A stretch of DNA of 35,709 nucleotides from Chrysochromulina tobinii. Its lineage: Eukaryota. The notes beneath the pieces were generated by a model that was given only the letters and a program-made list of their open reading frames with translations, did no database searches and was not told the DNA's origin. Positions 1-35,709 of this stretch are shown here, piece after piece. The DNA lies in assembly GCA_001275005.1 (NCBI GenBank), contig JWZX01001686.1, positions 1 through 35,709 on the forward strand, in the 5' to 3' direction. Both the position numbers and the translations under genes were made by a program. The first letter of the stretch is position 1, and each line of letters begins with the position of its first letter.

Positions 1-85
1 GCCAGCGTGCTCGTTGCTTGCTTCCCGGCCGACACAGCACTTTTGATCCAAATCGGTACCAAATCGGCAATGTTCCAAATTCGGT

Positions 86-2521
86 ATGCTCGTTTTCCGG
101 CGGGCGGGCGTTTTGGAACTGGATCCAAAAAGGTTTGTACCCAGTTCCAAAGTCAAATGCCCCACCCGCCGCCTCCGTCCCATGCCCATCTCTGAGCCCG
201 CGTGCCCCACGTTGAGCCTCGTGACTTTCGAGCTTCCTGCGTTCACGGACCTCAACGGCAAGAGGCACAACGCTCGATTCTGCTACACGAGTGTAAGCGC
301 GAAGAACGGCGCGGTCCGGTGGGCTTATTCGGGTTCTAGCGTGCAGCGTAAGGAGAAGTTGAGAAAAGCCAATCCGCTCCTCAAAGAGGCGCCGCTGTCG
401 TACCTCCAGCATTTGGAGGCCGACGAGCCCAAGCACTACGCCGAGCTCTTGCATGCGACTTTCGGCACCGCGCCCACCGGCACGATGCAGAAGGTGTTCA
501 GTGCGCTTCTCGCTGAGCACCTCAGCTGCGCAGACAAGCGCAAGCTGGTGCTCGCGCTGCCGCTCGCCGACGTCACGAGCGCGCAAGCACAGGTGCTCAA
601 CCGCTCTGGCGGCGCGCCCGTCGCCCTGAACAAGCCAGCGTCGCTGGCGCGGATGCAGCGCGTCTTTGCCTCGCCCCAGGCCCTGCTCTCGTCGCCGCGC
701 TCCTCGGCGGGCTCCACGCCATCCTCGTTGACTCGCATCGTCGTCGACACTGTGTGGACGGGCGGCGCGGCGGCCGTTGAGGCTGTCAGAGGCCTGACGT
801 CGGTGATCAAGTCCTTGCAAAAGGATATGCGCTCGGCCGCCAAGGCGAGCGAGGCTCGCGACGTCGAGGCCGCGGCCGTGGCTCGGAGCACGAGAGGCGA
901 GCTCTTGGGTGAGTTCGACTCGGTGCGCGAGACCATCGTTTCCGAGGCATGTGCGATCAAGGATGAGGTTGTCGATGCGGCAGCCCTCATCACAGATCAG
1001 CTCGAGGAAGCTGCCGCTGCGGCCAGGATCGAGGCAAGGGAGGCCCAAGCTCGCGCCGCGGAGGCCAGGGCCGAGGCCGAAGCGCGCGCTGGGGAGGCCA
1101 GGGCCGAGGCCGAGGCGCAAGCTAATTATCGCAAGGAGCAACGCGCGGCGCAGCTCGCGGAGAAGAAGGCGCGCCTGGACGCCGAAGCGCGCGCACGGGA
1201 CGCCAACCGAACCATCGCCGGTGTGCTCGTCGACATAAAGCAGGACACAGTCAGTACCAAGGACATCACCCGCGCGGCCGCCGTGCAGGTGATGGAGGCG
1301 GCAGCCAAGATGTCCGAGGCAGCTGGGGTGGTGGCTGGCGTGGCTGAGGACCTCACGGATGCTACCGAGCAGGCGATTGACGCGGCAGCCGCGATGTCGG
1401 CGGCATCCAAAGTGGTGGTTCGCGCGGGTAATGCCGTCAAGGATGCTGCCGAACAGATGGTGTTCTCGATCGACGAGATGACGATCTCGATCGACGACAT
1501 CAAGTCGGGTGAATGGCTCGCCAAGGTCATCAATCCCCTCATTGCAGGTAAGCACATGGTAGACGAGGAGATGCTCCAGGAGGCGCTCGCCAAGAAGAAA
1601 GCCAAGGCGGCATCGTCGTGTGCGCCCGTCGTCCCGGCAGGAGTGTGCAAGTCCTCGCGGACCGCCGCCACTTCGGCACGCGGCAAGGCTCCGGCAGCCT
1701 CGGTCGCACCCTCGACCCGTTCGACCAGGGCGAGCGTGTCAAAGCCTGCGCCGCCGCCCGCTGTCAAGGGCGGCAAGACGGCCAAGGGTGGCAAGGCGGC
1801 CGCAGGCACGATGGCCAACAAGGTCGGCGAGGATCTCGCCCCCTCGGAGGACTGGCTCAAGCGCGTCCAGGCGGCGGGCGAGACCATCCGGATGGTCATC
1901 AACAGCGCCGTGACGAACGACAAGCTCGAGGAGACGCTCGAGGCGCTCGGCGAGGGCATCGTGAAGGCGATCTCTGCGCTTGAGTGCCAGGTCGTGTTCG
2001 CCATCCTAGAGTCCCTCGAGTATGTCTTCGATCAGCTGGGCCCGGCCGTGGGGCCTCTGCTGCTGTGCGGTGCCGCGGCTAAGGACGGCACGGTACTAGA
2101 TGCGCTGCTCAAGGCCGCCGCCAACCCGAAGTCCGCCCTTGTGCGCGAGGCCGCGCAGGCTACTGCCGTGCGCCTCATCAAGATTGCGCCGTCCGAGGAC
2201 GTGCTCAAAGTTGTGCTTCGCGTCGGGCGCAACGAGGCGAGCGCTGCCAAGACGTGCGTGTGTGCGGCGGAGCTCCTCAGCCTCCTTGTCACGCACCTGC
2301 CCAAGCTACCCGCCAAGCTGAGCAATGGTGTGGAACTATGCCTCATCAAGCTCCTCCAAGCGCCTCAAGAGGACGTGCGCGAGGTGGGCGCCAACGCGCT
2401 CATGTGCTTTTATGCGGTTGGCTGCAGCAGCGAAGCGCTCGCCATCATCGACAAGGTGACGGTGGACAATATGCCCCTGCGCAACAAGCTCTTCAAGCAG
2501 CTGGGGACTGACGCAGCATGA
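86..2521 (+). CDS. Intronless protein: unrecognised ~100-aa N-terminal domain + Ala/Glu coiled coil + basic low-complexity linker + C-terminal HEAT/TOG (CLASP-N-like) domain
   Basis: 811-aa ORF with GC3-rich codons; the true start may be ATG 182 (MPISEP). The N-terminal TFELPAF..GKRHNARFCYT..VRWAY..ANPLLKEAPLSYL aligns with the duplicated domain of the 13982 gene. The C-terminus has HEAT-like helices (SALVREAAQAT, LLQAPQEDVREVGANAL) resembling CLASP/TOG, recognised by eye. Confidence 0.75.
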   Translation: MLVFRRAGVLELDPKRFVPSSKVKCPTRRLRPMPISEPACPTLSLVTFELPAFTDLNGKRHNARFCYTSVSAKNGAVRWAYSGSSVQRKEKLRKANPLLKEAPLSYLQHLEADEPKHYAELLHATFGTAPTGTMQKVFSALLAEHLSCADKRKLVLALPLADVTSAQAQVLNRSGGAPVALNKPASLARMQRVFASPQALLSSPRSSAGSTPSSLTRIVVDTVWTGGAAAVEAVRGLTSVIKSLQKDMRSAAKASEARDVEAAAVARSTRGELLGEFDSVRETIVSEACAIKDEVVDAAALITDQLEEAAAAARIEAREAQARAAEARAEAEARAGEARAEAEAQANYRKEQRAAQLAEKKARLDAEARARDANRTIAGVLVDIKQDTVSTKDITRAAAVQVMEAAAKMSEAAGVVAGVAEDLTDATEQAIDAAAAMSAASKVVVRAGNAVKDAAEQMVFSIDEMTISIDDIKSGEWLAKVINPLIAGKHMVDEEMLQEALAKKKAKAASSCAPVVPAGVCKSSRTAATSARGKAPAASVAPSTRSTRASVSKPAPPPAVKGGKTAKGGKAAAGTMANKVGEDLAPSEDWLKRVQAAGETIRMVINSAVTNDKLEETLEALGEGIVKAISALECQVVFAILESLEYVFDQLGPAVGPLLLCGAAAKDGTVLDALLKAAANPKSALVREAAQATAVRLIKIAPSEDVLKVVLRVGRNEASAAKTCVCAAELLSLLVTHLPKLPAKLSNGVELCLIKLLQAPQEDVREVGANALMCFYAVGCSSEALAIIDKVTVDNMPLRNKLFKQLGTDAA

Positions 2522-2797
2522 ATGTGTGGATATGAGGAGCTAAATGGTCGCCCGCCTCCTCGCGGCGCACCTCGGGCAATGCCGGTCATCCCATCGACTC
2601 AGTATCCACTGACCAAGGTGCGCGCGCGGTTGCGGCGGCGGCTGATGTGCGCGGCGAAACACCTACGAACAGTGATAACAGAACTTTTACCTCAGAGCGG
2701 CGGGGTCCGGTAGCAAAGAGGCGACCAGGACTACATACGTGTGTGAGTCTCATTCGCATCTGCCGTGTGTGAGCAGTCGAGATGTGTGGGACACGTG
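2435..2797 (+). repeat. Dispersed duplication copy 1 (last ~28 codons + 3' flank), paired with 16719..17088
   Basis: Long near-identical tracts, e.g. GCGCTCGCCATCATCGACAAGGTGACGGTGGACAA and GCGGCGAAACACCTACGAACAGTGATAACAGAACTTT, occur at both loci. Confidence 0.95.
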
Positions 2798-3069
2798 TGC
2801 GTCAGGGAGGGTGTGCGCGGTCTGTCTGCGGCGCGGTGCTATGCGCCACGGTGTCCCTGAGCGTGAGCCTGAGTGCCTGACCCCCGCCCTTCGCTCTTGC
2901 CAGTGTGAGCTGTGTGAGCTGTGTGGGCCCGCGCTGGGTGACTGTGGCTGTGTGGGCGTGGAGAGAGTCGAGGAGAGAGGAAACTATGCAGCGCATTTTT
3001 TACGTCACGACCGTTCAATCAGCAGTGTCAGGCTGCTGATGACACACACGTGCCGCAACCCGCTGTCCG

Positions 3070-5766
3070 TCAATCAAATTCGCCCCTCGCGAAGAATTTG
3101 AGCCATTCGGATAAAGCTTCGTCCGCGAGCTCGCTAGGTGCGGCTGGGGCTACCAACTGCTCGGCGCCGCACTGCGAGGCGAGCCACCAGAGTTCCATGC
3201 CGTCGCTGATCTCGTCGTTGCCAGGGCCCACACCCGAAAGTTCCCACACGCGCGGCCAGAGGGCAGAGAGCGCCGTGCCGGGCGGCACCACCCGCATCTC
3301 GCTCGCGCTCAGCATGGCCGCGAGCTCCGATCTCGTGAACTGCTCACCACGGCGCGCACGAGAGGCCATCAGGGAGGCCATCAGGGAGGCCATCAGAGGG
3401 GCCATCAGAGGGGCCCTTCAGAGGGGCATTCAGAGAGGCCACCAGAGAGGCCATCAGAGGCTATCATCACCTGCACCACACCGCGAACGAGCACGAGGTC
3501 GGCAGGCTTGATCTGCGGCTCCTGACTGCTGCTGGCTAAGCTGCTGGCTGATTGCATGCTGCTAGCCGGCTGCAGCTTCGCAGTGACGTCACTCGGACTC
3601 ATCAGGAAGACGCCCGAGGTGCCCAACTGCACGCCGCCCAATTCGGCGCGATGGTGCAGCCACACCTGATGAGGGAAGCCATTAAACACCATCAGACGCA
3701 ATCTCAGACGCAATCTCAGACGCAATCTCAGACGCAATCTCAGACGCAATCTCAGACGCTCCTTCAGTGCCACTCCCGCCGCCCAAGACGGCGCCAGGTT
3801 CCGGCCGGTAGCAGCAACTGGGTACGAAGCTCATCAGAGAGGTCATCAGAGAGGTCATCAGAGAGGTCATCAGAGAGGTCATCAGAGAGGTCATCAGAGA
3901 GGTCATCAGAGAGGTAATCAGAGAGGTAATCAGAGAGGTAATCAGAGAGGCACCTGGGTACGAAGCTCGCGGTTGCCGCAATAGAGTGCGCGGCGCTCGG
4001 GTTTGCCTGGTAGCTGAAAGCGCATCACGTTCACAGTCGGCCTGTTGAGCACACAGGCACTGACCACGCCGCGCGCGCCCTCATCCGCCTATGCAAAGGG
4101 GGCGATCAGTGGTGATCAGAGGCGATCAGTGCAGTGGCAATATCAGGGGCAATCGGTAAGCTCATTATGAAAGGCAATCATGAGAGCCCAGCAGAGCCCA
4201 TCAAGCGCGGTACCTGCAGCACGAGCAGGATCGCCTTGTGCAGGAATTGGTCCTCAAGCAAGACACGGTCCGCCGGCCGGCCTGTGACGGGCGACACCGT
4301 CGAGAGCAGCACCGTACCCACCCGAATCGTCGCGCCCATCTCGGCGCCTTGCTGGGCGCCTTGCTGGGCGCTCATCTCGGCGCTCGGCTCGGCCGCGCCC
4401 TCCGTGTCGGCGGTTGGCGTCGCGCTGCCTTGGGCGTTCTCAGCGCGACGCTCGAGCACGGCGCGGTAGTACTCCGCTGCACTCGTAGTAGCCGGCGCTC
4501 GGAGCGTCGTCTTGGGCAGCAGATGGGCGCGCACCCATTCGGTGAGCATCCGGTCGGCGAGGCTGCCTGCGCTCTGGCGCACCTGATGACGGAAGCAATT
4601 AGGAAGCAATTAGGAAGCAATTAGGCTCAGTGATGCTCAGAGGCGCTCAGAAGTCATCCGAGGCGCTCCGCATGCATCAGAGGCCATCAGTCGCGTACAT
4701 CCTCTTCGCGCCCTATGCTCTTCATTAAGCTGGCCCAGGTCCCAATCCCCGTAATGGAGCCCACATTCGGCTCGTTGACCATCGAGACCTCTCCAGGCGG
4801 CGGGAGCTCGCGTGCTTCGCGGAGCATCTCCTTGAGCAGCGTCCCGCTGTCTGCCGCAGCGAGGTACCAGCTCCCACGCTGCTCCAGCTCCATCTGCAGC
4901 TGGCCAGGCGCCCAACCGCTGTAACCAACACACACCCAAAAGTCCGACCGCTTGGCCACCCCTGCCATCACAAGGGCCTTGGCGCTGTCGAGGCTGCAGT
5001 ACGAGACGCCCTTGATCACGCGCGTAGAGACCTGATCAAGGGCGTAGAGTACAATCAATCAATAGAGTACAATAGAGTACAATCAGGTCTCTACAATGTA
5101 CAATAGAGTACAATCAGGTCTCTACAATCAATTGATTGATCACGCGCGTAGAGACCTGATCAATCGCAGGACGGCGGCCATCAGTCGCCATCAGTCGCCA
5201 TCCACGCTCATCAGTCGCAATCCACGCTCATCAGTGGCAATCCTCACCTGATCCACCAGGAAGCCTTCAAGCGCGTGCAGCGCGTTGATCTCGAGCTGTC
5301 CGCGCGCCTTGTCGGCGCCTAGAAAGATGCCGCCCTCGGCCACTTGGCCGTGCCCGCACCACAGGCGCCAGCCGTCCTGCTCGATCGCCGAGGGACGATT
5401 GAGGATGATGCCTTTGGTGAACGTCTCATCGTGCTGAAGAAGGAGCATGACCGACTTGTGGAAGAACTGCTGACGGAGCGCGAAGCCGAAGACCTGCTTC
5501 GTGCCGCCCATGAGGATCGAGCCCTGCTCGATGAGGGGCGTTTCGTAAGCGTAGCTGCCGGCGTAGCTGCCGTTGCTCGCCGCTGGCGTGCCGGATTCTT
5601 GTTCCTGGGCGACCAGTCGCGCGCGCATCTCACGCCAGTCGAGCTCCTCCTCGTTCATCGCGACGGATGCACGTCGTGAGAATATGACCGGAAGTGGCCG
5701 TGAGCTGATGGCCGGACGTGAGCTGATGGCGTGCGCCACCGCTGTGCACGTCATGAAAAAGAGCAT
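3070..5766 (-). CDS. Tandem DUF179 / AlgH-YqgE family protein, probably plastid-targeted (6 exons, ~606 aa)
   Basis: Deduced exons 5766-5248, 5031-4699, 4582-4214, 4088-3954, 3665-3471, 3339-3070, all GT-AG and phase 0. Motifs DWREMRARLV, FHKSVMLLLQH..GIILNRP, GYSGWAPGQLQMEL; a second degenerate domain has FLHKAILLVLQ..CVLNRP. The N-terminus looks like a signal peptide plus Ser/Arg-rich transit peptide. Confidence 0.85.
3361..3460 (-). repeat. Intronic 12-bp tandem repeat (AGAGGCCATCAG)n
   Basis: About 8 imperfect copies inside intron 3470..3340. Confidence 0.9.
3691..3950 (-). repeat. Intronic 12-bp tandem repeats (TCAGACGCAATC)n and (CATCAGAGAGGT)n
   Basis: Two arrays (3691-3760 and 3832-3950) inside intron 3953..3666. 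Confidence 0.9.
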
Positions 5767-6128
5767 CTTCGCTAGCAGGTCCTACAGCGAATCTTTTCAG
5801 GTTATCGCGGCGTCGCGTTCACACAGGTTTGGATTCAGTGGCTGTGAATGAGGGCGAGGGTCTTTTCTCCTCCATTACCAGGATTATCCGAGAATCTAAC
5901 CGATCGTCTTCATCACGCGCCACGCTTGCTTCTTGGCCACACGGGCCGGGCATCGCTGAGCGCCGAGGCCCTGCCCAAGGCAGCTCTCACGCGCGAGCGC
6001 AACCGCCTCACCCCCCAGCCCCACCTCACCTACTTCAGTCCCCCCGAGACCTCGAGAAACTTCACACCGCACCCACACACCACCATGACTCAGACACGAG
6101 ACGACAAACATGCCCTCCCTAATGGTGC

Positions 6129-7622
6129 TCACTTGTGGGCGGCGAACCACTTGCGGTTCCAGTAGATCCAGTAGGCAAAGATGAAAAACATGACGAAGTC
6201 GTCGAGGTCGAGAAGGATCCAGTAGTCGACAACGATATTGTACCCGCACATGCTGCACCACCTCGAAGCAACGGTCGCGGCGACGTCGGCGACCTCCGCC
6301 GCCGCGTCGCATGGCGCATCCGCGCTTGCGACACACGCCGCCATTGAGGGATCGACGGTGCCCGCATCGGTGTTGGAGGTGGGCTCGGTGGCGCACAACT
6401 TAGAGCACCGGGAGGCGTAGAGGAAGAAGGATATGTTGTGCGCGATGACGACGTATACTAAGTAGTGGCACGCGTCATGATACATGCTGAGCGCCGTCGA
6501 GTAGGGCAGCGCGGGCAGCGAGTCCGAGGACGTGTAGTTGATGCTGGTAAGCGTGAGAACGACGGTCAGAAGGAGCGAAAGCCGATTGCCGATTTCAACC
6601 GGCGGGATGAACGTCGACACGCACGCGAGCGCGGCGAAGACGCCCGGACGCAAAATGAAGTTGGTCACGTAATACTGCGGAAATCGACTGATGCGCATGC
6701 GCATCGTAAGAGCCGACTGCTCGCTCGTAGTATTCTCGTTCTCCGAGAGCTCCTCAGAGATGACATTCCACTCGAAGAGGCGTTTCTTGACGTCTGGCTT
6801 TACCTCGAGGATGCCCTCCTTGATGCGCTCCGACTCCACACGCATGTAGGGGTCGCAATCAAGCTCGTACATCTTGTCCTTGTGCTTCTTGGGAAGGAAG
6901 AGTTCGACTCTCAGCTCGTGCGAGTCGTAGGGGAACCCTTCGAAGTTGAAGTCGAGCTGCACGTCCGTCTCGATCAGGCCCGTCAGGACGGCGACGGTGC
7001 GATCGCGATCGCGATCATTGGGCTGCAGAGGCGGGAACCAGATCTCCTCCACTTCGTAATCGTCGTCGTAGACGCTTGTGGCGTCGGACACCCGGAAGAA
7101 CTCCCGCTTGCCCTTGAATTCAAGATTGCCGTTTTGGACGCCCAAGGTCGGGAGCGCTTCGAGCCGCTCGAGCTCTTTCCACGCTTCCTCTTCCGAGTTG
7201 ACCCGTTTGCCTTGTTCTGGCAGGAACTGCAGGGCCTCGTTGCGCGGCCGAAAGATGAGGTGGACGCGAAACACTATCTTCGCCCGCATATTCTTGCAAT
7301 CGATCTTGTTGACGGCGTGCAGCCGGCATGCGACGTAGCACGGCTCCCGCTGACGTTCCATCATATCCCTTAAAAGCTCGTTCGGGGGTGCGCGGCGCCT
7401 CCGGTTTTTAACGACTCGTTGCTCTTGTTGGCGCACGGGCGAGCGTGCAGGCCTCGGCAAGGGCGAGCGTGAAGAGCTGCGAGGCATTAGACACGCTCCT
7501 CGACTCGTTGTTGGGGCACAGGCGAGGGTGAGGAGCGCGCGCTGGCGCGCGACGGCATAGCTCGCAATTGCGAGTGTACAGTAGCGCTCGCATTTGCGAT
7601 GACCGCCTACTGTAGTTTGCAC
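6129..7622 (-). CDS. Cys-less (Pro-loop) pentameric ligand-gated ion channel subunit, ELIC/GLIC-like, copy 1
   Basis: Pro-loop FNFEGFPYDSHEL; pre-M1/M1 RFPQYYVTNFILRP; M2 NRLSLLLTVVLTLT; M2-M3 loop SDSLPALPYST (ELIC has SNILPRLPYTT); M4 near the C-terminus. Start uncertain (7622, 7487 or 7364). Confidence 0.85.
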   Translation of the reverse strand: MQTTVGGHRKCERYCTLAIASYAVARQRALLTLACAPTTSRGACLMPRSSSRSPLPRPARSPVRQQEQRVVKNRRRRAPPNELLRDMMERQREPCYVACRLHAVNKIDCKNMRAKIVFRVHLIFRPRNEALQFLPEQGKRVNSEEEAWKELERLEALPTLGVQNGNLEFKGKREFFRVSDATSVYDDDYEVEEIWFPPLQPNDRDRDRTVAVLTGLIETDVQLDFNFEGFPYDSHELRVELFLPKKHKDKMYELDCDPYMRVESERIKEGILEVKPDVKKRLFEWNVISEELSENENTTSEQSALTMRMRISRFPQYYVTNFILRPGVFAALACVSTFIPPVEIGNRLSLLLTVVLTLTSINYTSSDSLPALPYSTALSMYHDACHYLVYVVIAHNISFFLYASRCSKLCATEPTSNTDAGTVDPSMAACVASADAPCDAAAEVADVAATVASRWCSMCGYNIVVDYWILLDLDDFVMFFIFAYWIYWNRKWFAAHK

Positions 7623-7646
7623 ATGTTATATAAAAATGTAATGTGT

Positions 7647-7677
7647 GTCCCGGCTCCCCCCGGTGTCTTTTTACCGG
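7647..7677 (+). promoter_or_regulatory. Conserved ~31-bp intergenic motif, copy 1
   Basis: GTCCCGGCTCCCCCCGGTGTCTTTTTACCGG between divergently transcribed genes, next to TTATATAAAAA (7626-7636). The repeat is certain; the regulatory role is inferred. Confidence 0.55.
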
Positions 7678-7916
7678 TATGGTAGTGCAGGCACCCATTC
7701 CTTGGCCCATCCGGGGCCCTGTGTGTGAGAGAGCGGTCGTGGCGTTCAATTGAAGTCAAACGATACAAATAACAGATTGGCGCGGCGCGCTTGCTTCCTA
7801 CCCGTAGCTTGAGCTTGCTTGGCGCGCGGGGGCTCCGCAAGTTTCGCCCGGCCGGTCCTGCTGTGCTCCAGTGTGCTCGGCCCACGTTCGCACGGCCTGG
7901 TCTGACTCGTGACTGA

Positions 7917-9711
7917 ATGACTGGTGACCTTGACAATGGAACGCTCGACGTCTCGCTTGTGCACCGGACACGTCGCAGCAATTGGTTCGTCTACGTGGCC
8001 TTTCTCTTTCCGGCGCTAGCGGGCTTCCTTTTCGGCTACGACATCGGCGGAGCGTCCGGAGCAGTCCGCAGCCTGGACGTGAAGAGCAATGCGACGAGTG
8101 GCATTCCGCTGCACGACATCGAAAACGCGCTCTACACCTCAGCCTCGCTCATGGGCGCGACGCTCGGCTCCATCCTCGTCTTTTGGATAGGTGAGCCTCT
8201 CGGCCGCCGGCGCGAGCTCATGTGTGGCTCACTGCTGTACGCCGTGGGCGCGCTCGTGTCCGGCCTCGGGCCCGGCAGCGCCGCGACGGTCGTGACCGGC
8301 CGCGCGGTGTACGGTCTTGGGATTGCCTTCTCGATGCACTCGGCGCCCGTGTACATCAGCGAGATGGCGCCCGCCGACAAGCGCGGTCTGCTCGTCTCGT
8401 TGAAAGAGGGCTTCATCGTGCTTGGCATTCTCATGGGGTTTGGGGCGACGGCGATCGCCGAGGACGTGCTGGACGAAGCGACGGTGTACCGCGCCATCTG
8501 GCTCCCGACCAGCGCGATTGCGTGCGTCATCTTCATCGGCATGTCGCTCATGCCGGAATCCGCTCGCTGGCTGCTGCTCCGTGGCGACCCCTCCGACGTG
8601 AGTCAGTCCCAAGCAACCATCCACGCTTACCCCTCGCCTACCATATTTGGAACGAGCGCCACCGGGAGCCACGGTCTCCAACGCTCGACACTCCTCGCTG
8701 AGGAGGCGACGGGGCGATCACCTTCGAGGACCGCAGCCGCGGCGGCGCTGCGCCGCTTCCGCCGCGGGGCTTCCGAGGCGGAGATCGAGGCCGAGATTGC
8801 CGAGATCGAGATGACACTCTCCGATGTGCGAGCCTCCTCCAGGGCGTCTCCCGTGCTTGCCCCCCTACAGTACTGGCTCTGAGAGCCACTGACCTGAGCC
8901 ACTGATCGAGTTCACACTGATCGAGTTCACACTGATCGTGTTCACACTGATCGAGTTCACACTGATCGAGTTCACACTGATCGAGTTCACGCGATCGAAG
9001 GTGGTCGGCGCGTCCAAGAGCGGCTGGCACGAGGTGCTGCGCGCGCGCAAGGCGCTCCTCGCCGGCCTCGGACTGATCACCCTGCAGCAGCTGACTGGAC
9101 AGCCGTCGGTCCTCTACTACCAAGAAGCCATCTTCGATGATGCGGGCTTCGACCACTTTGCAGCGTACGCCGCCGTCATCATCGGCAGCGCCAAGCTGGT
9201 CGCGACGCTCGTCACCGTCTTCTACGTGGACCGTTTCGGGCGGCGGCCGTTACTCTTCGCGGGGATCACCATGATGCTTGGCGCGCTGGCCGTGCTCAGC
9301 ACGGCGTTCGCCTTGGGAGAGCCCTCGGGGACTGACGCGAAGCAGATCACCCTGCCCCCGGGCTGGCCGCCCGTCGTCGTGGCGGCCCTCGTGCTGTACG
9401 TGTGCGGCTACCAGGTGGGCTTCGGCCCGATTGGATGGCTCATCATCTCGGAGGTCTTCCCGCTCAGATCGCGCTCCCGCGCGCTCTCGCTCGCGGTGAT
9501 CACGAACTTTGCATGCAATCTGGGCATGACCTTTGGACTGGTGCCGATGCAGGTCGCGCTCGACGATCTGGTGCCCGGCTACGGGCAGGCGATCCTGTTC
9601 GGCATCTACGGCGCCCTGTGCGTCTTCTCTCTCGGTTTCGTCTTCTGCTGCGTGCCCGAGACGAAAGGGAAGACGCTCGAAGAGATTGAGGAGATGTTCA
9701 ACCGACGCTGA
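7917..9711 (+). CDS. MFS sugar porter (D-xylose/H+ symporter-like, VGT-type), 2 exons, ~539 aa
   Basis: Exons 7917-8825 and 9001-9711 (GTGCGA...AAG, phase 0). Motifs FLFGYDIG, EPLGRRREL, PVYISEMAP..RG, PESARWL, QQLTGQPSVLYY, DRFGRRPLL, ISEVFP, VPETKGKTLEEI. Confidence 0.93.
8901..8990 (+). repeat. Intronic 15-bp tandem repeat (ACTGATCGAGTTCAC) x6
   Basis: Near-perfect copies directly before the acceptor at 9000. Confidence 0.95.
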
Positions 9712-9793
9712 AGCAAAAAACTAAGGGGGGAGGCCAGACCTACTTGTGCCCCCCCCTAAAAAATCAGACCTTCATTACGGTTTGTCGTTTCCT

Positions 9794-10175
9794 GTGTTTA
9801 CGCGGTCGGAGGTGCGTATACGCAGAAACTTGTGTATACGCGAGGGGGTACGTATACGCACCCGCTGTGTATACGTACTACCGCTCGCGTATACGCACCT
9901 ACCTGCGTATATGCACCCGGGTGCGTGTACGCACCCGCTGCGTAAATGCACCCAGCGCTCGCGTATACACACCCACCCGCGTATACGCACCGGGTGCGTG
10001 TACGCAGGTAGGTGCGTATACGCACCCAGCGCTCGCGTAAACGCACTATTTCGCGTATACGCACCCGGGTGCGTAAACACACCTCTTGCATATACGCACC
10101 CAGCGTTCGCGTAAACGCGCTTTCTCGCGTATACACACCTGGGTGCGCATTCACGCACCCCCTGCGTTTACGCAG
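9794..10175. repeat. Array of ~21 palindromic GCGTATACGC-like units with 74-bp higher-order period
   Basis: Cores at 9814, 9832, 9850, 9867, 9887, 9905, 9923, 9940, 9961, 9979, 9996, 10014, 10035, 10053, 10071, 10088, 10109, 10127, 10145, 10164, plus a degenerate one at 9794. Confidence 0.9.
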
Positions 10176-10405
10176 GGACGCGACGAACGTCATGCTTGTT
10201 CTCACGCGTTTGGTTGGAGTGTGATGTGTCGACGGCCTTCCTGAAACTCTTCAGTCAATGCAGATCCTAGCCGGCCGCGAGTCCCCCCGATGTTTTTGAG
10301 GGGCAAGGAACGCAAGTTTTGAAACGCTTTCTCGCGCCACGTGGATTGCGCCCCATTACGTTTGTGCGTCCCGATTCGAGCCCTGGCACAAAAGCGCGCA
10401 ACCAC

Positions 10406-11976
10406 ATGCAACTACGTCGCGACGAGGCTGAGCCGAGGGTGACCACGGTGATCTGGGTCGGCGGCACCTCGGCTCTGGCGCGCACCTACTTCGACGAGGT
10501 TCACCCGACCGTCCGCGATCGCTTGCACATTGTGGTCGCCGCACCGGCGCTGCCGTCGTGGACTCTGCCCAAAGTTGGCGTGAGCTTCGTGGCACTCGAC
10601 CTCCTTGACGTGAAGAGCGTCGACTCGTTTTTCTCGCGGCCGGAGCTACTCGACACATATCGCACGGGGCCGAGCGTCATGATCATCGGCGTGCGCCTTT
10701 CCCTCGTGTGGGCCGGCTCTCGCCAGAGCACGCTGGCGGCCCACCTGGGGCGCCTGATCTCGCGTGCAGCCGTTGCGGGCTGCCTGGGCGTGGTGCACAT
10801 CTCGTCGGTGGCCGTCGCCGACCACGTGGTCTCGCAACACAATGTCAGCGAGTCCGCACCGCTCCCCGCCCTCGACGCCTATCATAGCGACTATGATCGC
10901 TTCAAGAGGCTGAGTGAGGTGATCGTAGATGACGAGTGTACGAAAGCCAACGAGAGGGCCGCGCTGAGCGGGGAGACGCGAATGATGGTGTGGACGCACC
11001 TTCGCATCTCGGGCATCTTCTCCAATGACCCCGCGTGCATCCAGTGCACGGCGGTGCGCAACCAGGCCTACATCTCAGCTTACTCGAGCACGTGCATCGA
11101 TTTCAACTCCTCAGCCAACGTCTCCCACGCCATCACGCTTCTCGTCGAGCGGATCGTGAGAGTGGTCACGGCTCTTCCGGCCAGCGCGGACCCGAGCGTG
11201 CCCGTCGAGTGTGCAGCCAATCTGGATGGTCGTCGGGTGCAGCGTGTCTACTACTACACGCGCGCCACGACGGCGCCTGTGCCCTACGGCGCCCTCGTGG
11301 CCGACTACCGGTGATTACAATATGCTCTGCTGATGGCGCCTGATGGCGCCTGATGGCGTCTGATGACCTCTGATGACCTCTGATGGCCTCGGATGGCCTC
11401 TCTTATGACCTCGGATGGCCTCTCTTATGACCTCTGATGGCCTCTGAGTTCAGGTCTGCTCACGGCATCCAGTACGGCGTGTGGTTGCCCGAGATCCTCT
11501 ACCTCGGCTTTGTGCGCTGCGTACAAGCTCTGTGCGCGCTCTGCCGCTGGCTCGCCCTCGCGCGGTCGGTGGCGTACCTCCTCGCAGTCTCAGTAAGTGC
11601 CTCTGATGATACCTCTGATGATGCCTCTGACTGCCTCTGATGACCTCTGATGACCTCTGATGACCTCTGATGACCCCTGATAGCCTCTGATGACCCCTGA
11701 TAGCCTCTGATGACCTCTGATGACCGCTGATGACCGCTGATGACCTCTGATGTCCCCTGACTGCCTCTGATGGCCTCGGATTGCACACGTGGACAACTAC
11801 AGGTCGCGGATCACACGTTCGACTGCTCACGCTTCCGCGAGGACTTCCCCGAGATGCAAGCACGCGAGGAGTCCATCCGCGAGTGCTTCGTGCGCATCCG
11901 ACAACGGCAGGAGGAGGCGCTGGCGCTGTCGCGGGCGGATGCACTAAGCCGATCGGACACGGCCAAGTTGGGCTGA
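10406..11976 (+). CDS. NAD-dependent epimerase/dehydratase-like (atypical extended SDR), 3 exons, ~405 aa
   Basis: Exons 10406-11310, 11454-11592, 11803-11976. Degenerate Rossmann VIWVGGTSALA, VVHISSVAV, catalytic YDRFK (YxxxK), C-terminal HTFDCSRFREDF. Confidence 0.8.
11328..11780 (+). repeat. Intronic decamer arrays (CTGATGACCT/CTGATGGCCT)n in two introns
   Basis: Arrays at 11328-11447 and 11600-11780, separated by exon 2. Confidence 0.9.
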
Positions 11977-12040
11977 CGTGCCCAAGTCGGCGCTGGCGCT
12001 GTCGCGGGCGGATGCACTAAGCCGATTGGACGCGGACCTC

Positions 12041-12241
12041 AAGTGACTGGATGCCACGGCCGTCTCCTTCGAGTTTCGTTAAGTGACTGGATGCCACGGC
12101 CGTCCCTTCGAGTTTCGTTAAGTGACTGGATGCCACGGCCGTCCCTTCGAGTTTCGTTAAGTGACTGGATGCCGCGGCCGTCCCTTCGAGTTTCGTTAAG
12201 TGACTGGATGCCACGGCCGGCGCGTCCCTTCGAGTTTCGTT
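12041..12241. repeat. 39-bp minisatellite x5 between convergent genes
   Basis: Unit AAGTGACTGGATGCCACGGCCGTCCCTTCGAGTTTCGTT starting at 12041, 12081, 12120, 12159 and 12198, head to tail with no spacers. Confidence 0.95.
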
Positions 12242-12531
12242 CTTGAGCGTCGCCTCTCGGGTGCTGCTGTATACCGGTTCTACTCACTCCTCTCTATCGC
12301 GCAAAAGCACAACTGGGCACCCGAGCGACGACCGACGTCGCGCGGACTCCCGATGGCGGACTCGTGCGCGCCCGGCCACGCTCGTCCCCGATGACCCGAC
12401 CGATCCTCGATCATCGCTGTGGTGCGTTTTGCCGCCAGGCGACTGTGTCACACTTAACTAACACTTAACGTAATTAGATACTACGCACTAGGTATCGAAG
12501 GCCCGCGAAGGAGACACCGTTAGTCTGGCAC

Positions 12532-13470
12532 TCATCGAGATGCGGCGCGCACACGGAGGGACGCACGGCTGTGTGTCGCACGAGGCTCCCGTTGATGGCC
12601 GCCGCAGTAGTGCGCCAGGAAGCTGTGCACGTGCGTCCTGGCCAGGACCGAATGGTGGATGTAATCGTCATACAGGGAGCAGCGCTCTAGGTTCCAAGCC
12701 CATGTGTCGACGATGTGCAAGTCGTGATTGCATGCAAGTGGCGTGTCTGCAGAAGTGCATAGGGCTCCCAGTAGGAGCTTGTTCGACTCGAGAAGCTGCG
12801 CATTCTTCGAAGCCGTCTCGTTGCACTTCCCGTACGCTGGCCTCGCTGAGTTTTCGTTGCACTTTTCTGGGCAAAGTGGCGTGCTGGTGCGCCAGTACAG
12901 GGTCGGTGTCGGCTGCTGCTCGGTACGGAGGCCCTTGAGCATCCGGGCAAGAGCAGGAGCTTCGCGCTCCTGGGTTGACAACCAGGTCGGAGCACGAGCC
13001 GGGTCGAGGATATCATCTGAGCCCGCTTGCAGGACAGCGACGTGGGGCGAGAGCGTGCTCCAATCTCGTTGCATCGCAGATGCATTCACGCGCCGTTCAA
13101 AGCCAAAGGTGATGGAAGTGTTCTTCCCGCTACGGAAGCGGCATGCGAGCATGTCATCTGGTCGGCCGAACGTTCCCTTGCCGCAAATACGCTTCTCTGT
13201 CTCGCGATCGGCAGCGGGACGGGTTTTCATCAAGCAAGCCGCGCCTGCCAAGCCATCATGGTCTTTGTGCACCCATGAATGTTCACCACAGTATGGGCTC
13301 AGCTGAACGAGGGTGCGATTGTCGAGAAGGTCTGCCAGAACAAATGCCCAATGGCGCGCAACAGAGTTCCCTCCGATGAAGACCCTCTGCCCTGCCAGAC
13401 ACTCGACAATCGCCGAATTTGTTATCGGTGGGGCTCCCAAATCGACAAATGTGGGCGCACCACGTTGCAT
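12532..13470 (-). CDS. SGNH / PC-esterase (TBL-like) acyl-esterase or acyltransferase domain protein
   Basis: ECLAGQRVFIGGNSVARH (GxS block I), LYWRTSTP and DDYIHH (DxxH) in the expected order. First in-frame ATG is 13470; the 5' end is uncertain. Confidence 0.65.
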   Translation of the reverse strand: MQRGAPTFVDLGAPPITNSAIVECLAGQRVFIGGNSVARHWAFVLADLLDNRTLVQLSPYCGEHSWVHKDHDGLAGAACLMKTRPAADRETEKRICGKGTFGRPDDMLACRFRSGKNTSITFGFERRVNASAMQRDWSTLSPHVAVLQAGSDDILDPARAPTWLSTQEREAPALARMLKGLRTEQQPTPTLYWRTSTPLCPEKCNENSARPAYGKCNETASKNAQLLESNKLLLGALCTSADTPLACNHDLHIVDTWAWNLERCSLYDDYIHHSVLARTHVHSFLAHYCGGHQREPRATHSRASLRVRAASR

Positions 13471-13592
13471 GAGAAATGATCTGTTCTGCTGTTTCAAGAC
13501 ATCACACTTGACTTCGAGTCTTGACGAAAGCTGAGCTGTTCAACACGACGCGCTTGTTAGCACACCGGGTGCAGAAAGTTGGCGCCCCAGAA

Positions 13593-13623
13593 CGGTTCAA
13601 AAACACCGGGGGAGCCGGGACAC
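13593..13623 (-). promoter_or_regulatory. Conserved ~31-bp intergenic motif, copy 2 (reverse orientation)
   Basis: Reverse complement reads GTGTCCCGGCTCCCCCGGTGTTTTTGAACCG; lies between divergent genes. Confidence 0.55.
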
Positions 13624-13981
13624 CAAGCTCGCAATACGCGGGCGAAGGGGCGATTCTGCATTCTCCGCCCCTGAGCCCTGTTCTCCGCTTCACATCGACT
13701 CACGCGGATCACCGCACAGCGAACCTCACAGCCCGATGCCCACAACCCACCCGACCCACCAACGCACACGCAGGTGGCAGGACCACGCCACGACCCCGGA
13801 GCCGACTGAACCCGCGGCCGAAGAAGAGGCCGCCCGCTGTGAACCCGACCCTGTTTTACCGTCCCCGTGGCCGTTTGTATGTCCCCTGTCCGCGCGTGCA
13901 ATTCGATTGCACACGAATGCTCAAAATTTGCATTTTTGCCCATGCGGGCAAATTTTTTGCACTCGTTCAATCCGCGGGCCC

Positions 13982-16805
13982 ATGTCGAGCCGCACGACTT
14001 TTGACATTCCAGCTTTCGACCTCGACGGGAAGAAGCACAATGCGCGACTTGCCTACACGATCGCGAAGCACGGCGTGGTCAGGTGGGCCCATACACACGG
14101 CAATGCGCAGCGCCAAGAGTTGCTCGCCCGAGCCAATCCGTTCCTAGAGGAGGCGCCGGTGTCGTACCTCCGATGGCTGGAGGACAACGAGCGCGAGTAC
14201 TTCAAAAAGATTTTGTGCGCTAGCTTTGGCAACGGCAAGATGCAAACAGTGTTCAGGGCGCATCTTACTGAGCACCTTGCAGACAAGCGCGAGCTGGTGC
14301 AACCCGCTGTGCCGCCCAACATCTTCGACGATGTCGAGCTGCCGGCCGAGGAGGTCGGGGCGGGCGCGGACGGCGCGGCCGCTGTTGAGGGCGTGCCAAA
14401 AATTGCCAGCCGTGTGCAAGAGTGCAAATCTCTGTCGAGCCGCACGACTTTTGACATTCCAGCTTTCGACCTCGACGGGAAGAAGCACAATGCCCGACTT
14501 GCCTACACGATCGCGAAGCACGGCGTGGTCAGGTGGGCCCATACACACGGCAATGCGCAGCGCCAAGAGATGCTAGCCAAAGCCAATCCGTTCCTAGAGG
14601 AGGCGCCGGTGTCGTACCTCCAATGGCTGGAGGACAACGAGCGCCTCGACGAGCGCGAGTACTTCAAAAAGATCTTGTGCGCTAGCTTTGGCAACGGCAA
14701 GATGCAAACAGTGTTCAGGGCGCATCTTACTGAGCACCTTGCAGACAAGCGCGAGCTGGTGCAACCCGCTGTGCCGCCCAACATCTTCGACGACGTCGAG
14801 CTGCCGGCCGAGGAGGTCGGGGCGGGCGAGGCCGCTGCTGAGGGCGTGACGCCGCCCACCCCGGTGCCGTCCGCGCCGTCGTCCCACCTCTCGCCCGGCA
14901 CCGTGGAGCGTGTCGCCGATGCCATGGTCCAAGGCATGGTGGCACGCATCACGCCGCTCCACGAGCGCACGCACTCGGCCGTCCGCGACACGCACTCGGC
15001 CGTCCTCCAGGGGACCGCCGAGGTCAAGTCGGAAGTCAAGAACAGCGCCGCCGAGGTGAAGGCCGAAGTCAAGGCCGGCGCCACCGAGGTGAAGGCGCTC
15101 ATTTTGCACAGCCAGGAGAAGGCGGTCAAGGGCTTCGCCGCTCTGGCAATGCAAAATGCGCAGTCGCTTGCGCAGATGATGCAGGCGCTCGGCCTGGTCA
15201 CAGAGCACGTGACCGAGGCCGTGACCGAGGCCGCAAAGGCCGCCGTCGAGGCCACCGAGCGCGTGGGCGCCGTGGCTGAGAAGACGCTGACCGAGGCGTC
15301 GGGCGCACGCGCCGCCGCCGTCGGTGCTGAGGCAGCGGCGACCGAGGGCCTCTGCGTCACGCGGGAGGTGCTGGCGATCGTCAAGGAGATGGAGACTCGT
15401 CTGGATGCGCTCGCGTTCGAAAAGGACAAGAAGGAGGCGATCGTGGGGCTGCTCGTGAACGCCCCCGTGGCGCGAGAGCTCTCGGGCTGCAATAAGATCA
15501 TCGGCACGTGCGTCGATCTCATCCAAGGCCTGCCCTCTGTCGAGGAGAGCAGGGCGGCGGATGCCGAGGAGGCGCTCCGGGCGGAAGCGGCCGCCAAGGC
15601 CGAGGCTGAGGCGGCGGCTGCGGCCAAGCGCACTGCCAGCCTCCGCGGAGGCTCCGCGGGCCTCGCGCGTGCGCCGCCCAACGCGTCGAACACCCCAAAG
15701 ATTGTCAGCAAGAAGCCCAAGGCGGCGCCGGCGTCTGGCCGTGGCGGCACGAAGGCGGCGCTGACGGTGGCAGTAGAGACGATCGCCGCCCCCGAGTCCG
15801 ACTTCCTCAACGCCTCGGACAAGCAGGTGGCGCTGCGCGAGCTCATCACTTTGCTGCCGATGGTGCCCAACGAGAATCTCCTCGAGCTGCTCGCGCCCAA
15901 GGGCTACGTGACGCTAGCCCTCGTGTGCGCCCTCTCCTACAAAAAGTCGGCCGTCGTCACCACCGCCGCCGAGGTGCGTGCTCACGCGCCATCCCGCTGC
16001 ACGCGCGCGCCGCTCCACGCGCCGCCCGCTCTCGTCCGCTCAACTCGCTATGCCATGGCTGCAGGTCCTCGAGAAGCTGCTCGGCCTGCTGGAGTGCAAG
16101 CAGGCGGCGCAGCTGCTCGTCCAGGGCACGATCCGCACCGTGCTGCAGCAGTGCATGCGCGCCAAGGACGTCGCCGTGTGGCGCGCCTGCGGGCTGCTCG
16201 CGCCCTCGATGATGGCCAAGGCGCCTTCCTTCCCGGCGCTCGACATCGCCCTCGATGCGACCAGGCATGATCCGAAGGACCCTGTGGCGAAGCATCCGGG
16301 CTGCCGTGAGGCGGCGGGCATGGCGCTGTGCGCCGTGCTCCGAGTCGGCCCAAAGCTCGACTTCTACAAACAGGCATGCCCACCCTCACCCTCGCCCGCC
16401 CTCTCTGCCCTCTCCGCCTTACTCTCCGCCTCCAGCGCTGCTGCTGCTCTCTCGCCACCCAGCTGACCGCGCACGCATTCACTGGCACGCTTCCCATCAC
16501 AGCTCATCCACCAGTCAAATTTGGACGCCATCGTGAGCGCGATCGCGCGTCTCGCCGACTCGCCGGGCAAGCCGGCCACGTCGCATGCCAACACGCCCGA
16601 CGTGCGCCTTCAGGGCGTCGAATGCTGCGTGGCACTGCATACCTTCAGCCCGCAGGGCGCTAAGTCCGTGATCATGTGCCTCGCCCACAATGGCGCCATA
16701 TGCGACCGCCTGAAGGAGGCGCTCGCCATCATCGACAAGGTGACGGTGGACAAGATGCCTCTGCGCAATCAGCTCCTGAAGCAGCTGGGACCTGACGCAG
16801 CATGA
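13982..16805 (+). CDS. Paralogue of the 86..2521 gene with the N-terminal domain duplicated, coiled coil and divergent HEAT/TOG-like C-terminus (3 exons, ~863 aa)
   Basis: Exons 13982-15973, 16065-16373, 16515-16805; intron 1 is GT-AG and intron 2 is GC-AG. Splicing joins ORFs 13736, 15978 and 16521 in frame. It ends ALAIIDKVTVDKMPLRNQLLKQLGPDAA, like the paralogue. Confidence 0.78.
13983..14845 (+). repeat. 450-bp in-frame tandem duplication of the N-terminal domain
   Basis: TGTCGAGCCGCACGACTTTTGACATTCC starts at 13983 and 14433. The copies are nearly identical; the second has a 9-bp insertion (ERLDERE). Confidence 0.97.
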
Positions 16806-17088
16806 ATGTGTGGAAATGGGGAGCAATGGTCGCCCGCCTCCTCGCGGCGCACCTCGGGCAATGCCGGTCATCCCACCGACTCACTATCCACTGAACAAGG
16901 TGCGCGGTGCGTGGAGCGCGCGGTTGCGGCGGCGGCTGATGTGCGCGGCGAAACACCTACGAACAGTGATAACAGAACTTTCACCACAGAGCGGCGGGGT
17001 CCGGTAGCAAAGAGGCGACCAGGACCACACGTGTGTGTCTCAAATGCGCATGCTGTCGTGTATGAGCAGTCGAGACGTGTGACACGTG
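16719..17088 (+). repeat. Dispersed duplication copy 2 (pairs with 2435..2797)
   Basis: Same near-identical tracts as 2435..2797. Confidence 0.95.
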
Positions 17089-17472
17089 ATCAACAGGATT
17101 GGATTTGGGATTGGGTCGACTGGCAGCGCGCCACAGCCGCCTCGAACGCTGAACGCTCAACGCAGGCCGCCGCGCGGTCGGTGACTCCGAGTGGGCCTTT
17201 GTGGGCCTATCCGTCCGTAACCGTATCTGGAACATGATCTGGAAACTGGAAGATCTGCGGCTTTGTGAGATGGCCCGCGGCGCCCTGTACTTTTACTTAA
17301 TACAGCTGTGAGCTGACCGGGAAGAACCTAGGTTCCTAGCGGCTAGCGGCTGACGGTTCCGCGCCCGAACCGCGAATGGCGGCGCCGACGGCCGATTCGG
17401 CCCGCGGCCGCGCTTAAGGCCGCGCGACATCCGCGAATGAATATGTTCTGATATGTAGGAGCATGATCACCC

Positions 17473-17797
17473 AATCGGTGGGGTCAACTGCTTCCCCCTC
17501 GCGGAGAAAAACGAACGGCTCGGCACTCAATTCGTCTGATACGTATTTCGTTTCGGAACGACGTAGTGTTTAGTAGTTTAGTAGGAGGTGACGCGGTACG
17601 ATATGTGCCCGAAGAACCGCAAGTTTTTCGAGGTTGCCAGCTGCCGCACTGATGATCGGTGGGGTCAACTGGCGAAGGTAACGGCTCGACGCGATCGTTT
17701 CGTATTTCGCCCCATAACCAGAACAAATCCCCACAATCCTCTCCCGCACGCTGTGACACGGATGACCCGAACGAAGGCCGCAAGTTTTTCGAGGTCG
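17473..17797 (+). repeat. Degenerate ~160-180-bp direct repeat upstream of the second ion channel gene
   Basis: Ordered blocks ATCGGTGGGGTCAACTG, AACGGCTCG, CGTATTTCG and CCGCAAGTTTTTCGAGGT each occur twice (17473-17635 and 17654-17795). Confidence 0.8.
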
Positions 17798-17802
17798 GAG
17801 CA

Positions 17803-19428
17803 ATGCATCGCGCCGCGACGTCGCCAGCGCGCGAGAGCCCGGCGACGAGATACTCTCTCGACCCCAGGTACCTGAAACAGGTGCAGGCCGCACACGGTGA
17901 GCCTGAGGCACAGCCTGCGGCACAGCCTGCGGCACAAATGCCTTGGCTGGCCGACAACGTCGCTACGGGGCTCACAGGGGCACCCGTTGCTCCTGTGGTC
18001 GTCGCTCAGCGCAGCGCGACGTCGCCAGCGCTGCAGCGCATCCATTCCACCACATCCAGTGCCGGGTCCCAAGAGCCGGCGCCGTCGAGTCGCAACCCTT
18101 CCGTCCCCGGGTCCCGAGAGCCCCCGGACGATCTTTTGTGGGATATGATGATGCAACGTCAGCGGGAGCCGTGCTACGTGGCCTGCCGGCTGTGGGGCGT
18201 GAACGAGATCGACTTCAAGAGAATGCGGGCGGTTATGGTGTTTCGCGTCCACCTCATCTTTCGGCCGCGCAAGGAGGCCCTGCAGTTCTTGCCACCAAAA
18301 GGCAAACGCGTCAACTCGGAAGAGGAAGCGTGGAAAGAGCTCGAGAAGATCGAGGCGCTCCCGACCTTGAGCGTCCTCAACGGCAAACCGGTTTTCACAA
18401 GCAAGCAGGAGTTCTTCCGGATGTTCGACGCCAAAAGCGTCTACGACGACACTAACGAAGTGGAGATCTGGTTCCCGCCTCTGCAGCCCAATGATGAGCG
18501 CGAGGGAACCATCGCCGTCCTGACGGGCCAGATGGAGGTGACGGACGTTCAGCTCGACTTCAACTTCGAAGAGTTCCCCTTCGACGCACACGAGCTCTGT
18601 GTCAAGCTCTTCCTTCCCAAGAAGCACAAGGACAAGATGTACGAGCTCCATTGCGACCCCAACATGCGTGTGAAGTCGGAGAGCATCAAGGCCAAGGAGG
18701 AGGGCGGCCAAGGCATCCTCGAGGTAAAGCCAGACGTTAAGAAAAGCCTCTTCGAGTGGGAGATTATCCCGGAGAACACCGAGCTAGTCAGGAACGAGAA
18801 TGCTACGGGCGAGCAGTCGGGTGTTACGATGCGCATTGGCATCCGTCGCATTCCGCAGTATTACGTGACCAAGTTCCTTATCCGTCCGGGCGTGATCGCC
18901 GCGCTTGCGTGCGTGTCGACGTTCATCCTGTCCGACAATATTGGCGATCGGCTCGCGCTCACGTTCACCATCCTTCTCACGCTTACCGGCATCAACTACA
19001 CGTCCTCGGACTCGCTGCCCGCGCTGCCCTACTCGACGGCGCTCGACAAGTATCACGAGGCGTGCCACTACTTAGTGTACGGCGTCATCGCGCACAATGT
19101 AATCTTCTTCCTCTACGCCTTCCGGTGCTCTAAGTCATGCGCCGCCGAGCCCACCACCAACACCGCTGCGGGCACCGTCGATCCCACGATGGCGGCGTGT
19201 ATCGCAAGCGCGGATGCGCCATGCGCCGCGGCGGCGGAGGTCGCCGACGTCGCCGCGACCGTTGCCTCGAGGTGGTGCAGCATGTGCGGGTACAATATCG
19301 TTGTCGACTACTGGATCCTTCTCGACCTCGACGACTTCGTCATGTCTTTCATCTTCGCCTACTGGATCTACTGGAACGTCAAGTGGTTCGCCGCCCACAA
19401 CTTCAAGTGGTTCGGCACTCACAAGTGA
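17803..19428 (+). CDS. Cys-less (Pro-loop) pentameric ligand-gated ion channel subunit, copy 2
   Basis: FNFEEFPFDAHEL Pro-loop, RRIPQYYVTKFLIRP, GDRLALTFTILLTLT, SDSLPALPYSTALDKY; collinear with 6129..7622. First ATG in the ORF is 17803 (alternatives 17938 or ~18145). Confidence 0.87.
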   Translation: MHRAATSPARESPATRYSLDPRYLKQVQAAHGEPEAQPAAQPAAQMPWLADNVATGLTGAPVAPVVVAQRSATSPALQRIHSTTSSAGSQEPAPSSRNPSVPGSREPPDDLLWDMMMQRQREPCYVACRLWGVNEIDFKRMRAVMVFRVHLIFRPRKEALQFLPPKGKRVNSEEEAWKELEKIEALPTLSVLNGKPVFTSKQEFFRMFDAKSVYDDTNEVEIWFPPLQPNDEREGTIAVLTGQMEVTDVQLDFNFEEFPFDAHELCVKLFLPKKHKDKMYELHCDPNMRVKSESIKAKEEGGQGILEVKPDVKKSLFEWEIIPENTELVRNENATGEQSGVTMRIGIRRIPQYYVTKFLIRPGVIAALACVSTFILSDNIGDRLALTFTILLTLTGINYTSSDSLPALPYSTALDKYHEACHYLVYGVIAHNVIFFLYAFRCSKSCAAEPTTNTAAGTVDPTMAACIASADAPCAAAAEVADVAATVASRWCSMCGYNIVVDYWILLDLDDFVMSFIFAYWIYWNVKWFAAHNFKWFGTHK

Positions 19429-19738
19429 GCAGAATGGGCGGTCAACTCTCAAGTGCCCAAGTCGATACTGTGTGAGTGGGTATGCATGCGTGCGAACGAG
19501 CGTCTTCCTAAGGGCGGACCGTAACATAAACTGTCCGCCGAAAGTCTTAGGTGTTACATTTACAGTAGTACTCTTCAGTAGTTCACACAACCATGGATTT
19601 AACAGCGAATGTTTATAACTCGACACCCAAGACACCGGACCGGCGTACCACGTGTGCGGTTACAACTGGCTCGGGGTGCACCCTTATCACAGCCAATTCA
19701 CACGGTTTCAACTTTCAAGGGCGACCCAGGACACTTGG

Positions 19739-21130
19739 ATGGCGACCGCGAGCGCTCCACGCGCCGCCGCGCTCGTCGCGGGCAACATCATCATGTGGGC
19801 GTCTGAAATCAATCTCATGAAGGACGTCAAGACGTGGGATCCGTGCCTGTATGCGTTGCCGCCGCCGTCGTTGCCGACGTCGCTGCCGCCCCCGCCGCCG
19901 CTGCGTCCCGCGCACAGCGACGACGGTGGCGACCACGCGGCATGCCCGTGGTCTCATCCCATCTTTGTGGGCGTCGCGTTGAAGATGTTCTTCGTGCTCG
20001 TGCTGCCTCCGGGCCTGGCCGCGCTCGGGTGGCAAAGACGACACGAGCGGCCGCGGAGGCCGCTCGTGGACCGCCGCTTCTTCGTGCTCTCACTCGCCCT
20101 CGCATGCTTCATGCTCGGCGCGTCGGTCACATGGGTCGCCTCCATACCGCTCACGGTGCCGTCGATCAACGCGGCCCTCTACCAGCTATACACGCCGCTG
20201 ACGTACGTCTTTTCCATTCCTCTCTTGGGAGAGGCGCTCTCGCTCAGCAAGGCGCTCGGCGTGCTGCTCGCGCTGGCGAGCGTGCTGATGATCCTGCTCA
20301 GCAAGGCCACGTCCGAGAGCGGCACGCCCGCGCGCAGCGAGCTCATTGGCGACCTCCTCGTGCTCGCGAGTGCAGCTCTCTACGCGGTCAAGGGCGTCGT
20401 GTACAAGAGGTGGCTAGGCAGCTCGCCCGCTGCGGGGGAGGCTCTCGCTGGGCCGGCGCCGGCGCTCGCGGCGGCTGGCGCTGAGCTGCCATCTGCAGCC
20501 GAGTCCGGAGACGACGAATCACGAGTCCTCAAGCCCAGTCTGTGCGTGCACACGCCGCTGGCCGACGCAGCGGTCACCGTGGGGCTCATGGGCTTCTGGT
20601 CGTGCTTCATTGGGCCGCTGGTGATCCTGGCTGCACACACGAGCGGCGTAGAGCCCTTCTTGTGGCCGCCCTTGGTCATGCTGCGCGGCTACCTGATCGT
20701 CGAGCTCATGATGGCCATCGCGATGGGCTGTTTGTACGGTGCCCTCGCGTACGCGACGCCCACGTTCGTCTCAGTGTGCAGCCTCTTTGTCGAGCCGGTA
20801 ACGTTGGTGTGGGATGCAGCCGTTGGTCGCACGGCGTCCATCTCGTACATGGCCTTCCTTGGAGTGGGCCTGCTGCTCCTCGCGCTCTGCCTCGTCATCT
20901 GCGCTGACGATATCGACGAGATCCTGCGCGTACGCGCACGCCACTGCTGCCGTGGCACGCAGCAGCCGCTCCTATGCGACGCCTCCCCACTACCACCACG
21001 GCGCTCGTCCACTCCGCGGTGGCGCACGGCCGCTCCAAGCTTGCACTCGGGCAATCTTGTCCAATATGGGACCCCCACGACGGCCGTACAGCGAGCATGC
21101 ACGGCTCGGGCCGAAGGGGAACAAGGGTGA
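19739..21130 (+). CDS. Drug/metabolite transporter (EamA / SLC35F-like)
   Basis: About 10 hydrophobic segments; motifs TVPSINAALYQLYTPLTYVFSIPLLGEALSLSKALGVLLA, IGDLLVLASAALYAVKGVVYKR and TPTFVSVCSLFVEP. Confidence 0.85.
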   Translation: MATASAPRAAALVAGNIIMWASEINLMKDVKTWDPCLYALPPPSLPTSLPPPPPLRPAHSDDGGDHAACPWSHPIFVGVALKMFFVLVLPPGLAALGWQRRHERPRRPLVDRRFFVLSLALACFMLGASVTWVASIPLTVPSINAALYQLYTPLTYVFSIPLLGEALSLSKALGVLLALASVLMILLSKATSESGTPARSELIGDLLVLASAALYAVKGVVYKRWLGSSPAAGEALAGPAPALAAAGAELPSAAESGDDESRVLKPSLCVHTPLADAAVTVGLMGFWSCFIGPLVILAAHTSGVEPFLWPPLVMLRGYLIVELMMAIAMGCLYGALAYATPTFVSVCSLFVEPVTLVWDAAVGRTASISYMAFLGVGLLLLALCLVICADDIDEILRVRARHCCRGTQQPLLCDASPLPPRRSSTPRWRTAAPSLHSGNLVQYGTPTTAVQRACTARAEGEQG

Positions 21131-21478
21131 GATAGAGCGAGATGAAGGCTTTGGGCAAGGCGCGAAAAGGGCTTAATGCCCCGTGGAGAGGGTCTTCGCC
21201 GCTGGCGGATCGTCTCACTATGATCGTGTAGAATCATTGGCGGTTTTGATGCTTGATATTTCGGACGCGACACGCGAGACCGTAAGGAAACGCTGTGGTC
21301 AGCTCGATATTCGGTAGGACTCCTAGCTGTAAACGGCACCGGCCCACCGCATCGCAACCGCATCGCCATCGGCGCACCGCCGTGTACACTCGACTAGCTG
21401 CGACACGTCCCCCGGATCGTACATCGTATCTTTCACATAGTACTTCTGAGACTCAGACTGCTTTACACGCAGGCTCTA

Positions 21479-22306
21479 CTACAGCAAGACATCGTCCCAC
21501 CTTTGACCGAGCATCGAGTCAGGCAGGGCCTCACGAATGAGTGGGCCGGTCCAGCCCCATTGCTGGCAGATCCACTTTTCGCTGATGGCCGCAGCGCCCT
21601 CGTGGCAGACGCGCTCGTCCCGCACACCGCCGTGGAGCGGCATCTCCGAAGGGAAGTGGATGACGCCCATGCCGCGCTTGGGTTGAATGCTGAGCGCTGG
21701 ACCTCCTCCCAGAGCCTCAGGGTCGCGCATCTCGCCCGAACGCCCGAGCAACGGAAACACAGTGGCTCCGCCATCGGCGCAGTCACGAAGGTACACGAAT
21801 AAAGTGACCACTCGATTGCAGAACGGCGCAGCGCAAATTGGCAACCCGACTTCGCTGCCACCTGGAAGGCCATCGTTGTGAAGCTTGAAGCATTGGCCTG
21901 GCTCATATCTACTCACTTTAAGAGGCTCAAAGTGCGAAACTGGCATGTTCAGTAGTTCGCTGAAAATGCCGTGTAGTGATGGCACCTCACTCCAGTCGAC
22001 TGTGCCGTCTGACGAGGTTCGCGCTTCGTTGGGCACGTAACCTTCATTAGTCTGCACCAGCGATTGGCGCATGTGCGGTGCCGCTTTGGCGATGAGCTTC
22101 TCGCAAGTCTCCTTATCAAGGAGATCGTCGACTGCAAATATGGCAGGGTCTTCCGACAGTGCCCTCAACCCAGGAAATTGGCGATTGATGGGCCAGAACT
22201 GCGGTGATGGCCATAGCTCGAGCCGCGGCATGAGTGCTAGTGATACTGGTAGACAATGTAGACAAAGTGCTGCCCACAAAAGGGTGGCCAGACATGAAGA
22301 ATGCAT
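21479..22306 (-). CDS. Prolyl 4-hydroxylase-like 2OG-Fe(II) dioxygenase with N-terminal signal sequence
   Basis: DPAIFAVDDLL..CEKLI, RTS, EPLKVSRYEPGQCFKLHND (HxD), NRVVTLFVYL..GGATVFP, HEG..EKW. ATG 22306 begins a hydrophobic leader. Confidence 0.9.
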   Translation of the reverse strand: MHSSCLATLLWAALCLHCLPVSLALMPRLELWPSPQFWPINRQFPGLRALSEDPAIFAVDDLLDKETCEKLIAKAAPHMRQSLVQTNEGYVPNEARTSSDGTVDWSEVPSLHGIFSELLNMPVSHFEPLKVSRYEPGQCFKLHNDGLPGGSEVGLPICAAPFCNRVVTLFVYLRDCADGGATVFPLLGRSGEMRDPEALGGGPALSIQPKRGMGVIHFPSEMPLHGGVRDERVCHEGAAAISEKWICQQWGWTGPLIREALPDSMLGQRWDDVLL

Positions 22307-22502
22307 GGCAGATGTTGTCTGCAGAGGTCTGGCGTAATCCGGCCCCTGAAAAACATTATTCCGAAAGACACTCCGGATCACTGCTCCGGATCTCCGGTAT
22401 ATCTCCGGTAAAGTTGCGTTGCGCACACGGGCACGCCCCCCTCGCCCCGCTGAGGACGCTCAGCGGTCAGCGCACGCGTGCTCATGTGTTACATGTGGTG
22501 AA

Positions 22503-23117
22503 CTAGTACGTTGGCTGAGTATGGAACCCTCTACGGCTTGCGCCATGCCCGCACAGGGCCTTCGCGCACTTGAGGAGTCCAATCGGCGTGTCATCTTGCA
22601 CCAGCCGGGCAACGTTCTGATCATCGAGATAATGGATTTGGAGCGCCGCGTCGAGCTCGAAATTGAGATCGGCGAGCTCTGATGCGCCCGAGACAGCGCC
22701 CGTCTCGATGCAGGCGGCTGTGAGCGCCCCACGCAGCTCCGCGACTGACTCGATGGCTGCCATCGCCACGTGCACGATGTGCACGTTGCCATCGACCTCG
22801 ACGAAAGCTTTGATGGATTTGCCTTGTTTGCCTGGACGAGATCTCGGATGAATCTCGGATGGATCTCGCATGGATTTGCCTTGTTTGCCTGGACGAGATC
22901 TCGGATGAATCTCGGATGGATCTCGCATGGATTCGCCTAGTTTGCCTGGACGAGAGCCCTTGGAGACTGACGTCCGCTCTGGAGCGCCTGTAGACTCCTT
23001 CTTGAGCTTGGCGAGCGTCGTCGTCGCCGAGCGCACCGCTGCGGCCTTAGCGGCCGTGGTGATGTTTCGGCGGAAACTGGAAATTGCAGGGTCGTCGCCG
23101 ACGTCGCCGTCGCCGCC

Positions 23118-23153
<36 letters not shown>

Positions 23154-23855
23154 GTCTTCGTCGTCGTCGTCGTTCGCGTCTGCGTGCGTGATGATCGTGT
23201 GACGCTCGCACAGCGCGCGAACACACAGCACCCACACGAGCCCGAATCCGAGCAGGCCGCCTGCACCAAGCAGCACCGTGGCCGCAATCATGGACACGGG
23301 CGGCGGAGGCGAGGGAGGCGGTGGCGACGAGGGCGGTGGCGGTTGGTCTGGCTGGGGGCTGGGCGGCGGCAAGGGCTGAGGCGAGGGAGGCGGCGAGGGC
23401 CATGGTGGTGGCGGCGACGGCCTGGGTGGTGGCGGCGACGGTGGCTCCGGCGGCGGCAGCAGCGGCGGCGCCTGCGGGCAGAACTGACAAGCTTTGCATG
23501 CGCACATTATGCAGTGATGATCCGAGACCTTGGAATCGCACCACGGGAAGCATTCTCTGTTGTTGACATCTTGCGCCGAGGTAGGCTCGCACGTGGTGTC
23601 CAGGTGGCAGAAAAGACACGCCTCGCAATCGCAATGCAAGACGCAGTGCTGGGTTTTGAACAGCGGGTTACAGAAGCTCGAGCAGCTTGGTTTGCGGCCA
23701 GTCGCGACGCACGACTTGTCCTCAACAGGGTGACCCGCTTGAGCAGAATGGCAGGCAGCATAGAGAATCGTAAAAGTTAAAATGGCACGCGGCAGCTGCG
23801 CGGCAGAGCACATTGCGTGTCGCGTACGGGCAAACTTCGATACGAGCGGATGCAT
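22503..23855 (-). CDS. Type I membrane protein: signal, Cys-rich repeats, poly-Pro stalk, TM helix, poly-Asp tract, C-terminal beta-grasp/PB1-like segment
   Basis: 450-aa ORF with two C..C..HC..C.C.AC.FC units, SPPPP repeats, hydrophobic MIAATVLLGAGGLLGFGLVWVLCV and a long Asp run. Confidence 0.75.
22813..22955 (-). repeat. 57-bp in-frame tandem repeat (2.5 copies)
   Basis: Units start at 22813, 22870 and 22927; they encode SMRDPSEIHPRSRPGKQGK. Confidence 0.93.
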
Positions 23856-23930
23856 GCTTATTCATATTGGATGGTTGTGATGTTCGTCGTGTGATCCGAT
23901 TGCCCGTGTGCGCCCGTGTGTCCCGTGAAA

Positions 23931-23961
23931 GTCCCGGCTCCCCCCGGTGTCTTTGAACCGG
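23931..23961 (+). promoter_or_regulatory. Conserved ~31-bp intergenic motif, copy 3
   Basis: GTCCCGGCTCCCCCCGGTGTCTTTGAACCGG between divergent genes. Confidence 0.55.
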
Positions 23962-24126
23962 AGACAAACGGAACCGCGGTTCGGAGAATTGCATCCGGTT
24001 CCCTGCATCGGGCACTCATCGGGCTCGTGCTTGAGGGCACGCGGTCGACGACGCCGATCATCCCGCCGGACGCCCGACCGCCACCGAAACACGTTGGCCG
24101 ATTGAGCACCTGCGTGGGCAATAGCG

Positions 24127-27100
24127 ATGGGGAAGAAGGATGAGCGTAAGAAAAAGGAGGAGGAGCGTCAAATGTCTCGGGAACTCGACGCCGACCTGGT
24201 CGATGAGAGTCTCGCTCGCCAGGCTGCGAAGCTGAGCACGAAGCCGGTGATCGACAAAGGCGTGGAGGAGCTCTTCGAGAAGAAGCTGACCAAGGAGGAG
24301 AAGAAGGAGCTGGCGGCCAAGAAGAAGGCGGAGCGAGAAGCACGCAAGGCGGCAGCAGGGGCAGATGCTGGGGGCGACTGTGACGACGACGACGAAGCTG
24401 GGGCACCCGGCACCACGGATCCGGCGTCGGCGGCCAAGGCGAAGACTACGAAGGCGAAGCCCGAGACGAAGGCGGATAAGGTGCTGCGCGAGGCCGCGCT
24501 TCTCGACCAGGAGCTTGAGGAGGCGCGCGTGCGCGCCGTGCGCCTTCGCAACGCCGAGGGTGCTTACCTCGGCCAGATCGAGGCGACGGGATTCTCGTTA
24601 GCCAACCCGGGCGGCGGCCCCGATCTGCTCGAGCGTGCGAGCTACACGCTGCAGCGAGGGCGGTCGTACGGTCTCGTGGGCCGCAACGGGTGCGGCAAGA
24701 GCACGTTACTCAAGGCGATGGCCTCGCGGCGTGTGGGGAACATCCCGCCGGCTGTGACGGTGCACTACGTGTCTCAAGAGGTCGTCCTGACCGAGGCGAC
24801 GCTCAAGATGACGCCCGTGGAGGTGGTGGTGAACGCGGACGTGGAGCGTCGGCTCTTGCTCGAGGAGCGTGACGCGCTGCTGGCGGCGGAGGCACGCGGA
24901 GAGCCCATCGATGGCGAGCGGCTGCAGGGGCCCGGTGGTGTGCTGGAGCAACTTCAGCTGATGGACGAGGAGACGGTCGAGAGGTGAGTGCGTCTGAGTG
25001 CATCGGAGTGCATCGGAGTGCATCTGAGTGCATCTGAGTGCGTCTGAGTGCATCTGAGTGCGTCTGAGTGCATCTGAGTGCGTCTGAGTGCATCTGAGTG
25101 CGTCTGAGTGCATCTGAGTGCATCTGAGTTCATCCGAGTGCATCGGAGTGCATCGGAGTGCGACTAGTTGCCTCGGTTGCCCTCAGATGCCCTCCCTGGT
25201 TGCATCTGATGGTCTCCCTCATCAGCTGATGCCCTCCCTGATCGCTCCCCTTCCTCAGGCGCGCCACGACGCTGCTGGTCAACCTCGGCTTCTCTGACGA
25301 GCTGCGCGCCCGTCCGATGGCGGCCCTCTCCGGCGGCTGGCGTGTTCGCACATGCCTCGCCGCGGCGATCTTCGGCAAGCCGGACATGTTGCTGCTCGAT
25401 GAGCCAACGAATCACCTGTCGATCGGAGCGGTGCTCTGGCTCGCTCGGGAGCTCAAGACGAACCCTACCTGGTGAGTGCCGTTGATTGCCGTTGATTGCC
25501 TCGGATGGCCTCGGATGGCCCCTGCTTGCGTCTGAGTGCGTCTGAAGACCTGACTGATGACGTCTGATTGCACGCCTCATCAGAGAGGATAGGATCATCG
25601 TCACTGATGACGTCTGATTGCGCGCCTCATCAGGGAGGATAGGATCATCGTCACTGATGACGTCTGATTGCGCGCCTCATCAGGGAGGATAGGATCATCG
25701 TCGTGGTGAGTCACGATCGCTTCTTCCTTGACTCGGTCTGCGGCGACATCTTGCACGTCTCGGGCGTCGCCAAGCGCCTCTCACAGTCCCACGGCTCATA
25801 CTCCACCTGGGCCCAGCGCCGTGCCGAGCAGCAGAAGGCCTTCGCGCGAGCAGTCGAGCTCCGGCGTGCCGAGATCGCCGAGCTCCGTGAGTACGCGGGG
25901 CATGGCTTCAAGTACGGCGGCTCGGGCTCGCAGATCGCCAAGATGCAGATGAAGGCTAAGCAGGTGCATCTGGAGGAGGAGTACCTCTGAGTGCCTATGA
26001 TGGGCTCTGATTGCCTCTGATTGCCTCTGATTGCATCTGGAGGAGTACCTCTGAGTACCTCTGATTGCCTCTGATTGCCTCTGATTGCATCTGGAGGAGG
26101 AGTACCTCTGATTGCCTCTGATTGCCTCTGATTGCCTCTGATTGCCTCTGATTGCCTCTGATTGCCTCTGATTGCCTCTGACTGACTATGATAGGCTCTG
26201 ATTGCCTCCGAGTGCCTCTGAGTTGCTGTGATTGGTTCCCTCCTCAGGCCGATAAGCTCGAGGAGGAGGAGGAGGCGGAGAAGGAGGAGCTGGCCGCGCT
26301 GCAGGAGGACGTCGAGCTCCCCCTCAATCTCAAGGTACGTTGATTACCACTGATTACCACTGATTACCACTGATTGCCACTGATGACGTCGAGCTCCCCC
26401 TCAATCTCAAGGTACGTGGATTGCCACTGATGACCTGCCTGGCATGCAAGTGCTCACCACGGCGCTGCGGGCTCCCCTGAATCTCAAGTCGGGAGGCCAG
26501 ATCGATTGCCCCTGATGACCTGCCTGGCATGCAAGTGCTCACCACGGCGCTGTGGCTCCCCTGACTCTCAAGTCGGGAGGCCAGATCGACGGCTTTTGTG
26601 TGCAGCTGCGCGGCGTCGCATTCGGGTACCCGGGCTCCGACGCGCCTCTCTTCCGCAACGCCGAGCTGTCGGTGGACACGAAGTCGCGCATTGTGCTGCT
26701 CGGCGAGAATGGGAACGGCAAGTCGACCCTCTGATGGGCTCTGATGGCCACTGATGGCCACTGATGGCCACTGATGGCCACTGATGGGCTCGGATGGGCT
26801 CTGATGGGCTCTGATGGGCTCTGATGGGCTCTGATTGCCTCTGTTGGCCTCTTGATGGCCTCTTGATGGCCTCTGATGGCCTCTGATTGCCTCTGATGGC
26901 CTCTGCGTGCATGTGATCGCCTCCATCATCAGGCAAGTCGACCCTCGTGAAGCTGATGACGGGATCACTCGAGCCAACCGAGGGCGAGATCAAGCGCAAC
27001 GCTAAAGTGCGGATCGCCATCGTCAATCAGCACCACGCCGACCAGCTCAACCTCGAGATGACGCCCATTGAGTTCATGAAGCATAAGGTGAGCGCTCGTC

Positions 27101-28409
27101 GCAGCGCTCGCGATCATTGCGCTCGATGACGATCGATGGCGACGGAATGCCACTACCCTGTACTTCCATCGATTGTACTCAGTAGTTGCCTCTGATTGGC
27201 ACCGGTGGACTCGAATGGCCTCTGAGTGCCACCCGACACTTGCGTCCACCCGACGCTTGCGTTGCCTCGTCCTGTTCCCTGGGACGCTCTGCAGCGCACT
27301 GACGAACCCTGCTGATGGCTCTGCTGCGCACTGACGAACCCTGCTGATGGCTCTGCTGCGCACTGACGAACCCTGCTGACGGCTCTGCTGCGCACTGACG
27401 AACCCTGCTGACGGCTCTGCTGCGCACTGACGAACCCTGCTGACGGCTCTGCTGCGCACTGACGAACCCTGCTGACGGACCATCCTGCGCACTGACGAAC
27501 CCTGCTGACGGCTCTGCTGCGCACTGACGAACCCTGCTGACGGACCATCCTGCGTTGCCTCGTCCAGTTCCCTGGCGATGGCTCGGCGGCGCACGACACG
27601 CTGCTACGCTCGCATCTCGATCGGATGGGGGTGCCCACAGTGAAGCAGACGGTGCCGGCGTATGGCTTGTCCGGCGGGCAGCGCTCTCGCGTCGCTCTCG
27701 CGGCCGTCTCGTAAGTCGAGCTTTGATTGCACGTGATCTCGTATGTCGAGCTTTGATTGCACGTGATCTCGTATGTCGAGCTTTGATTGCACGTGATCGC
27801 CTCCTCATGGCCTCAGATGGCCTCCTTCATCAGGTACTCCGCCCCTTGGGAGATTGCATCTGAGTGCGTCTGAGTGCGTCCCTCATCAGGTACGTCGAGC
27901 CGCACATCCTCGTGCTCGACGAGCCTACGAACAACCTTGACCTTGAGTCCGTGGCAGCGCTCGCGGATTGCGTCGAGCGCTTTGATGGGGGCGTCATCCT
28001 CGTGTCGCACGACCAGGTACCTCTGATGACCTCTGATGACCTCTGATGACCTCTGATGGCCTCTGATGGCCTCTGATGGCCACTGATGGCCTCTGATGGC
28101 CTCTGATGGCCTCTGATGGCCTCTGATTGCCTCTGATTACCTCTTAGTGCCTCGAACCGCCACTGATGGCCGCGCCATCGCCCCGTACGCGCAGTACTTC
28201 GTGGGACGGGTGGCCTCTCTGAGTGCCTCTGATGACCTCTGATGACCTCTGATGACCTCTGATTGCCGCACGCGCAGTACTTCGTGGGACGGGTGGCCAG
28301 GGAGGTGTGGCTCGTCGCGAAGCAGGCCGTCAGCCGGGTTGAAAGCTTCGAAAAGTACCGCGACTACCAGCTCAAGAAGCTCGCCCCCCTGGTGGTCGAC
28401 GTCAATTGA
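24127..28409 (+). CDS. ABC-F family ATPase (GCN20/ABCF3-like), 9 exons, ~712 aa
   Basis: Exons 24127-24983, 25259-25471, 25684-25963, 26248-26334, 26573-26717, 26933-27087, 27568-27710, 27890-28016, 28278-28409 (2139 nt, open frame). Two NBDs: GRNGCGKST/LSGGWR/LLLDEPTNHL/VSHDR and GENGNGKST/LSGGQR/LVLDEPTNNLD/VSHDQ; no TM domain. Intron 5 is GC-AG. Confidence 0.93.
24985..25162 (+). repeat. Intronic decamer array (CTGAGTGCAT/CTGAGTGCGT)n
   Basis: About 17 copies in ABC-F intron 1. Confidence 0.95.
26006..26222 (+). repeat. Intronic decamer array (CTGATTGCCT)n
   Basis: ABC-F intron 3, interleaved with three TGCATCTGGAGGAG..TACCTCTGA blocks. Confidence 0.95.
27294..27552 (+). repeat. Intronic 32-bp minisatellite x8
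   Basis: GCGCACTGACGAACCCTGCTGACGGCTCTGCT units in ABC-F intron 6. Confidence 0.95.
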
Positions 28410-28684
28410 GACGACCATTGAACCGCGACCGAGATCGCCATTTTGGGGCTGCGTGGCTGCACTTCTCGTAGATTGGTATTGCGACACTCACAGCGGGCGT
28501 GAACCTGTGCCTTTCGTGACGTGGACCGTGTGCTTAGGGACGGGTGGAAGACTACACGGTGATCTCGAACTTAAACTTGAGTCGAGAGTCTCGCTAAATC
28601 TGACGAAACTCAGACTCGACGACGATTAAAAAAAATATTTCGGTTGAAAAATGCCCAAATGAAGATTCTTCCATCAAGGTCCAA

Positions 28685-30424
28685 ATGGAGACGTTCCTGA
28701 CCGAGACCACTGATATCGCGGGATCCTCGTTCACGCACGTGTACAATATTAAGGCCCGACTGGGCGACGGCGGGACTGCCAGCGTGTATTCTGCCGTGCA
28801 CAACTCGCTCGGCGAATGTGTGGCGGTCAAGGTTGCCTTACGCAAGAAGCAGGAACGGCGATGGGCGAGGACGAAGTCAGTCTTTCAGCACGAGATGTGC
28901 ATGCTGAAGCGCTGCGAGCACCCGCACATCGTGCGCTCGCTCGCCTTCTTCCAGGGCCCGCAAGATGTCGCGCTCGTGCTTGAGCATGTTCCCGGCGGTG
29001 ACTTCCAGCAGGTGCTCGAACGACACGGAGCCCTGGCTGAGCACACGGTCCTCGTCGTGGTCGCGCAACTCGTCTCGGCGCTCGCGCACATGCACTCGCT
29101 GGACACGCTGCACCGCGACGTCAAGCTCGAGAACCTCCTCCTCGTACGCTTCGGCGCGGCGCCGTGCATCAAGCTGTGCGACCTTGGGCACGCGGCGCTG
29201 GTGTGCGAGGCAGGCGACTCATTCACAGGCACTTGTGGCTACGCAGCGCCCGAGGTGTGCCAGCGCGCGTTCCCGTTCTGGTCGCGCTCCGCCGACGTGT
29301 GGAGCGTGGGCTGCGTCACGTACGCCATGCTGGCCAACTCACTACTCACGTGGGCTGGTGAAGGCGGTGGTGACGGCGGGCCGGACTTTTCGTCGCGTAC
29401 GTTGCAAGCTGTGACGCTGGAGACGCGATTGCTCATACGCTCGATGCTGCACATGAATCGCGCCGAGCGCGCGACGCTCGCGAATATCGCCTCCGTTGTC
29501 GCCACCGCGGGCAGCACCGACAGCCTGAAGGCCACCTCCATCCAGGCCACGTCCATACGACGCGTGGCACTCAATCAGCACTCGTACTCACTCCTCGACA
29601 TGACCTCATTGGACAAGGGCCAGTCGCACGTCCGACGGGCGCCCATCGAGATGCGCTGGTCCACGCTCTCGATCAACAGCGCAAACGACAGCCCCTTCAC
29701 CTCCCGCGCCGCATCTGATGTGTCCGACCTGATGGTCTCTCTCGACCCGGATGACGCTCAGCACGGCGCTCAGCACGGCACAGATAGCGCTCATTACGGC
29801 GCGCAGCACGGCACGGCCGCGGCGCCCGCAGCCGAGGCCGCTGCCGAGGCGTTCGAAGGCTTCCTGGGCGCACGGCGGCGGCTGCCTGGCGCGCGCTTCG
29901 AGTGCTGGAAGTGCCCGTTCTGGGCACAATACGCGCCGTTCTGGACGCATGGGCGCAGCGCCTACGCGCGCGACGTGCACGTGGAGGCCGGCGGGGTGTG
30001 CACGGTCGAGCCGTCCACTGGGCGTGTGACGAACCGCTGGCCGTTTGGGCAACTGCTTGCGATCACAGTGGACGATCTCTCGGGCGAGATCTCCCTTGAG
30101 CTCGATGATGGCGGCCTGGCGTGCTGTGGCTTGATGGGGAGATCGTTTGTGCGCCGCGTGCAGCTACGGCTCGCGCGCGCCTCGGAGCAGCCTGTGCTGT
30201 TGGCCCTTCTGAGAGCGGGCATGGCCAGGTGCACTACAAGCACTGCACCCGCTGCGGCCTCACGACAGGTCACCCGTCAGGCCTCCGCTGCGCCCCCCCC
30301 GGCACTGCCGCTGTCGCAGGCTCCCACGCGCGTCGGAAGGGCGACCCAGGAAGGTATACCCTGCATGCCCGCTAGAACGTACAGCCTTGCTAGTGCGCTC
30401 GGCGATATGAGAAGCTTCTTATGA
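28685..30424 (+). CDS. Ser/Thr protein kinase (CAMK-like) with C-terminal PH-like segment
   Basis: LGDGGTASV, VAVK, HPHIV, HRDVKLENLL, KLCDLG, GTCGYAAPE, ADVWSVGC; single 579-aa ORF. Confidence 0.92.
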   Translation: METFLTETTDIAGSSFTHVYNIKARLGDGGTASVYSAVHNSLGECVAVKVALRKKQERRWARTKSVFQHEMCMLKRCEHPHIVRSLAFFQGPQDVALVLEHVPGGDFQQVLERHGALAEHTVLVVVAQLVSALAHMHSLDTLHRDVKLENLLLVRFGAAPCIKLCDLGHAALVCEAGDSFTGTCGYAAPEVCQRAFPFWSRSADVWSVGCVTYAMLANSLLTWAGEGGGDGGPDFSSRTLQAVTLETRLLIRSMLHMNRAERATLANIASVVATAGSTDSLKATSIQATSIRRVALNQHSYSLLDMTSLDKGQSHVRRAPIEMRWSTLSINSANDSPFTSRAASDVSDLMVSLDPDDAQHGAQHGTDSAHYGAQHGTAAAPAAEAAAEAFEGFLGARRRLPGARFECWKCPFWAQYAPFWTHGRSAYARDVHVEAGGVCTVEPSTGRVTNRWPFGQLLAITVDDLSGEISLELDDGGLACCGLMGRSFVRRVQLRLARASEQPVLLALLRAGMARCTTSTAPAAASRQVTRQASAAPPPALPLSQAPTRVGRATQEGIPCMPARTYSLASALGDMRSFL

Positions 30425-31342
30425 GAAGCGTCGCTAGCCATTGTCCCCAGATGGGATATGCTATTCCCCGTCCTCGCCCCCACACAGCCGCAGGATCTAG
30501 CCGAGCCCGCGACGCGCCCTAAGACGCTAAGACTGGCGGGCCGCAAGACCGAGAGCAGAGCCAGAGGCGTAATAGTAGCGTAATGATCCCCGGGTCACGG
30601 GTGTACCGTTTAAGCGTTATTTGATGAGTCGGGTATCGCCAGGGTATCGGCTATCCCGGACGGACGCAGCACGAATCCCGTTACGACGATGGACGAATCC
30701 GCGCGCCGCCCCCCGTTTCCCGCCCCCCACGTGCTAACTGCTATCCGGCGTGGTGACTGTGTGCAATATCGACGTTCTTGTACCGTACCGGTGAGCTCGT
30801 TAAGGGATATGAATATTGTTTAGACGTATCGAATATCGGTCCTGTTTATCGTATGACGTATCGCTCCCACGTCCGGCGGGTGGCCCGCTCGCGCGCGAAC
30901 GCCTACTCGCTACTGCTGCCGTGCCGCCCCAATTCGGTGCTTATTGTTCGGTGCCGCCCGGGGGGACGCACGGCGCCGTGTCTCGGTTCCCCATGCGGTT
31001 CCCGTTGCCATGCGATGGCCATGAGTGATGAGATCACTTGCACTCGAAGTAGCGACGATCAAGCGTCGGTACCGTGTGGAAGCGTGCTCGACCGCGACTA
31101 TTCTCGACTCGACTGCATCGCGGCATCGACCATCGTCGGATCGTGCAATCCGCGCGGTGGGTCCGGGTACTCGTGGCCGCTGGGGGTCGCTCCGGGGGCG
31201 GCGCGGGGGGTGTTGTCCGTGTGGTCTCCCCAACTCCCGGGGGGGACCGTGCAGACCCCGACCCGCCGTAATTTGCGCGCACTCCGAGACTCGGCGCGTA
31301 TACACAGTGTTCGTTATTCCGAGCTTCCGACTAAGCGCAGAT

Positions 31343-32806
31343 CTATCCGAACTCAATCGAATCGCGGGGCACGACGAAGCACCTCGTGGAGCCCTCCAAA
31401 TTGAGGGTCAGATCGTACTTGTACTTGAGCTCCGAGCGCTCAAACTGCCAATCGAAGCGCTGCAACAATAGGGCGGTGCCTATCACAGCCTCTGTCAGAC
31501 CCAGCCGCGTGCCGAGGCAGCCGCGCGGGCCCGCGCCGAAGGGGAGCCAACAAAAGGTGGATGGAGCCCCACCAGTGGTCGGGTCGTTCAGCCAGCGCTG
31601 CGGATCGAACGCGTCCGCATCCACCCCCCAGCTGCCCGGGTCACGCCCGAGGAAGTACGGGGACCAACAGAGCGTCGCCCCTCGAGGCACCTGCTCGCCT
31701 TCTACCACAGCGTCCGCAATCGACGTGCGGCCGACAAATGGCACGGGCGGGTAGAGGCGGAGGACCTCTCGTGAGATCGCAGTCGCGTACGGCAGCTTGG
31801 CGCGCACCTCGTCCAGAGTGAGCCGCGAGAGGTCCACCCGCTTCGCCTCCTCTCGCGCCGCGGCGAGCGCCTCGGAATGACGAGGTTCGTGCAGCAGGAA
31901 GATCGCTGCGGTGAGCGTGGAGGCGGTCGTATCCGAGCCAGCGATGATGAGGTCAAAGAGGATGGATTGGATGTCGTCGTCGGTCAGGGACGGCTCGCGC
32001 ACCAGCACGGAGAGCAGATCACTGGACTTGATCTCGCCTCCAATCTCGCTTTCACTCTCACCTACGGCCGACTGACCTGCGGCCTCCTCGACACGCCGTC
32101 GCTCGTTGATCACCTCCGCCACGAGCTCACGAAGACGTGGCAAGAGCTCCCCGGTGACCCTGCGGTAGTTGAGCGACGCCCACGGAGCAACGTCGTACAG
32201 CGGCGGGATCTCATTCGCAGTCGCCACGATCGCCTCGAGGTACGCTCCGATCACCTCGGAGAGCTCCTCAGCCTTCTCAAAGCCCCGAGCTGCCTCTGAG
32301 CCAAGGCCAAAGGTGACGGCGAGCACGACTCGGAGGGTGAGCTTGCGTGCCTCACAATAGAGATCTAGTCTCAGCCGCCCATCGGGAGTGGCGCGCGCGC
32401 GCGCCGTAAGCGTGTCGCACAGCGCGTCCGTCTCGCCACGCACGGCTTCGAGGAAGCTCTCCATGGAATTGGTCCGCTCGAACGACGGGATGCACATTTT
32501 CTTCTGCCGCTTGTGCCGCTCACCCTGCTCGTAGACGATGCCACGGTCGAGGCCAAGACGTGGGAAGAGTGGCACGCTGTAGCGTCGCGGAAAGCTCGCC
32601 TCGGCCTGATCAACGCACACGTTCTTCACCGTCGAGGCGTCGAGCAAAAAGTAGAAGTCGCCTCCAAAAGGTCCGAGCGGAACTTTTGCGACGCCACTGT
32701 AGCCTTGCTTCTTCATCGTCAGCATGTACTGCCATGGCGATTGATCGATAGCGATTCCAAATAGAGCGGCGAGGAAGGTCGGGCCGCTGCGGGTGTCGAC
32801 GCGCAT
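31343..32806 (-). CDS. Cytochrome P450
   Basis: I-helix IIAGSDTT, K-helix EVLR, FDPQRW, heme ligand PFGAGPRGCLG. The 5' end may be incomplete. Confidence 0.95.
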   Translation of the reverse strand: MRVDTRSGPTFLAALFGIAIDQSPWQYMLTMKKQGYSGVAKVPLGPFGGDFYFLLDASTVKNVCVDQAEASFPRRYSVPLFPRLGLDRGIVYEQGERHKRQKKMCIPSFERTNSMESFLEAVRGETDALCDTLTARARATPDGRLRLDLYCEARKLTLRVVLAVTFGLGSEAARGFEKAEELSEVIGAYLEAIVATANEIPPLYDVAPWASLNYRRVTGELLPRLRELVAEVINERRRVEEAAGQSAVGESESEIGGEIKSSDLLSVLVREPSLTDDDIQSILFDLIIAGSDTTASTLTAAIFLLHEPRHSEALAAAREEAKRVDLSRLTLDEVRAKLPYATAISREVLRLYPPVPFVGRTSIADAVVEGEQVPRGATLCWSPYFLGRDPGSWGVDADAFDPQRWLNDPTTGGAPSTFCWLPFGAGPRGCLGTRLGLTEAVIGTALLLQRFDWQFERSELKYKYDLTLNLEGSTRCFVVPRDSIEFG

Positions 32807-32998
32807 ATTCGCAAATGATTTCTCGCACTCGTCGTGCGCGACGAGCTCCGACGCAATTTGCGCTGAAAGTGTTCATCATGAATACACGCAACACGTAAAC
32901 AGTGTTCCTTGGGGCGAAGCACCCATCGGGTGACCCGGTGGTTTATTCTGAGTTTCGTATGGTGCTTGGGTTCTTGATTTGGAGATTTTAGAGCAGAA

Positions 32999-35311
32999 AT
33001 GCTGACTCGACCGAGCTCGTCTCCCCATCGGTCGCCATCACGCGCCATATTCGCTCGACTGGGCTCGTCTCCAAGTCGATCCCCACTACATCGTCGTGGT
33101 ATCACCGCTGTTTCGCTTTCTCCAATCTTTGGGCGGCCCTGCAGCAGCCCAGAGCGAAGGCCGAGCCCTGAGCGGCGCCCGTTAGGAGGGAGCGTGAGCG
33201 CTCGGGGTCCCGCGCCGCCGTTTGATGCCCGAGGCCTGGCCCCGGCCCTCTCGGCGCGTGATCCAGGGCCTCCGCCTCCATCCCCACCACCGCCGCAGCC
33301 ACGGCCTGGATGGCGAGCACTAGGTGGCAAGGGAGGTGCGGGTGGCTCACTGCGCACCTCCCTTCAGGCAGCTCGTGCAGCCGTGGGTGCCGATGGAAAA
33401 GCTGACGCCGCCCAGAGCATGGACGAAGCGAGGCAGCTAGCGCAGCGAGAGCGCCGCAAGGCCGACGCCGCCGCACGCCGTGGCGAGTGGCTCGAAGCGG
33501 AAGACCACCTCACCACAGCGATGGGCGTGGTCGACGAAAACGCGGAGCTTCTATGCTATCGATCGCTCGCGCGGCTCAAGCAGCAAAAGGTAAGCCATGC
33601 GCTCACGGATGCGCAGCGGGCTGCCAGCATCCAGCCGGCGTCGTCCCGCCCCTTGTACCGTTTGGGTCAAGCCATGGTCGCCTCCGGAGAGCACATGATC
33701 ACCGAGGCAGGGACGACCTTCTGCTGCTCCCTCGCCCTCGCACCTCGGGACGCGAACGCGGCCATCATGTTCGACGGGTCGCTCGATCTGATCCGACGCG
33801 CCCGCCAGTACTTTCCAGGGCGCGAGCGCAAGCAAGAGGCGTCGCTCCACAGCCCAGACAGGCTGCCCCGAGGGAGGCCCCCTGGTGCATGTGAGCCTCC
33901 GGCCGTTACCGCCGCGCCGCATGCGCCTCATTCGAGCCTCGACGTATGCTGGACCGCGCCGAGCGACCATGGGGGCGAAGAGATCTTTCAGTACGAAGTG
34001 GAGGTCGCGCCCATCGATCCGCTCCGCCCGGACTCCACTCTCGTGTTCACACCTGCGTATGCGGGCCCTCCTCAACAGAAGCCCGCCTGCGACGCAGAGG
34101 GCGGCGGCGGCGGCAGCGGCGGCCCGGCACTGGAGGTCGGAGGTCGGCCGACGCTGAGCGCCGTCGTGAGCGGTCTCGAAGCCGACACCGAGTACGCCAT
34201 CCGTGTCGCCGCGCGCAACGATTGCGGCCGCGCTGAGTGGTGCTTGCCCACCCGCGCATGCACTCTTCGGGCGCCGCGAAAGGTGCGGCAGTTGGACACC
34301 TTCGTACCCGATGCGTGGCTCGAGCTGCGCGCGAACATGAGCGACCTGTCGGGCGGGCTCGAAAGACGGTACGGCACGAGCGAGGAGCACGATTGGCACG
34401 CGCTCGTGCGTGTCTGGATGACGAACCTCGCCCCTGTGCGCCTCGCGTACCGCCTGTATGTGATGCTGGGGAACATCGAGGCGGCGCCGAAGGATATCTC
34501 GCTCACACAGTTCCGTAAGTTCGTGGAGGACTGCCACGTACTCAAGCCCGTCCTCAGCTCCAAGGTGGACGTCGACCTTATCTTCACACGCGCCAACCGT
34601 GTGAACGTCCACCACGGCGCCGGAGAATATGAGACCGAGACCGAAGTCGTCAACGGTCGTAAGGATCCGAACCGGATGGGCCAGGATGAGTTTGTGCATG
34701 CCTTGGTACGACTGGGGCTGCTGCGCGCTGAGCAGCGGGCGGCGAGCTCAACGGCGGCGGCGAGCGCGGCGCGCTCGATGGCGTCGAGCTTTGAGCTGCT
34801 CATGGAGGAGTGCGTGAAGCCGCACGCGAGCTTCGATCTGGAGGATGATCTCCGCGACGAGATTCGCGGCCGGCAGGTGCGCGCCGCGCTCGCAAAGCAT
34901 CGCGAGCCGTTGCATCATCAATTCACGCGATGGGCGGCGGCGGACAAGGTGCTCGGGTGCGCAGACGACGGGATGAGCCTCGGGGAGCTCCTTCTGGCCC
35001 TCAAAGAGGCTCGAGTGCTCGATGAGCGCTGCACGGCACGTGAGGTGACCCGACTCTTCGTGATGATCAACGCTGAGGATGAGATCTACATGGCCAAGCC
35101 GGGCGGACACGGCAAGGGTAACGGCAAGGGCCGGAGCAAGAGCAAGGGTGCGGCGGAGCTCGACTTTGACGAGTACTGCGAGATCGTCTGCCGCATCTGC
35201 GACCAAAAGTGTCCGCGCGAGCTGCGCGACGGGCCGTTTGGCAACACGCTCGACACGTGGCTCCGGCTCTTTTTCCTTCCTGCTCTGCGGAGCGCGCGTC
35301 ACCGCGGGTAA
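32999..35311 (+). CDS. TPR + fibronectin type III + EF-hand/p25-alpha-like protein
   Basis: TPR helices (GEWLEAEDHLTTAM, LCYRSLARLK..ALTDAQRA, LYRLGQA); FN3 (SLDVCWTAPSDHGG..QYEVE, VSGLEADTEYAIRVAARN); C-terminal ISLTQFRKFVEDC..DVDLIFTRAN, MGQDEFVHALVRL, LDFDEYCEIVCRI. Confidence 0.8.
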   Translation: MLTRPSSSPHRSPSRAIFARLGSSPSRSPLHRRGITAVSLSPIFGRPCSSPERRPSPERRPLGGSVSARGPAPPFDARGLAPALSARDPGPPPPSPPPPQPRPGWRALGGKGGAGGSLRTSLQAARAAVGADGKADAAQSMDEARQLAQRERRKADAAARRGEWLEAEDHLTTAMGVVDENAELLCYRSLARLKQQKVSHALTDAQRAASIQPASSRPLYRLGQAMVASGEHMITEAGTTFCCSLALAPRDANAAIMFDGSLDLIRRARQYFPGRERKQEASLHSPDRLPRGRPPGACEPPAVTAAPHAPHSSLDVCWTAPSDHGGEEIFQYEVEVAPIDPLRPDSTLVFTPAYAGPPQQKPACDAEGGGGGSGGPALEVGGRPTLSAVVSGLEADTEYAIRVAARNDCGRAEWCLPTRACTLRAPRKVRQLDTFVPDAWLELRANMSDLSGGLERRYGTSEEHDWHALVRVWMTNLAPVRLAYRLYVMLGNIEAAPKDISLTQFRKFVEDCHVLKPVLSSKVDVDLIFTRANRVNVHHGAGEYETETEVVNGRKDPNRMGQDEFVHALVRLGLLRAEQRAASSTAAASAARSMASSFELLMEECVKPHASFDLEDDLRDEIRGRQVRAALAKHREPLHHQFTRWAAADKVLGCADDGMSLGELLLALKEARVLDERCTAREVTRLFVMINAEDEIYMAKPGGHGKGNGKGRSKSKGAAELDFDEYCEIVCRICDQKCPRELRDGPFGNTLDTWLRLFFLPALRSARHRG

Positions 35312-35709
35312 GTTGAATGGGCCGGCGTCGGTGTGGTCGACGGTCCATGACGGTCACGCGTGACGGTTTCACTAGTATTGAGGAATTCTTCCCCACGACC
35401 CCCGGTTTCGTCTGAATACCGGGAGGGAAGCCTCAGAGATTAACCGCCCGCGTGAAAATAGCGCGCGCGCGACCCGATAGGTTTTGGCCGGCGGCCCATT
35501 TTTTTGCGCGTCCGTCCGTGTGTCCGTCCGTGTGTGGCCAGTCTGTCGTCCCAAATTTGGAGTCAACAGCCTACCGGTTTGAGAGAAAAGAGGCCGTCCG
35601 ATTTCCACCTTATCCATTTTCCTCGTCTGCCTCGCGGAGCCTCGCGCGCCCAGTTCTCGACAAAGTAGACCCGTGGTCGAGCCACAGCTCATAGAAGATG
35701 TGTTCGTAT

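Follow-up and report, generated by a model that had tools for sequence, protein, structure and literature searches.

Array-filled introns of Chrysochromulina tobinii as probable introner-like insertions with long, variable target duplications

Introduction

Roy et al. (2020, bioRxiv 10.1101/2020.10.14.339549) described introner-like elements from dinoflagellates, namely from Symbiodinium and, as classes 4 and 5, from Polarella glacialis. According to the available text of that preprint, one element end forms the 3' splice site, the duplication's 5' end forms the 5' splice site, the elements lie in a single orientation, several families occur per genome, and GC donors are tolerated; the system described here is similar in all these respects. 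In the dinoflagellates, however, the duplication is fixed at 3-8 nt and many classes carry inverted repeats, as expected of transposases, whereas here the duplication varies from 11 to 57 nt, no real inverted repeats are present, and the body is a tandem array of variable length.

Haptophyte introners were reported by Gozashti et al. (2022, PMC9860276; 2025, PMC12130899), namely family 5 of a Chrysochromulina sp. TARA MAG, three families in Emiliania huxleyi and nine in Pavlovales sp. CCMP2436. As far as the available text of these articles goes, the likeness to the present system lies in the same algal phylum and in short, non-autonomous elements without an assigned class, and some families are scored, as would fit here, as co-opting the 5' and carrying the 3' splice site. 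In contrast, duplications in the Chrysochromulina MAG family measure 4 bp, and that family carries its 5' site and co-opts its 3' site; a tandem array or a long variable duplication is described for no haptophyte family in the available text of either article. For Chrysochromulina tobinii (GCA_001275005.1), the 2025 dataset, in its accessible part, gives zero introner families (PMC12130899).

In its footprint, and in that only, the present system also resembles non-LTR retroposons: the duplication varies in length, the 3' end is constant and the 5' end varies. Non-LTR retroposition (target-primed, as in LINEs and SINEs) produces variable duplications, a constant 3' end, a variable 5' extent and microhomology at the 5' junction. 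Unlike such retroposons, the elements here lack an A-rich or simple-repeat tail at the 3' end, and they have an array on the 5' side, duplications of up to 57 nt, and a 3' end that is an intron acceptor.

In Daphnia, Li, Tucker and Lynch reportedly found in 2009 that introns were gained where staggered breaks had been repaired, with short direct repeats on either side. Tandem repeats of 10-11 nt are said to have been noted by Read et al. in 2013 in introns of the GC-rich haptophyte Emiliania huxleyi, reportedly without linking them to mobility or to any terminal block or target duplication. If so, introns of that alga would be filled with repeats of about 10 nt, as they are here.

Introners derived from non-LTR elements have been reported as well (PMC12130899, available text), as have intron gain through tandem duplication (PMC4974935) and repeat expansion in Cryptococcus (PMC2395259). 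Judging from the accessible parts of the latter two sources, the tandem-duplication gains and the Daphnia case resemble the present one in that direct repeats of host sequence flank the new introns and a splice site comes from the duplication. They differ in being single events with unrelated filler or the gene's own sequence, whereas a conserved insert recurs here in many genes.

Materials and Methods

The window, that is, the whole stretch of DNA analysed, comprises 35,709 nucleotides of C. tobinii (GCA_001275005.1, JWZX01001686.1:1-35709). Arrays were called with Tandem Repeats Finder. A metagenome scan gave 147 loci, reduced to 136 non-redundant ones (355,046 nt); they were chosen by array pattern, which biases unit frequencies and between-locus similarity. 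To call coding strands, a codon model was trained on the genes of the window; in leave-one-gene-out runs it called 80 chunks correctly and 1 wrongly, with 14 ambiguous. Intron ends in the metagenome loci are predictions, RNA proof being confined to the introns of the window.

Results

Splicing and gene context

All 16 introns deduced in a preliminary description of this DNA were skipped exactly as deduced in RNA contigs from libraries X11-X14. They span 3340-28277 and together occupy 3,548 of the window's 35,709 bases. After the sliding that the 16 joints allow, 15 introns have GT-AG ends and one has GC-AG ends, and splicing leaves open frames of 719 codons in the ABC gene and 570 codons in the DUF179 gene. 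A 17th joint, 9770-10194, occurred in run X13 only and lies in an intergenic palindromic repeat; none of its possible ends is canonical. Among the gene labels given earlier, DUF179, the sugar transporter and a two-domain ABC ATPase were supported by Pfam, whereas the third gene, labelled 'SDR', gave zero Pfam matches at E <= 0.01 and is referred to here as Rossmann-like.

The introns are as follows; the terminal block and the second-family core are described below.

3340..3470, minus strand: DUF179 intron 1, 131 nt, GT-AG, RNA joint in X11 and X13; 12-nt array at 3360-3459; at its 3' end, part of the second-family core in inverted form, GCGCCGTGGTGAGCAG.
3666..3953, minus strand: DUF179 intron 2, 288 nt; 12-nt arrays at 3692-3759 and 3831-3950; terminal block at 3666-3685; the exon end recurs over 15 nt (19 nt if one mismatch is allowed; 3954-3968 and 3818-3832), bracketing the first array.
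4089..4213, minus strand: DUF179 intron 3, 125 nt; short 10-nt array at 4101-4131; RNA joint.
4583..4698, minus strand: DUF179 intron 4, 116 nt; ends in a variant of the terminal block at 4583-4602 (...TTCCGTCATCAG).
5032..5247, minus strand: DUF179 intron 5, 216 nt; 23-nt copy across the 3' splice site and exon start (5012-5034 and 5136-5158).
8826..9000, plus strand: sole intron of the sugar-transporter gene, 175 nt; 15-nt array of CACTGATCGAGTTCA, 6.7 copies, at 8900-8998; neither duplication nor terminal block was found in it.
11311..11453, plus strand: intron 1 of the third (Rossmann-like) gene, 143 nt; 10-nt arrays; RNA joint.
11593..11802, plus strand: second intron of the third gene, 210 nt; CCTCTGATGA repeated about 18 times; RNA joint.
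24984..25258, plus strand: ABC intron 1, 275 nt; about 18 units of CTGAGTGCAT; internal terminal block at 25206-25225.
25472..25683, plus strand: ABC intron 2, 212 nt; 50-nt unit three times, at 25553-25702.
25964..26247, plus strand: ABC intron 3, 284 nt; about 25 units of CCTCTGATTG; RNA joint.
26335..26572, plus strand: ABC intron 4, 238 nt; two second-family cores (GCATGCAAGTGCTCACCACGGCGC) starting near 26440 and 26525; exon end and donor copied over 33 nt (26308-26340 and 26385-26417), flanking a 10-nt array; exon start copied over 20 nt (26486-26505 and 26570-26589).
26718..26932, plus strand: ABC intron 5, 215 nt, GC-AG; interrupts the Walker A codons; RNA joint slides by 15.
27088..27567, plus strand: ABC intron 6, 480 nt; 32-nt unit eight times at 27286-27543, with CTGAC twice per unit; a repeat of about 26 nt with one mismatch, found by eye, flanks the array and spans the acceptor.
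27711..27889, plus strand: ABC intron 7, 179 nt; 30-nt unit three times at 27707-27798, whose first 11 nt repeat the downstream exon start with one mismatch; one terminal block at the 3' end (27870-27889) and another inside the intron (27814-27833).
28017..28277, plus strand: ABC intron 8, 261 nt; two 10-nt arrays; RNA joint; a 24-nt copy across acceptor and exon start (28192-28215 and 28275-28298) flanks the second array.

By inspection, the duplication beside the second array in introns 26335-26572 and 28017-28277 could be a simple array-seeded tandem duplication.

The idea that arrays or junctions are products of assembly or of read mapping in repetitive DNA was considered scarcely credible. 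It is true that the arrays draw contigs from many loci, that RNA contigs reach a very high summed depth over 11339-12005 and 27827-28483, and that many loose ends occur. However, the 16 joints recur across separate RNA libraries with long unique flanks, open frames result from them, and matching architecture is present in many independent metagenome assemblies.

Polarity and composition of the arrays

The tandem-repeat filling noted in the preliminary description was recovered at the same places, with at least one array in each of the 16 introns and periods of 10, 12, 15, 30-32 and 50-85. The transcribed strand of the introns contains 175 CTGA compared to 17 TCAG, in agreement with the polarity described earlier for this core; on the plus strand of the window, introns contain 94 of the 120 CTGAT and 35 of the 45 ATCAG. 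The strand bias was also evident outside the window. In the 136 loci, CTGA-polarised arrays whose two flanks were called on the same strand ran with that coding strand in 116 cases and against it in 4, and masking all arrays gave 119 versus 3. Concordance between arrays and coding strand was complete in 69 of 73 loci, and one of the four opposing arrays is of the typical kind.

The statement that such arrays are absent from intergenic DNA is weak: the window contains little intergenic DNA, and other tandem repeats, lacking the CTGA core, are present in it at 9814-10174 and 12041-12241. A CGGATG-type repeat at 22813-22955 lies in DNA of ambiguous coding status.

In the metagenome loci, the array unit is about 10 nt long, with the consensus CCTCTGATGR. 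The commonest units were CTGATGACCT (75 arrays) and CTGATGGCCT (44), counts that are skewed by the search pattern.

Several of these properties would be expected of an origin in situ, in which old introns had their branch-point motifs expanded by slippage, sense arrays being kept for redundant branch points and for TGA in all frames, which exposes a retained intron to degradation, and nothing was inserted. Every 10-nt unit contains CTGAT, which fits CTRAY, and CTRAY is present in 15 of the 16 window introns, its last copy 8-51 nt from the 3' end. Stop codons occur in all three frames in 16 of 16 introns, a period of 10 was found in 213 of 276 arrays, array copy number differs between haplotypes, and about half of the block-bearing arrays have no duplication. 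The argument from TGA in three frames, already made in the preliminary description, holds for units of period 10 but does not follow for those of 12 and 15 nt. The evidence on duplications and on the terminal block, given below, weighs more heavily against this explanation.

The shared terminal block

The arrays of about 10 nt terminate in a conserved 20-nt block, CTGATKRCCTCCCTCATCAG, which is followed by GT. Conservation at positions -20 to -1 ranges from 53 to 100%, and the CAG is followed by G in 93% and then by T in 73%. In the non-redundant metagenome loci, YCATCAG stands after 75 of 235 arrays and before 12. The window contains 10 block matches (at most 3 mismatches) compared to 0.02 expected, all on the transcribed strand; they fall in two of the four intron-bearing genes, and five coincide exactly with the 3' end of an intron proven by RNA. 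The earlier view that no element is shared among the introns was therefore abandoned. Related copies occur as introns of unrelated genes, as is characteristic of introners. On the other side, 11 of the 16 window introns have no block at their 3' end, which counts against insertion.

The block consensus contains a CTGAT whose A lies at -17; a C/T-rich tract, CCTCCCTC, comes next. From its sequence and position, this CTGAT is a plausible putative branch point; the last CTGAT would be the candidate branch point of the intron, and CCTCCCTC would serve as its pyrimidine tract.

Duplications around the arrays

Exact direct repeats of at least 11 nt were found around 86 of 233 arrays, compared to about 3.7 expected from permuted pairs, and in 69 of the 86 the repeat is unique non-array sequence adjoining the array. 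When anchored at the acceptor, the exon start was repeated upstream of the array in 35 of 74 block-bearing arrays of the metagenome loci (0.31 expected), over a variable length of 11-57 nt. Exon duplication around arrays reached about 100 times the chance rate, which points to an intron-building process. From the same loci, 23 examples of the duplication were aligned. Of 33 donor-equivalent dinucleotides in the upstream copy, 24 were GT and 6 were GC, and where the upstream flank was confidently coding (15 cases), the reading frame carried on in 12.

Within the window, duplications were present in 8 of the 16 introns. The cleanest case is ABC intron 5, where a 15-nt duplication (26717-26731 and 26932-26946) encloses the array and the terminal block at 26913-26932. 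Its GCAAGT donor comes from the upstream duplicate, and the Walker A codons are restored once the insert and one of the 15-nt copies are taken out. In ABC intron 2, a short array, the terminal block and 19-22 nt from the downstream exon together make up the 50-nt unit, which is the entire insert with its duplication, present in three tandem copies. Splicing is precise and uses carried or co-opted splice sites, as in introners.

The preliminary description had set these introns apart from classical introner transposons, seeing neither terminal inverted repeats nor a shared full-length element. Since target duplications of 11-57 nt flank the insert, the idea that an insertion footprint is lacking was not supported, and the system is a variant of introner-like elements with unusually long and variable target duplications. 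Against insertion, no duplication was found in 39 of the 74 block-bearing arrays or in 8 of the 16 window introns, and where present it has no fixed length, unlike duplications made by transposases, which is atypical for introners.

The footprint of the array family recurs in a second, unrelated family, GCATGCAAGTGCTCACCACGGCGCC...CACAG, which has no arrays. Of its 36 cores, 22 had both flanks called sense and none had both called antisense, and duplications were present in 10 of 23 cases, compared to 0.41 expected.

An origin in situ leaves unexplained the excess of exon duplications, the 20-nt block common to unrelated genes and loci, clean cases such as 26718-26932 with its restored Walker A codons, and the footprint of the array-less family; it was judged improbable. 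The 16 introns belong to an introner-like family that probably arose when a short sequence was inserted, sense-oriented, into genes. What is inserted is an array of about 10-nt units (CCTCTGATGR) in variable number, ending in the block CTGATKRCCTCCCTCATCAG and probably bringing its own 3' splice site. As sequence and RNA together show, a stretch of 11-57 nt of the host gene is directly duplicated on both sides of the insert; its downstream copy is the start of the next exon and its upstream copy, beginning with GT or GC, is the start of the intron. Splicing from the upstream GT to the CAG of the block takes out the insert and one copy and restores the frame, as sequence and RNA likewise show. 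Arrays would lengthen and shorten through slippage, and unequal exchange between the duplicated copies could multiply whole units. Probably only those sense insertions survive in genes that supply an acceptor fit for use and come to lie ahead of a GT that can serve as donor, which would account for the strand polarity.

Ends, folds and mode of copying

No real terminal inverted repeats were found, the only inverse match being one of 7 nt (CTGATGA / TCATCAG), and RNA folds were no more stable than shuffles in five of six elements (z of -0.1, -1.3, +1.6, -2.5, -0.7 and -0.3), in line with the earlier observation that no such repeats are visible. The system thus has neither the terminal inverted repeats nor the fixed-length duplication of DNA-transposon-type introners. 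A hammerhead ribozyme or C/D-box snoRNA, both of which contain CUGAUGA or CUGA boxes, was also considered and rejected, no Rfam family reaching its gathering score. At E <= 1, the Rfam covariance models gave zero hammerhead matches and one C/D-box match in an array, with 21 bits against a threshold of 41.

Within the insertion reading, the copying step may have been reverse transcription of the 3' part of the excised intron at a staggered nick, similar to target-primed retroposition, with its constant 3' end, variable 5' end and variable duplication. This suggestion is the leading one but tentative. DNA template switching during repair or replication is a possible route as well, though a somewhat doubtful one.

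Template switching could also have acted with no mobile element at all, fragile arrays leading, through microhomology, to the copying of an intron stretch from elsewhere or from the same array before the polymerase returned upstream, so that a templated insertion and a variable duplication resulted. The duplications are indeed long and variable. The downstream junction shows an overlap of 0-3 nt (CAG) in 14 of 17 strong cases, and the nine clean upstream junctions show microhomology of 0, 0, 1, 2, 3, 3, 3, 3 and 4 nt. Whole units are tandemly repeated two or three times, both in the loci and at 25553-25702 of the window, and the duplications in introns 26335-26572 and 28017-28277 include the array end. 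However, the end of the insert is the exact acceptor AG in two unrelated families, for which an RNA intermediate (the excised intron) is simpler, and clean junctions in the sample are few. Arrays were, moreover, not more alike within loci than between them (mean Jaccard 0.053 and 0.087, respectively), a comparison biased by how the loci were found. This alternative was therefore regarded as rather unlikely.

A broader form of the insertion reading is that most or all present introns of this alga were built by one copy-and-paste route, in which the mobile unit would be the intron's own 3' part (branch-point-like array, pyrimidine tract and CAG), perhaps with excised intron RNA copied back at a staggered break. 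It would involve no transposase-type ends and at least two unrelated families, and its copies, being short and tandemly repetitive, would have escaped a published pan-eukaryote screen. Such generality is speculative and unlikely; if true, the 3' part of an intron would itself be mobile, and two or more unrelated families would use the route.

Recency and array length

Perfect duplications of up to 47 nt suggest that the insertions are young. In 13 overlapping locus pairs, no difference in the presence or absence of a whole intron was found, while array copy number differed. Between the near-identical haplotypes L003 and L005, one array differs by 80 nt, corresponding to 8 units. As arrays vary even between such haplotypes, much of their length may be slippage without function.

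Splicing and Tandem Arrays in the Window

The repeat-filled introns constitute an introner-like intron-building system, in which a terminal block is shared and the target duplications are long and of variable length. The window has a GC content of about 0.57–0.69, and its genes are tightly packed and mostly consist of single long exons. These single-exon genes encode CLASP-like, EamA transporter, 2OG oxygenase, protein kinase, P450 and fn3/phosphatase-like products, together with two Cys-loop channel-like products; the latter are intronless algal genes with the Cys-loop ligand-gated ion channel transmembrane region (PF02932), at 6129–7625 (−) and 17656–19428 (+). All RNA-proven introns were confined to four genes:

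DUF179 gene, minus strand, 5 introns
Sugar transporter gene, 1 intron
Gene with a Rossmann-like start and no Pfam match, 2 introns (its earlier label "SDR" found no Pfam support)
Two-domain ABC ATPase gene, 8 introns

When RNA contigs from four libraries were aligned to the window, 16 segments were skipped, establishing that the introns deduced in the preliminary description are spliced; contigs of this kind reveal junctions, neither lariats nor expression levels. Within the sliding that each joint permits, 15 introns had GT..AG ends and one had GC..AG ends, and the spliced frames were open over 719 codons in the ABC gene and 570 codons in the DUF179 gene. A 17th joint (9770–10194) was rejected as an intron, as it appeared in one run only, offered no canonical option and sits in an intergenic palindromic repeat. 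RNA contigs pile up on the arrays to a very high depth, which was not taken as expression, since it sums many loci.

Tandem Repeats Finder detected arrays in all 16 introns. Their sense polarity was also borne out, with 175 CTGA versus 17 TCAG on the transcribed strand. On the + strand, 94 of 120 CTGAT and 35 of 45 ATCAG motifs fell inside introns, which occupy 9.9% of the window. The arrays and their polarity are genuine and greatly exceed chance expectation. The accompanying statement that arrays are absent from intergenic DNA carries little weight, as such DNA is scarce; other repeats were present there (9814–10174, 12041–12241 and 22813–22955).

Stop codons occurred in all three frames of every intron (16/16), as had been predicted. 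The preliminary description proposed a function for the arrays, which would act as redundant branch points and would place stops in each reading frame. A period of 10 was found in 213 of the 276 CTGA-polarised arrays of the metagenome loci listed, a prevalence for which shared descent accounts as well as selection. The Emiliania genome paper of Read and colleagues (2013) is said to remark on 10–11-nt repeats in introns.

Polarity of Arrays in Metagenome Loci

Metagenome contigs were scanned on both strands for pairs of adjacent array units. At least 147 loci were obtained, reduced to at least 136 non-redundant ones (355,046 nt), none overlapping the window. Because they were picked by the array pattern, neither unit frequencies nor abundance can be read from them, and their intron ends are predictions. 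Coding strands were assigned with a codon log-odds model trained on 13 coding segments from the window, which in leave-one-gene-out trials on 300-nt chunks gave 80 right, 1 wrong and 14 ambiguous calls.

The listed loci contained 437 repeat regions (Tandem Repeats Finder), 276 of them CTGA-polarised. It was evident that the strand bias extends beyond the window: where both flanks were called on one strand, CTGA lay on the coding strand in 116 arrays versus 4 on the opposite strand. Masking every repeat region gave 119 versus 3, and 6 arrays lay between opposite-strand flanks. Among the loci listed, 69 of 73 were fully concordant. Any bias from arrays in the flanks would counter this concordance, because the antisense reading of an array has open frames. 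Three of the four opposing arrays were unrelated repeats with incidental CTGA, and one (metagenome locus L039) was a typical array in antisense.

Conserved Terminal Block

The preliminary description had proposed an intron-building system without a common element; the system stands, its lack of a common element does not, since a conserved block was found at array ends, recurring in the window and in the listed loci. RNA contigs derived from other loci had loose ends that repeatedly read ...CCTCATCAG followed by GT, and several window introns end likewise. Among the listed loci, YCATCAG lay within 45 nt after the array in 75 of 235 cases and before it in 12. The consensus aligned on CAG reads ...CTGATGACCT CTGAT(T/G)(G/A)CCTCCCTCATCAG, followed by G T (G/A) C G, with positions −13 to −1 conserved at 74–100% in these loci. 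There, CTGATTGCC was commoner as the last unit than among internal units.

Within the window, the 20-nt block gave 10 matches at up to 3 mismatches, versus 0.02 expected, all 10 on the transcribed strand. Five of these coincide exactly with the 3′ ends of introns proven by RNA (3666, 4583, 25683, 26932 and 27889), and the remaining five are internal. The block carries CTGAT, with A at −17, followed by a C/T-rich run and CAG. Judged by sequence, these are arranged as a branch point, a pyrimidine tract and an acceptor would be, and a branch-point role of the CTGAT is plausible. No exact match to the terminal block was found in the viral contig collection, and a virus as carrier was set aside on that ground.

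Duplicated Host Sequence

The joint 26716/26932 in the ABC gene slides by 15 nt because the intron and the next exon begin with an identical 15-nt stretch. Only array and block lie between the copies; once these are excised together with one copy, the Walker A codons are intact again. Exon-derived duplications flanking an array were found in seven further window introns.

Duplications flanking arrays in window introns
Intron with joint 26716/26932: 15 nt, copies 26717–26731 and 26932–26946
Intron 3666–3953: 15 nt (19 nt with one mismatch)
Intron 5032–5247: 23 nt
Intron 25472–25683: 22 nt; whole 50-nt unit repeated three times
Intron 26335–26572: 33 nt and 20 nt
Intron 27088–27567: about 26 nt with one mismatch, by eye
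Intron 27711–27889: 11 nt with one mismatch
Intron 28017–28277: 24 nt

A 60-nt unique segment within intron 3666–3953 was considered as a former exon and rejected, as its coding score is negative and it contains a stop in frame; more likely, the array entered a pre-existing intron here, 4 nt past the donor.

Comparable footprints were obtained for the listed loci. Exact direct repeats of at least 11 nt, within 60 nt on both sides, surrounded 86 of 233 arrays versus about 3.7 expected from permuted pairs, and 69 of these 86 were unique non-array sequence adjoining the array. When anchored on the acceptor, a copy of the exon start lay directly upstream of the array in 35 of 74 block-bearing arrays, versus 0.31 expected. 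Duplication lengths in these loci ranged from 11 to 57 nt with no favoured value, which disposes of a fixed 15-bp duplication suggested by two window cases. At the donor-equivalent position of the predicted introns, GT was present in 24 of 33 listed cases and GC in a further 6. Where the upstream flank was confidently called as coding (15 listed cases), removal of the predicted intron left the frame continuous in 12. The 23 aligned cases from the listed loci share one order: exon, copy starting (CA)G/GT..., (CCTCTGATGR)n, GCCTCCCTCATCAG, copy, exon.

Several duplications run on with point differences, and their ages therefore differ. The whole unit of copy, array and block was found in tandem, two to three times, in some loci and at 25553–25702 of the window. 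Two near-identical lake-metagenome haplotypes or strains (L003:1041–2853 and L005:1–1741) differed in one intron array by exactly eight 10-nt units (80 nt); arrays therefore behave as variable-number repeats. Array length alone differed in this haplotype comparison, in which neither whole-intron presence/absence nor empty sites were seen.

An Unrelated Family Sharing the Footprint

A search for common non-array words recovered GCATGCAAGTGCTCACCACGGCGCC, an introner-like core unrelated to the arrays, in more than 25 listed loci (L008, L013, L019, L025, L026, L033, L037, L051, L055, L066, L068 and others). Downstream of this core come a C/T-rich run and CACAG, then GT. Two copies lie in the window, inside intron 26335–26572:

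26440–26475, GCATGCAAGTGCTCACCACGGCGCC copy
26525–26560, GCATGCAAGTGCTCACCACGGCGCC copy

Of 36 cores in the listed loci, 22 had both flanks coding on the strand of the element and none on the opposite strand. An exon-start duplication was present at 10 of 23 listed cores, versus 0.41 expected, with lengths of 11–43 nt and one of 90 nt. The predicted introns of this family measured 64–99 nt. That two families share this footprint suggests copying at the host or RNA level, not by one transposon.

Proposed Mechanism

Across the demonstrated set, introns are spliced, arrays lie in sense, the block stands at the acceptor, and host sequence is duplicated on both sides, the upstream duplicate beginning with the donor. 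A short sequence made up of array and block would have been copied into genes along with a long staggered duplication. The copies surviving in exons would be sense ones, spliceable through the block acceptor and a duplication that opens with a usable GT. Such survival would yield the polarity without the array itself being functional.

The copying route may, tentatively, be reverse transcription of the 3′ part of an excised intron at a nick, which fits the exact AG end of both unrelated families as well as the variability of the 5′ extent and of the duplication. DNA template switching, an only slightly less likely alternative, fits the microhomology at both junctions, the tandem multiplication of whole units and the duplications that take in array ends. 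As to possible local copying inside a gene, arrays within one listed locus were no more alike than arrays of different loci, a comparison biased by the choice of loci. Stable hairpin or inverted-repeat structures were looked for in the elements and not found. Should a host- or RNA-level route be true, intron-to-intron copying would be testable in a culturable alga.

Relation to Described Introners

The origin of new spliceosomal introns is a long-standing question. To our knowledge, introners are the only intron-gain mechanism shown at genome scale, and nearly all described introners known to us resemble ordinary transposons with short, fixed target duplications. Every RNA-proven intron of the 36-kb window is of the repeat-filled class. 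Its well-preserved members have a distinct footprint, namely a long, variable host-exon duplication and an exact end at AG, and their block supplies a likely branch point, pyrimidine tract and acceptor.

Some dinoflagellate introner-like classes follow the same splice logic, with the element end as acceptor and the duplication start as donor. In the available portions of the reports, those classes have fixed 3–8-nt duplications, whereas the present elements have variable ones of 11–57 nt. Haptophyte introners are published, in the sections available, for a Chrysochromulina MAG, Emiliania huxleyi and a Pavlovales strain; the MAG introner has a 4-bp duplication and carries the 5′ site. None of these is characterised there as a tandem array that has long variable duplications. 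The accessible parts of the literature further include introners derived from non-LTR elements, along with families of unknown mechanism.

A 2025 dataset scores the Chrysochromulina tobinii assembly GCA_001275005.1 with 0 introner families, and in the available portion of the 2022 tables this assembly appears only among the genomes screened. The P450 product of the window is identical to a protein present in NCBI nr, UniRef and EukProt, the RNA and DNA data sets that contain the stretch carry mixed-culture and freshwater labels, and the GC content agrees with the published C. tobinii assembly. If, as is likely, the window is from the species of that assembly or a very close relative, published screens missed the array and GCATGCAAGTGCTCACCACGGCGCC families; screens that mask repeats can score such a genome as introner-free. 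A full-text literature search returned nothing on tandem-array introners, nor on such introns in Chrysochromulina.

Other Repeats and Motif Matches

Several further features were observed in the window:

2534–2652 (+), sub-threshold match to an HDV-like ribozyme model
9814–10174, intergenic 18- and 74-nt repeats on the palindrome GCGTATACGC
11633–11682 (+), array unit with both C-box-like UGAUGA and D-box CUGA
12041–12241, 39-nt unit repeated 4.6 times (97% matches)
22813–22955 (+), 57-nt unit repeated 2.5 times

HDV-like ribozymes occur at the 5′ ends of some retroposons. The match at 2534–2652 (33 bits versus a threshold of 44, E = 0.014) lies directly past the stop of the first gene and may be due to chance. 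The C/D snoRNA model gave one weak match inside an array (21 bits versus a threshold of 41), probably a motif coincidence; a hammerhead or C/D-box identity of the CUGAUGA and CUGA motifs received no support from model matches.

The repeats at 9814–10174, between the sugar-transporter gene and the next, showed RNA contigs with odd non-canonical joints and a strand switch, as well as weak sub-threshold matches to miRNA hairpin models. The repeat at 12041–12241 lies between convergent genes and is without the CTGA core. The repeat at 22813–22955 contains CGGATG units resembling a degenerate array; nearby DNA is assigned to the minus strand by the codon model and has almost no RNA coverage, and the repeat could be an antisense or non-genic array copy.

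What the first reader, a model, noticed from the sequence alone, without database searches (positions are those of the whole stretch)
5012..5247. Intron containing both direct and inverted copies of its own acceptor junction
Seen: TTGATCACGCGCGTAGAGACCTGATCAA (5012-5039, spanning the acceptor) is repeated exactly at 5136-5163. Between them are two copies of ATCAGGTCTCTAC (5082-5094, 5113-5125), the reverse complement of the same junction, mixed with AATAGAGTAC decamers. Established: patchworks of direct and inverted locally templated snippets are typical of polymerase-theta end joining or template switching. Inference: iterative templated repair synthesis generates or expands these introns.
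Basis: partly seen in the sequence, partly recalled or inferred. Interest (0 to 1): 0.7.

Follow-up and report, generated by a model that had tools for sequence, protein, structure and literature searches.

The report
DNA-repair scar that moved splice site
An algal intron carries a 124-base patch of forward and backward copies of its own end, absent from a close relative and different in another strain; it is likely a scar of error-prone DNA repair that lengthened an existing intron and shifted its splice site, a known kind of mutation that may be unusually frequent in these introns.

Summary
The stretch is a 216-nt GT-AG intron (minus strand, 5247-5032) in a DUF179 gene of a haptophyte; RNA contigs of three runs skip it and DNA contigs cover the patchwork. 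A relative's protein reads through a 72-nt version of the intron that lacks the 124-nt patch, and a second strain shares the filler but has another acceptor end. So the patch was added to an existing intron, as a junction duplication with a locally copied filler, and splicing uses the downstream copy. That strain's other two introns differ from the window by the same kind of insertion. In the window, direct copies of flanking exon occur in 6 of 18 introns, inverted copies in 1 of 18. Best reading: iterative templated synthesis at a break (SD-MMEJ/Pol theta type); fork template switching is not excluded and Pol theta could not be looked for. 'Expands' is supported, 'generates' is not shown. The scan noted direct junction copies ('mirages') and inverted repair scars before in other genomes, not at this locus. 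Known kind of mutation, new lineage.

The parts
3070..5766 (-). Host gene: DUF179/AlgH-like protein, 606 aa, five introns (start codon and introns 3-5 inferred from the reading frame)
   Evidence: Pfam PF02622 in both exons beside the intron; open frame after splicing; haptophyte homologue P0011
5032..5247 (-). Intron 1, 216 nt, GT-AG
   Evidence: RNA contigs skip 216 nt in X13, X14, X15; frame restored
4699..5031 (-). Exon 2; its first 26 nt are the template of the direct and inverted copies
5012..5039 (-). Downstream copy of the 28-nt junction; holds the acceptor in use (AG at 5033-5032)
5136..5167 (-). Upstream copy of the junction in the older intron context (AG at 5157-5156), skipped in the RNA contigs; 5136-5167 matches the acceptor end of L002 over 32 nt
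   Evidence: P0001 read-through ends here; blastn 32 of 32; its use would add 124 nt with stops
5040..5135 (.). 96-nt AT-rich filler (36% GC; mean of window introns 57%) between the two copies
5113..5125 (+). Inverted 13-nt copy of the acceptor junction (fold-back product)
5082..5094 (+). Second inverted copy, carried by the 31-nt tandem duplication
5067..5128 (.). Perfect 31-nt tandem duplication inside the filler
   Evidence: loop contig depth
5125..5138 (.). 14-nt palindrome without spacer, at the start of the fold-back
   Evidence: palindromes of 14 nt or more occur 13 times in the window, so weak alone
5006..5045 (.). 13-bp perfect inverted repeat (5006-5018 / 5033-5045, 14-nt loop) across the used acceptor; 7 bp before the insertion; the two bases 5040-5041 differ from L002 and match the exon arm
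5168..5247 (-). Older 5' part of the intron, of CTGATG-type 10- and 20-nt units; one 20-nt unit (5189-5208) is missing in P0001
   Evidence: look-alike contigs elsewhere in the same runs (table 8)
5246..5253 (.). 8-nt repeat at the donor, also at the acceptor (5030-5037): GATCAG|GT on the coding strand
   Evidence: ('both' = 8)

Best explanation
The 124-base patch is a duplication of the intron's acceptor junction with a locally copied filler, and it was likely made by repeated rounds of priming, short synthesis and release during end-joining repair of a break (SD-MMEJ / polymerase-theta type). Shown: an allele without the patch exists; the filler holds a 13-nt inverted copy of the junction, a fold-back palindrome and self-copies; splicing uses the downstream copy; another strain has a different acceptor end. 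Inferred steps, on the coding strand: (1) a 72-92-nt intron had a 7-bp inverted repeat (two TGATCA palindromes 20 nt apart) across its acceptor; (2) DNA broke, or was nicked on both strands, about 20 nt into the exon; (3) the free end was extended by a few slipped bases, folded back and copied the junction backwards, skipping 10 nt that hold an 8-nt palindrome; (4) it re-primed several times on its own product, giving the 10-nt units and, then or later, the 31-nt duplication; (5) it re-annealed upstream of the acceptor through a 3-nt match and restored the exon, leaving a 32-nt duplication; (6) later template switches between the hairpin arms gave the window's end (two bases copied from the exon arm) and L002's end (12 nt more). 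The allele survived because the last copy is a working acceptor. The patch likely has no function.
For: Allele without the patch: P0001 has a 24-aa insert, absent from the 18 aligned homologues that cover the site, that equals the translation of window 5247-5209 plus 5188-5156 with one residue changed. P0001 is the more distant allele (4 aa differences in exon 2 against 1 for L002), so gain is the parsimonious direction. L002 shares the filler core, and its acceptor end matches the upstream copy over 32 nt. The filler parses into 12 pieces from local context and itself; shuffles need 25.6 on average, at least 22 in 1000; 2 of 440 foreign contexts do as well. No other contig of X1 or X10 lies on the filler and its 10-mer is unique in the window. 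All 3 of 3 introns that L002 touches differ from the window by duplication with templated pieces: +39 nt with a copy of the exon end (0 of 443 foreign contexts parse as well) and +64 nt with a 39-nt AT-rich filler. [quoted passage not shown]
Against: No enzyme was identified; the same product can come from fork template switching. The patch (92-96 nt of filler) is far longer than the usual templated insertion (<25 bp, PMC12426944 section 6). Much of the filler's low complexity is self-copying (foreign contexts average 14.6 pieces against 12), and pieces of 4-8 nt cannot be assigned singly. The L002 intron-3 filler is only weakly tied to its context (4 of 442 without self-copying, 50 of 442 with it). 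The 7-bp seed hairpin is not rare (29 of 400 random sites reach 7 bp). The patch-free allele is known only from a predicted protein; a later deletion between the direct copies is not excluded. L002 starts inside the filler, so its upstream half was not seen.
Confidence: 0.6

Rival explanations
1. Replication-fork template switching (quasi-palindrome switching, FoSTeS/MMBIR type) at the hairpin made the patch in one or several steps without end joining.
For: The window's two-base difference from L002 turns an 11-of-13 inverted repeat into a perfect 13-bp one, the arm homogenisation described for template switching (PMC8604942, abstract only). The structure has no deletion of flanking sequence. 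This likely explains the late changes even if the main patch came from a break.
Against: At least six short re-primings within 100 nt, most on the new strand itself, fit a non-processive repair polymerase better (inference; PMC2943611 passages). Two other L002 insertions have no such flanking hairpin across a junction.
Confidence: 0.28
2. Plain tandem duplication by slippage or unequal crossing-over, as proposed for amphioxus 'mirage' repeats, with the inverted pieces by chance.
For: Direct junction copies are common here (6 of 18 introns) and introns are full of 10-50-nt tandem arrays; mirages are the same kind of direct copy (PMC3087553, passages). It can account for the 31-nt and 20-nt duplications.
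Against: The copies are not head to tail but separated by 96 new bases; two distinct 13-nt inverted matches exceed all controls (0 of 440 and 0 of 17).
Confidence: 0.05
3. A mobile element (short retrotransposon tail or excision footprint) inserted with a long target-site duplication.
For: A direct repeat flanks AT-rich sequence with 10-nt units; the genome has repeat-flanked introns (15 nt at 26718-26932; note e1-2577349).
Against: No other contig of two whole DNA runs lies on the filler at 88%; its longest pieces are local copies; 28-32 nt exceeds usual target-site duplications (recalled).
Confidence: 0.04
4. The patchwork is an assembly artefact.
For: No long reads seen; X1, X10 and L001 may share the window's source; no single contig spans the 31-nt duplication.
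Against: Every 31-letter word is in read-derived contigs at flank-like depth in two runs; all 156 sampled words are held by 12 DNA runs; a strain with 6 differences in exon 2 shares the filler.
Confidence: 0.02

Closest known systems
Templated insertions of synthesis-dependent MMEJ / polymerase-theta end joining (Drosophila, C. elegans, plants, mammals; PMC2943611, PMC5728401, PMC12426944)
   Same: Insertion made of overlapping direct and inverted copies of sequence within about 30 nt, joined at 1-7-nt matches; a repeat that is both direct and inverted near the site; self-copies from several rounds.
   Different: Filler of 92-96 nt is longer than typical; comes with a 28-32-nt flank duplication and no deletion; natural allele in a haptophyte, enzyme unknown.
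[quoted passage not shown]
   Same: Copies of a splice junction inside the intron, with normal splicing kept; proposed there as a route to intron gain. Several other introns of this window look like true mirages (25472-25683, 27711-27889).
   Different: Here only two direct copies, not head to tail, with inverted copies and new filler between them; inverted copies are not mentioned in the passages read.
Template switching between short imperfect inverted repeats (arm homogenisation; PMC8604942)
   Same: Two adjacent bases at 5040-5041 changed so that the arms match over 13 bp.
   Different: Accounts for the late two-base change and L002's 12-nt addition, not by itself for the 124-nt gain.
Intron gain by break repair or tandem duplication, with short direct repeats at new introns (Daphnia, Drosophila; PMC2809761)
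   Same: The intron has an 8-nt repeat over both splice sites and seems absent from more distant homologues.
   Different: That concerns the older 72-92-nt intron; the patch came later and created no new intron.

Membership tests
SD-MMEJ / Pol theta templated insertion | Net insertion against a known prior allele | tested here: met
   P0001 read-through lacks the 124 nt; protein evidence only
SD-MMEJ / Pol theta templated insertion | Inserted sequence copies flanking DNA as direct or inverted repeats, beyond chance | tested here: met
   13-nt inverted and 8-nt direct matches; 0 of 440 foreign contexts reach 12 nt
SD-MMEJ / Pol theta templated insertion | Short primer matches at the switch points | tested here: inconclusive
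   Overlaps of 1-7 nt are visible at the large switches, but matches of 1-4 nt are expected by chance and were not tested against a control
SD-MMEJ / Pol theta templated insertion | Patchwork from several rounds of synthesis | tested here: met
   12-piece parse against at least 22 for shuffles
SD-MMEJ / Pol theta templated insertion | Origin at a double-strand break and dependence on Pol theta | not testable with these tools
   No genome held; searches gave no statement on Pol theta in haptophytes (PMC6523293 passages name it only for mammals)
Mirage repeats | Copy spans an exon-intron boundary and lies in the intron | tested here: met
Mirage repeats | Head-to-tail minisatellite array of the unit | tested here: not met
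   Two copies 124 nt apart with 96 unrelated-register bases between
Mirage repeats | Normal splicing kept | tested here: met
   Only the 216-nt skip is seen in 3 of 3 RNA runs laid; contigs drop rare forms
Introner / mobile-element intron | Many similar copies elsewhere in the genome | tested here: not met
   Filler: no other contig in X1 or X10. Only 34-38-nt pieces of the older repeat part have look-alikes at under 90%
Intron gained by duplication or break repair | Intron absent from outgroups and flanked by a short direct repeat | tested here: inconclusive
   8-nt repeat present; homologues are continuous at the site but most may be transcripts

The most novel reading that the evidence does not exclude
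In this haptophyte lineage, templated break repair is a main engine of intron evolution: it inserts duplication-plus-filler patches so often that all three comparable introns differ between strains about 2% apart, moves splice sites outward by copying junctions, lets inverted copies pair with and hide the stale acceptor, and may have created the intron itself at the same small hairpin (8-nt duplication of GATCAG|GT).
Probability: 0.2. Interest if true: 0.72.

Novelty: new member of a known kind. Interest (0 to 1): 0.4.

Why it matters
The single patch is a likely neutral scar of a known type. Its value is the allelic series: no patch, patch, and patch with another end, plus two more duplication-with-filler insertions in the neighbouring introns of one other strain. 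If that rate holds genome-wide, strains of this alga give a direct way to measure how repair-type synthesis lengthens introns, shifts acceptors and perhaps makes new introns, which is still an open question. It also raises a splicing question: how the last of several identical acceptor copies is chosen.

Tried and rejected
Genome-wide dot plots and a Pol theta search: not possible, no genome held and the records behind L001 and L002 are not held. Wild DNA runs X19, X20, X21 gave no cover of the intron's acceptor half: no evidence either way. Exact search for the 28-nt junction in viral and prokaryotic collections: 0 and 0 matches. L001 is identical to the window over 8333 nt and may share its source, so it was not counted. 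X13 is another strain (5 differences in exon 2), so its splice does not show which acceptor the window allele uses; X14 and X15 show no differences. Masking of the old acceptor by the inverted copies: predicted in nascent-RNA folds (AG unpaired at most 0.11 in 4 of 4 truncations), but the used acceptor also sits in a 13-bp hairpin, no control without the inverted copies was folded, and three ABC-F introns appear to skip upstream acceptor copies with no inverted copy (from the reading frame only), so it is kept only in the novel case. A hairpin hot spot at junctions: no other junction of 18 introns has an inverted repeat above 7 bp. A candidate intron at 8598-8736 was dropped before the counts because the frame is open without it. 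Targeting of junctions: not needed, since short introns and selection against exon insertions could give the direct copies (rough reasoning, not computed). Paper searches on haptophyte intron repeats listed nothing on nuclear intron patchworks; PMC4580454 mentions introns once (passages). PMC4020087 is not held; it is known to me only through PMC7407515 (passages). No supplements were read; those of haptophyte genome papers may describe intron repeats.

Full report
Observation. The two 28-nt copies (5012-5039, 5136-5163) are identical and the two 13-mers (5082-5094, 5113-5125) are the reverse complement of 5024-5036. The two 13-mers lie in a perfect 31-nt tandem duplication, so they count as one inversion. 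The matches exceed chance: none of 440 other 80-nt windows shares 12 nt with the filler (maximum 10), against 13 for its own context.

Host gene and intron. The stretch is intron 1 of a minus-strand DUF179/AlgH-like gene (five introns give an open 606-aa frame). The only named homologue with a species is from Prymnesium polylepis, so the organism is taken to be a haptophyte. RNA contigs of all three RNA runs laid skip exactly 216 nt with GT-AG ends; X14 and X15 show no difference from the window, X13 is another strain. The downstream junction copy is therefore the acceptor in use; using the upstream one would add 124 nt with stop codons. Contigs cannot exclude minor use. DNA contigs of X1 and X10 cover all words of the patch, with the loop of the 31-nt duplication at flank-like depth. 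They may be the window's source, and no long reads were available.

Three alleles. P0001 is a gene call that reads through the intron: it has 24 extra residues at this site, absent from the 18 homologues that cover it among 19 aligned (20 of 46 hits were aligned). These residues equal the translation of window 5247-5209 plus 5188-5156, with one change. That allele has a 72-nt intron ending at the upstream copy, with no patch. L002, with 6 differences in the 333 nt of exon 2, begins inside the filler and shares about 40 nt of it, but ends differently: its acceptor end matches the upstream copy over 32 nt and carries 12 more bases, where the window has two bases that match the exon arm. P0001 differs from the window at 4 residues of exon 2, L002 at 1, so the patch was most simply gained after the P0001 lineage split, as a 32-nt duplication with about 92 nt of filler, and its end changed again afterwards. 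A later loss in P0001 by deletion between the copies is not excluded.

How it was likely made. On the coding strand the filler begins right after the exon arm of a 7-bp inverted repeat, runs through the zero-spacer palindrome, continues as a backward copy of the junction with 10 nt skipped, then repeats its own pieces, and returns to the exon start and the old acceptor. It parses into 12 pieces; 1000 shuffles need at least 22, and 2 of 440 foreign contexts reach 12, so most of the economy is self-copying and the local signal rests on the 13-nt and 8-nt pieces. This is the anatomy described for synthesis-dependent MMEJ: snap-back gives inverted repeats, loop-out gives direct repeats, several rounds give complex insertions, and these fall in polQ mutants (PMC2943611 and PMC5728401, passages; PMC12426944, section 6). 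The filler is longer than the usual <25 bp. The late two-base change fits template switching between imperfect inverted repeats (PMC8604942, abstract). Break repair and fork switching cannot be told apart from sequence; I put them at 0.60 and 0.28.

How general. Among 18 introns modelled in five genes of the window (two confirmed by RNA, the rest from open frames), 6 hold a direct copy of 14 nt or more of their flanking exon, while swapped flanks give at most 12; only this one holds an inverted copy of 12 nt or more. So direct, mirage-like copies (PMC3087553, passages) are common and the inverted patchwork is the exception. Between strains, however, duplication with filler recurs: L002's intron 2 has 39 nt more, a 20-nt duplication around a copy of the exon end and donor, and its intron 3 has 64 nt more, a 25-nt duplication around a 39-nt AT-rich filler. 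The first is strongly local (0 of 443 foreign contexts parse as well), the second weakly (4 of 442 without self-copying, 50 of 442 with it). That is 3 of 3 introns in one 1233-nt contig with 25 mismatches to the window: a small sample from one gene, with direction unknown for the last two.

Origin of the intron itself. An 8-nt repeat covers both splice sites, and more distant homologues, some apparently from genomic contigs, are continuous here, which suggests a lineage-specific gain with a short duplication, as reported for Daphnia and Drosophila (PMC2809761, passages). The older part consists of the genome's common CTGATG-type units, not of junction copies. Nothing here shows that the patchwork process made it.

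Function. Folding predicts that the inverted copy pairs with the old acceptor in nascent RNA (region z about -5), but the used acceptor is also in a hairpin, and three ABC-F introns appear to skip upstream acceptor copies without inverted copies. A neutral scar is the simpler reading.

Novelty and verdict. Searches for haptophyte intron repeats and for Pol theta in haptophytes (listings, with passages of PMC6523293 and PMC4580454) found no description of this; the library lacks most subscription papers and no supplements were read. The scan's notes report mirages and inverted repair scars in animal genomes and a repeat-flanked intron in this genome, nothing at this locus. Verdict: real, a new example of a known kind of mutation, interest 0.4; the possible high rate across strains is the part worth following.

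Noticed in passing
window 24984-28277 (+), ABC-F-like gene, 8 introns: Several introns carry direct copies of their own junctions: three 50-nt units with the acceptor (25553-25702), donor and acceptor copies in 26335-26572 (27 and 17 nt), an acceptor copy in 28017-28277 (21 nt), and a 30-nt array that starts at the donor of 27711-27889. The frame is open when the last acceptor copy is used; other choices were not tested with RNA.
   Followed up: partly
window 26718-26932 (+): GC-AG intron bracketed by a perfect 15-nt direct repeat, like the repeat-flanked intron noted earlier in this genome (e1-2577349).
   Followed up: partly
window 3666-3953 (-): Intron 4 of the DUF179 gene holds a 15-nt copy of the upstream exon end after ten 12-nt units, then a second 12-nt array: looks like two insertions in series.
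   Followed up: no
L002 405-464 and 956-1044: Strain-specific duplications with filler in introns 2 (+39 nt) and 3 (+64 nt); the second starts beside a TCATGA palindrome and has an internal 14-nt imperfect inverted repeat.
   Followed up: yes
window introns, e.g. 11330-11447, 25984-26234, 26728-26905, 28020-28153: 10-nt arrays of CCTCTGATGG type fill many introns; their core CTGATG is the reverse complement of the frequent acceptor end CATCAG and resembles a branch-point motif (resemblance recalled, not tested).
   Followed up: no
window 86-2521 and 13736-16805: Two related genes that share an N-terminal stretch and near-identical 3' ends and downstream DNA; the second has an internal repeat of about 420 nt (seen by eye).
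   Followed up: no
window 6129-7487 (-) and 17803-19428 (+): Two intronless paralogues in opposite orientation, ion-channel-like by eye (not tested).
   Followed up: no
window 9814-10174: Intergenic array of a 74-nt unit rich in palindromes (GCGTATACGC, CACCCGGGTG), up to 18 nt long.
   Followed up: no
window 13596-13623, 7646-7680, 23931-23962: A short motif (TCCCGGCTCCCCCCGGTGTCTTT-like) recurs at gene-block edges in both orientations; could be the end of a mobile element (seen by eye).
   Followed up: no

Follow-up and report, generated by a model that had tools for sequence, protein, structure and literature searches.

The window analysed here, a stretch of 35,709 nucleotides from Chrysochromulina tobinii (contig JWZX01001686.1), contains an ABC-F gene that we modelled with nine exons (Table 1). 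Pfam ABC_tran matches were found in exon 1 and exon 6, and two such stretches were found in the orthologue P0001, whose alignment takes in all nine exons. Two ABC_tran domains in one soluble protein are what defines the ABC-F family, and a homologue of the gene is labelled 'ATP-binding cassette subfamily F protein 3' in one source. We found that the Walker A codons of the second ATP-binding domain are split by intron 5, which is flanked by a 15-base direct repeat and filled with a 10-mer array.

Table 1. Features of the ABC-F gene and its introns in the window
Feature	Position	Strand	Description
ABC-F (ABCF3-like) gene	24127..28409	+	9 exons, 8 introns, 712 codons; tblastn with P0001-P0003, splice model, open spliced frame
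Intron 4	26335..26572	+	GT..AG; RNA joint
Exon 5	26573..26717	+	last codons ...GAG AAT GGG AAC G = G-E-N-G-N-G, second Walker A
15-mer copy 1, GGCAAGTCGACCCTC	26717..26731	+	1 exon base and first 14 intron bases; donor GCAAGT at 26718-26723
Intron 5	26718..26932	+	215 bases, GC..AG, phase 1, in the Gly codon preceding the P-loop Lys; RNA joint, homology splice
CTGATGG-type 10-mer array	26728..26905	+	Tandem Repeats Finder: period 10, 17.6 copies, 90% matches, consensus CCTCTGATGG
Degenerate array tail	26906..26932	+	...GTGATCGCCTCCATCATCAG; runs into acceptor
15-mer copy 2	26932..26946	+	exon 6 from 26933 (G-K-S-T-L)
Exon 6	26933..27087	+	splice model, RNA joint, Pfam ABC_tran match
Intron 7	27711..27889	+	GT..AG; splice model

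The 15-mer GGCAAGTCGACCCTC was present twice with 100% identity at a spacing of 215, and the bases adjoining the two copies differ (C/A on the 5' side, T/G on the 3' side), which limits the repeat to exactly 15 bases. With the period-10 array located between the copies by Tandem Repeats Finder, this agrees with the earlier note on this DNA, which had described a perfect 15-bp duplication around the intron with CTGATGG-type decamers in between. The repeat allows 16 equivalent cuts, of which only 26718..26932 has canonical ends (GC..AG). This cut restores GENGNGKSTLVKLM and was also the best splice against the 78%-identical relative P0001, scoring 158 against 114 for the runner-up, which bears out a further claim, that the donor GCAAGT at 26718 is the exon's own Gly-Lys-Ser codons and that splicing restores Walker A. 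The donor differs from GTAAGT solely at +2, and its GC simply reflects the Gly-Lys codons, which here are GGCAAG; a strong extended donor is usual among GC introns. At the acceptor AG (26932), the A comes from the insert and the G from the second 15-mer.

Such a repeat was rare in randomized sequence. We shuffled the window 200 times, block-wise and by dinucleotide; exact direct repeats of 15 bases at spacings of 40-700 bases occurred at a mean of 0.08 per shuffle, with at least one in 13 of the 200. A 15/15 junction match was found in a fraction of 5e-05 among 20,000 random GT/GC..AG pseudo-introns. Splicing was revealed by RNA contigs in which 26716 is followed directly by 26932 and the 215 bases in between are missing; 15 letters at the joint are ambiguous, and its shorter side has 151 letters; an RNA check across this junction had been proposed in the earlier note. 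The support consists of assembled contigs, not raw reads, in two of four RNA runs, with one contig in X11 (poly-A, depth 35.5) and one in X12 (depth 3.88), which come from two studies. In the other two runs, X14 and X16, the joint was not found. The X12 contig retains the tail of intron 3 (26230-26247, or from 26155 in a wider mapping) and therefore derives from the pre-mRNA of this locus, not from an intronless copy. Having GC..AG ends and being removed from transcripts, intron 5 shows features of a U2-type spliceosomal GC-AG intron.

The interior of intron 5 carries 13 branch-point-like CTGAY motifs on the sense strand, the final CTGAT lying 36 bases 5' of the acceptor, and five to six stop codons in each frame. 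Of its 185 interior 16-mers, 37 recur in intron 8 and 11 in intron 3; none was found in the other four introns of the gene, and zero to three were found in seven introns of other genes. The longest exact match of the interior in the window, 34 bases, was likewise with intron 8, and the same 10-mers also fill introns of other genes. A 17-base motif common to introns 5 and 7, TGCAYGTGATCGCCTCC, was set aside as degenerate array units, and a 22-base pattern matched its own site only. The ends of the insert share an inverted terminus of only 5 bases (TGATG...CATCA), the predicted RNA fold is ordinary (z = -1.31), and Rfam gave no match in the window. We found no significant similarity of the interior to either flank (p = 0.17 and 0.79; second test 0.62 and 0.16), whereas the same kind of test detected tandem duplication in the positive controls, introns 6, 4 and 8 (p <= 0.0003). 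Intron 5 thus differs from a tandem exon duplication, in which the interior is homologous to the adjoining exon, as in control intron 6 (p = 0 of 2000-3000 shuffles).

Comparison with orthologues, which the earlier note had proposed for sister strains, showed that a relative lacks the intron at the corresponding site. In L004, a contig from a related haptophyte with 74% identity at the protein level, the site reads AAC GGC AAG ACG ACC CTC without a break, so the exonic G|GCAAG is older than the intron. L004 is also continuous at the sites of introns 1, 2, 4 and 6-8, intron 3 alone being held in common. In the tree, L004 groups with P0008 as sister (support 90/89) to a clade (100/99) that includes the window gene and an E. 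huxleyi orthologue. The comparison uses L004 as the sole orthologue with genomic DNA. L004 is a deep relative, more distant than the lineages of P0001-P0004, and places the origin of the intron no more precisely than after their divergence from it. The earlier description of the locus as a snapshot of intron gain is therefore supported as to the gain, by the RNA joint and the unbroken L004 site, while its age can be placed only after the L004 split. Two further contigs, L002 and L003, were rejected as intronless orthologues; the tree places L002 with the paralogue P0020 (100/100), and they consequently give no date for the intron.

Copies of the flanks were found at two more introns of the gene. 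In a 15-base window the junction match was 15/15 for intron 5, 13/15 for intron 4 and 12/15 for intron 7, against 11 both for the 99.9th percentile of pseudo-introns and for the best of 56 donor/acceptor swaps; intron 3, common to L004 and the window gene, scored 8/15. Overall, 3 of the 15 modelled introns in the window have a significant flank copy and 12 do not. At intron 4 the final 15 intron bases, CCCCTGACTCTCAAG (26558-26572), match the final 15 of the exon, CCCCTCAATCTCAAG (26320-26334), at 13 positions, and an inner copy at 26474-26488 matches at 14/15. At intron 7 the first 11 bases, GTAAGTCGAGC, match the start of exon 8, GTACGTCGAGC (27890-27900), at 10 of 11. At introns 5 and 4 the similarity stops at exactly 15 bases. 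The duplicated lengths (11, 15 and 15, with 19 in a within-intron case) are not uniform and so indicate no single enzyme.

Intron 8 and the last DUF179 intron (11/15 each) were not counted as footprints, since they do not exceed the swap control, in which 11 was reached in 5 of 56 pairs. Duplications spanning a junction were seen at introns 2, 4, 6, 7 and 8 of the ABC-F gene and at the first DUF179 intron, and intron 6 holds a 32-mer array that goes back to the first part of exon 7 (p = 0 of 2000-3000 shuffles). A perfect 15-mer pair in the DUF179 gene (3954-3968 and 3818-3832, minus strand) was rejected as a second new intron, because homology to P0166 and the reading frame showed a single 288-base intron (3953..3666) with the second 15-mer inside it and the first at its donor, that is, a duplication across an existing donor. 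The 17-18-mers at 17474-18031 bear no relation to introns.

Taken together, these data suggest that intron 5 was probably gained by insertion of intron-type satellite DNA with a target duplication of 14-15 bases, and that the flanking repeat was likely left behind when the intron arose. The ancestral exon would have run unbroken (...AAC GGC AAG TCG ACC CTC GTG...). The likely insert would comprise about 200 bases of the genome's usual intron filling, sense-strand CTGATG-type 10-mers ending ...CATCA, and its arrival would have been accompanied by the 14-15-base duplication. The pre-existing G|GCAAGT of the first copy would then have been taken as donor, and the final A of the insert together with the initial G of the second copy would have formed the acceptor. 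Because splicing takes out the insert and precisely one of the two copies, the protein stays as it was. The branch-point-like CTGAY motifs of the array may have aided splicing from the outset, and stops in all three frames would lead to decay of unspliced RNA. As to the source, which we infer with less assurance, the most likely template of the insert is a neighbouring intron in the ABC-F gene itself, copied while a staggered break was being repaired or through a template switch.

Insertion with target-site duplication is the most economical reading when set against other histories. One of these has a discrete mobile element, either an introner-type transposon or a target-primed reverse-transcribed RNA, leaving a target-site duplication of about 15 bases, with its machinery elsewhere in the genome. 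It agrees with the explanation above on gain by insertion and differs on how. The exact 15-base end of similarity at introns 5 and 4 speaks for such an element, and target duplications in LINE-type retroposition typically measure some 7-20 bases. The architecture, in which the duplication provides one splice site and the insert the other, also recalls introners as PMC9860276 describes them. However, the window yielded no family with defined ends, the degenerate 10-mer array that makes up the interior is matched best by neighbouring introns, the only inverted termini measure 5 bases, and the RNA fold is unremarkable. The duplicated lengths vary (11, 15, 19), and those of described introners are 3-9 bases against 15 here. 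We consider a mobile element possible but doubtful. A tandem duplication of an exon segment starting GCAAGTCGACCCTC, the first copy of which became intron and had its interior overwritten by expansion from a CTGATG seed, appeals to a process demonstrable in introns 6 and 4, and CTGATGAC, from the conserved K-L-M-T codons, occurs 7 bases past the second 15-mer. We regard it as unlikely, because the interior resembles neither flank, because the 14 intron bases of the first copy would have stayed intact while the bases adjoining them were wholly replaced, and because the same 10-mers fill introns of other genes.

It is also improbable that intron 5 is an old intron that was lost in the L004 lineage, with the 15-mer arising secondarily by a junction-spanning duplication followed by deletion or loss of the upstream part. 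The frequency of junction-spanning duplications in the ABC-F gene and at the first DUF179 intron leaves some room for a secondary origin of the 15-mer, the DUF179 pair lies at the donor of and inside an existing intron, and seven introns were lost from, or never present in, L004. Yet at least two precise events, a duplication and an exact removal up to the inner copy, would be needed in place of a single insertion. Furthermore, what lies to either side of the pair of copies makes up the two halves of one conserved exon that is continuous in L004, and the intron common to L004 lacks a footprint while three lineage-specific introns have one. That the insert or duplication is absent from the real DNA and reflects faulty assembly seems extremely improbable. 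Arrays of 10-mers are hard to assemble, DNA contigs break in this one, and the best DNA runs may be the window's own assembly data; against this, in an independent contig set a contig from a DNA run spans 26876-27323, from the array through the second 15-mer and exon 6 into intron 6, with zero differences, and the insert has working splice signals and is removed exactly from RNA with the frame kept.

The insertion that we favour can be compared with known intron gains. According to PMC9860276 (Fig. 2B) and bioRxiv 10.1101/2020.10.14.339549, introners of Symbiodinium and Polarella (classes 4/5 and 6/8/10) supply the 3' splice site themselves, the 5' one coming from the target-site duplication, and described target duplications measure 3-9 bases. 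As in the introners of these accounts, a host direct repeat flanks intron 5, with the donor inside its first copy and the acceptor where the insert ends; splicing leaves the coding sequence as it was, and a relative lacks the intron at the orthologous site. Unlike them, intron 5 has a duplication of 15 bases, outside their fixed short length, a body of degenerate 10-mer satellite and no clear terminal inverted repeats. New introns of Daphnia with short flanking direct repeats have been ascribed to staggered double-strand break repair (Li et al. 2009, as summarized in PMC3443670). Intron 5 resembles those introns, as that summary presents them, in being lineage-specific, in having an insert unrelated to the flanks and in direct repeats that overlap the splice sites, and differs in that its insert resembles a copy of the satellite of other introns. 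The repeat of intron 5 is probably also longer than those of the Daphnia introns. The AGGT model (PMC3443670, PMC4974935) explains gain through tandem duplication of an exon segment; as in such gains, duplicated exon sequence gives intron 5 a splice site and one copy's worth is spliced out, whereas its interior does not come from the exon and its acceptor does not repeat the sequence around the donor. The pattern was not found in the literature on haptophyte intron arrays, GC-AG introns and introners, a search whose scope excluded the E. huxleyi genome paper and its supplements, and the C. tobin genome paper mentions introns a single time.

How spliceosomal introns originate has long been asked, and outside introner-carrying species there are few cases that can be dated and whose mechanism can be read. 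Intron 5 is a clear but not unprecedented example of new-intron origin, in which the whole anatomy is legible at one locus, with a split P-loop, a Gly-Lys-Ser donor and an acceptor that is half insert and half target. The gene offers an age series, from intron 5 through two older introns with decaying scars to one scarless intron common to the relative. A broader proposal, which we put forward tentatively, is that this haptophyte still makes introns by copying pieces of the branch-point-rich, stop-rich 10-mer satellite of its existing introns into exons with variable target duplications of 11-19 bases, and that three successive gains fell in one ABC-F gene (15/15, 13/15 and 10/11), one of them in the P-loop. 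If this is true, long variable duplications would be a signature left by no described introner transposase and would fit staggered-break repair or target-primed reverse transcription of intron RNA. Should a duplication of about 15 bases prove general in the genome, it would point to an intron-making process unlike that of known introners with their 3-9 bases, and haptophytes would become a test system for it.

Gene finders that ignore GC donors and repeat-filled introns would break the ABC-F gene. The 10-mer arrays are dispersed, and contigs made of such arrays swamped mapping over 18.7 kb. Array DNA turns over fast, which could have wiped out signs that the insert arose locally. When contigs of prokaryote genomes were scanned for the array, 29 loci matched; a few short contigs among them (L053, L055 and L068) resemble haptophyte DNA that was binned with bacteria, and these gave no further flank-copy intron.

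GGCAAGTCGACCCTC is present twice in the ABC-F gene, at 26717-26731 and 26932-26946, and the neighbouring bases of the two copies differ on both sides. A degenerate tail ending ...GTGATCGCCTCCATCATCA leads from the 10-mer array (table below) up to the second copy. Such 15-mer pairs occurred at a mean of 0.08 in shuffled windows (at least one in 13 of 200 shuffles), and the fraction of random GT/GC..AG pseudo-introns with a 15/15 junction match was 5e-05 (n=20,000). The pair is not due to chance. Positions 26718..26932, which the repeat delimits, are an intron. Assembled contigs from RNA runs of two studies, X11 (poly-A, depth 35.5) and X12 (depth 3.88), joined 26716 to 26932. The joint skips 215 bases, 15 letters are compatible with both sides, and the shorter side is 151 letters long; it was not seen in the contigs of the other two RNA runs aligned, X14 and X16. 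The X12 contig also included the final bases of intron 3 (26230-26247, or from 26155 in another alignment), indicating partly spliced RNA of this locus and not an intronless gene copy, and a DNA-run contig matched the window over 26876-27323 with no differences. The repeat permits 16 equivalent cuts, only one of which has canonical ends (GC..AG). Splicing from 26718 (GCAAGT) to 26932 (ATCATCAG) scored 158 against P0001, the best relative, compared with 114 for the next candidate, and yielded SVDTKSRIVLLGENGNGKSTLVKLMTG. The intron lies in phase 1 within the Gly codon preceding the P-loop Lys; its retention would lead to an immediate in-frame stop (CTC TGA), and it contains 5-6 stop codons per frame and 13 sense-strand CTGAY motifs. 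An earlier note had described the perfect duplication around decamers, a GCAAGT donor in the first copy and a splice across 26717/26933 that restores the P-loop motif; the duplication was confirmed in the sequence, the decamers by Tandem Repeats Finder, the splice was the best-scoring one, and the X11 and X12 contigs bear it out.

The window is eukaryotic nuclear DNA with a GC content of about 0.62. Tandem arrays, built mainly of 10-12-base units based on CTGATG, fill its introns (Tandem Repeats Finder, 102 rows). We modelled 15 introns, comprising eight of the ABC-F gene (from RNA or homology), five of a DUF179 gene (from homology to P0166) and two predicted from sequence alone. On the sense strand the arrays read CTGAY, which resembles a branch-point consensus, with 132 sense and 11 antisense copies in the modelled introns (one intron's bounds being one base off), compared with 5 and 2 in the ABC-F exons (2139 bases). 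Since the array unit is 10 bases long and contains TGA, stops occur in every frame. P0001 was 78% identical to the window protein over exon 1; among the other relatives, the P0004 cluster includes a protein named by a source as from Emiliania huxleyi and the P0009 cluster one from a Diacronema. Pfam ABC_tran had two matches in P0001 and also matched window exons 1 and 6.

Three histories were compared for the repeat: a tandem exon duplication, a later duplication within an intron that was already old, and insertion with target duplication. A tandem exon duplication that produced both the 15-mer pair and the intron was opposed by the intron interior, which was unlike both the exon preceding the first copy and the exon following the second copy (p = 0.17 and 0.79; 0.16 and 0.62 in a second test), whereas the similarity test did detect true tandem duplications elsewhere in the gene, in introns 6, 4 and 8 (all p <= 0.0003). 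In intron 6 the exon 7 start has been copied and amplified into a 32-mer array, intron 4 contains a 77-base duplication of the exon 4 end with its donor, and intron 8 contains an 83-base duplication of its acceptor with 21 exon bases. Junction-spanning duplications are in fact frequent here (for example, a 50-mer three times in intron 2 and a 30-mer three times in intron 7) and leave 4-27 exon bases within introns, together with pseudo-donors or pseudo-acceptors, which lends some credit to an old intron 5 that received the 15-mer later. However, the regions outside the two 15-mers form a single conserved exon split in two, so that a secondary origin would need one further, exact deletion. Insertion with target duplication would account for the entire layout by a single event, and we regard it as the probable, and most economical, origin of intron 5. 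The insertion with a target-site-like duplication and an exonic GC donor, as the earlier note had proposed, is thus supported by the interior unlike its flanks and by an uninterrupted orthologous locus, L004. The 15-mer pair of the DUF179 gene was considered as a second intron gain and dropped; one copy lies at the donor of a 288-base intron and the other within that intron, with TT rather than GT as its pseudo-donor.

Flank copies were then compared among the modelled introns. In a 15-base window, the best junction match reached 15 bases in intron 5, 13 in intron 4 and 12 in intron 7, and did not exceed 11 in the other twelve; the 99.9th percentile of random pseudo-introns was 11, and donor/acceptor swaps among the eight ABC-F introns reached a maximum of 11 (5 of 56 pairs). 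The end of exon 4 (CCCCTCAATCTCAAG) resembles the end of intron 4 (CCCCTGACTCTCAAG), the likeness ending at 15 bases and an inner copy matching at 14/15, and the start of intron 7 (GTAAGTCGAGC) matches the following exon start (GTACGTCGAGC) at 10/11. The exons of L004 are continuous across both of these sites, and intron 3, common to L004, had a junction match of 8/15. Introns 5 and 7 have a donor from the duplicated target and an acceptor (...CATCAG) from the insert, whereas intron 4 has the reversed layout; both layouts, with either splice site from the duplication, are described for introners (PMC9860276). The pattern looks like a series of different ages produced by a single process.

A metagenome scan with an eight-orthologue alignment as query gave 39 loci. 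L001, from the window's own organism, stops short of the intron 5 site. L004 (74% protein identity) covers query residues 445-707 in one open frame and is uninterrupted at the site (...AAC GGC AAG ACG ACC CTC GTC AAG CTG...), so intron 5 is absent from the sole orthologous genomic DNA compared. This locus lacks window introns 1, 2 and 4-8, shares the intron 3 position (KQ|A) and has one further intron of its own. In a 17-protein tree, L004 joined P0008 (100/100) as sister (90/89) to a 7-protein clade (100/99) that includes the window protein and the E. huxleyi orthologue. Because L004 is a deep relative, the gain of intron 5 would be dated only to after the split from its lineage. L002 and L003 were dropped as timing evidence, since L002 groups with the paralogue P0020. 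L008, an ABC-F locus of a distant AT-rich eukaryote (2380-2560; GC 0.39, 42% identity), carries an 81-base GT-AG intron in the same P-loop (phase 1, GPNG|AGKT), two codons upstream and hence at a different site, where a Gly codon of the motif seems to have been hit independently. The two introns of L004 (1975-2135, 695-950) are filled with quite different repeats, CCCAAA / CCCTAA-like and CACC-rich, indicating that the intron-filling satellite differs between lineages.

Within the window, the insert was closest to arrays in introns 8 and 3 of the ABC-F gene, in which 37 and 11 of its 185 16-mers recurred, compared with none in the other four ABC-F introns and 0-3 in seven introns of other genes. 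The longest exact match (34 bases) was with intron 8, which also shares the rare CCACTGATGG unit. This weakly favours a neighbouring intron as the template from which the insert was copied, in the course of break repair or by template switching. A mobile family may instead be the source, although conserved element ends were not found in the insert (the inverted terminus is only 5 bases), the RNA fold of intron 5 is ordinary, and duplication lengths are unequal among introns. The two copies had zero differences over 15 bases, eight of which (intron +7 to +14) are without known constraint, and five of the 15 fall at third codon positions of the exonic copy; we infer that the copies have diverged by no more than roughly 0.2 changes per site. 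A flanking duplication of 3-9 bases supplies a splice site in introners, with a 4-base duplication in a Chrysochromulina family (PMC9860276; bioRxiv 10.1101/2020.10.14.339549), and new introns with short direct flanking repeats are ascribed to staggered-break repair (PMC3443670). Intron 5 resembles both in how it works but differs in duplication length, in its satellite insert and in a GC donor supplied by Gly-Lys-Ser codons. No account of such a pattern in haptophytes was found in the literature searched, which did not include the E. huxleyi genome paper or its supplements.

Coordinates of genes, introns and repeats in the window
Feature	Position	Strand	Remarks
ABC-F gene	24127-28409	+	all nine exons align to haptophyte ABC-F proteins
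10-mer array between the 15-mer copies	26728-26905		17.6 copies, 90% matches; Tandem Repeats Finder
Introns predicted from sequence alone	11311..11453; 11593..11802		
Perfect 15-mer, extending to 19 bases if one mismatch is allowed, around a 12-mer array	3954-3968, 3818-3832	minus	first copy is the end of one exon of the two-domain DUF179 gene
Tandem duplications of 30-85 bases across exon-intron junctions	25553-25702; 26305-26435; 26397-26590; 27258-27575; 27707-27798; 28183-28298; 5012-5163		
Two nearly identical tandem copies, unit ~450-462 bases	13983-14828		exact stretches <=119 bases
Two perfect islands	17474-17795		ATCGGTGGGGTCAACTG 181 bases apart, CCGCAAGTTTTTCGAGGT 161 bases apart
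Perfect 17-mer pair, 201 bases (67 codons) apart	17814-17830, 18015-18031		in frame inside an ORF, A-T-S-P-A in both
73-base tandem duplication and 39-mer x4.6 array	11915-12241 and 9814-10174 (joint entry with the 74-mer array)		apparent 3' end of gene
Separate 74-mer x4.9 array	11915-12241 and 9814-10174 (joint entry with the 39-mer array)		built on palindrome GCGTATACGC

RNA contigs span the region between the two 17-mers, which is therefore not spliced out. A duplication of ~170 bases, diverged except for the two perfect islands that are interleaved in it, lies immediately upstream of an ORF starting near 17804; the islands may represent conserved regulatory motifs. The short contigs L053, L055 and L068, assigned to bacterial metagenome-assembled genomes of the prokaryote collection, have introns built in the same way, with the donor, CTGATGAC arrays and ...CCTCATCAG acceptor, and are probably misbinned algal DNA.
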